NCBI GenBank assembly: GCA_013694495.1
Contig: JACDCH010000056.1
Coordinates: forward strand, 1 to 40,699
Reading direction: 5' to 3'
Length of the DNA stretch: 40,699 nt
Source: Acidimicrobiia bacterium
GTDB taxonomy: Bacteria > Actinomycetota > Acidimicrobiia > Acidimicrobiales > JACDCH01
The notes beneath the pieces were generated by a model, which had not been told where the DNA came from, made no database searches, and worked only from the letters and a program-made list of their open reading frames with translations. Shown piece by piece: positions 1 to 40,699 of the stretch. Each line of letters starts with the position of its first letter. Positions within the stretch are counted from its first letter, which is position 1. A program made the position numbers and the translations under genes.

Positions 1-123
1 AACGCCATCCTGGGTTGGTGGTGGGCCGACCCGCTCGCCGGTGTCGGCATTGCCGGCCTCGCCCTCCTCGAGGCGCGCCGCACCTGGACCGCCGAGTCCT
101 TGGCCGACACGTGCTGCGCATGA
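1..123 (+). CDS. 3' end of a cation-diffusion-facilitator-like efflux protein (partial at window edge)
   Basis: Frame 1 reads NAILGWWWADPLAGVGIAGLALLEARRTW...TCCA, then TGA at 121-123. GWxWADP followed by a hydrophobic helix is the late-TM motif of CDF transporters. Only 40 codons are visible. Confidence 0.45.
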   Translation, partial: NAILGWWWADPLAGVGIAGLALLEARRTWTAESLADTCCA

Positions 124-1169
124 GCAGCATGTCGGCTGCCGCCCCGCGTGGCATGACCCGGTGCGCGGCGGCTGCGGTCCTGTTCGGGGCGACCACCCCG
201 CTCGCGTCGCGTATGGCTGACGACACCACCGCCCCGGTGCTGGCTGGGCTCCTCTACATCGGTGCCGCCGTCGCGGTCGTGCCCTTCGCCCGACGCCAGT
301 CCGTCGACCCGGCCGCGTTCCGGCGGGGCGGTCGACGCCTCGCCGTGGCCGTGGTCGCAGGAGGGTTCCTCGGGCCGCTCCTGTTGACCGCCGGGCTGGC
401 TCGCACCCCGGCGGCCACGGCGTCGCTCCTGTTGAACCTCGAGCTCGTCGCCACCACGATCCTGGCGGCGCTGCTCTTCCACGAGCACATCGGACGGCGG
501 GTGGCGACCGGCACCGTCGCGGTCGCAGGCGCAGGAGTCGTGCTCGTGTGGAGCGGGGCCCCCGAACCGCGTCTCGGGGCGCTGCTCATCGCCGGGGCGT
601 GCGTCTGCTGGGGGCTCGACAACTGCGTGACCGCCGATCTCGACCAGATCTCACCCGAGCACATCACCGTCGCCAAAGGGGTGATCGCCGGAAGCACCAA
701 CCTCGCCCTCGGCGTCGCCCTCGGCGCGGCGATGCCCTCGATCGGCCTTGTCCTCGGTGCGCTTGCCGTCGGCGCCCTCGGCTACGGGGCGTCAATCACC
801 CTCTGGGTCGCAGGTGCCCGGGACATCGGCGCCGCCCGGGGCCAGTTGCTCTTCGCCTCCGCCCCCTTCCTCGGCGTCCTGGTCGCCTGGGTCGCCCTCG
901 GCGACCAGGTCCGCACCGCCGAGGTCGCGGCGCTGGCCCTCGCCGCGTTCGGAGTGTCGAGAGTCGTCGGCTCCCACCACCTCCACGACCACCACCACCA
1001 GGCGACGGACCACGACCACGAACACGTGCACGACGACGGCCACCACGTCCACGCGCACCCCGACCTCGACCAACGCGTCCGGCACAGCCACGGGCACCGC
1101 CACGCACCGACCCGGCACGCGCACCCCCACGTCCCTGACCTCCACCACCGCCACGTCCACGCCGACTGA
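120..1169 (+). CDS. EamA/DMT-superfamily transporter with a histidine-rich C-terminal tail
   Basis: ATG at 120 overlaps the upstream TGA (ATGA). The body is about 280 aa of repeated hydrophobic helices with Gly/Ala-rich EamA-type composition. The last ~65 aa (nt ~972-1166) contain about 25 His. GC3 is high throughout. Confidence 0.8.
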   Translation: MSSMSAAAPRGMTRCAAAAVLFGATTPLASRMADDTTAPVLAGLLYIGAAVAVVPFARRQSVDPAAFRRGGRRLAVAVVAGGFLGPLLLTAGLARTPAATASLLLNLELVATTILAALLFHEHIGRRVATGTVAVAGAGVVLVWSGAPEPRLGALLIAGACVCWGLDNCVTADLDQISPEHITVAKGVIAGSTNLALGVALGAAMPSIGLVLGALAVGALGYGASITLWVAGARDIGAARGQLLFASAPFLGVLVAWVALGDQVRTAEVAALALAAFGVSRVVGSHHLHDHHHQATDHDHEHVHDDGHHVHAHPDLDQRVRHSHGHRHAPTRHAHPHVPDLHHRHVHAD

Positions 1170-1360
1170 GTTCTTCGCCGTCACTCGCTTCGCTCCGTTG
1201 TTCCGCCGCACGTCCTGAGCCGGCAGCGACCGGCATGGCCCTCGCGTGCGTCGATGTCAGGCGCGAAGACGCTCGCTCTTCTTTGCCATCGCAGCGCTCG
1301 CCGAATCGGAGGTGCCTGGCTGAGGGGGTCCCGTGCGCCTCATCGCCAGGCAGCATAGGG

Positions 1361-1397
1361 TTGACACGCTACATGCATTCATAACAAGAATAGTGCC
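1361..1397 (+). promoter_or_regulatory. Putative promoter of the TetR gene in a locally AT-rich island; possibly a leaderless transcript
   Basis: TTGACA at 1361-1366 and AAGAAT at 1386-1391, 6 nt before the ATG at 1398. There is no SD sequence. The spacing is 19 nt, longer than ideal. An ATGCAT palindrome lies inside. Confidence 0.3.
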
Positions 1398-2003
1398 ATG
1401 AAGAACGGAGGTCGCCGGAGCTACTCGAGCCCGTTGCGGGCGGAGCAGGCGGCGGCGACTCGTGACCGGATCGTCGACGCCACCGTGGCGTTGCTGCAGG
1501 GCGCGGACCCTGGGTCGTTCGGGATGCAGGATGTCGCCGACCAGGCCGGCGTCTCCCTGCGGACCGTCTACCGCGTGTTCCCCACCAAGGACGACCTCCT
1601 CGACGGCGTGCTCGCAGCGATCAAGGAGCGCTTCGACCAGATCGCGGGCACCCCTCCGACGACCCGTGAGGAGTTCGACGCCTCGGTCGCCGGCGCGGTG
1701 CGGGCCGTCTACGAGCTCGAACCGCTCTATCGAGCGCTGTTCGCGACGATCGCTGGGCGCGAGACCCACCAACGGGGAGCGGGCGAGCGCCAAGCGACCT
1801 TCGAAGCCGCCTTCGCCGACGACCTCGCCGGGCTCCCGCCGGAGCAGGTCCAGATGGTGGTGTCCCTGCTGCACCTGTTGACGTCGTCGCGGTCGGTGCT
1901 CTGGCTGAAGGACTACGCCGGGCTGGACGCAGATCGGGCCAGCGCCGCGATCGGATGGGCGGTGGCGGCCCTCGCCACCGCGGCACGGGAGGGGGAACGA
2001 TGA
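1398..2003 (+). CDS. TetR/AcrR-family transcriptional regulator
   Basis: N-terminal HTH signature RDRIVDATVALLQG...FGMQDVADQAGVSLRTVYRVFPTKDDLL. Length 201 aa. Confidence 0.9.
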   Translation: MKNGGRRSYSSPLRAEQAAATRDRIVDATVALLQGADPGSFGMQDVADQAGVSLRTVYRVFPTKDDLLDGVLAAIKERFDQIAGTPPTTREEFDASVAGAVRAVYELEPLYRALFATIAGRETHQRGAGERQATFEAAFADDLAGLPPEQVQMVVSLLHLLTSSRSVLWLKDYAGLDADRASAAIGWAVAALATAAREGER

Positions 2004-3649
2004 CGATCGAGTGGCGGGCACCGGCGGGCGGGCTCTGGGAGCTCGAGACCCTGCACGTGAAGGGCGGCCAGCCACGGCTCTTCCAACACCGGGCGCCGCG
2101 GGCGTTCCGCGAGGGCTTCGCCGCCGCGGCGATCCGCTACGGCCTGCCCATCGACCACCTCGAGATCCGTTTCGTCAACGACCACTGCTACGCCCGCATG
2201 CGGGCGGTGGGCGCCCCCGAGCCGAAGCCTGGCAAGGCGAGCAGCCCGCCTCCAGCGCTCGTGCTCAGGGTGCTCACCCGCGTGCATCCCAAGCTGCGGC
2301 GCCGGAACCGGGCGGCGCAGCGGGCCATCGAGCAGAAGCTCTGGCACGAGGACCGCCGAAGGTGGGAGGAGCAGGACCGGTCATCGATGCTGGCCACCGG
2401 TCGTGCCCTGCAAGCCGAACCGCTCGGCCAACTCGACGACGATGCCCTGGTCGACCACCTCCGCCGGGCCGCCGATCACCTCGAGCGGGGCATCGGCATG
2501 CACCTCGGCCTCATCCCGGTCCACAACCTCCCCGTCGGCCGCCTCGTCCAGGCCTCCCGAACCTGGGGCATCGCCGATGACGAGACCTTCGCACTCCTTG
2601 CCGGGAGCTCACCGGCGTCCACCGCATCCGCCGGGGGACTCGCCGCAATCGCCCGGGCCTGCGCCGAAGCCGGCGTTGACCCCGGGTCGCTCGACGACGT
2701 CCGCGGCGCCGGCCCGGCCGCCGCCGGTGCTCTGGACGCGTACCTCGCCGACCACGCATGGCGGGCGGTCACGCAGTACTCCCCACGCGGCCTCACGCTG
2801 ATCGAGCAACCCGACCTCCTGGTGCAGGCGATCCGCTCGGCCTCGACCGAGGCGGCGCTCCCCGCGGCCCCCGACATCGACGCGGTGCGGTCCCGCGTCC
2901 CCGCCACCGACCGTGCCCGCTTCGACGACCTCCTCGACGACGCCCGCCGCTGCTACGGCACCCGAGACGACAACGTCGCGCTCACCTTCATCTGGCCGGC
3001 CGGACTCACCCGACGGGCCCTACTCGAGTGCGGCGGACGGCTCGCCGACCGGGGCCTGCTCGGCGACGCCCGCCACGTCTTCGCCCTCGGCGCTGCACGG
3101 CGACACCGCCCTCGCTGCGGTGGCGGCCGACCGGACCGTACAGCTCGACGCGGCCGACGCCGACGGCGCCCCGGCCCACCTGGGCGACGCGGAGGGCCCC
3201 GCCCGACCCCGGCCTGTTCCCGGCACCGATGGCCGAGCTGGTCGGAGCCATTCTGCTCGAGTTCGAGCTCGAAGCGGCGATGGAGGGCGAGCAGCGCGCT
3301 GCCACCCTGGTCCGGCGAGGACGTCGGCATCGGCACCGTCCCCTATACCGGGCGGGCCTGCGTCGCCGCCGACGCCGAGGAGGCGCTCCGACGGCTCCGG
3401 GAGGGCGACGTCCTCGTCACCACCCTCACGACGCCATCGTTCGAGGCGGTCATGCCCATCGCCGGAGCCGTCGTCACAGAGGTCGGCGGGCTGATGAGTC
3501 ACACCGCCATCTGCTGCCGCGAGTACGGCATCCCGGCGGTGGTGCACGTCGCCGGGGCCACCGCCCACATCCCCGACGGTGTACCGGTCACCGTCGATCC
3601 CTCGACGGGCCGCGTGCTCGTCGGGTCCGCCATTCCCTGCATCACCTGA
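2000..3649 (+). CDS. PEP-utilizing-enzyme mobile-domain protein (uncharacterised N-terminal domain plus C-terminal swivelling His domain); internal frame anomaly
   Basis: The ATG at 2000 overlaps the TetR stop (ATGA). The C-terminus GIGTVPYTGRACV...GDVLVTTLTTPSFEAVMPIAGAVVTEVGGLMSHTAICCREYGIPAVV is the PEP-utilizer mobile domain. Nt ~3090-3313 read as Arg/Pro-rich junk in this frame, while the GC3 signal moves to the other two frames. Confidence 0.75.
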   Translation: MTIEWRAPAGGLWELETLHVKGGQPRLFQHRAPRAFREGFAAAAIRYGLPIDHLEIRFVNDHCYARMRAVGAPEPKPGKASSPPPALVLRVLTRVHPKLRRRNRAAQRAIEQKLWHEDRRRWEEQDRSSMLATGRALQAEPLGQLDDDALVDHLRRAADHLERGIGMHLGLIPVHNLPVGRLVQASRTWGIADDETFALLAGSSPASTASAGGLAAIARACAEAGVDPGSLDDVRGAGPAAAGALDAYLADHAWRAVTQYSPRGLTLIEQPDLLVQAIRSASTEAALPAAPDIDAVRSRVPATDRARFDDLLDDARRCYGTRDDNVALTFIWPAGLTRRALLECGGRLADRGLLGDARHVFALGAARRHRPRCGGGRPDRTARRGRRRRRPGPPGRRGGPRPTPACSRHRWPSWSEPFCSSSSSKRRWRASSALPPWSGEDVGIGTVPYTGRACVAADAEEALRRLREGDVLVTTLTTPSFEAVMPIAGAVVTEVGGLMSHTAICCREYGIPAVVHVAGATAHIPDGVPVTVDPSTGRVLVGSAIPCIT

Positions 3650-3879
3650 GGAGCACGTCCATGCACCGAACTCGAGCCTGCTTCGTCGCGCCTGTGGCGG
3701 TCGCGAGCGCGCCGCGACCCGACCGCCATGTCGGCCTGCGCTGCTCGCTGACACGCCATACGCGGTCGATCAGACCGGTCGCATCGTCGCTGCTGTTGGC
3801 CCTGTGCCTGTCCCCTTCGCCACGTTGCGGCTGGCCCAGCACGGCTGGGGCATCGCAGAGCGACCGACCCGAGCATCGG

Positions 3880-3965
3880 CTTCGACACGGATGCAGGCGT
3901 CGGAGGCGAAGCGGGAGGTCAACCAGTCGATCGATCCGTCCCGGCCCTCGACGCCGGCACGGGCC
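3880..3965 (-). pseudogene. Possible orphan N-terminal fragment of a GH15 (glucoamylase/trehalase-like) gene
   Basis: The minus frame reads GRDGSIDWLTSRFASDAC, resembling the GH15 N-terminal block dGsidWLc.PRFDS.a.F. Nothing else of the family is present and there is no credible start. Confidence 0.3.
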
Positions 3966-3967
3966 CT

Positions 3968-4441
3968 ATGTTGGTGGCCGTGAAGGTGCTGGTCGCGCTC
4001 GACGAATCGGCGGTGTCGATCCACGCGGCCCGTGAGGCCGTGCGGCTCTTCGCATCGTCCGACGCGGAGTTCCTCGTGATCAACGTCGCTCGCAGTCCGA
4101 CCCCGTGGATCTACCCGGCCGGGTACGGCGTCGCCGCCGCCATGCCACCGCTCGACCTACAACAGCTCGCTGAGCCGTCGGAATCCGACGTCGCCGCCAC
4201 CGCGGCGAGGGCGGGCATCGACGATGCCGAGGTGCTCACCGACGTCGGGGACCCCGTCGCCTGCATCTGCGCGGCCGCCGAGGACCACGATGTCGATGTC
4301 GTCGTCGTGGGCTCCCATGACCGCGGCGTGCTGTCGAGGCTGCTCGACCCGTCGGTCGCAGCTGGGGTCGTGAAGGGCACGTACCGCCCGGTCCTCGTCG
4401 TCAGCGGCACGCCGCCCGAACCGACCGGCGCCGCAGGGTAG
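3968..4441 (+). CDS. Universal stress protein (UspA family)
   Basis: KVLVALDES....A...A block, then DVVVVGSHDRGVLSRLLDPSVAAGVVKGTYRPVLVV, the typical USP C-terminal ATP-binding motif. Confidence 0.85.
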   Translation: MLVAVKVLVALDESAVSIHAAREAVRLFASSDAEFLVINVARSPTPWIYPAGYGVAAAMPPLDLQQLAEPSESDVAATAARAGIDDAEVLTDVGDPVACICAAAEDHDVDVVVVGSHDRGVLSRLLDPSVAAGVVKGTYRPVLVVSGTPPEPTGAAG

Positions 4442-4485
4442 CCACCAGCGCACCCCTCACGGCCCCGATCGGGGGATGGCGATGA

Positions 4486-5145
4486 TCACGGCCGGTCTGG
4501 CGGGGCTTGAGAGTCGAGGCTGGCGAGGTCGAGGCGGGCGGCGACCCGGGGCCAGTCGATGATGGCCCAGATGGTGTCGAAGAACGCGCCCTTGTCGTTC
4601 TCGTACTGCAGGTAGTAGGCGTGCTCCCAGGCGTCGATGGCGAGGATCGGCACCGTGCCTTGGCCGTGGTTGCCCTGATGGTCGTAGGTCTGCTCGATGA
4701 CGACGCGGCGGCCCGTCGGTTCCCACGACGCCAGAGCCCACCCCGAGCCCTGGATGGTGCTGGCCGCTTCGATCATGTGGGTCTTGAAGGGCGCGAAGCC
4801 TCCGAAGTTGGCATCGAGCTGCTCAGCGACCCAACCGGTCGGTTCGCCGCCGCCGTCGGGGGAGAGACACTGCCAGAACAGGCTGTGCAGCACGTGGCCG
4901 GACAGGTTGAACGCCAGGTTCTTCTCCAGCATCGAGAGCTGGGTGTAGTCGTTGCCGGTCCGTGCTTCCTGCAAGCGTTCGATCGCTCGGTTGGCGCCGG
5001 CGACGTAGGTGGCGTGGTGCTTCGAGTGGTGGAGCTCCATGATGCGAGACGAGATGTGCGGTTCGAGCGCGCCGTAGTCGTAGCGGAGATCAGGCAACCG
5101 GTAGATCTGGTCGCTGGCATCGCCGGCATCGCTGGTCGTGGTCAT
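4486..5145 (-). CDS. sodA: Fe/Mn-family superoxide dismutase
   Basis: LPDLRYDYGALEPHIS, MELHHSKHH, GHVLHSLFW, QGSGW and DAWEHAYYLQY motifs. Close to mycobacterial SodA by eye. GGGAGA SD before the ATG. Confidence 0.95.
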   Translation of the reverse strand: MTTTSDAGDASDQIYRLPDLRYDYGALEPHISSRIMELHHSKHHATYVAGANRAIERLQEARTGNDYTQLSMLEKNLAFNLSGHVLHSLFWQCLSPDGGGEPTGWVAEQLDANFGGFAPFKTHMIEAASTIQGSGWALASWEPTGRRVVIEQTYDHQGNHGQGTVPILAIDAWEHAYYLQYENDKGAFFDTIWAIIDWPRVAARLDLASLDSQAPPDRP

Positions 5146-5338
5146 GATCGGGTTCTCCCGTCGAGGTGCATCGGTGTGTCGGTCGGTCGTCTGCAGGCGA
5201 TGCCGACGTCGACTCCAAGGGGTGCATGTCGTTGTCGGTGTGGACCCGGATCACGTTCTTGTCGACGTCGCGGTTGGGGATGATGACGGACTCGCCGTCG
5301 TCGGTGGTGAGCCGGGCTTGGTCCACCATCGGCTGCAT
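5090..5338 (-). CDS. Small hypothetical protein upstream of sodA; 3' end ambiguous
   Basis: High GC3 only for the first ~40 codons (MQPMVDQARLTTDDGESVIIPNRDVDKNVIRVHTDNDMHP). The tracked ORF then runs 56 nt into sodA. An alternative frame ends in an ATGA overlap with the sodA start at 5142-5145, so there may be a frameshift at the CCCC run near 5215. Confidence 0.3.
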   Translation of the reverse strand: MQPMVDQARLTTDDGESVIIPNRDVDKNVIRVHTDNDMHPLESTSASPADDRPTHRCTSTGEPDHDHDQRCRRCQRPDLPVA

Positions 5339-5635
5339 TCAGCTGCGGCCCAACCGGCGTCGAGCGGTGCTGAGGGTTTGGTGGCGGTCCGAGGCCCGAG
5401 TCCGCGCCCTGTGCCAGGCCAGCTTGGCGGCCTCCCAGACGATGGCGCCAATGACCAGGGTGATCGCCAACAGCAGCCACTGGGGCATCTCGAAGTCGAA
5501 CCACAACCACTCCACACCGGTCGAATGCCCGTTCTGGACGATCAGCAGCGCCGCCGCTACCGCAGCCATCGCGCCGACGAGCAGACCCCACCGGAACGGT
5601 CGGCGCTTCTCGATCGAACGAAGATCATCGGCCAA
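5339..5635 (-). CDS. LapA/DUF1049-like small membrane protein
   Basis: Two TM helices with LLIVQNGHSTGVEWLWFDFEMPQWLLL, a DUF1049-type pattern. TTG start. The stop abuts the next ATG (TGAATG). Confidence 0.6.
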   Translation of the reverse strand: MADDLRSIEKRRPFRWGLLVGAMAAVAAALLIVQNGHSTGVEWLWFDFEMPQWLLLAITLVIGAIVWEAAKLAWHRARTRASDRHQTLSTARRRLGRS

Positions 5636-5690
5636 TGCTTTGGTCGTCCGTCGGTGGGTTCACCGACGTCTTGCCACCGGTTGTGGTCAT
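5625..5690 (-). CDS. 21-codon upstream ORF with the strongest SD of the locus
   Basis: CCAAGGAGGCAAC precedes the ATG at 5690 (MTTTGGKTSVNPPTDDQSIGR). The stop at 5625-5627 overlaps the TTG-start region of the DUF1049 gene in another frame. Confidence 0.25.
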   Translation of the reverse strand: MTTTGGKTSVNPPTDDQSIGR

Positions 5691-5892
5691 GTTGCCTCCT
5701 TGGTTCCAGCGTCGTCCGGGGATCGATCCAGCGCGCGATGGACTCGTGAGCGGCAGTTCCAGCTGCGGACCGGGCGGGGCGCCCACAGCGTCGAACGCGG
5801 GCCCGCATACCCCATCCCGCGCGGTCCGAGTCTTGGGCCCGCGCTCAAGGCCCGATGCCGTTAGCCAAGCCGGAAACCGAGAGACTGGAGCG

Positions 5893-6846
5893 ATGCGCCT
5901 TCGACTGAGCTCGTTGAAGGAGCGGGTCCGGGCCAGCCTGTTCTTCGTTCCCATGCTGGCGGTGATCGGCGCCATCGCCTTCGGGCTCGTCGCCCTTGGC
6001 CTGGACGGGCACATCGACCCGGCCACCGACCTGCCACTGGGGTTCACGTCGACCGTGGACAGCGCCAGAGTCGTCCTGAGCACGATCGCCGGTGCCACCA
6101 TCACCTTCGCCGGCATCGCCTTCTCGATCTCGCTGCTCACCATCCAGCTCGCATCGAGCCAGTACTCGCCGCGGGTCGTGCACACCCTGTTCCGTGACCC
6201 GTTCAACAAGCGGGTCATGGCCCTGGTCGTCGGAACCTTCACCTACTGCGTCGTCGTGCTGCGCTCCATGCGATCATCGCTCGAGGACGGTGGCGATCCC
6301 AACATCCCGAACCTGTCCGTGGCCATCGCCGTCGTCCTGGGCATCACCACCATCCTCGCCATCGTCGCCTTCATCAATCACAGCGCCCACACGATGGACA
6401 TCAGCGAGATCCTCGAACGGGTCGAACACGACGCCATCGTTCACATCCGCGATGAATGGACGTCGGCCGGCACCGGCGACGGTCGGCACGACCCCGTGCC
6501 CACCGTGGAGGAACCCGTCCACATCGTGCGCTTCGAACGCAGCGGATGGGTCCAACAGGTCGACCTCGACAAGCTCCTGGAGTGCGCACCCGACGACACG
6601 CTGGTGCGCTTGGACACCTTTCCCGGGCGTTACGCCGTGGAAGGAACACCGTTGTGCGCGCTGTCGCTGCCACCCGAGAACCGTGAGCAAACCGAACGCG
6701 GCTTGCGCAACGCCATCGGCCTGGGCGGCACCCGAACGATGCAGCAAGACGTCTCCTACGGCCTGCGCCAGCTGGCCGACGTCGCGCTCAAGGCCCTCTC
6801 ACCCGGCATCAACGACCCGACGACCGCTCAGGACGCGATCTTCCAG
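5893..6846 (+). pseudogene. DUF2254-family membrane protein, apparently 3'-truncated
   Basis: GGAG SD plus ATG at 5893. N-terminal TM helices, then the conserved run TMQQDVSYGLRQLADVALKALSPGINDPTTAQDAI. The family-like sequence stops at ~6846 with no stop codon. The open frame continues to 7194 only as the antisense of the hemerythrin gene. Confidence 0.6.
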
Positions 6847-6869
6847 GTGACCCCGCCGTCGGGGTCACC
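6846..6869. terminator. Perfect 10-bp stem / 4-nt loop hairpin between convergent genes
   Basis: GGTGACCCCG CCGT CGGGGTCACC. It sits exactly where the DUF2254 homology ends and 25 nt from the hemerythrin gene stop. Confidence 0.5.
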
Positions 6870-6893
6870 CTGGTGCCGCGCCCGCTGGTCGGT

Positions 6894-7610
6894 TCACGCG
6901 AGGCCGAGGCGTGACGCCAGCGCGGCGACGTCGGCGGGGGAGAGGAGAGAGCCGACCAGGCGCCACACGCCGTCGAAGACCTCGGCAGGAGCGCCGGCCT
7001 GCAGGCCACCGAGGAGCTCGGTGCGGTCGTCGATGTTCATGGCGGGGATCATGAGGGCGAGGGACTGGCCCATCTCGGCCGGCGGGATCGAGCCGATGAT
7101 CTGCCGGTGCACGCCGACGACCGCCTCGACACCGATGGCCGCTTCGAGGCCGGGCATGATGACGCGCTCCTCGAGGTCCTGGTGGGCGAGGTAGCTGCTG
7201 GTGAAGGAGGCGAGGTCGAGGTGGAGGAGGTGCAGGAGCCGCCGCTCGTCGCCGGCCGGCGCGTCGGCCGCCTCGGCGGCGAGGAGGACCAGCCCTTGGG
7301 CGCGCCCCTCGAAGCTCAGGTGGTCGACCGCGACCTGGTCGCGCACGTCCGGCAGGTGAATCTCGAGCAGTGGTTGGATGGCGGCGTCCTCGTGCTCGGC
7401 GTGCGACTCGAGCATCCGCTCGACGTCGGCGACGTGCGCGGCGAGGGCGCAGCGGCCGCCCCGGTCGGACGGGTCGGTGGCGGCCGCGGTGGTCACGAGG
7501 GCGAACAGCTCGGCTCGAATGGCCTTGTGGATGTCCTTGTAGAGGTCGAAGGTGACCAGCTCGAAGCGGGCAGGGGCGGTGGTGATCTCGGTGATCGTCA
7601 TGGAGAGCAT
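6894..7610 (-). CDS. Hemerythrin (HHE cation-binding) domain protein
   Basis: DIHKAIRAEL, ESHAEHEDAAIQPLL, VDHLSFEG and AHQDLEERVIMP give the H / HxxxE / H / HxxxD-like ligand pattern in two helical halves. The start is 7610 or 7601 (both ATG). Confidence 0.75.
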   Translation of the reverse strand: MLSMTITEITTAPARFELVTFDLYKDIHKAIRAELFALVTTAAATDPSDRGGRCALAAHVADVERMLESHAEHEDAAIQPLLEIHLPDVRDQVAVDHLSFEGRAQGLVLLAAEAADAPAGDERRLLHLLHLDLASFTSSYLAHQDLEERVIMPGLEAAIGVEAVVGVHRQIIGSIPPAEMGQSLALMIPAMNIDDRTELLGGLQAGAPAEVFDGVWRLVGSLLSPADVAALASRLGLA

Positions 7611-7615
7611 CGTGA

Positions 7616-7632
7616 GGGTCCGCCACGGACCC
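7616..7632. promoter_or_regulatory. Inverted repeat in the divergent hemerythrin / split-barrel promoter region
   Basis: GGGTCCG CCA CGGACCC lies within the 66-nt intergenic region. An AT-rich TAAATA at 7661-7666 lies 10 nt before the GTG at 7677. Confidence 0.25.
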
Positions 7633-7676
7633 CGCTCCTGAAAGGGCGCTGAGCGAATGCTAAATACCTGCTGAAC

Positions 7677-8150
7677 GTGCTCGACGACGACACCCGCGCC
7701 CTGCTCGAAGCCGGCAGCTCGACGATCGTCGGGCTCGTCGACCGCGCCGGCGAACCCTTCGCCACCCGGGGATGGGGGAGCGTCGTGCTCGACGGAGAGC
7801 CGCTGCGCCTGCGGGTCCTGGTGGGCGCCGGGGCCTTCGCCGCCGCCGGGTACCACCCCGGCGCAGAGGCGCGCTTCGCCGTCGCGGTCACCGGGGCCGA
7901 GGTGCGCACGCTGGTGTCGGTGCAGGTGAAGGGGACGGCCGTCGCGCTGGACGAGGCCGACGACGACGACCGGCGCCGGACCGCCTCGTTCTGTGAGGAC
8001 TTCTTCGGCGCCGTGAAGGCGACCGACAACATCGACCGGGCGCTGATGGAGCGCCTCGTGCCGGCCGATCTCTGGGCCTGCACGATCGAGGTCGACGAGG
8101 TCTTCGACCAGACCCCGGGCCCCCGGGCCGGATCTCGGCTCGACCGGTGA
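7677..8150 (+). CDS. Pyridoxamine-5'-phosphate-oxidase-like (FMN-binding split barrel) protein
   Basis: TRALLEAGSSTIVGLVDRAGEPFATRGWG... is the typical N-terminal strand pattern of the PNPOx-like superfamily. GTG start. 157 aa. Confidence 0.7.
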   Translation: MLDDDTRALLEAGSSTIVGLVDRAGEPFATRGWGSVVLDGEPLRLRVLVGAGAFAAAGYHPGAEARFAVAVTGAEVRTLVSVQVKGTAVALDEADDDDRRRTASFCEDFFGAVKATDNIDRALMERLVPADLWACTIEVDEVFDQTPGPRAGSRLDR

Positions 8151-9559
8151 CTGAGGCCGTCGAGCTCCGTCTCCAGGACCTCGCCCGCTGCTTCGACGGC
8201 GCCATCCCGGTGGTGCTCGTCACCGTGTCGGCCGCCGGCGTCCCCAACGTCACCTACCTCTCCAAGGCCCACGTCGTCGACCACGAGCGCATCGCCCTCT
8301 CGAACCAGTTCCTGTCGAAGTCGGCCCGGAACCTGGCCGAGGTGCCGCGAGGTTCGCTCCTGATCATCGAGCCGACGGCGCACGACGAGTACCGCCTCGA
8401 CATCGCGTACGAGCGGACCGAGCGCCGGGGCCGGGTGTTCGACGAGCTCAAGTCGGAGATCGACGCCATCGCTGCGCACACGGGGATGCAGGAGGTGTTC
8501 CGGCTCCGGGCCGCCGACATCTACCGGGTCACCCGCATCCGCCAGGTGCCAGCCAACGAGCGGGCGGACGGCAGTGCCGGCACCGACCCGTGGACCACCC
8601 GGCCTCCTCGCGCCACCGCCGACGTCGCCGGCCTCGGCGAGCTCTGCGCCCGCATCGCCCGGTGCACCGACCTGGACGTCCTCGTGAAGGTCACGCTCGA
8701 CGGGCTGGCCGAGCTGCTCAGCTACGAGCAGTCGATGCTCCTGCTCCTCGACGAGGGAGGCCGCCGCCTGTTCACCCTCGCCAGCCACGGCTACGAGCAC
8801 GAGGGCGTCGGGTCCGAGGTGGCGGTTGGCGAGGGAGTCATCGGGCTCGCCGCCGAGCGGGCGGCGCCGGTCCGGGTCGGGAACGCGCACCAGATCGCCA
8901 AGTACGCGAGGTCCGTCCGCCGGTCGTTCGAGGCTTCCGGCGCGATCGAGCCGGGGCGCGAGATCGAGCTCCCCGGTCTCCCCTTCGCCGACAGCCGGGT
9001 GGCCGTCCCGGCCTTGGCGCTCGGGCAGCTGGTCGGGGTGCTGGCCGTCGAGGCGGTGGCATCGGCCGAGTTCGTCGCCGCCGACGAGGCCGCGCTCACG
9101 GTGATCGCATCGCTCGTCGGCACGGCGATCGAATCCATTCGAGCCGAGGAACGGGCCGCATCAGCTGGCGCGCCGGCGAAGACGTCACCGTCCGCGTCGC
9201 CGATGGCAGGCGCGGCCGGCGCGGCGCCCACGACCCACGTCCGGTTCTTCGCGATCGACGGCAGCACGTTCCTCGACGGCGACTACGTCATCAAGGGCGT
9301 TGCCGGACGCCTCCTCTGGTCCCTGCTGCGGCAGTACGAGCGCGAGGGCCGCACCGAGTTCACCAACCGCGAGGTCCGTCTGGACCCGACGCTCGCCCTT
9401 CCCGACTTCCGCGACAACTTCGAGAGCCGCTTGATCCTGCTGAAGCGGCGGCTCGACGAGCGGGAGGCGACGATCCGCGTCGAGAAGACCGGCAGGGGCC
9501 GCTTCCGCCTCGCCGTCACGGGCAACGTCCGCCTCGACGAGTTGCCCACCTCGAGCTAA
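8147..9559 (+). CDS. Three-domain protein: PNPOx-like split barrel + GAF + C-terminal winged-helix-like (OmpR/PhoB-type) domain
   Basis: The GTG at 8147 overlaps the upstream TGA (GTGA). Residues 1-135 are split-barrel-like (IPVVLVTVSAAGVPNVTYLS...). Residues ~165-330 are GAF-like (LDGLAELLSYEQSMLLLLDEGGRRL...GEGVIGLAAERAAPVRV...VAVPALALGQLVGVLAVE). The C-terminus GRLLWSLLRQY..GRTEFTNREVRL....FESRLILLKRRLDE...IRVEKTGRGRFRL mimics a trans_reg_C winged helix. Confidence 0.8.
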   Translation: MTEAVELRLQDLARCFDGAIPVVLVTVSAAGVPNVTYLSKAHVVDHERIALSNQFLSKSARNLAEVPRGSLLIIEPTAHDEYRLDIAYERTERRGRVFDELKSEIDAIAAHTGMQEVFRLRAADIYRVTRIRQVPANERADGSAGTDPWTTRPPRATADVAGLGELCARIARCTDLDVLVKVTLDGLAELLSYEQSMLLLLDEGGRRLFTLASHGYEHEGVGSEVAVGEGVIGLAAERAAPVRVGNAHQIAKYARSVRRSFEASGAIEPGREIELPGLPFADSRVAVPALALGQLVGVLAVEAVASAEFVAADEAALTVIASLVGTAIESIRAEERAASAGAPAKTSPSASPMAGAAGAAPTTHVRFFAIDGSTFLDGDYVIKGVAGRLLWSLLRQYEREGRTEFTNREVRLDPTLALPDFRDNFESRLILLKRRLDEREATIRVEKTGRGRFRLAVTGNVRLDELPTSS

Positions 9560-9574
9560 CTCGCCGGGTGTCGT

Positions 9575-10029
9575 CCCCTCGCGGGTCGATGCCGCGGGCG
9601 TTGCGCAGGAAGGCGCGGGCGGCGGGGTCGGTGGTGAGGGACTCGGCCTTCTCGCAAGCGGCGGCCGCACCGTCGCCGTTGCCGCCGCCGGCGGCGGCGG
9701 CGGCGAGGAGGTGGGCGCCGAGCAGCCCATGCCGGCTGGAACCGGGCCAGCCGTTCGGCGTCGAGCGTCGCCAGCGCGTCGAGCCCGGCGTCGAGGTCGG
9801 GGACATCGATGACGAACACGCCGCGAGCATCTCCTTGGCCTCCGCGAACGGGCCGTCCTGGACCTGCAGGCTGCCCTGGCGGGTGGTCACCTGGCTCGAC
9901 GCCGTGATGTCGGCGCCCTCGAAGGCCGCCTGCAGTTGCTGGCGCCCCTCGCGGCGAACGATCCGGATGATCTCACCCATCGGGGCCCAGCCGACGACGT
10001 CGGGGACCTCTCGCCGCGACGCGCTCCCC
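9575..10029 (-). pseudogene. Fusion remnant: N-truncated, frameshifted YCII/DGPF-family gene joined to the C-terminal tail of its usual ECF-sigma neighbour
   Basis: VTTRQGSLQVQDGPFAEAKEML, then after a -1 shift VFVIDVPDLDAGLDAL (YCII end). This runs directly into LDAERLARFQP.HGLLGAHLLAAAAAGGG...ACEKAESLTTDPAARAFLRNA, the C-terminal helical tail of YCII-associated ECF sigma factors. There is an in-frame TAG just upstream of the fragment. Confidence 0.6.
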
Positions 10030-10042
10030 CTACGGTTCAGCT

Positions 10043-10576
10043 ATGACCGAGAAGCGGATCGAAGTTCAGCGGATGATCGCAGCCGGGCCGGCGGCGATCT
10101 TCGGGGTGCTGGCGACGCCCGACGGGCACGTCGCCATCGACGCGTCGGGGATGTTGATGTGGGCGGAGGGGGAGCCCGCCGCGGCCGTAGGGGATCGCTT
10201 CGTCGTGCACATGGATCGCGACTCGCTGCGTGACTTCGACATGGGCGAGTACGAGGTCACCGTCGTCATCACCCGGTTCGAGCGGGATCGCGAGATCGCG
10301 TGGACGGTGGAGGGGGTGCTGCAGCCGCCCATCGGGCACGTCTATGGCTACCGACTCGAGCCGACCGAGGGCGGAACGCTCGTCACGTCGTTCTACGACT
10401 GGTCCGACATCCACGAGGACTACCAGGCGGTGGCGGACTCGCTGTTCCCGGTCATCTCCGAGCGGAACCTGCTCGCGACGCTGGGGATCCTGTCGCGGAC
10501 GGTCGCGTCCCGACAGGGTCGGCCCGGCGCCAAGCGCACCACGCGTGACGGCGCGGTCGGCGACGCCGAGTCCTAG
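10043..10576 (+). CDS. SRPBCC (START/polyketide-cyclase-like) family protein
   Basis: IEVQRMIAAGPAAIFGVLATPDGHVAIDAS...YEVTVVITRFERDREIAWTV...GYRLEPTEGGTLVTSFYDWS is the typical SRPBCC strand pattern. High GC3. Confidence 0.8.
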   Translation: MTEKRIEVQRMIAAGPAAIFGVLATPDGHVAIDASGMLMWAEGEPAAAVGDRFVVHMDRDSLRDFDMGEYEVTVVITRFERDREIAWTVEGVLQPPIGHVYGYRLEPTEGGTLVTSFYDWSDIHEDYQAVADSLFPVISERNLLATLGILSRTVASRQGRPGAKRTTRDGAVGDAES

Positions 10577-11743
10577 GTCGGGCTGCTCCGCCGCAACGTG
10601 CGCGGCGATGCCGACGCCCTCGGAGATGCCGACCAGCACGGCCTGGTCGCTGCCCGCGGCGTCGAGCACGGCCAGGACCTCCTCGGCTCGTTCGTGGACC
10701 GTCTCGCCCCCCCGCAGGGGGTCCGACAGCCCGGTGCCCCGCTTGTCGAACAGCAGCAGCCGGTTGCCGGCGCCGACGCGTCGGTGGAAGCGGACCCACC
10801 ACGGGAACTGCCACTGGTACTCGACGTGGGACAGGAAGCCGGGCACGACGAGGACGTCGATCGGGCCGTCGCCGACGACCTGGAACGCGACGTGCCCCGA
10901 ACCGCCCTGTGTGCCGACCAGCGCGAACTGCGTGCGGGTGGGCAGCGCCACCGCTTCGACGCCGTCCAGCCCGGTACGGATCTCGAGCGAGGTGGCGTCG
11001 GGCACCTCCAGCTCGGGCTGGCGCTCGAGGATGGCGAGCTCGAGCTCGGCCAGCGACGGGCCGGGAGCGACCCCGACCTCGTCGGCCAGGACCCGCCGGT
11101 AGTCCTGGAAGCGGCGCAGCGCGTCGACGGCGCGTCCGTCGCGGTAGAGCACGAGCATCTGGAGGCGCACGAGCCGCTCGCGGTACGGGTGATCGACGAG
11201 CAGCAGCTGGATGCGGTCGTCCAGGCCCGCCGTCTGCCCGAGCTCGAGGTCGAGCTCCAGCCCGTCCTCGATGGCGTCGAGCCGGAGCCGGTCGAGTCGG
11301 GTGATCGCCGGATGCGTGAAGCCGGCGGCGACCAGGTCCGCCAGGGCATCGCCCCGCCAGAGGGCGAGGGCTGCCCCGAGTTGATCCCGCACGGCCGCCG
11401 CGACGTCGCCGGCCCGAGCCGCCGACGCGAGCCGCTCGAAGCAGCGAGCATCGAGGTGGTCGTCGTCGAGGTCGAACCGGTAGCCGCCGCCCCAGGTCGA
11501 CAGCTCGGCCCACGGCGCCGCCAGGACCTGGCGCACCTGCTTGACGTAGGTCTGCAGCGTGTTGGCCGCCGTGCGGGGCGGGTCGCCCTCCCACAGCGCG
11601 TCGACGAGCCAGCCGGTGCTGATCCACTCGTTGGGCTGGAGGGCGAGGAGGGCGACGAGGCGGCGGACTTTGGGCGGCAGCGCCACGATCCCGCCGTCGA
11701 CCTCCAGCTCCAACGGCCCGAGGATCCGGAGCCCGTCCGCCAT
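10577..11743 (-). CDS. SARP (AfsR/DnrI-type winged helix + BTAD) regulator fused to an alpha/beta-hydrolase domain that appears 3'-truncated
   Basis: ATG at 11743. LRILGPLELEVDG...PKVRRLVALLALQPNEWISTGWLVDALWEGDPP (SARP wHTH). ALWRGDALADL...HPYRERLVRLQMLVLYRDGRAVDALRRFQDYRRVLADEVGVAPGP (BTAD). Then VLVVPGFLSHVE...LLLFDKRGTGLSD...AVLVGISEGVGIAAHVAAEQP (hydrolase, through the nucleophile elbow only). There is no stop before it runs antisense into the SRPBCC gene. Confidence 0.75.
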
Positions 11744-11830
11744 GGTCCGACCGTAGCGATCTCGCTTCGCGGGCGCTCGGCTCCCGCCGGCGGAGCGCGG
11801 CGTGCTGATCCAGCATGATCGGAGCGGCGC

Positions 11831-11917
11831 GACCACGAGGAGTACCGGCGCGAGGACGGGCGCTGGCGCATCGCCAAGACCCACCTCGCCCGCCTCCGCC
11901 TCGACCCCCTCTCGTAG
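11831..11917 (+). pseudogene. Orphan C-terminal fragment of a SnoaL/NTF2-like gene
   Basis: DHEEYRREDGRWRIAKTHLARLRLDPLS then a stop. This matches the usual C-terminal y..r.dGrWri..r pattern of SnoaL_4/NTF2-like proteins. There is no upstream body or start. Confidence 0.35.
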
Positions 11918-11919
11918 CC

Positions 11920-12069
11920 GAGCCCCGGATCGTCACGGTCGACCAGGCCGTGGACCTGATCCGCTCGGGCAAGCCGCTCCTGCTGCAGCCGCTCGTGGGC
12001 GGCCTGCCGCCCGAGATCGCCTGGCGCTACCTCCGCATCGTCACCGACGACGTGATGACGGCGCTCTGA
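11920..12069 (+). pseudogene. Orphan coding fragment of unknown family (near 100 percent GC3, about 50 codons)
   Basis: EPRIVTVDQAVDLIRSGKPLLLQPLVGGLPPEIAWRYLRIVTDDVMTAL then a stop. It vaguely resembles a CoA-transferase N-terminus. The upstream part of the tracked ORF is junk. Confidence 0.3.
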
Positions 12070-12104
12070 CCGCCTGCCCCCGTCCGGGGGTTACGGTCGG
12101 CCGG

Positions 12105-13099
12105 GTGCGACGTGCGGTGTGGACGGAGGCCGGGCTCGAGGTCGTCGAGGCGGAGCCGGGGCCGCTCGGGGTGGGGTGGGTGCGGCTGCGGGTCGAGGCG
12201 TGCGGCATCTGCGGGTCCGACCTGCACTGGTGGCACGGTCACCTCCGGCGGCCGTTGGGCACGGCACCGGGCCACGAGCTCGCGGGCATCGTCGTCGACG
12301 GGCCGGCCGGGCTCGCCGACGTGCGCTACGCGGTGTCGCCCAACGTGAGCTGCGGCTCGTGCTCGTACTGCCGCACCGGGCGCACGAACCTCTGCAACCG
12401 GGGCGGGCCGGGGCTCGGGCTCGGGCGCGACGGCGGGCTGGCCGAGCTCGTCGACGCGCCGGTGGCCAACCTGGCGCCGGTGCCCGACAGCGTCGACCCG
12501 GTGGTCGCATCGCTGACGGAACCGCTGGCGGTGGCCGTCCGCGGTGTCGGTCGGGCCCAGGTCGAGCCGGACAGCACGGTGCTCGTGCTGGGCGGCGGAA
12601 CGATCGGCCTGTGTGCGGCGCTCGTCGCCCGTGACCGGGCCCGGCTCGTCGCCATCTCGGCCCGCCACCCTCACCAGCGCGCCGCCGCCGAGCGCCTCGG
12701 GGTCACCGTCATCGGCGAGGACGAGGTGGTGTCGTGGGGCAAGGAGCACCGACCCGACGTCGTCGTGGAGAGCGTCGGCGGCGTGGCCGACACCCTCGAC
12801 ACCGCCGTCCGGGTCGTGGCCCGGGGCGGGCGGATCGCGCTGCTCGGCACGTTCGGCACGCCGAGAGCAGTCGACCTGCAGCGGCTGATGATGAAGGAGG
12901 TCGCGCTGCTCGGGTCGTTCTGCTACGGCAGCGGCGAGCGGGAGGCCGAGTTCGGCACCGCCGCCCGCCTCACCGGCCGCTGGCGCAGCGAGCTCCGCGG
13001 GCTGACGACGCATCAGTTCCCGCTCGAAGCGGTGGCGGACGCCTTCGCCACCGCCGACGACAAGACCACCGGCGCCATCAAGGTGACGATCACCCCGAG

Positions 13100-13103
<4 letters not shown>
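12105..13103 (+). CDS. Zinc-dependent medium-chain dehydrogenase/reductase (threonine/sorbitol dehydrogenase-like)
   Basis: VEACGICGSDLHWWHG, GHELAG, CGSCSYCRTGRTNLC (structural Zn) and VLVLGGGTIGL (Rossmann). GTG start at 12105 is assumed. Confidence 0.85.
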
Positions 13104-15490
<2,387 letters not shown>

Positions 15491-15540
15491 CCTGTCTCCT
15501 CTGGTGAACGGTCGTCTCGGTTGGCGGCGCCGGCCTGGGG

Positions 15541-15939
15541 TCAGGCCTGCGCGATGCGCACGAGGTTGCCGGAAGGATCGCGGAACGCGCAGTCCCGGGC
15601 GCCCCAGGGCTGGGACTTGGGCTCCTCGAGCACCTCGGCGCCCGACGCCCGGAGCTTCTCGAACGTGGTGTCGAGGTCGTCCGAGCTGAAGATGGCGGCT
15701 TGGAGCGACCCCTTCGTCACGAGCGACAGGAGGGCGTCGCCCTCGGTCTGCGAACGACCGCCGTGCGGCTGGAACAGCACGACGTTCAGGTCCTGACCCT
15801 CCGCGCCGACGGTGACCCAGCGGAACCCGTCGGCCGCGACGTCGTTGCGGACCTCGAGGCCGAGCCCGTCGCGGTAGAAGCCGAGCGCCTCGTCGGGGTC
15901 GTGGACGGGAATGAACATGGTGGAGACGGTGACTGCCAT
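15541..15939 (-). CDS. VOC (glyoxalase/bleomycin-resistance/dioxygenase) family protein
   Basis: 132 aa. FIPVHDPDEALGFYRDGLGLEV...WGARDCAFRDPSGNLVRI is the typical VOC beta-alpha-beta-beta-beta pattern. Confidence 0.9.
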   Translation of the reverse strand: MAVTVSTMFIPVHDPDEALGFYRDGLGLEVRNDVAADGFRWVTVGAEGQDLNVVLFQPHGGRSQTEGDALLSLVTKGSLQAAIFSSDDLDTTFEKLRASGAEVLEEPKSQPWGARDCAFRDPSGNLVRIAQA

Positions 15940-16014
15940 GCCTCGACCGTACGAGCGCGGGCCGGCCGGGTGCTTCTCCGATCGTGCTCCGGTGCCGACG
16001 CCGACCGGCTGCGG

Positions 16015-16506
16015 TCAGACCGTCGCAGGACGGCGCCGCGGTCGCGTCGCCACCTTGCTGACGCAGGCCGGCACCACCTCGACCTGGCGGTGGTCGCGCG
16101 CCCGGTAGCGGGAGGGCGACTCACCGACGATCTCGGTGAACCGCGAGCTGAACGATCCGAGCGACGTGCACCCCACGGTGACGCACGCGTCGGTGACCGA
16201 CATCCCCTGGCGTAGGAGCGCCTTGGCGCGCTCGATGCGACGGGTCATGAGGTAGGCGTACGGCGTCTCGCCGTAGGCGGCCCGGAACTTGCGCGAGAAG
16301 TGCGCGGGCGACATCAGGGCCGCCCGCGCCATCGTCGGCACGTCGAGGGGCTCGGCGTACGTGCGGTCGATGTGGTCCCGGGCCCGCCGCAGGTGCGCCA
16401 GGTCGGCGAGCTCTCCCGGCGTCATGCCGACAGACGGTACGCGACGGCTCGGCCGCCCTCCCGCTCGACGCCGGCGCGACTCGTCGATCGTGAACCCGGT
16501 GATCAT
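16015..16506 (-). CDS. AraC-family HTH transcriptional regulator (short form)
   Basis: LRRARDHIDRTYAEPLDVPTMARAALMSPAHFSRKFRAAYGETPYAYLMTRRIERAKALLRQGMSVTDACVTVGCTSLGSFSSRF is a double HTH_18 signature. An alternative ATG start is at 16425. Confidence 0.85.
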   Translation of the reverse strand: MITGFTIDESRRRRAGGRPSRRVPSVGMTPGELADLAHLRRARDHIDRTYAEPLDVPTMARAALMSPAHFSRKFRAAYGETPYAYLMTRRIERAKALLRQGMSVTDACVTVGCTSLGSFSSRFTEIVGESPSRYRARDHRQVEVVPACVSKVATRPRRRPATV

Positions 16507-16508
16507 CG

Positions 16509-17084
16509 TCAGACGCGCTCGATGATGATGGCGGGCGCCATCCCGCCGCCGGCACACATCGTGACCAGCCCGACCTGCTTGTCCCGGAGCTCGAGCTCGT
16601 CGAGGACGGTGCCGATGAGGATGGCTCCGGTGGCGCCGATGGGGTGGCCCAGGGCCATCGCCCCGCCGTTGACGTTGACCTTGTCGCGATCGAGGTCGAG
16701 GTCGCGCATGAACTTCTCGGAGACCACCGCGAAGGCCTCGTTCACCTCGAACAGGTCGATGTCGTCGACGGTCATGCCGGCCCGGGCCAGGATCTTGCGG
16801 GCCGAGGGCACCGGCGCGTTCAGCATGAGCGTCGGGTCGTCGCCCATGTTCGAGCTGGCGACCACCCGCGCCCGGGGCTTCAGGCCATGGGCCTGACGTC
16901 ACCTGGGAGCTCGTGCCCCACACGATGTCGTCGACCTCGGCCGTGTCGAACCCGTTGCGCTCGGCAAGGGCGGCGAGCACCGTGGCCGCGATGTGCTGCG
17001 GGTGGAGGTGGGCGAGGGCGCCCTTGCCCTGCTTGCCGATCCCCGAGGCGTGCGGCAGGCATCGATGATGAAGGCGTCGGCCAT
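16509..17084 (-). pseudogene. Acetyl-CoA acetyltransferase (thiolase) remnant: frameshift plus loss of about 200 central codons
   Basis: AGGGGA SD plus ATG at 17084. MADAFIIDACRTPRG, a 1-nt shift near 17045, then IGKQGKGALAHLHPQHIAATVLAALAERNGFDTAEVDDIVWGTSSQV. This joins at ~16895 directly to [34 protein letters not shown]...[17 protein letters not shown]...[15 protein letters not shown]. The catalytic Cys region is absent. Confidence 0.8.
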
Positions 17085-17182
17085 GGTGATCCCCTGTCGT
17101 CGAGCGGTCGCGGCCGAGCCTCCCAGGTCCGGTGGCGGGTGATCCAGCGGGGCACCGCCGCAGCACTGGGTACGTTCGGGGG

Positions 17183-18448
17183 ATGGCCCCCATCGAACCG
17201 ACGCGGCTGATCGAGCCCGACTTCTGGCAGCTGCCGCTCGACGACCGCATGGCGGAGTTCGCCGTGCTGCGCGAGCAGGGCGCATTCCTCCCGATCGAGT
17301 TCCACAACCCGATGACCGACGACACCGAGCGGTTCCAGGCGGTCACGCGCTACGCCGAGGTGGTCGACATCAGCCGGCGCCCGCAGGACTTCTGCTCGGG
17401 CCAGGGCGCCGTATCGATCCCCGACATGCCCGCCGAGGCGCTCGAGTTCTTCGGTTCGTTCATCAACATGGACGACCCGCGCCACGCCCGCCAGCGCGGC
17501 ATCGTCGCCCGCTCGTTCACCCCGAAGCAGCTCCAGGGGGTCCTCGACTCGGTGGAGACGATCTGCACCGAGGTGATCGACGGGTTCTGCGAGCAGGGCG
17601 AGGTCGACCTCGTCGAGGTGCTGTCGCAGCCGTTCCCGCTGCTGGTGATCTGCGACATGATGGGCATCCCCCGCAGCGAGTTCTCCACGGTGCTCCAGGC
17701 CACGAATGTGATCCTCGGCGCCGGCGACCCGGACATGACCGGCGGTGGCGATCCGCTGGCCGCGGTGTTCGAGGCGGGCATGCAGCTGATCACGCTCATG
17801 AACGAGCTGGCCGACCGGCGCCGGGCCGAGCCGACCAACGACCTCACCTCGGCCCTGGTCCACAACGACCTCGGCGAGGACATGCTCGCCCCGCACGAGA
17901 TCGGCCCGTTCTTCATCCTCCTCGCGGTTGCCGGCAACGACACGACCCGCACGGCGATCAGTCACGGGATGGACCTCCTGCACCGCAACCCCGACGAGCG
18001 GGAGCGGTGGAAGAACGACCTCGACGGCGTCGGGGCCACCGCGGTCGAGGAGATCGTGCGGGCCGCCTCGCCCGTGACCTACATGCGGCGCACGGCGACG
18101 CAGGACACGACCGTGGGGGACCACGAGCTGCACGAGGGCGACAAGGTGGTGCTGTTCTACGGCGCGGCCAACCGCGACCCCCGCGTGTTCGACGAGCCCG
18201 AGCGCTTCGACGTCCTGCGCAACCCGAACAACCACGTCGGATTCGGCGGGCCCGGGCCCCACTTCTGCCTCGGCGCCCACCTCGCCCGGCGCGAGGTGAG
18301 CGTCGCCTTCCGCCAGCTGCTCCGCCGCCTGCCCGACATCGAGCTGGCCGGCGCACCGGTGCCGCTCGAGCCGATGGGCGTCCCGCTCGTCGGTGGCATC
18401 AAGCGCCTCCCCGTCCGGTTCACGCCGACGCCCGAGGTCGGCTCGTAG
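17183..18448 (+). CDS. Cytochrome P450 (CYP124/125/142-like lipid/steroid side-chain hydroxylase type)
   Basis: AGNDTTR (I-helix), EEIVRAASP (ExxR), and heme loop FGGPGPHFCLGAHLAR. GGGGGA SD before the ATG at 17183. Confidence 0.95.
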   Translation: MAPIEPTRLIEPDFWQLPLDDRMAEFAVLREQGAFLPIEFHNPMTDDTERFQAVTRYAEVVDISRRPQDFCSGQGAVSIPDMPAEALEFFGSFINMDDPRHARQRGIVARSFTPKQLQGVLDSVETICTEVIDGFCEQGEVDLVEVLSQPFPLLVICDMMGIPRSEFSTVLQATNVILGAGDPDMTGGGDPLAAVFEAGMQLITLMNELADRRRAEPTNDLTSALVHNDLGEDMLAPHEIGPFFILLAVAGNDTTRTAISHGMDLLHRNPDERERWKNDLDGVGATAVEEIVRAASPVTYMRRTATQDTTVGDHELHEGDKVVLFYGAANRDPRVFDEPERFDVLRNPNNHVGFGGPGPHFCLGAHLARREVSVAFRQLLRRLPDIELAGAPVPLEPMGVPLVGGIKRLPVRFTPTPEVGS

Positions 18449-18462
18449 TCGCTCGTCGGGAA

Positions 18463-18482
18463 ACTTGACCGTCCGGTCAAGT
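18463..18482. promoter_or_regulatory. Perfect 9+9 palindrome upstream of the ACAD gene; candidate TetR-type operator
   Basis: ACTTGACCG TC CGGTCAAGT, 14 nt before the ATG at 18496 within a 47-nt intergenic region. Confidence 0.4.
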
Positions 18483-18495
18483 ACGGTCTGCGTCC

Positions 18496-20649
18496 ATGTC
18501 GATTGCGATCACCGACGAGCACAAGGCCCTGGCCGAGACGGCCTGGGAGTTCCTGCTGAAGCGCGACGCCCGGGGCGCAGCCCGGGCGCTGCTCGAGGCT
18601 TCCGCCGAGGAGCTGCCCCCGTTCTGGGGGGACCTGGTGGGGCTCGGCTGGACCGGCCTGCACCTCGCCGAGGAGCACGGCGGGTCGGGCTACGGGCTCG
18701 AGGAGCTGGTCGTCGTGGTCGAGGCGCTTGGCCGGGCCGTCGCCCCCGGGCCGTTCGTCCCGTCGGCGATCGCCAGCGCGGTGATCGCGTCGGCCGCCGA
18801 CGATGGCACGAAGGCCGACCTGCTGCCCGGCTTCGCCGACGGCACGTCGACCGCCGGCATCGCGGTCGACGGATCCGTCACGGTCTCCGGCGACACGGCG
18901 TCGGGCTCGGCGGTCGTGCTCGGCGGCGCCCTGGCCCGACTGCTCGTGCTCGGCGCCGGCGACGACGTGGTCATCGTCGAGCGCGATGCCGCCGGCGTCT
19001 CCGTCGAGACCCCGGTCAACCTCGACAACACCCGCCGCTCGTCGCGCGTCACCCTCGACGGCGCCGCCTGCACGGTCCTCCCGGGGGCGAAGCAGGTCTT
19101 GGTCGACGTGGCCCGCGTGCTGCTGGCGGCCGAGGCCGTCGGCCTGGCGCGCGAGTGCACGGATATGGGCGCCGCCTACGCCAAGGAGCGCCTCCAGTTC
19201 GGGCGCGTCATCGGCACCTACCAGGCCGTCAAGCACCACTGCGCCAACATGGCCGTCGCCACCGAGCTGGCCACCAGCGCCGTGTGGGACGCGGCGCGGG
19301 CCGCCGCTACCGGTGGGGAGCAGCTGTCCTACGCCGCCGCCGTCGCCGCCACGCTCGCCGCCCCGGCCGCCGACCTGTGCGCGAACCTCAACACCCAGGT
19401 GCACGGTGGCATCGCCATCACCTGGGAGCACGACGCCCACCTGTACATGCGCCGGGCCACCACGCTCCTCGGCTACCTCGCGGCCGACGGCGCGGCTCGC
19501 GACTGCACCGAGCTCGCGCGTCGCGGCGTGGTCCGGGCCAAGGCCATCGAGCTGCCACCCGAGGCCGAACCGATCCGCGAGGAGGTGCGGGCCTTCGCCC
19601 AGAGCATCACGGACCTCCCGGCCGAGGCGCAGCGCAACAAGCTCATCGAGACCGGCTACGTCATGCCCCACTGGCCGAAGCCCTACGGACGCGCGGCCGG
19701 CCCGATCGAGCAGCTCGTGATCGAGCAGGAGTTCGGCGATGCCGGCGTGAAGCGCCCGCAGTACGGCATCACCGCCTGGAACATCCTGACCCTGATCCAG
19801 TACGCCAACCAGGACCAGCTCGACCGCTGGGTGATGCCGGCGCTGAAGCAGGACGTCATCTGGTGCCAGCTGTTCAGCGAGCCCGACGCCGGCTCCGACG
19901 CCGCCGGGGTCAAGACCAAGGGCACCAGGGTGGACGGGGGCTGGCTCGTCAACGGCCAGAAGGTCTGGACCAGCGGCGCCCACGTCTCCGGCTTCGGCTT
20001 CGCCACGATCCGCACCAACCCCGACGTGCCGAAGCACGAGGGCATCACGATGGTCGTGATCGACATGCACGCCCCGGGTGTCGAGGTCCGGCCGCTGAAG
20101 ATGACCACCGGCAACTCAGAGTTCAACGAGGTGTTCTTCAACGACGTGCTCGTCCCCGACGACGACGTCGTGGGCCCTGTGGACGGAGGCTGGACCGTCG
20201 CCCGGGCCACGCTCGGCAACGAGAGCGTGAGCATCGGCGGGGGAGGCGGCGGGATGTCGATGCCCGGTTCCGCCCTCGTGCCGCTGCTCGACGCCCACCC
20301 CGATCGGCTCCCGGGCGGCGAGGAACGGGTCGGCCGCTACATCGCCAACCACGCCGCCATGGGGCTGCTCAACCTTCGCAGCGCCAACCGGGCGGTCGCA
20401 GCCAGCGGCCCCGGGCCTGAGGGCGCCATGACCAAGCTGGTGCTCTCCGAGCTCGGCCACGAGGCGGTGGCGATCCAGACCGCGCTGCACGGCGCCGAGG
20501 CCGCCTTCATGGACGGCGCCGCTGGCATCAGCAACTTCATGGTCCTCATGCACCGCGGCATGTCGATCGCCGGCGGCACGTCGGAGATCAAGCGCAACCA
20601 GATCGGGGAGCGCATCCTCGGCCTGCCGCGCGACCCGCTCATCAAGTAG
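18496..20649 (+). CDS. Fused double-domain acyl-CoA dehydrogenase (about 717 aa)
   Basis: The N-terminal half is an ACAD-like degenerate copy (WTGLHLAEEHGGSGYG...YAKERLQFGRVIGTYQAVKH). The C-terminal half is a complete ACAD (WCQLFSEPDAGSD...GQKVWTSGA...IAGGTSEIKRNQIGERILGLP). Confidence 0.9.
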   Translation: MSIAITDEHKALAETAWEFLLKRDARGAARALLEASAEELPPFWGDLVGLGWTGLHLAEEHGGSGYGLEELVVVVEALGRAVAPGPFVPSAIASAVIASAADDGTKADLLPGFADGTSTAGIAVDGSVTVSGDTASGSAVVLGGALARLLVLGAGDDVVIVERDAAGVSVETPVNLDNTRRSSRVTLDGAACTVLPGAKQVLVDVARVLLAAEAVGLARECTDMGAAYAKERLQFGRVIGTYQAVKHHCANMAVATELATSAVWDAARAAATGGEQLSYAAAVAATLAAPAADLCANLNTQVHGGIAITWEHDAHLYMRRATTLLGYLAADGAARDCTELARRGVVRAKAIELPPEAEPIREEVRAFAQSITDLPAEAQRNKLIETGYVMPHWPKPYGRAAGPIEQLVIEQEFGDAGVKRPQYGITAWNILTLIQYANQDQLDRWVMPALKQDVIWCQLFSEPDAGSDAAGVKTKGTRVDGGWLVNGQKVWTSGAHVSGFGFATIRTNPDVPKHEGITMVVIDMHAPGVEVRPLKMTTGNSEFNEVFFNDVLVPDDDVVGPVDGGWTVARATLGNESVSIGGGGGGMSMPGSALVPLLDAHPDRLPGGEERVGRYIANHAAMGLLNLRSANRAVAASGPGPEGAMTKLVLSELGHEAVAIQTALHGAEAAFMDGAAGISNFMVLMHRGMSIAGGTSEIKRNQIGERILGLPRDPLIK

Positions 20650-20656
20650 CCCGCGC

Positions 20657-21459
20657 TCAGGCCACCGGCTCGGCCCGCACGTACACGAGGGTGGCCACCC
20701 GATCGGCGGCCGTGTCGACCAACTCGACCTCCATCGGCCCCCGGGGCCGTCGCCGAGGAGGCGGCAGCGCGTCCGGACCGGCCCCACCCGCGCCTGCGCC
20801 AGGTAACGCAGGTCGAGATCGGTGACGACGACGGGCGCTCCCAGCCGGGCGCCGAGCAGCTCCTCGGCGGCGGCCTCGGCGACCAGCGCCACCATCGCGC
20901 CCTGGAGCGTCCCGGCCGGGTTGCACACGTCCGGGGTGACGGCGATCTCCACGACACCGTCGGCCGCGTCGACGACGACGATGCCCGCCTCCTCTCGCAC
21001 GGGCCGGTCGAGCGTCCCGGCGTCGTGGAAGAGCGCCGGCGCCGCCTCGGGGGCAACCATGACCTTGGGCGGATCGGTCGGCTTGCGGGGCACGGCGACG
21101 AAGGCCACGGCCCCGCTGCAAACCAGTGCGCCGGCGCCGTCGACGACGTCGACCACAGCGGTCCCGGACCGTCGCCCGTGGCGGAGGATCGTGGTCCGGG
21201 CGGTGAGGCGGGCCGGCGCCGCGACCGGCCGCATCCGCACCGACATGTCGGTCGTGAAGCACCAGGCGTCCGGGTCGACGTCGAGCGTGATGCCGGCCAC
21301 GGCGTCGACGAGGAACGAGAAGACGCTGGCCCGCACCATGCCGTGGTGAAGCACCTCGGGGTGCGGCGTGAGGTCGAGCAGCAGCGCATCCTCTTCGTAC
21401 CGGGCGGTGACGCCGAGTCGGGACGGGACTGCGGTCCGGCGGCTGGGAATGTCGGTCAT
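20657..21459 (-). CDS. Tandem hotdog-fold (PaaI-type) thioesterase with an apparent frameshift near its 3' end
   Basis: There are two PaaI-like halves (VRASVFSFLVDAVAG...; GTLQGAMVALVAEAAAEE...TDLDLRYLAQARVGPVRTRCRLLG). The last ~30 codons (PMEVELVDTAADRVATLVYVRAEPVA) lie in another frame. The shift falls in the CCCCCGGGG run at 20732-20754. Confidence 0.7.
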
Positions 21460-21524
21460 CGGTCTCCAGCGCTCGCGAGCCGCCGAAGGTAGCGACCGTC
21501 TGCTGCCGCGCTGTCACCCGGCGC

Positions 21525-21905
21525 TCACGCCGGGTCGACGGGACCGACGTACACCCAACGGCCGTCGTGGCGGGCGAACCCACTCGTCTCGGCGAGGAAG
21601 CCGAGACGGTGGTGGGCCCGGAACTCGACCGTGCCGTCGACGTCGAGGAGCCCGCCGCCGGCGACGGCGACGATCTCCAGCCGCCGCCAGCCGACATCGG
21701 GGTCGAGCGTCAGCGCGGACGGGGCGGTGGTCGGGTGCCAGGACCACCGCAGGTACGCGTCGTCGCCGACGACGTAGGCGCTGTAGCGCGACCGCATGAG
21801 CTGCTCGGCCGTGCCGGCGTCGGCTTCCCGACGGTGGAGCCGGCCGCAGCAGTCGTCGTAGCCGCCGCTCGCGCCGCACGGGCAGTTCGTCACGACGAGG
21901 TCCAC
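21525..21905 (-). CDS. YchJ-family (SEC-C motif plus NTF2-like) protein
   Basis: CPCGASGGYDDCCGRLH...AEQLMRSRYSAYVVGDDAYLRWSWHP parallels E. coli YchJ. GTG start at 21905 is assumed. An upstream ATG at 22034 is possible. Confidence 0.75.
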   Translation of the reverse strand: MDLVVTNCPCGASGGYDDCCGRLHRREADAGTAEQLMRSRYSAYVVGDDAYLRWSWHPTTAPSALTLDPDVGWRRLEIVAVAGGGLLDVDGTVEFRAHHRLGFLAETSGFARHDGRWVYVGPVDPA

Positions 21906-22032
21906 GGAGCCACTCGGACGCGCATCGACGGGAGCCTGGCACGGCTGGACGCCCCGGCCGAGGTGCTGGGGTGCGCCCAGTGGCTCCACCGTGGCCAGAC
22001 TCGGGGCCGACCGACGAGCGGAGAAGTGGACC

Positions 22033-22887
22033 ATGGACGGATCGCAGGGAGCAGGTAGCCACCTCGAGGGGCGGGTTGTGGTCGTGACCGGCGCGGGCGG
22101 CGGGTTCGGGAAGCTCATCGGCGAGCTGTCGGCGGCGCGGGGTGCCAGCGTCGTCGTCGGCGACATCGACGCGGCGGCGGCCGAGGCGACCGCGGCGGGC
22201 ATCAGCGCCAGCGGGGCCGAAGCGGAGTGGCTGGCGGTCGACGTCCGCCAGCTCGGCCAGGTGCAGGCGCTCGCCCAACGGGCCGTCGAGCGATTCGGCG
22301 CCGTCGACGTCATGGTGAACAACGCCGGGACCATGCCGCTCGCCTTCTTCGCCGACCACGAGCAGGCGTGGGAGGCCTGGGACCGTTGCATCGACATCAA
22401 CTTCAAAGGCGTGTTGAACGGCATCTGCGCCGTCCACGACCAGATGATCGAGCAGGGCCGTGGTCACGTCGTCAACATCTCGTCGATCTACGGCAACGCG
22501 GGCAGCGCCGGCTCCGGCGTCTACAGCGCCACCAAAGCCGCCGTGTCGATCCTCTCGGACTCGCTGCGGGTCGAGTCGCAGGGGAAGATCAAAGTCACCG
22601 TCGTCCGTCCCACCGGCGTGCTCGGCACCGGCCTCGGCGCGGGAGTCGTCAACCCGGCGGCGCTCGTGGGCATCGTCGGCCAGAATGAGCAGCGCTTCAT
22701 GGCGCGGATCACGGCGTTCATGAGCGGCACGCTCGACGGCCCTTTGGCCGATGTCGACGACCCCGCCTACTGGGCCATCGAGCCTGACGTCGTCGCCCGG
22801 GCCGTCGTCGAGGCCATCGACCAGCCGTGGGGCGTGACGATCAGTGACGTGACCGTCCGGGCCACCGGTGAGGACTACGTGCTCTGA
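22033..22887 (+). CDS. Short-chain dehydrogenase/reductase (classical SDR)
   Basis: VVVVTGAGGGFG (TGxxxGxG), NNAG, and S...YSATKAAV (catalytic YxxxK). Confidence 0.9.
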   Translation: MDGSQGAGSHLEGRVVVVTGAGGGFGKLIGELSAARGASVVVGDIDAAAAEATAAGISASGAEAEWLAVDVRQLGQVQALAQRAVERFGAVDVMVNNAGTMPLAFFADHEQAWEAWDRCIDINFKGVLNGICAVHDQMIEQGRGHVVNISSIYGNAGSAGSGVYSATKAAVSILSDSLRVESQGKIKVTVVRPTGVLGTGLGAGVVNPAALVGIVGQNEQRFMARITAFMSGTLDGPLADVDDPAYWAIEPDVVARAVVEAIDQPWGVTISDVTVRATGEDYVL

Positions 22888-22984
22888 GCCTCGTGACACC
22901 CGCGAACGCCGATGACGCCGACCGGCCCTACGGCTTCCGGCTCCTCGGCCCGGCCGACGAGTCGGGCCCTTGCGCGGCCGCACG

Positions 22985-23591
22985 GCGGGCGCGCACCTGG
23001 CCGCCATCAGTTGCCTTGAGGAGGAGTGGTTCGTCGCCGGCGACGCCAGCGCCTACGCAACCGACGGCGAGCTCGCCCCCGACGGGCGCTGGTCGGTGAC
23101 GCCGGCTTCCACGGCGCCGTTCCGGACGCGCCTGCTGGTGCGCCGCCCGCGCGACCCCCAGCGGTTCTCCGTCCACAGTCGCGGCGGAGGGGCGGCGCGC
23201 TTCGACGGCGATCCCGCATCCGCGGCTCCGAGGTCGGCTCCCGCCCCGATCACGACGAGCGAACCGGGCAGCACCACGATCGAGCGCGACGAGCACGGCC
23301 TGGCGCTCGGCGGGATCCCGACGCCGTCGGGTCGACGTGCCGCTGTCGGTGCTCAGTGGTGAGGCAGCACCGGCCGGCGACATCCTGTGCATGCTCTTCG
23401 GCAGCTCGACGCCGTTCGATGCGGCGACGCTCGCTTCGCTCTACCCGACGAGGGACTCGTACCTCGACGCGTTCGACGCCGCCCTCGACGAGACGGTCGC
23501 CGCCGGCTTCGCGCGGGCCGCCGACCGCGAGGCCTGCGTCGCCGAGGCCCGGGTCCGCGCCGACGAGCTCCTGTTCGGCTCGTCAGGGTGA
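22985..23591 (+). pseudogene. Remnant of an actinobacterial alpha/beta-hydrolase-domain gene (normally about 450-500 aa): N-terminal piece, short internal piece and C-terminus with a frameshift
   Basis: LEEEWFVAGDASAY....DGRWSV....FRTRLLVRRPRDPQRFS (N-terminal family block). A junk stretch follows. Then ERDEHGLALGGIPTPS, a shift near 23330, and VDVPLSVLSGE...ILCMLFGSSTPFDAATLASLYPTRDSYLDAFDAALDETVAAGF. The catalytic core is missing. Confidence 0.6.
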
Positions 23592-23731
23592 TCGAGGAGC
23601 CCCAGCGTGGTACGGCGACCCGGCCGGTCGGACCGGCGCGATTCGCCGAGGGCTGCGCACGCCGGTTGGGCGGGCATGCGCATCGACCGACGAAGCGAGC
23701 CCATGGCCGAGCGGGGCGGGAGCAGGCGGCA

Positions 23732-24568
23732 TCACAGCGGCCCGTAGTCGCCCCGAAGGAACTTGACGGCTTCGGTGGCGGTGGGGAACGAGCGGCTGAC
23801 GCCCGTGCCGAAGAAGCCGGCGTCGGTCAGCATCGTGATGCCGGTGACGCCGGCGGCGGCGTCGCTGCACAGGAAGACCAACGGGAAGGCCTGCTCGAGC
23901 GGGGTCGATGCCTCGATGCCGGCTTCCTCGCGGTAGTCGGCCCCGAAGCCAAGCCACTGCTCGGCGTTGGCCTGGGCCAGCGGCGTATTCGTGGGTCCCG
24001 GCATGATCGCGTTGATGCGGATGCCGCGCTTCAGCATGGGGAGCGCCTGGGACGCCACGTATGCGCCCATGACCTGCTTGCTCCACATGTAGTCGGCCCG
24101 GCCGTTCTCCTGGCACCATGTCGAGGCCTCGTCGAAGTCGGTGATCTCGAGGTAGGCGAGGATCTTGTCGAGGTTCGACTCCCAGCCCATGCCCGCAGCC
24201 GAGGAGATCATGCCGATCGCCGAGCCGCGCGGCAGGAGGTCGCGCTCGAGTAGCCGGCCGATCATGTAGCGGTGGCCGATGAAGTTGATCTTCTCTATCC
24301 CCGGCGTGCCGTCGGCCACGCCGGCGCACGAGAAGAGCGCGTGGATCGGCCCGCCGCACTCGTCGACGGCCGTGTCGATCGAGGCCTTGTCGGCCAGATC
24401 GAGGCGGAGGGCCTTCACGCCGTCGAGGGTGACCTCGGCCCGGTCCATGACGACGACTTCGGCGCCGGCGTCCTTCACGACCTCGGCGACGGCGGCGCCC
24501 ATGCCGGTGGCGCCGCCCACGACGACCGCCCGCTTGCCCTTGTAGCTGTATGCGTCAAAGAGACCCAT
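23732..24568 (-). CDS. SDR-family oxidoreductase (coniferyl-alcohol-dehydrogenase-like subgroup)
   Basis: AAGGAG SD. KRAVVVGGATGMGAA, MISSAAG, YMWSKQV and INAIMPGPTNTPL. Confidence 0.9.
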   Translation of the reverse strand: MGLFDAYSYKGKRAVVVGGATGMGAAVAEVVKDAGAEVVVMDRAEVTLDGVKALRLDLADKASIDTAVDECGGPIHALFSCAGVADGTPGIEKINFIGHRYMIGRLLERDLLPRGSAIGMISSAAGMGWESNLDKILAYLEITDFDEASTWCQENGRADYMWSKQVMGAYVASQALPMLKRGIRINAIMPGPTNTPLAQANAEQWLGFGADYREEAGIEASTPLEQAFPLVFLCSDAAAGVTGITMLTDAGFFGTGVSRSFPTATEAVKFLRGDYGPL

Positions 24569-24593
24569 GTCGTTCGTTGCTCCTTGTTGGTGG

Positions 24594-24720
24594 TCAGGCG
24601 ACGACGCCGCGGACCTTCAGGTCGATGATGGCGTCCATGTCGAGGCCGAGGCTTTCGTGGTCGCCATGTTCGTTGAAGTCGGGGGCCCGGCGCGTCGACG
24701 GCAGCTGGTCGCCGACGGTG
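24594..24720 (-). pseudogene. Orphan C-terminal coding fragment of unknown family upstream of the SDR
   Basis: The high-GC3 frame reads VTVGDQLPSTRRAPDFNEHGDHESLGLDMDAIIDLKVRGVVA then a stop at 24594. There is no usable start. Upstream it runs into the 19-nt tandem repeat. Confidence 0.25.
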
Positions 24721-24762
24721 ACGGGTGTGGCCCGGGGTGACGGGTGTGGCCCGGGGTGACGG
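24718..24762. repeat. 19-nt tandem direct repeat, about 2.4 copies
   Basis: GTGACGGGTGTGGCCCGGG at 24718-24736 and 24737-24755, both perfect, then GTGACGG. The unit length is not a multiple of 3. Confidence 0.9.
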
Positions 24763-24955
24763 CCCTGAGGCACACGGTGCGACGATGTGCCACCAGCGGG
24801 TCAAGGCAGCCTTTACGCTGCCCAACAGGCCGACCCCCGCCGGGGTTGGAACTCGGCGAGCGACGCCCTCTGGCCCACCGAGCACTTGCCGAAGAAGCTC
24901 GCGGTGGCGCGGGCGAGTACGCCGAGCACCTCGACGAGCACGAACTGGGGAACCT

Positions 24956-26014
24956 GTGACCGGCACCGAAACGACCACCCCCGCGATCACCGGCGACCGG
25001 GCTGAGCGGCTCGTGGCCTGGATGGACGCGGCGGGCCTGCCCGGCGCGGGCGCGCCGCTCGAGAGCCGCTACATCTCCGGCGGCAGCCAGAACGAGATCT
25101 ACGAGCTGCGCCGAGGCGACCTCCACGGCGCGATGCGCATCCCGCCGGCGACCGCTCCCGCCGACCGCGACAGCGGCATCGTGCGGGAATGGCGCATCAT
25201 CCAGGCTCTCGTCGGCACCGACGTGCCCCACACCGAGGCGGTCGCCGTGTGCACCGACCCCGGCGTGCTCGGGCGTACCTTCTACCTGATGGGCTTCGTC
25301 GAGGGGTGGTCGCCGATGGACCTGCGTGGCGGCCCGTGGCCGGCTCCGTTCGACGCCGACGTCGAGGCCCGCCACGGCCTCGCCTACGAGCTCGTCGAGG
25401 GCATCGCCCGGTTGTCCAAGGTCGACTGGCAGGGCCGCGGCCTGTCCGACCTCGGCCGGCCCGACGGCTACCACGAGCGCCAGGTCGACCGCTGGCTCGC
25501 CTTCCTCGACCGCATCGAGGGGCGCGAGATCCCGGGGCTCGACGTCGCCTCGGCCTGGCTCCGCGCCCACCGGCCCATCGACTTCATCCCCGGCCTGATG
25601 CACGGCGACTACCAGTTCGCCAACGTCATGTACCACCACGGCGGGCCGGCCCGGTTGGCCGCCATCGTCGACTGGGAGATGGGCACCGTCGGCGACCCGA
25701 AGCTCGACCTCGCGTGGGTCGTCGCGAGCTGGCCCGAGGCGCCCACGCCGATCGGGGAGCCGCCCGGCGGCTACGTCGACATGAGCGGCATGCCGTCACG
25801 AGCCGACGTGGTCGCCCGCTACGCCGAGGTGTCGGGCCGCCAGGTCGACGACCTGGACTACTACGTGATCCTCGCCCGCTGGAAGCTGGCGATCGTGCTC
25901 GAGCAGGGCTTCCAGCGGGCCGCCGACAGCCCGGCGCTCCAGGCCTTTGGCCCGATCGTCCTCGATTCCATGCGGGCGGCGGCGGAGCTCGCCGAGACGA
26001 CGGACTACCGGTGA
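24956..26014 (+). CDS. Phosphotransferase-family (APH/choline-kinase fold) protein of the ACAD-associated type
   Basis: ISGGSQNEIYEL, LMHGDYQFANVMY (Brenner motif HGD..N), IVDWEMGTVGDPKLDLA. GTG start at 24956 with a GGGGAA SD. Confidence 0.9.
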   Translation: MTGTETTTPAITGDRAERLVAWMDAAGLPGAGAPLESRYISGGSQNEIYELRRGDLHGAMRIPPATAPADRDSGIVREWRIIQALVGTDVPHTEAVAVCTDPGVLGRTFYLMGFVEGWSPMDLRGGPWPAPFDADVEARHGLAYELVEGIARLSKVDWQGRGLSDLGRPDGYHERQVDRWLAFLDRIEGREIPGLDVASAWLRAHRPIDFIPGLMHGDYQFANVMYHHGGPARLAAIVDWEMGTVGDPKLDLAWVVASWPEAPTPIGEPPGGYVDMSGMPSRADVVARYAEVSGRQVDDLDYYVILARWKLAIVLEQGFQRAADSPALQAFGPIVLDSMRAAAELAETTDYR

Positions 26015-26143
26015 CCCACGCCGGCGACGAGCTGGTGGAGGAGCGGCGGGGCGCCGTCTTCGATGCATCGCGCCAGGCGGGGCGCGAACGTCGCTGCGGT
26101 TCGTCAGTGCGCCAGGCTCCAGCCGGAATCAAGGGCTGAACCC

Positions 26144-27661
26144 GTGCACCTGGGGATGTTGTTGCAGATGGCCGCCGACGGCATGGGGGGGCGCGTCGCG
26201 CTCGGCCCCCGGACCGCCGGAATCACCTTCGCCGAGCTGGCCGAGCGGGCGCAGCGGGCCGGCACGATCTTCGCCGGCCACGCCGGCGAACGGGTGGTCC
26301 TGGTCGACCTGAACTCCCCGGCGGTGCCCATCGCGCTGTTCGGCGCCGGCCTCGCCGGTAAGCCGTTCGTGCCCGTCAACTACCGGCTCGCCGACGACCA
26401 GCTCCGTTCCCTCGTGCGCCGCGCCGCGCCGGCGACGGTGATCGCCGGCCCGGGCATCGCCGAGCGGCTCGGCCCCATCGAGGGTGTCGAGCTCCTGAGC
26501 CGCGACGAGCTGCTCGCCCGGTCGGCCGATCCCACGGTGCCCGGCGCTGATCCGTACGGCGGTGACCCCGACGACATCGCGGTCTTGCTCTACACGAGCG
26601 GCACCACCGGCGACCCCAAGGCCGCGGTCCTGCGCCACCGGAACCTCGCCTCCTACGTCATCTCGACAGTGGAGTTCGCCGGCAGCGACGAGGAGGAGGC
26701 GGCCATCGTCAGCGTTCCGCCGTACCACATCGCCGGCATCTCCTCGGTCCTGTCTGCCACGTACGGAGGCCGGCGTGTCGTCCACGTCGAGGCGTTCGAA
26801 CCACGCGTCTGGGTCGGCCTCGTCCGCGCCGAGCAGATCACCCACGCCATGGTCGTCCCGACGATGTTGAACCGCCTGCTCGACGTCATCGAGCAGGACG
26901 GCGGCGGGCTGCCCTCGCTGCGGGCGCTGTCCTACGGCGGCGGCCCGATGCCGTTGCCGGTCATCGAGCGGGCACTCGCCCTGCTGCCCGACGTCGGCTT
27001 CGTCAACGCCTACGGGCTCACGGAGACGTCGAGCACCATCGCCCTCCTCGCCCCGGCCGACCACGTCGCAGCGTTCGCCAGCTCGGATCCGGGGGAGCGG
27101 GCCCGTCTCGCATCGGTCGGGCGGCCGCTCCCCGGCGTGGAGGTCTCGATCCGCGACGCGTTCGGCGAGCCGGTCGGCGTCGGTGTCCGGGGCGAGATCT
27201 GGGTGCGGGGCGAGCAGGTGTCGGGCGAGTACCTCGGTGCCGGCACGGGCCTCGACGACGGCTGGTTCTGCACCCGCGACGAGGGCCTCCTCGACGAAGA
27301 GGGATTCCTGTTCGTGCACGGCCGCCTCGACGACTTGATCGTGCGGGGCGGGGAGAACCTCTCGCCCGGCGAGATCGAGTCCGTGCTCGTCGAGCACCCT
27401 TCGGTGGAGCAGGCGGCGGTGGTGGGCATCCCCGACGAGGAGTGGGGCGAGGCGGTCGTGGCCGCGGTCGTCCCCGTCGCCGGCGCGGCGGTCACCGAAG
27501 CGGAGCTGCGCGAGTTCGTGCGGGCCCGCCTGCGCTCGACGAAGACGCCCGATCGCATCGACGTGCGCACCGAGCTGCCCTACAACGAGACGGGGAAGCT
27601 CCTGCGGCGGGCCCTGCGCGCCGACCTGGCCACCGCCTTCTCGAGCTCCGCCGGCGCCTGA
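26144..27661 (+). CDS. AMP-dependent acyl-CoA synthetase/ligase (class I adenylate-forming)
   Basis: LLYTSGTTGDPKAA (A3 core), YGLTETS, WFCTRDEG, GRLDDLIVRGGENLSPGEIE, and a terminal K in NETGKLLRR. The start is GTG 26144 or ATG 26156. Confidence 0.9.
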   Translation: MHLGMLLQMAADGMGGRVALGPRTAGITFAELAERAQRAGTIFAGHAGERVVLVDLNSPAVPIALFGAGLAGKPFVPVNYRLADDQLRSLVRRAAPATVIAGPGIAERLGPIEGVELLSRDELLARSADPTVPGADPYGGDPDDIAVLLYTSGTTGDPKAAVLRHRNLASYVISTVEFAGSDEEEAAIVSVPPYHIAGISSVLSATYGGRRVVHVEAFEPRVWVGLVRAEQITHAMVVPTMLNRLLDVIEQDGGGLPSLRALSYGGGPMPLPVIERALALLPDVGFVNAYGLTETSSTIALLAPADHVAAFASSDPGERARLASVGRPLPGVEVSIRDAFGEPVGVGVRGEIWVRGEQVSGEYLGAGTGLDDGWFCTRDEGLLDEEGFLFVHGRLDDLIVRGGENLSPGEIESVLVEHPSVEQAAVVGIPDEEWGEAVVAAVVPVAGAAVTEAELREFVRARLRSTKTPDRIDVRTELPYNETGKLLRRALRADLATAFSSSAGA

Positions 27662-27719
27662 CAGTCGGCCGGCGACGGTCAAGAGCTCGGCGGCGGGCGG
27701 TGGTGGCGGCGGCGGGGCT

Positions 27720-27744
27720 ACGTCCGGGCTCTCCGCCCGGACGT
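27720..27744. terminator. GC-rich hairpin downstream of the ligase gene
   Basis: ACGTCCGGGC TCTCC GCCCGGACGT, a 10-bp stem with a 5-nt loop, 59 nt after the stop. No U-tract. Confidence 0.4.
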
Positions 27745-27811
27745 AGCGGCGCCCGTTCACGTCCGGCAAGGCCCCCGCTTCGCTCCTCGCCCACGCCTTG
27801 CGGGAGGTGCC

Positions 27812-27903
27812 GACCTTCCGTGATGTACACACCCTCCGGTCTGGTCGGCCGACAACCGGAGGGTGCCAGCAGGACCTTTCGGTCATGTACACACCCTCCG
27901 GTC
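27812..27903. repeat. Two about 30-nt direct repeats (perfect 19-nt core) 62 nt apart, the first embedded in a long hairpin
   Basis: GACCTTCCGTGATGTACACACCCTCCGGTC (27812-27841) and GACCTTTCGGTCATGTACACACCCTCCGGTC (27873-27903). The 11-bp stem CACCCTCCGGT / ACCGGAGGGTG lies at 27830-27840 and 27855-27865, with an inner GTCGGCCGAC palindrome. Confidence 0.85.
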
Positions 27904-27943
27904 GTGCGGCCGCCGTCGAGCGGGGCTGACCCGGCCGGTCGGC

Positions 27944-27957
27944 GATGACGCCGGCGT
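27944..27957. promoter_or_regulatory. Perfect 14-nt palindrome just downstream of the double-TetR gene
   Basis: TGACGCCGGCGTCA. It is 13/14 identical to the palindrome at 29310-29323. Confidence 0.3.
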
Positions 27958-27985
27958 CAGCCCACGGCGGGCTCGCCCGGGAGCC

Positions 27986-29302
27986 TCACCGGTCGCGGCC
28001 GATGAAGCCGTGCTCGACGACGTGGACCGCGCCGTCGACCTCGACCGCCTCGCGGGGGAGCGACCCGAACGCCTCGACGACGGAGAGCAGCACGAGGGCT
28101 TCGACACCGGCGTCGCCAAAGGCGCGACCGGCGAGGAGGCGGGCCAGTCGGCGCCGCCCCCAGTCGCACACCGCGGCGCGGTCGCCCCGCATCGGGTCGT
28201 CGACGGCCTCGGCCCACACCCGGAGCATCGCCCCCTTGTCGGCGTGCACCGCGTTGTAGCGCCGCAGCCAGCGGCGGAGGGCTGCGCCGCCGCCCTCGCG
28301 CGGGACCTCGGCCAACGCGGTCGAGAGGGCCCCGAGGGCACGCGTCGCGATCACCTGCACGAACTGGTCCTTGTTCTCGAAGTAGCGGTAGAAGGCGCCG
28401 TGCGAGACACCGGCCGCGGCGGCGACGTCGTCGACCCTCGTGCCCCGGTAGCCCCGGCCGACGATCACCTCCTGGCCGACCTCGAGCAACGACGCGAGGG
28501 CCCGCCGATCGGCGCGGGCCGACTCGAGCTCGAGGCGCTGCGCCCGCTCGAAGACCGTGCGGAGGCCGTCGCCGATCCGAAGGGTGGGCATGGGCGCGTC
28601 GATGCGCGGCCGGGCGTTGACGTCGGGGCGAATCCCGAACAGCGAGCGGTGCAGGACGTCGGCCAGCCCGACCTCGACCCGCTCGTGCGAGTAGGCGTCG
28701 GGCGCGGCGTCGCGCAGCATCGATGCGATGTCGAGGCTGCGGACCACGCCACCGTGCAGCAGGGCGACGACCGGGCCGAGCTGACGGGGCGGCAGGGCGG
28801 TCGTGGTGAGCTTCGACTGGATCACCCCGAGGTTGCGCTGGCCGGCCCGCACCGATCCGCCGGCCAGCGCCGCGTCGCTCTGGGCGGCCGTGCCAAAGGC
28901 CCGGAAGACGGGCTCGTAGCGGGTGTGGATGGCGGCGTACCGGGCGACCCACGAGCGCAGCGCGTCCCAGCCCGCCGCCTCCGGGGTCAAGGGCTCGAGC
29001 GCCTCGGACGAGGCGCGCAGCTGCCGGGCGACTTGGCCGGCGAGGTGCCGGAACACGTCGTCCTTGCCGGAGAAGTACTGGTAGATCGACACTCGCGAGC
29101 AGCCGCCGACCTGGGCGATCTTGTCCAACGTCGTCCGCTCGTAGCCGTGCTCGCCGAAGACCTCCAGGGCCGAGTCGAGGATCCGCTGCTGCGTCCGGAG
29201 CCCACGGGTGCCGACCGTGGGGTTGTCGGAGTACGGCGCCCGCCGGGCGGGTGCCACGTCGGCGCCGCCATCGGGCCCGCTGAACGGAGGCGCAGCCATC
29301 AC
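27986..29302 (-). CDS. Double-domain TetR-family regulator (two tandem TetR units, Mce3R-like architecture)
   Basis: HTH 1: RTQQRILDSALEVFGEHGYERTTLDKIAQVGGCSRVSIYQYFSGKDDVF. HTH 2: LLEVGQEVIVGRGYRGTRVDDVAAAAGVSHGAFYRYFENKDQFV. Length 438 aa. Confidence 0.85.
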   Translation of the reverse strand: MMAAPPFSGPDGGADVAPARRAPYSDNPTVGTRGLRTQQRILDSALEVFGEHGYERTTLDKIAQVGGCSRVSIYQYFSGKDDVFRHLAGQVARQLRASSEALEPLTPEAAGWDALRSWVARYAAIHTRYEPVFRAFGTAAQSDAALAGGSVRAGQRNLGVIQSKLTTTALPPRQLGPVVALLHGGVVRSLDIASMLRDAAPDAYSHERVEVGLADVLHRSLFGIRPDVNARPRIDAPMPTLRIGDGLRTVFERAQRLELESARADRRALASLLEVGQEVIVGRGYRGTRVDDVAAAAGVSHGAFYRYFENKDQFVQVIATRALGALSTALAEVPREGGGAALRRWLRRYNAVHADKGAMLRVWAEAVDDPMRGDRAAVCDWGRRRLARLLAGRAFGDAGVEALVLLSVVEAFGSLPREAVEVDGAVHVVEHGFIGRDR

Positions 29303-29309
29303 CCGGCAG

Positions 29310-29323
29310 TGACGCCGACGTCA
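29310..29323. promoter_or_regulatory. Near-palindromic 14-mer in the 44-nt divergent promoter region of the double TetR; candidate operator
   Basis: TGACGCCGACGTCA, 8 nt upstream of the TetR start codon. Confidence 0.35.
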
Positions 29324-29346
29324 GACACCGTGGCGGCCATCACCCC

Positions 29347-30009
29347 ATGATCATGCCCCGGGGGCTCGTCGAGGGGGATCGCCTGATGGACAACGACGAC
29401 ATGGTGCTGGTGAGCGTCGACGACCACGTGGTCGAGCCGCCGCACCTCTTCGAGGGCCGGCTCCCGGCGAAGTACGTCGACCTGGCGCCGCAGTTCATCA
29501 CCCGCGCCGACGGCACGAACGCCTGGGTCTACGAGGGCACCGAGATCGGCAAGGTCGCGCTGAACGCGGTGGCCGGTCGTCCCAAGGAGGAGTACGGCAT
29601 GGAGCCGACGTCCTTCGCCGAGCTGCGCGCCGGTGGCTAGGAGAAGGTGCTGACCTGCTTCATCGACGACCGCTTCGGCGTCGCCAACCGGCAGTACCTC
29701 AACATGGACAACGTGATGTGGGAGTGCGACTACCCGCACTCCGACTCCACGTGGCCGTTCGCCCCCGAGCAGGTGGCCGAGCACTTCGTCGGCGTGCCCG
29801 ACGACGACGTCGACCGGATCACCCATCGCAACGCCATGACGCACTTCTCGTACGACCCCTTCACCGCCCTCGGCGGGCGCGAGAACTGCACGGTCGGGGC
29901 GCTCAGGGCGAACGCGGCCGGCCACGACGTGGCCATCCGCTCCACCAACGCCTCCAATGTCGGGGGCCACGCCACCAAGGCCGTCGCCCTCGCCATCCCC
30001 GGTCGCTGA
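29347..30009 (+). pseudogene. Amidohydrolase_2-family gene with about 180 central codons deleted and an in-frame stop at the junction
   Basis: N-terminal part DMVLVSVDDHVVEPPHLFEGRLPAKYVDLAPQF...LNAVAGRPKEEYGMEPTSFAELRAGG, then TAG at 29638-29640. This is followed immediately by FIDDRFGVANRQYLNMDNVMWECDYPHSDSTWPF...ITHRNAMTHF (C-terminal part). The metal-binding core is missing. Confidence 0.75.
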
Positions 30010-30141
30010 CGCCGGCCCCGCGAGATCGGCGAGGGCACCAACCAGATCCAGCACCTCGTGATCGGTCGCGCCCATGGTTGCTCGGCCGGCGGGCCGGCGG
30101 GCCGGTGGGCCGGTGGGTTCAGCGGGGCGGCGCCGGGGTAG
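30010..30141 (+). pseudogene. Orphan C-terminal tail of an acyl-CoA dehydrogenase
   Basis: REIGEGTNQIQHLVIGRA matches the invariant ACAD C-terminal iyEGTneIq.lvI.R block. It starts directly after the amidohydrolase stop. Confidence 0.4.
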
Positions 30142-30212
30142 GAGCCGCCCGCTTCCGCAGCCCAGTCCCGGGCGTCGGAATGCTCCCCCCTCACACGACA
30201 CCGGAGCCGAGC

Positions 30213-30422
30213 ATGCGCGTCGACGACCCGGGCCACGGCCGGCCCTTGCTGACCTACGACCAGGGTATGGCTCTCTCGCTGGTCGCCCGCCGCGGCCTGA
30301 CCTACCGGGAGGTCGCCGACCGGATGGGCCGTCCCCCGAGCGAGGTGCTGCGGCTGCTCCGCGGCGCGCTCGGCGGCCTGAAGGACCACCTGAGGTCGCC
30401 GAGCGGCTCCTCCGCGCCGTGA
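30213..30422 (+). pseudogene. Sigma-70 region-4 (ECF-type) HTH fragment, 69 codons
   Basis: LTYDQGMALSLVARRGLTYREVADRMGRPPSEVLRLLRGALGGLKDHL is a region 4.2 pattern. No region 2 is present. It could instead be a stand-alone small HTH protein. Confidence 0.45.
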
Positions 30423-30429
30423 CGCCCGT

Positions 30430-31257
30430 TCAGCTGGTGAGCTCCGGCATCACCTCGCGGGCGAACGCCTCGACCTGGTCTCGGCCTGCCCCGGGCCAGC
30501 CGCACACGAGGTAGCCGAAGCCGGCGTCGCGCCACTTGGCGGCGTGCTTCCTGGCGGTGTCGAGGTCGTCGAGCGACAGCGATCCGGCTCGCATGATGGC
30601 CGACGGCTCGCGCCCCGCTTCGGCCGCGAGCTCGTCGATGCGAGCGTTGGCCTCGCCGAGCGAGTTCGGCGTCCCGAACGCGTGCCACACGTCGGCGTAC
30701 CTCGCCACGAGCGGAAGCGTGCGACGGGGACCCGTTCCCCCGATCCACAGGGGCGGGCCGGGCTGTTGCACCGGCGGCGGTCGGAGCTGCGCGTCCTTCA
30801 GGGACACGACCCGGCCCTCGTAGGACACGACATCGCCCGTGAAGAGCCGCTGCACGATCTCGAGGGCGTCCTCGAGCAGGTCGAAGCGGCTCGACGTCGA
30901 TGGGAACGGGATGCCGAGCTCGCCGTGCTCCTTGTCGAACCACGCCGCGCCCAGCGAGAGCTCGAGGCGGCCGTGCGACGCGTGGTCGACCGTCACGGCC
31001 TGGGCTGCGAACACCGACGGATGCCGGTAGGTCACGCCCGTCACGAGCAGCCCGAGGCGGAGCCGCGTCGTGACCCCGGCCAGTGCGGCGAGGGTCGTCA
31101 TGCCCTCGAACGTCTCGCCGGGGCCGTCGCCGTACATCGGCTGGAAGTGGTCGAAGCCCCAGGCGCCATCGAACCCCAGCTCCTCGGCGAACTGGACGCG
31201 GCTCACGAGCTCGTCCCAGGGCATCCGTTGTTGCGCGAGATCCAGTCCGAAACGCAT
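30430..31257 (-). CDS. LLM-class (luciferase-like) F420-dependent oxidoreductase
   Basis: MRFGLDL....W.E......AEELGFDGAWGFDHF, TRLRLGLLVTGVTYRHP, LSLGAAWFDKEH and PPLWIGGTGPRRTLPLVARYADVW. Confidence 0.9.
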   Translation of the reverse strand: MRFGLDLAQQRMPWDELVSRVQFAEELGFDGAWGFDHFQPMYGDGPGETFEGMTTLAALAGVTTRLRLGLLVTGVTYRHPSVFAAQAVTVDHASHGRLELSLGAAWFDKEHGELGIPFPSTSSRFDLLEDALEIVQRLFTGDVVSYEGRVVSLKDAQLRPPPVQQPGPPLWIGGTGPRRTLPLVARYADVWHAFGTPNSLGEANARIDELAAEAGREPSAIMRAGSLSLDDLDTARKHAAKWRDAGFGYLVCGWPGAGRDQVEAFAREVMPELTS

Positions 31258-31306
31258 GCGCCCAACCTACGTCGGAGGGCTCCCGTGGCCGCCCGTACCA
31301 TCCACG

Positions 31307-31437
31307 GGTGCCGTCGTCACCGCGCGCGACCCGGAGCGCAGCGACTGCCTCTGGGTGAACCCGTCCGCGATGGACTTCCGGCTGGCGCGCGTGAAGGACT
31401 TCGCCCTCGTCGATGCCGACGGTGCGGTGGTCCAGCG
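31307..31437 (+). pseudogene. N-terminal fragment of a class II aldolase/adducin-family gene
   Basis: GAVVTARDPERSDCLWVNPSAMDFRLARVKDFALVDADGAVV matches the g.iS.R....d.fwvnP.g..f..l...Dl..vd.dG.vv block. Confidence 0.45.
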
Positions 31438-31530
31438 CCGGCATCGAGTCCTTCACGCCGATCCTCGACGTCACCGCCGAGGGCTGCGACCGCATGATCG
31501 CCGTCAACCTCACCGGCACGTTCGCGTCCG
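31438..31530 (+). pseudogene. Internal SDR fragment fused out of frame to the aldolase fragment
   Basis: AGIESFTPILDVTAEGCDRMIAVNLTGTFA is the NAGI....d.t.e.wdr.i.vNl.G.F block of classical SDRs. It has neither a Rossmann N-terminus nor a catalytic YxxxK. Confidence 0.45.
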
Positions 31531-31578
31531 GGGCCCGGCGAGGGGGCTTCGCCGAGCGGTCCGGACCCTGCTCTCAGC

Positions 31579-32973
31579 TCAGAGCTGCCACGCGTCCGGG
31601 ACCGCCACGCCGAGGGCGGCCGCGAGGTCCTGGGCGGGCCGTAGCGCCGACAGCGAGAACCAGGGGGCCTCCTCGAGCGCCCGGGCGAGCATCGTGGTCG
31701 CCTCGGCGTCGTCGCCGGAGGCGTGCAAGGCCGCCGCGGCGTGCACGAGGAACGTGGGGTCGACGGGGCCGAGGCGGATCGCGGCCCGAGCGTGGTCGGC
31801 GACGGCCGTCTGGTCGCCGGCGAGGGTCAGCGCCCACGCCAACGTGTCGTTGGCGAGGACGTTCTCGGGCCGGATCCCGTGGGCGATCCGGGCCAGGTCG
31901 GCGGCGCGCGCCGCGCCGGCGGCATCGGCAGCGCGGTCGGCCTCGAAGCGCGCTCTGTCGAGCTCCGTGAGGTGACCGACGGCCTCCTCGTCGGCGAAGT
32001 TGGCCCGGACCACTGCCTCGGAGCGTTCGGCCTCGGCGGTTCGACCCTGGAGGCGCAGCAGGTCGGCGAGCAGCGTCGCCGTCACTGCGCTGGGGCCGGA
32101 CTCGACGAGCGTCGCGGCTGCCTCCGTGGCGCCGGCGAGGTCGCCCCGGGCGACATCGACACGGATCGCGCCCAACGCCGCGGCGATGAGCCCGGGCGAT
32201 GCGGCTTCGGCCCGCGCGTACGCGCCCTCGGCGTCGTCGACCTGGCCGAGGCGCAGGTGGAGGTCGCCGACCAGGGCGGCGGTGACGGCGGTGCGGAAAC
32301 CGCTCGGTGCGCCGGCCGCCTCGGCCTGCTGCATGGCCTGGAGGGCGCCGGGGAGATCGCCGTGGAGCTCGCGCAGGTACGACGTGCGGGCCAGGGCGGG
32401 CAGCCCAGGGTCGAGATCGAGCATGCGCTGGAGGTCGGCGGCCGCCGCGTCGTAGAGGCCGAGCTCGACCTGGGCGTCGACGACGACGCCGAGCGCCTCG
32501 GCGCTGAACGGGTTGGCGGCCACGGCGACGCGCCCGTGCTCGAGGGCCTCGTCGAAGCGGTGCAGGGTGAGGGCGAGCGAAGCCCGCGCGTAGCGGGTGG
32601 CGAATGCCTCCGGCGCGAGCTGCTCGGCGGTGGCGATCGCGGCGTCGGCCCGGGCGAACAACGTGAGGTCCCCGGACTCGATGCCCTCGGTGACGGCCAC
32701 GACGCCGATGCGCTGCAGGGCATCCAGGTCGTCCGGACGAACCTCGAGGCGAGCCTCGAGCGCGGCCAGCTGGGCCGCGGGCGACGGGTTGACCGTGACG
32801 AACACGGTCTCGGTGGGGGGTGCGGGATCGAGGAACGCGAACCGGCCGACGAGCACGCCGATGACGGCGGTGAGGGCGACGGCCGGGACGAAGCGCCAGC
32901 GGGAGGCGGGCCGGACGGCCCGCCCCCCGTCGGCCCGACGGCCTTCGTGATCGGTGAAGGTGACGTCGGTCAT
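31579..32973 (-). CDS. Membrane-anchored tetratricopeptide-repeat protein
   Basis: There is one N-terminal TM helix (WRFVPAVALTAVIGVLVGRFAF), then about 400 aa of Ala/Leu-rich TPR-like helical repeats. The start is 7 nt after the DUF4331 stop. Confidence 0.85.
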   Translation of the reverse strand: MTDVTFTDHEGRRADGGRAVRPASRWRFVPAVALTAVIGVLVGRFAFLDPAPPTETVFVTVNPSPAAQLAALEARLEVRPDDLDALQRIGVVAVTEGIESGDLTLFARADAAIATAEQLAPEAFATRYARASLALTLHRFDEALEHGRVAVAANPFSAEALGVVVDAQVELGLYDAAAADLQRMLDLDPGLPALARTSYLRELHGDLPGALQAMQQAEAAGAPSGFRTAVTAALVGDLHLRLGQVDDAEGAYARAEAASPGLIAAALGAIRVDVARGDLAGATEAAATLVESGPSAVTATLLADLLRLQGRTAEAERSEAVVRANFADEEAVGHLTELDRARFEADRAADAAGAARAADLARIAHGIRPENVLANDTLAWALTLAGDQTAVADHARAAIRLGPVDPTFLVHAAAALHASGDDAEATTMLARALEEAPWFSLSALRPAQDLAAALGVAVPDAWQL

Positions 32974-32980
32974 CAGTGGG

Positions 32981-34900
32981 TCAGCTGTCGTAGCCCTCGT
33001 GCGGGTGCGCGAGGTACGGGAAGGTGGTGAGGAACGGCAGGTCGTTGCCGCTCACGCCGTCGCTGAGCTGGTTGTTCGGCGCCCGGTTGAACTCTGGGGT
33101 GAACGGCGTGGCGCCGGCGGCCGCCTGGAGGGCGATGTCGACGGTGTCGTCAATGAGACGGCGGCCGTTCGGCCACCCGTCGTTCTCGCCGGCGAGGAGG
33201 CCGAGGGGGTTCTGGGCGTTGGGGTCGGTCCCGGTCGGCGGGATCGAGGTGTTGAGCCGCAGCATCTCGGTCGCCTGGCCGTTCGGGAGCTGGTTGACCC
33301 CGGGGAGGCCCGTGAGGAAGATCCCCACGAGGTCGTTGCGGGGCGGCGGCGGCACCGTGATCCCCGGGTACAGGAGCTCGATGAGGCGGCCGAGCTCGGG
33401 GTCGGTGACGAGCGGCAGGAACGCGGCGTCGCCGGTCGTCTCGGATGCGTTGAACGCGTCCTTCAGGCCGAGGGGCACGACGACCTCGTTCACGAGGGGA
33501 CCCCCGAGTCGGGACACCTGCACCCAGTCGCCGCTGTTCATCGGCTGGCTGCTGTCGCCGTCGACGAACACGCGGGTGGCCCGACGGTACGTCGTCGAGT
33601 AGACGCCGATCACCGGGTTCTCGCCCGCGTCGGGCACGTTGAAGGCACGCTGCACGAAGGACGCCATCTGGGCCCGCGTGACGGGGTTGGTCGGGCAGTA
33701 CCGGCCGGTCGTGCAGCCCAGGGTGACGCGGGCGGCGGCGAGGGCGTTGATGTCCGCCTCCTGCAGGACGCCGTTGTCATCGCTGAACGCGTCGACGCTG
33801 CTCGCCGGGAGGTCCGCCGCGTTCACCAGGAACGTGGCCATCTGGGCCCGCGAGACGGGGTCGGTCGGGCAGTAGGCGCGGGGTCCGCACCCCTGCACGA
33901 TCCCGGCGGCGGCGATGGCGTTGATGTCGGCCTCGAACAGGTTGGTCTCGTCGTCGTCGAACGAGTCGACGGTAGTGGCCGGCAGGTCGAGGGCGTTGAC
34001 GAGGAACCGGGCCAGCTGGCCGCGGTTGATGTTGACGGCGGGGGAGTAGTTCCGCCCACCGGTGCCCATCGTGATGCCCGCCTTGGCGATGGCGTCGATC
34101 GCCTGCTCGTGCGTCGTGCCGTCGTCGTCATCGAAGTAGTCCGAGTCGGTCGTCAGCATGTCCGTCGGGACCTGCAGCGCGATCGTGTGGACGTTGTACC
34201 CGTTGGTGGCGTTCCGGCCCGGCTCGTTCGGGAGCGGGATGAGGTGCGCCTCGTTGAGCGGACGCAGGCCACCGAGGTCGAAGATCGACCCCAGGTCGAC
34301 CGGGAAGGCCTCGTCGCGCTGGCCTGCGAAGACCTCGACGCCGTTCGGCAGCGTCGTGATGGCAGCGTTCGCCAGGTCGGCGTAGTTCGGGGTCGAGCGG
34401 GGCCCGACGCGGTTCGGCGGGACGGGGATGCCCGTGCCGAGCTCCGTGCGGACGCCGTCGACGACCTGGGTCACCGAGTAGGTCTGGCGCAGGTTGAAGT
34501 CCGGATCCGTGAGCGACGTGATCGGGCCCGTGGCGTACAGGAACGTGTTCGGGTTCTGGATCGTCGTCGTGAAGCGGAACTCGTAGACGATGTCGTCCAC
34601 CGCGTCGCCGTCGTTCTCGATGTTGATCTCGTAGAGGACGTCCTCGCCGAAGTTGTAGAAGTTCGGCCCACCGGCGGGCTCCTCGAGCGGGATCCAGTTG
34701 GAGATGAGGGTGACTGTGTCGGGGTTGTCGGGGCTGACGAACGCGTAGACGTCGGTGTTGTCAGCAACCGGGTCCTCGGCGATCAGTGGGGCTTCTCGGT
34801 GGCTGGACGCCTCGACAGCGGCGAGGCTGCCGAGCGCGGTCGCGCCCGCCAGTCCTGCGGCTGCGAGGGCACGTCGGCGCCGACGGTTCGGTTCGGTCAT
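32981..34900 (-). CDS. Secreted DUF4331-family protein with an internal insertion of three SLH-like repeats
   Basis: AAAGGAAC SD plus ATG at 34900. Twin-arginine-like signal NRRRRRALAAAGLAG...AVEA. The mature N-terminus is SSHREAPL. DUF4331-type blocks are NTDVYAFVSP, LISNWIPLEEP, YEINIENDGD, NVHTIALQVP, GGPLVNEVVVP, GWPNGRRLIDDTVDI and FPYLAHPH. The insert spans aa ~252-424. Confidence 0.85.
   Translation of the reverse strand: MTEPNRRRRRALAAAGLAGATALGSLAAVEASSHREAPLIAEDPVADNTDVYAFVSPDNPDTVTLISNWIPLEEPAGGPNFYNFGEDVLYEINIENDGDAVDDIVYEFRFTTTIQNPNTFLYATGPITSLTDPDFNLRQTYSVTQVVDGVRTELGTGIPVPPNRVGPRSTPNYADLANAAITTLPNGVEVFAGQRDEAFPVDLGSIFDLGGLRPLNEAHLIPLPNEPGRNATNGYNVHTIALQVPTDMLTTDSDYFDDDDGTTHEQAIDAIAKAGITMGTGGRNYSPAVNINRGQLARFLVNALDLPATTVDSFDDDETNLFEADINAIAAAGIVQGCGPRAYCPTDPVSRAQMATFLVNAADLPASSVDAFSDDNGVLQEADINALAAARVTLGCTTGRYCPTNPVTRAQMASFVQRAFNVPDAGENPVIGVYSTTYRRATRVFVDGDSSQPMNSGDWVQVSRLGGPLVNEVVVPLGLKDAFNASETTGDAAFLPLVTDPELGRLIELLYPGITVPPPPRNDLVGIFLTGLPGVNQLPNGQATEMLRLNTSIPPTGTDPNAQNPLGLLAGENDGWPNGRRLIDDTVDIALQAAAGATPFTPEFNRAPNNQLSDGVSGNDLPFLTTFPYLAHPHEGYDS
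33635..34135 (-). repeat. Three tandem about 55-aa SLH-like coding repeats inside the DUF4331 gene
   Basis: FDDDDGTTHEQAIDAIAKAGITMGTGGRNYSPAVNINRGQLARFLVNALDLP / FDDDETNLFEADINAIAAAGIVQGCGPRAYCPTDPVSRAQMATFLVNAADLP / FSDDNGVLQEADINALAAARVTLGCTTGRYCPTNPVTRAQMASFVQRAFNVP. Confidence 0.75.
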
Positions 34901-34944
34901 TCGGGTTCCTTTCTGAGCGGCCCGGGACGTCCGGGTCGAGGGGG

Positions 34945-35823
34945 CTACAAGGCGGGTGAGAGCACGCCGATGACGACCCAGCGGTCGTCGATCGGTGCGA
35001 GTACGGCGCGCAGTGGAACGGTGCCGTCGATGGCGACGACGCGGGCCCACGTCGTGGCGTCGGGCCCGTAGGCGGACACGAAGCGGGCGGCGTCGACGGC
35101 GGGCAGGGCGGACGCCGTGGCGGAGGGCGCGACCGATGTCACGCCGCAGAGGTCGTCGGCCAGGCCGGTGGTGCCGACCAGGGTGCCGTGCTCGCGGACG
35201 CCGTCCGTGCAGTCCTGGCGGGCGGCGGCCCACTCGGCGGCGGCCGGGGCGACCCCCGAGTCGTCGAGGAGGCGGGGCTGGACGGTGGTGGCGCCGAAGT
35301 CCACGCGCCAACCGCCGTCCTCGGCCACGGCGGTCCACGTCGAGGTCGCCTCGGCCGGGACGAGACCGAGCACGCCGTCGAGGCCGGCGCGCAGGCGCAG
35401 CAGCACATCGACGGTCGGCCCGTCGCCGCCGGGCCGGAGCTCGAAGCCCACGACCGGCGGGATGGCCTCGTGGCCGGCCTGCCAGCGGGCCGGGGTGACG
35501 TAGGCAGCGCGGTCGCCGGCGGCGAGGAGGCCGAAGGAGGCCAGGAAGTCGCCCTCGGACTCGGCCTGGAGGAAGGCGGTGATGGCCGCGCGGGGGTCGG
35601 TGGCCGGCTCCCCGCCCGGGGGGATGTCGGCGGGGGGTGCCTCGGCGAGGGTGATCGGCGGCGCGTCGGCGTTGCTCGCGGCCTGCAGCGGGGTCGACCC
35701 GCCCCGGCCGAAGGCCACGTACGCGATCACCAGGCCGACCAGGAGCCCGGCGGCGAGGGTGCCGGCCTGCCGCACGGCCCCGGACCCGGCGCGGCGCGTC
35801 GGCGGCGTGATCTCCTCGGTCAT
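34945..35823 (-). CDS. Hypothetical N-terminally membrane-anchored extracytoplasmic protein (first gene of the DUF4331 operon)
   Basis: A short cytoplasmic N-terminus, then one TM helix (LAAGLLVGLVIAYVAF), a Pro/Ala linker and a ~200-aa domain with two Cys. High GC3. No family recognised. Confidence 0.6.
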   Translation of the reverse strand: MTEEITPPTRRAGSGAVRQAGTLAAGLLVGLVIAYVAFGRGGSTPLQAASNADAPPITLAEAPPADIPPGGEPATDPRAAITAFLQAESEGDFLASFGLLAAGDRAAYVTPARWQAGHEAIPPVVGFELRPGGDGPTVDVLLRLRAGLDGVLGLVPAEATSTWTAVAEDGGWRVDFGATTVQPRLLDDSGVAPAAAEWAAARQDCTDGVREHGTLVGTTGLADDLCGVTSVAPSATASALPAVDAARFVSAYGPDATTWARVVAIDGTVPLRAVLAPIDDRWVVIGVLSPAL

Positions 35824-35899
35824 CTCCGGCTCTACGGTGCCGACGATCGGAACGGATGCCCCGGGCGGCGCCGAACGTGCGTCGGACGGTCGGCATCAG

Positions 35900-36150
35900 G
35901 TCCTGAGCAGCCGGTCGAGGCGCTGGACCAGGCGGGGCCTCCACGCCCGGCCACCGGGCAGCCCTTCGAGGCCGGGGACTCCGAGCTGCGGGAGATCAAG
36001 GCGACGATCGAGCAGGCACGCGGCGGCCACGACGGCCCCATGCCCGGGCTGTTCGGCGCCGCCGTCGCCGTGCCCGGCGACGCGCCGCTCCTCGATCAGG
36101 TGCTCGGGATCACCGGTCGCGACCAGGACTGGACGCGCCCCAGCGGCTGA
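35900..36150 (+). pseudogene. Orphan high-GC3 coding fragment without a start codon, family unknown
   Basis: The frame reads ...EQPVEALDQAGPPRPATGQPFEAGDSELREIKATIEQARGGHDGPMPGLFGAAVAVPGDAPLLDQVLGITGRDQDWTRPSG then a stop. The only in-frame ATG/GTG after 35823 is at ~36039. Upstream of 35823 the frame is antisense to a real gene. Confidence 0.3.
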
Positions 36151-36190
36151 CGAGGAGAGCTGGATTTCGGAACGATGCTGATCGCCCGCG

Positions 36191-36868
36191 TCACGTCCAG
36201 GCGGACGTCGGGTCGTCGGCGTCGCCGCCGCGGTCGGCGCCGGCCCGGGCCAGGAGGTCCAGCACCTCCTCGTCGGTCGTCTGGTCGAAGCGGTCGTACC
36301 AGCGCCCGACGCCACCGAACGACAGCGGCACCTCGACGCAGACCACCTCGTCGGCCATCGAGCCGAGCCTCGCGGCGGTGTCGCCGGCGCACACTGGCAC
36401 GGCCAGTACCAGCGAGCGCGGCGAGCGGCGCCGGAGGTCGCTGAGCGCAGCCTCGGCGGTGACGCCGGTGGCCAGGCCGTCGTCGATCAGCACGACGTCC
36501 CGGCCGGCCAGCTCCGGCAGCGGGCGGTCGTCGCGGTAGCGCTGCACACGGCGGCGGACCTCGTCGCGCGCCAGCGCCACCAGGCGATCGAAGTCGGCGT
36601 CGGTCAGCCCGAGGGCGGCCACCGTGGCGCGGTCGGCGACGACGGTGCCGCCCTCACCCACCGCCCCGATCCCGAACTCGGGTTGGTCCGGGGCGCCGAC
36701 CTTGCGGGCGACGAACGCCTCGAGCGGCGCGTCGATGCGGCGGGCGACCTCGAAGCCGATGGGCACGCCACCCCGGGGCAGCGCCAGCACGATCGGCCGC
36801 TCGAAGCGGCGAGCGGCGAGCTCGTCGGCCAGCCGCCGGCCGGCCTCGGCACGATCGCGGAACGGCAT
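36191..36868 (-). CDS. Phosphoribosyltransferase-family protein (stand-alone PRTase domain)
   Basis: MPFRDRAEAGRRLADEL....RPIVLALPRGGVPIGFEVA and the PRPP loop DVVLIDDGLATGVT. Confidence 0.85.
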   Translation of the reverse strand: MPFRDRAEAGRRLADELAARRFERPIVLALPRGGVPIGFEVARRIDAPLEAFVARKVGAPDQPEFGIGAVGEGGTVVADRATVAALGLTDADFDRLVALARDEVRRRVQRYRDDRPLPELAGRDVVLIDDGLATGVTAEAALSDLRRRSPRSLVLAVPVCAGDTAARLGSMADEVVCVEVPLSFGGVGRWYDRFDQTTDEEVLDLLARAGADRGGDADDPTSAWT

Positions 36869-36947
36869 CGACCCGACTCTGTTCCCCCCGATCGCCCGGG
36901 GCAAGCGTCGCCGGTGGCCCGGCGGGGGCGCGCATAGGTTCGGCGCC

Positions 36948-38294
36948 ATGCGCTTCCCCGACGGCTTCGTGTGGGGCGCGGCGACATCGGCAGCGCAGAT
37001 CGAGGGCGGGGTCGACGTCGACGGCCGGGGGCCGTCCGTGTGGGATGCGTTCGCGGCGCGTCCCGGCGCCATCCGCGACGGCACCGACGCGATTGTGGCC
37101 GCCGACCACCGCCGCCGGTGGCGCGATGACGTCGCCGTGCTCGCCGACCTCGGGATCGCGGCGTACCGGTTCTCGGTGGCGTGGCCGCGCGTGCAGCCCA
37201 CCGGTCGTGGCGCCGCGAACGAGCCCGGCCTCGACTGGTACCGCGAGCTGGTCGATGCGCTGCTCGCGGCCGGGATCGAGCCTGTCGTCACGCTCTACCA
37301 CTGGGACCTCCCACTGGCGCTCGAGGACGCAGGGGGTTGGCCGGTGCGGGCCACCGCCGACGCCTTTGCCGACTACGCCGCCCTCGTCGGAAAGGCCCTG
37401 GGCGACCGGGTCGCTCGCTGGTGCACCGTCAACGAGCCGTGGTGCGCCTCGATGCTCGGCTACGCGGGCGGGCAGCACGCGCCCGGACGACAGGAGCCTG
37501 ATGCGTCCGTCGCCGCCGCGCATCACCTCCTGTACGGGCACGGCCTCGCGACGGAGGCGCTGCGCAGCAGCGTCGCCGTCCCGGGCCGGGAGATCGCCAT
37601 CTCGCTCAACCCGTACCCGGTCGTCGCGGCCGGGGAGCGCCCGGAGGACCTCGATGCCGCTCGGCGGGTGGACGGCTTGGCGAACCGGTGGTGGTACGAC
37701 GCGCTCCTCCGCGGCGCGTATCCCAAGGACGTGGTGGACGACCTGGCGGCGGTGACCGACCTCTCGTTCGTGCGCGACGGCGACCTCGCGGTGATCGCCG
37801 CGCCGGTCGACGCGCTCGGCCTGAACTACTACCGCCGCTACCACGTGCGCCACGCGGCCGGCGCGTCCGCGGTGGCCGAGTGGCCGGGGTCACCCGACGT
37901 CGAGCTGGTGACGCCGCCCGGCCCCACGACCGACGGTGGGTGGGCGATCGAACCGGAGGGTCTCACCGAGGCGCTGCTCCGGGTGACCCGCGAGTACGAC
38001 CCGCCGCCCCTGTACGTCCACGAGAACGGCGCCGCCTTCGACGAGCCGTTCGACGACCAAGACCGGGTCGCGTTCCTCGACGCCCACCTCCGGGCGGCGC
38101 ACGCCGCCATCGCCGCCGGGGCCGATCTGCGCGGGTACTTCGTCTGGTCGCTGCTCGACAACTTCGAATGGGCCGAGGGCTACCGCCACCGCTTCGGGAT
38201 CGTCCACGTCGACTACGACACGCAGGCCCGCACCCCCAAGGCGAGCGCCCGCTGGTACGCGTCGACGCTCGCTCACAACGCACTGAATGGTTGA
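36948..38294 (+). CDS. GH1 beta-glucosidase
   Basis: FPDGFVWGAATSAAQIEG, AYRFSVAWPRVQP, TLYHWDLP, TVNEPW (acid/base Glu), YVHENGAA (nucleophile Glu) and WSLLDNFEWAEGY. Confidence 0.95.
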   Translation: MRFPDGFVWGAATSAAQIEGGVDVDGRGPSVWDAFAARPGAIRDGTDAIVAADHRRRWRDDVAVLADLGIAAYRFSVAWPRVQPTGRGAANEPGLDWYRELVDALLAAGIEPVVTLYHWDLPLALEDAGGWPVRATADAFADYAALVGKALGDRVARWCTVNEPWCASMLGYAGGQHAPGRQEPDASVAAAHHLLYGHGLATEALRSSVAVPGREIAISLNPYPVVAAGERPEDLDAARRVDGLANRWWYDALLRGAYPKDVVDDLAAVTDLSFVRDGDLAVIAAPVDALGLNYYRRYHVRHAAGASAVAEWPGSPDVELVTPPGPTTDGGWAIEPEGLTEALLRVTREYDPPPLYVHENGAAFDEPFDDQDRVAFLDAHLRAAHAAIAAGADLRGYFVWSLLDNFEWAEGYRHRFGIVHVDYDTQARTPKASARWYASTLAHNALNG

Positions 38295-38319
38295 CGCGAC
38301 GCGCGACCTGACTTAGGTT
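38291..38319 (+). promoter_or_regulatory. Sigma-A-type promoter candidate for the LacI / ABC operon
   Basis: TTGACG (38291-38296), a 17-nt spacer, then TAGGTT (38314-38319). It lies in the 74-nt gap after the bgl stop. Confidence 0.4.
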
Positions 38320-38328
38320 TCCCGGAAG

Positions 38329-38346
38329 GGTGGAACCGCTTCCACC
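38329..38346. promoter_or_regulatory. LacI-type operator candidate
   Basis: GGTGGAA CCGC TTCCACC. The TGGAA....TTCCA core resembles LacI/CebR-type boxes. It lies between the putative -10 and the LacI start. Confidence 0.4.
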
Positions 38347-38368
38347 GAACCGAGATCCGGGGGGATTG

Positions 38369-39380
38369 ATGGTCACGATCGCCGACGTGGCCGCCACGGC
38401 CGGCGTCGGCGCCGGCACGGTGTCGCGCGTGCTCAACGATCGACCAAAGGTCAGCCCCTCGACGCGCGCCCGCGTCCTGGCTGCGATCGAGGAGCTCGAG
38501 TACCGACCGAACCCCCTCGCCCGCGGGCTCTCGCTCGGTCGGTGCCAGACCCTGGGCGTCGTCGTGCCGTTCTTCACCCACGCCTCGGCAGTCGAGCGCC
38601 TCCGTGGCATCGTGGCCGCGCTGCGTGACAGCCGCTACGACCTCGTGCTGTTCAACGTCGAGTCACCGGTCCATCGAGACGAGCACTTCGAGGCGCTCAC
38701 GCGGCGGGACCGGGCCGACGGCCTGCTCGTGCTGTCGCTGCCGCCGCCCCCCGACCACCTCGCCCGGCTGCGGGCCGCCGGCGTGCCGATCGTGCTCGTC
38801 GACGCCACTGCCCCTGGGGTTCCTTGCGTCGTCACCGACGACGTCGAGGGCGGCCGGATCGCCACCCGCCACCTCCTGTCCCTCGGTCACCGGGACATCG
38901 CGTTCATCGGCGACAGCACCGCCAACGGGTTCGGCTTCACGTCGAGCGCTCGCCGCGAGGAGGGCTACGGGCAGGTGTTGCGGGCGGCGGGCATCCGCGT
39001 CCGCCGCAGCTACGTCCGCCACGGCGCCCACGAGCGCGACGTTGCGGCCCGCCTCGCCGGTCAGCTCCTGCGCCTGCGGGTCCGGCCGACGGCCGTCTTC
39101 GCCTCGTCCGACGTGCAGGCCACCGGCGTGCTGGCCGCCGCCCGGTCCCACGGTCTCCGCGTGCCCGAGGACCTCTCGGTGGTCGGCTTCGACGACATCG
39201 AGATCTCGGCCTACGCCGGGCTCACGACCGTGCGCCAGCCGCTGTTCGACAGCGGCTACCTCGGGGCCCGCCACCTCCTCGACGCGCTCGAGGGCGGCAC
39301 CCCGATCATGGCGGCTGAGCACCACCTCCCGCTCGAGCTCGTCGTCCGCTTGACCACCACCAAACCGAGGAGCGGCGCTC

Positions 39381-39388
<8 letters not shown>
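38369..39388 (+). CDS. LacI-family transcriptional regulator
   Basis: [56 protein letters not shown], followed by a periplasmic-binding-fold body (SVVGFDDI). Confidence 0.9.
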
Positions 39389-40595
<1,207 letters not shown>

Positions 40596-40627
40596 ACCAA
40601 CGAGAGAAAGACAACAGGGGGAAACAC

Positions 40628-40699
40628 ATGCGTTCTCGACGATCGAGGCTGAAGACGACCAAGGCCCTGGCGGTTGCCGGGCTGCTCCTGCTCGCCGCC
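40628..40699 (+). CDS. Start of a secreted/lipoprotein-type protein, probably the sugar-binding component (partial at window edge)
   Basis: AGGGGGA SD plus ATG at 40628. MRSRRSRLKTTKALAVAGLLLLAA is a signal-peptide n- and h-region. Only 24 codons are visible. Confidence 0.45.
   Translation, partial: MRSRRSRLKTTKALAVAGLLLLAA

Follow-up and report, generated by a model that had tools for sequence, protein, structure and literature searches.

How does a stretch of a bacterial genome come to be filled with broken genes without showing any mobile element? This question is raised by the window analysed here, an entire metagenome contig of 40.7 kb from an uncultured actinobacterium of the order Acidimicrobiales. 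A preliminary description had claimed about 15–17 non-intact loci in it and proposed either deletion-biased decay in the style of Mycobacterium leprae or a problematic assembly. The gene loss is an already known kind of event. Our best explanation, to which we give a probability of about 0.7, is that lipid/steroid-type catabolic clusters have been eroded and reshuffled by recent, repeat-independent deletions that are still segregating.

Partial genes in the window

The loci were checked against Pfam, NCBIfam, the PDB, plasmid sequences (tblastn) and ORFs from 82 related loci; local BLAST was restricted to coding-like ORFs, as Arg/Ala/Pro-rich shadow ORFs dominate otherwise. These profile and translated searches of the window gave partial-coverage matches at 14–15 of the claimed loci, nearly item by item (Table 1), and confirmed that the dense gene stumps are real. 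Three are genes without their centre, two are cut at the 3' end where a convergent intact gene ends, and 9–10 are orphan heads or tails. Reference coverage is 5–48% for 12 remnants and 72% for the DUF2254 gene, and searching the whole window with these references by tblastn turned up no further pieces of the missing parts. About one-third of the loci are broken across 32 kb, and nearly all spacers longer than ~190 nt are gene stumps. As described, many victims belong to paralogue-rich lipid/steroid-catabolism families, with intact genes interleaved; about 30 neighbouring genes look intact, including catabolic genes, regulators, a transporter and sugar-utilisation genes. Gene callers have recorded several stumps as hypothetical proteins of 69–154 aa, which are now in public protein collections.

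Table 1. Positions of gene remnants, altered reading frames and a haplotype breakpoint in the window
Feature	Position	Strand	Extent or match
PEP-utilizer (PRK08296-like) ORF	1955..3649	+	codon phase 2->0->1->2 over 3087–3312
GH15 N-terminal piece, ~25–30 residues (GRDGSIDWL...RF.S.AC)	3863..3958	-	plasmid tblastn
DUF2254 membrane protein gene, 3'-truncated	5893..6846	+	residues 1–318 of ~440
YCII remnant within 154-aa ORF	9516..9980	-	YCII positions ~26–70 of 95 at ~9763–9926
SARP (Trans_reg_C + BTAD) fused to alpha/beta hydrolase, cut	10577..11884	-	hydrolase models
SnoaL_4/NTF2-like C-terminal tail	11819..11917	+	profile 110–125 of 126, E 0.024
Luciferase-like monooxygenase (LLM) C-terminal tail	11926..12069	+	residues 285–321 of 329
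AraC-type HTH-only gene, 136 aa	16015..16425	-	C-terminal 100 residues of regulators
Thiolase remnant	16509..17084	-	residues 2–65 + 281–413 of 413-aa homologue
Double-hotdog acyl-CoA thioesterase	20657..21459	-	last 25 codons in another frame
Abhydrolase_10 remnant	22997..23591	+	residues 27–84 + ~350–468 of 478
Family III CoA-transferase C-terminal tail	24594..24725	-	L069 ORF residues 392–425 of 425
Haplotype breakpoint	27705..27766		convergent spacer AMP-ligase/TetR gene
Amidohydrolase (Amidohydro_2) remnant	29347..30009	+	residues 4–86 + 307–433 of 435, one frame
Acyl-CoA dehydrogenase (ACAD) tail (PREIGEGTNQIQHLVIGRA)	30010..30141	+	20 residues, 80% identity to ACAD C-terminus
ECF sigma factor region 4, orphan	30213..30422	+	Sigma70_r4 10–49 of 50, E 8e-4
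Class II aldolase head + SDR middle piece, different frames	31304..31530	+	aldolase residues 58–102 of 272; SDR positions ~84–113 of 195
TIGR03086 (DinB/MDMPI-like) metal-binding protein, C-terminal third	35950..36150	+	profile 125–180 of 180, E 1e-5

Profile and homologue coverage bears out that the thiolase, the alpha/beta hydrolase and the amidohydrolase keep both ends without the centre. In the thiolase, whose kept parts are 76–84% identical to the homologue, ~215 codons are lost at a junction at ~16896–16910, and the frameshift claimed for it is found near 17040. The Abhydrolase_10 remnant retains profile positions 18–79 and 330–428 of 429, with ~260 codons gone and a frameshift near 23320. 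The amidohydrolase lacks 220 codons and has a TAG exactly at its junction (29638–29640).

Both 3' truncations proposed at convergent junctions were recovered. The DUF2254 profile match covers positions 1–304 of 368 (homologues have 435–445 aa) and homology stops at nt 6846, at the end of the convergent hemerythrin gene, through which the ORF continues antisense to 7194. In the SARP-hydrolase gene, the hydrolase domain ends after ~100–125 of 250–290 positions; the models stop at residue 451–458 in 12 of 12 cases and at 452–453 in 10 of them. The SRPBCC gene converges on this break, which lies at nt 10576/7 and coincides with the last base (stop codon) of that gene, and the codon phase changes beside the break at ~10560.

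Among the orphan pieces, three that had been noted as unknown can now be named: the luciferase-like monooxygenase tail (59–64% identity to ORFs in L054 and L065, themselves Bac_luciferase), the CoA-transferase III tail (five of six plasmid matches annotated as CoA transferase, E from 4e-3) and the TIGR03086 tail, which matches Streptomyces TIGR03086 genes (E 6e-5). The claimed ACAD tail is present and begins directly after the amidohydrolase stop codon. The orphan sigma region 4, annotated as a gene of 69 aa, probably deserves that name, as it matches positions 118–164 of 165 in a sigma70-ECF model in addition to the Pfam profile. An aldolase head joined to the middle of an SDR is suggested by matches to residues 58–102 of 272 and positions ~84–113 of 195, respectively, with E 7e-4 against fuculose-1-P aldolase residues 45–87 and E 0.02 against SDR residues 97–147. 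The SnoaL/NTF2 assignment is tentative: the profile match points to this family and plasmid tblastn returned no match. For the GH15 piece, matches occur in 16 plasmid records, and the annotated features under the listed matches are all GH15 or glucoamylase, which argues for the proposed identity, but single tblastn matches have E ~1–8 each, and Pfam and the PDB gave nothing. The weak E-values of several short pieces count against our explanation by deletion.

The remaining small loci fared unevenly. The ORF read as a fusion of YCII and an ECF sigma tail does contain the YCII middle (25.1 bits after correcting a frameshift near 9815), but the sigma tail (~9570–9650) found no match in Pfam, NCBIfam or plasmid tblastn. 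The frameshift claimed in the PEP-utilizer ORF, which stays open, is tentatively retained: its phase shifts, together with a frame-corrected peptide that gains 1–7 bits in most NCBIfam models and aligns over 90–564 of 568 with PRK08296.1-1, suggest three compensating frameshifts. The thioesterase may likewise be frameshifted, the frame change lying in a CCCCGGGGG homopolymer run (~20737–20745) at a site covered by no other assembly. The best matches of the AraC-type gene are 320-aa FtrA/AndR-type regulators, and an N-terminal domain may have been lost from it. No consistent identity emerged for the small ORF before sodA, and the frameshift suspected there was not confirmed.

Haplotypes and gene order around the remnants

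In one pipeline, fragments occupied 3–4 of 7 high-identity places in the window versus 2 of 258 in the background set of 82 related Acidimicrobiales loci (1.5 Mb; Fisher's exact test, p = 1e-4 to 3e-6), showing that remnant density in the window exceeds that of related loci. Look-ups of the fused ACAD, P450, DUF2254, amidohydrolase and double TetR genes found no conserved gene order among relatives, the best of which reach 86–90% protein identity and have other neighbours. This result counts against our explanation by deletion. In four relatives (L050, L054, L065 and L051), intact Abhydrolase_10, thiolase and LLM genes are grouped with the fused ACAD gene, and a JGI contig has the order AMP-ligase, amidohydrolase, thioesterase and two ACAD genes. 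The stumps are 67–84% identical to their homologues, similar to their intact neighbours.

The population is structurally polymorphic at remnant borders, as shown by co-occurring haplotypes that share ~100%-identity blocks ending there. L098 belongs to the same metagenome series, and its DUF2254 gene reads on past 6846 to profile position 335; an exact-match scan of JGI metagenomes found no copy of this haplotype. L086 equals the window over 27766–35505 with 2 mismatches, and its left side carries MaoC and two LLM genes instead. This left flank is unrelated to the window's LLM tail. The AMP-ligase/TetR spacer, in which this break lies, contains a perfect 12-bp hairpin at 27718–27746.

Abrupt ends of such blocks at 6846, 9966, ~27.7 kb and 35.5 kb are what would be expected of a mosaic produced through recombination or horizontal transfer. 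In such a patchwork, strains would have swapped segments by illegitimate or homology-facilitated recombination, and many of the orphan heads and tails would mark where these segments were cut, not what deletion in place left behind. The gene order, unconserved against relatives at 86–90% identity, would also fit, as would the dispersal here of stumps of genes that are adjacent in relatives, one of them inverted; an origin of these orphan pieces as the termini of imported DNA is equally conceivable, which is a point against our explanation. We nevertheless consider a patchwork unlikely, since the three centre-deleted genes have head and tail adjacent, which only deletion explains, and since no block changes in composition and genes for an integrase or for transfer are absent.

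Composition, age and recurrence of the remnants

The remnants have a GC3 of 0.92–0.98 and codon scores of 0.46–0.59 per codon, at or above those of intact genes, and each carries only one or two lesions; the compositional decay and many lesions of old pseudogenes are not found. The window has 72% G+C with no AT drift and no composition change at any block. Pfam detected no IS, transposase, integrase or phage domain in its coding-like ORFs, the 40.7 kb contain no tRNA or Rfam match, and the junctions have no shared repeat, common motif or scar. The claimed absence of IS, integrase and phage genes therefore agrees with domain and repeat searches. Neither the IS or transposase near lesions that would mark IS-driven degradation nor the traits of a genomic island (tRNA/integrase border, direct repeats, atypical composition) were found. 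Given the full codon bias, the few secondary lesions and the co-existing DUF2254 read-on allele, the loss looks recent and ongoing in a flexible catabolic region, not like an old global reduction.

That the contig is a typical sample of genome-wide, M. leprae-type reduction after niche restriction is quite unlikely. The fraction of broken loci, the redundant catabolic paralogues among the victims and the lack of IS elements would agree with it; however, the material covers one contig and short overlapping contigs of its population, and the idea is opposed by the high G+C without AT drift, by the full codon bias of the stumps, by the many intact genes, regulators, transporter and sugar-utilisation genes among them, and by co-existing strains with other arrangements, one reading through DUF2254. 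Of the decay proposed earlier, the deletion bias thus stands for this locus, with its missing centres and ends and no mobile element, but the M. leprae-style qualifier does not follow from this one contig and in part does not fit, in view of the high GC3, few lesions, ~30 intact genes and haplotypes.

It is very improbable that the short forms are working mini-genes conserved as such. Some are indeed called as genes (97, 120, 112 and 69 aa), and in another lineage 7 JGI contigs carry an unaltered 196-aa centre-less amidohydrolase with operon-like surroundings. The forms in the window, however, have a junction stop, frameshifts or no start codon and are without catalytic cores; of the 120–134-aa amidohydrolase short forms known elsewhere, at least one is simply a gene split in two (237 + 130 aa), and at 72% G+C in-frame stumps remain open by default.

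Five further assemblies (GCA_020063725.1, GCA_020063985.1, GCA_030155825.1, Logan SRR11719865 and Logan SRR18933246), possibly from related samples and drawn from at least two sources (NCBI deposits and Logan), contain 14 contigs that are 99.3–100% identical to the window over ~27 kb and cover 13 lesions; the SnoaL tail, LLM tail, thioesterase frameshift and TIGR03086 tail lie outside second-assembly coverage. Individual remnants recur in L081, L082 and L083 (thiolase), L089 (Abhydrolase_10), L086, L087 and L088 (amidohydrolase), L089 and L090 (CoA-transferase III tail), L086 and L087 (ACAD tail) and L086 (sigma region 4 and aldolase/SDR composite). Since lesions recur across assemblies, misassembly is excluded and the loss is real rather than a sequencing artefact, which refutes the problematic-assembly alternative. 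An artefact of chimeric joining, of paralogue collapse or of errors in homopolymers might be argued from the mixed population behind a metagenome contig, from breaks of the other assemblies at 18.5–18.8 kb and 27.7 kb and from the thioesterase homopolymer run, yet it is extremely improbable against this recurrence and against 650 bp missing mid-gene, beyond what read errors can do.

Proposed deletions and known systems of gene loss

Under the preferred reading of recent, repeat-independent deletions, at least 14 genes would have been inactivated, each deletion taking at least ~0.4–1.7 kb of coding sequence from the centre, the 5' side or the 3' side of a gene, with a few 1-nt frameshifts in addition. 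Selection would have purged deletions reaching into needed neighbours, which would explain why several end points lie exactly at intact-gene borders and why nearly all long spacers are stumps. The cause would be relaxed selection on redundant paralogues, and the deletions may have arisen by illegitimate recombination or end-joining repair. A bolder form of this reading, which we put forward as speculative, is that a free-living, high-G+C Acidimicrobiales lineage is in rapid IS-free streamlining, in which a burst of end-joining-type deletions in the size range given above dismantles redundant lipid/steroid clusters, with intact and deleted alleles still segregating in one natural population.

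Mycobacterium leprae, as Cole and colleagues reportedly described in 2001, has a pseudogene-rich reductive genome. It resembles the window in being an actinobacterium with many lipid/steroid paralogues among its victims, interleaved intact genes and about one-third of loci dead in the stretch, whereas the window, compared over one contig, lacks AT drift and long degraded spacers, and its stumps are young, one being polymorphic. Bacterial genomes are also said, by Mira, Ochman and Moran in 2001, to have a deletional bias; here too, non-functional DNA is deleted with end points bounded by still-needed neighbours, but unlike the usual case many intermediate stumps exist at once in an apparently free-living high-G+C organism. 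Shigella, Yersinia pestis and Sodalis represent early-stage degradation with IS expansion and share with the window recent pseudogenes, rearrangements and structural variation from strain to strain, yet the 40.7 kb contain plain deletions with no IS, transposase or repeat. Flexible genomic islands or plasticity zones have similar ~100%-identity blocks, differing flanks and poor gene-order conservation; in contrast, the window has no tRNA, integrase or border features and carries ordinary catabolic housekeeping paralogues.

Such dense remnants have mostly been described from host-restricted pathogens and symbionts, usually with IS expansion. In practical terms, stumps of this kind enter public protein collections as hypothetical proteins, which calls for caution. 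The contig would exemplify dense remnants in an actinobacterium from the environment, where the stumps are young, IS elements are absent and a read-on allele co-exists. Its population would be well suited to measuring how large spontaneous deletions are, how often they arise and how selection positions their end points.

Broken genes and their intact neighbours

The preliminary description had listed numerous gene fragments in the window, and this list holds up well: profile and translated searches returned fragment identities and partial homologue coverage at 14-15 loci (Table), including the thiolase, the alpha/beta hydrolase and the amidohydrolase, each of which was said to have lost its centre while keeping both ends. 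The thiolase junction lies at about 16896-16910, and the frameshift claimed for this gene was located near 17040. The Abhydrolase_10 remnant carries a frameshift near 23320, and in the amidohydrolase a TAG falls exactly on the joint (29638-29640). Two further genes, DUF2254 and the SARP-hydrolase (Trans_reg_C and BTAD fused to an alpha/beta hydrolase), are truncated at the 3' end as described, with homology to homologues or family models stopping at the end of a convergent intact gene. All 119 listed DUF2254 homologues retrieved cover the full 318-residue query, and nearly all of the listed entries measure 419-487 aa; two of three shorter ones are labelled partial or come from contigs under 2 kb. 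Past the break, the DUF2254 ORF runs antisense through the hemerythrin gene. The SARP-hydrolase cut, at nt 10576/7, coincides with the final base of the SRPBCC gene.

Table. Partial genes in the window
Feature	Position	Strand	What remains, or evidence
GH15 N-terminal piece	3863-3958	-	tblastn matches individually weak, yet all those with an annotation fall in GH15 genes
DUF2254	5893-6846	+	homology lost after nt 6846 (residue 318)
SARP-hydrolase	10577-11884	-	12/12 hydrolase models stop at residue 451-458, ten at 452-453
SnoaL_4 tail	11819-11917	+	weak support
Luciferase-like monooxygenase (LLM) tail	11926-12069	+	formerly unassigned
Thiolase remnant	16509-17084	-	residues 2-65 and 281-413 of a 413-aa homologue, 76-84% identity
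Abhydrolase_10 remnant	22997-23591	+	residues 27-84 and ~350-468 of 478
Family III CoA-transferase tail	24594-24725	-	formerly unassigned
Amidohydrolase remnant	29347-30009	+	residues 4-86 and 307-433 of 435, single frame
Acyl-CoA dehydrogenase (ACAD) tail	30010-30141	+	begins immediately after the amidohydrolase stop codon
ECF sigma region 4	30213-30422	+	orphan piece, weakly supported by profile matches
Class II aldolase head joined to SDR middle piece (weak support)	31304-31530	+
TIGR03086 metal-binding protein, last third	35950-36150	+	formerly unassigned

The proposed fusion of YCII with an ECF sigma tail stands in its YCII half. Correcting a frameshift near 9815 makes this piece significant (Pfam 25.1 bits, positions 36-70 of 95), and a 107-aa homologue matches it at 58% identity, whereas the sigma tail, although like such tails by eye, was negative in Pfam, NCBIfam and plasmid tblastn. 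Frameshifts had also been claimed for the thioesterase and the PEP-utilizer, and both find support, if weak: the final 25 codons of the thioesterase are shifted to another frame after a CCCCGGGGG run, and the PEP-utilizer ORF is open but changes codon phase from 2 to 0 to 1 to 2 across 3087-3312, its frame-corrected peptide gaining 1-7 bits in most models. For the small ORF before sodA, where a frameshift had been thought possible, searches gave no consistent identity. A 136-aa AraC-type gene, best matched by regulators of 320 aa over their C-terminal HTH only, is a possible further case.

Genes were mapped using a codon-usage model together with Pfam and NCBIfam scans of all coding-like ORFs. 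The record of its P450 gives a longest contig of 40,699 bp, so the window is a whole metagenome contig. It has 72% G+C with strong third-position bias and holds about 30 apparently intact genes: EamA, TetR, Usp, SodA, LapA-like, hemerythrin-like, two PNPOx-type, SRPBCC, zinc ADH, UvrA-like ABC protein, glyoxalase, CYP124-like P450, fused double ACAD, YchJ-like, two SDRs, APH, AMP-ligase, fused double TetR, F420-type LLM, TPR protein, DUF4331-SLH, a 292-aa protein, PRTase, GH1, LacI and MalK. The top matches of the fused ACAD, at 74-79% protein identity, are in Acidimicrobiales genomes (Salinilacustrithrix, Aquihabitans, Iamia, and MAGs of Microthrixaceae and Ilumatobacteraceae). Both double-domain fusions, TetR-TetR (437 aa, 27986-29299) and ACAD-ACAD (717 aa, 18496-20649), are kept in relatives. 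At 13100-16425 the UvrA-like ABC ATPase, a 796-aa protein that is internally duplicated and contains a zinc finger, adjoins a protein of the glyoxalase/bleomycin-resistance type and the HTH-only AraC gene, an arrangement that resembles a DrrC-type drug-resistance module. At 32981-34900, the DUF4331 protein bears S-layer homology (SLH) domains, which are unusual for this clade, and contains a 174-nt unit repeated in tandem (33653-34000); next comes the 292-aa protein, which has no recognised family. A coding-like ORF without a family match (870-1217, minus strand) overlaps the EamA 3' end on the opposite strand. In agreement with the preliminary description, which saw no IS, integrase or phage gene, the Pfam and NCBIfam scans of the coding-like ORFs contained no transposase, integrase or phage domain. 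Neither a tRNA or Rfam match nor a repeat family common to the lesion junctions was found in the window.

Fragment density and recurrence in other assemblies

The same tblastn pipeline, with references restricted to proteins whose extent is backed by at least three other loci, was applied to the window and to 82 related Acidimicrobiales loci that together make up 1,523 kb. The control loci gave 258 places at 50% identity or above, 253 of them full length (36 of these spread over two or more frames) and 2 fragments; the window gave seven, comprising three full-length places and four fragments, counting a false-positive SDR motif. The very high fragment density that had been claimed is borne out, at 3-4 of 7 places versus 2 of 258 (Fisher's exact test, p = 1e-4 to 3e-6). 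Of the 11 spacers above ~190 nt, nine hold a recognisable stump.

A problematic assembly had been offered as the alternative. Exact-protein look-ups retrieved a further 14 contigs, which belong to this population and come from five other assemblies, possibly of related samples (GCA_020063725.1, GCA_020063985.1, GCA_030155825.1, Logan SRR11719865 and Logan SRR18933246). Jointly, with 99.3-100% identity to the window, they span 3195-10832, 12538-18813 and 22813-35537. They reproduce the GH15 piece, the breaks in DUF2254 and the SARP-hydrolase, the YCII ORF, the stumps of the thiolase, Abhydrolase_10 and amidohydrolase genes, and the CoA-transferase, ACAD, sigma and aldolase/SDR pieces, and an assembly artefact is therefore rejected. 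Three of these contigs (L081, L082 and L083) end at 18540-18813, no more than 320 nt into the fused double-ACAD gene; that three assemblies break so close together points to either a paralogue repeat or one more strain variant at this site.

Population variation, age of the stumps and probable deletional decay

The population is structurally polymorphic. Contig L098 matches the window as far as 6845, after which its DUF2254 domain continues to profile position 335 at the contig end; three SNPs between the two cluster within 21 nt before the breakpoint (6825-6841), with one in the preceding 3.4 kb. Contig L092 diverges left of 9966. Contig L086 differs by 2 mismatches over 27766-35505, sharing all stumps of that span, but its left flank holds MaoC and two LLM genes, and it diverges again beyond 35505. 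Exactly at the L086 departure point, between convergent genes, lies a hairpin with a perfect stem of 12 bp and a 5-nt loop (CTACGTCCGGGC-TCTCC-GCCCGGACGTAG, 27718-27746), not followed by a T-run.

In both GC3 (0.92-0.98) and codon score (0.46-0.59 per codon) the stumps equal or exceed intact genes; their identity to homologues (67-84%) is similar to that of intact neighbours, and none has more than one or two lesions. All of this indicates that the stumps are young, which is partly at odds with a genome-wide reduction in the style of M. leprae. Of the M. leprae-style, deletion-biased decay proposed earlier, local deletional decay is supported.

Intact counterparts are grouped in relatives: at four loci (L050, L051, L054 and L065), Abhydrolase_10, thiolase and LLM genes stand beside the fused ACAD gene. 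A JGI contig has the order AMP-ligase, amidohydrolase, thioesterase and two ACAD genes, which accounts for the ACAD tail directly after the amidohydrolase stump. Members of the amidohydrolase family in other lineages (protein entries P0121, P0129, P0131, P0146, P0203 and P0228; L093-L096, 6001-6591) have independent internal deletions at differing positions; examples are a 196-aa centre-less ORF, identical on 7 JGI contigs, and a form of 271 aa from a Parafrankia isolate. In relatives, AMP-ligase, ACAD and amidohydrolase genes also occur split and a CoA-transferase is short (L084, 5861-7182 and 16855-17978; the JGI contig of P0125; L093, 11168-12591), through either real frameshifts or long-read assembly errors.

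Probably, repeated deletions that did not depend on repeats struck catabolic clusters that had become dispensable, and selection kept their ends to the boundaries of still-needed genes. End-joining and slippage are both candidate mechanisms; among the relatives looked up, none was an intact reference close enough to tell them apart. The process is a known one, of which the window provides a good example from an unusual setting.
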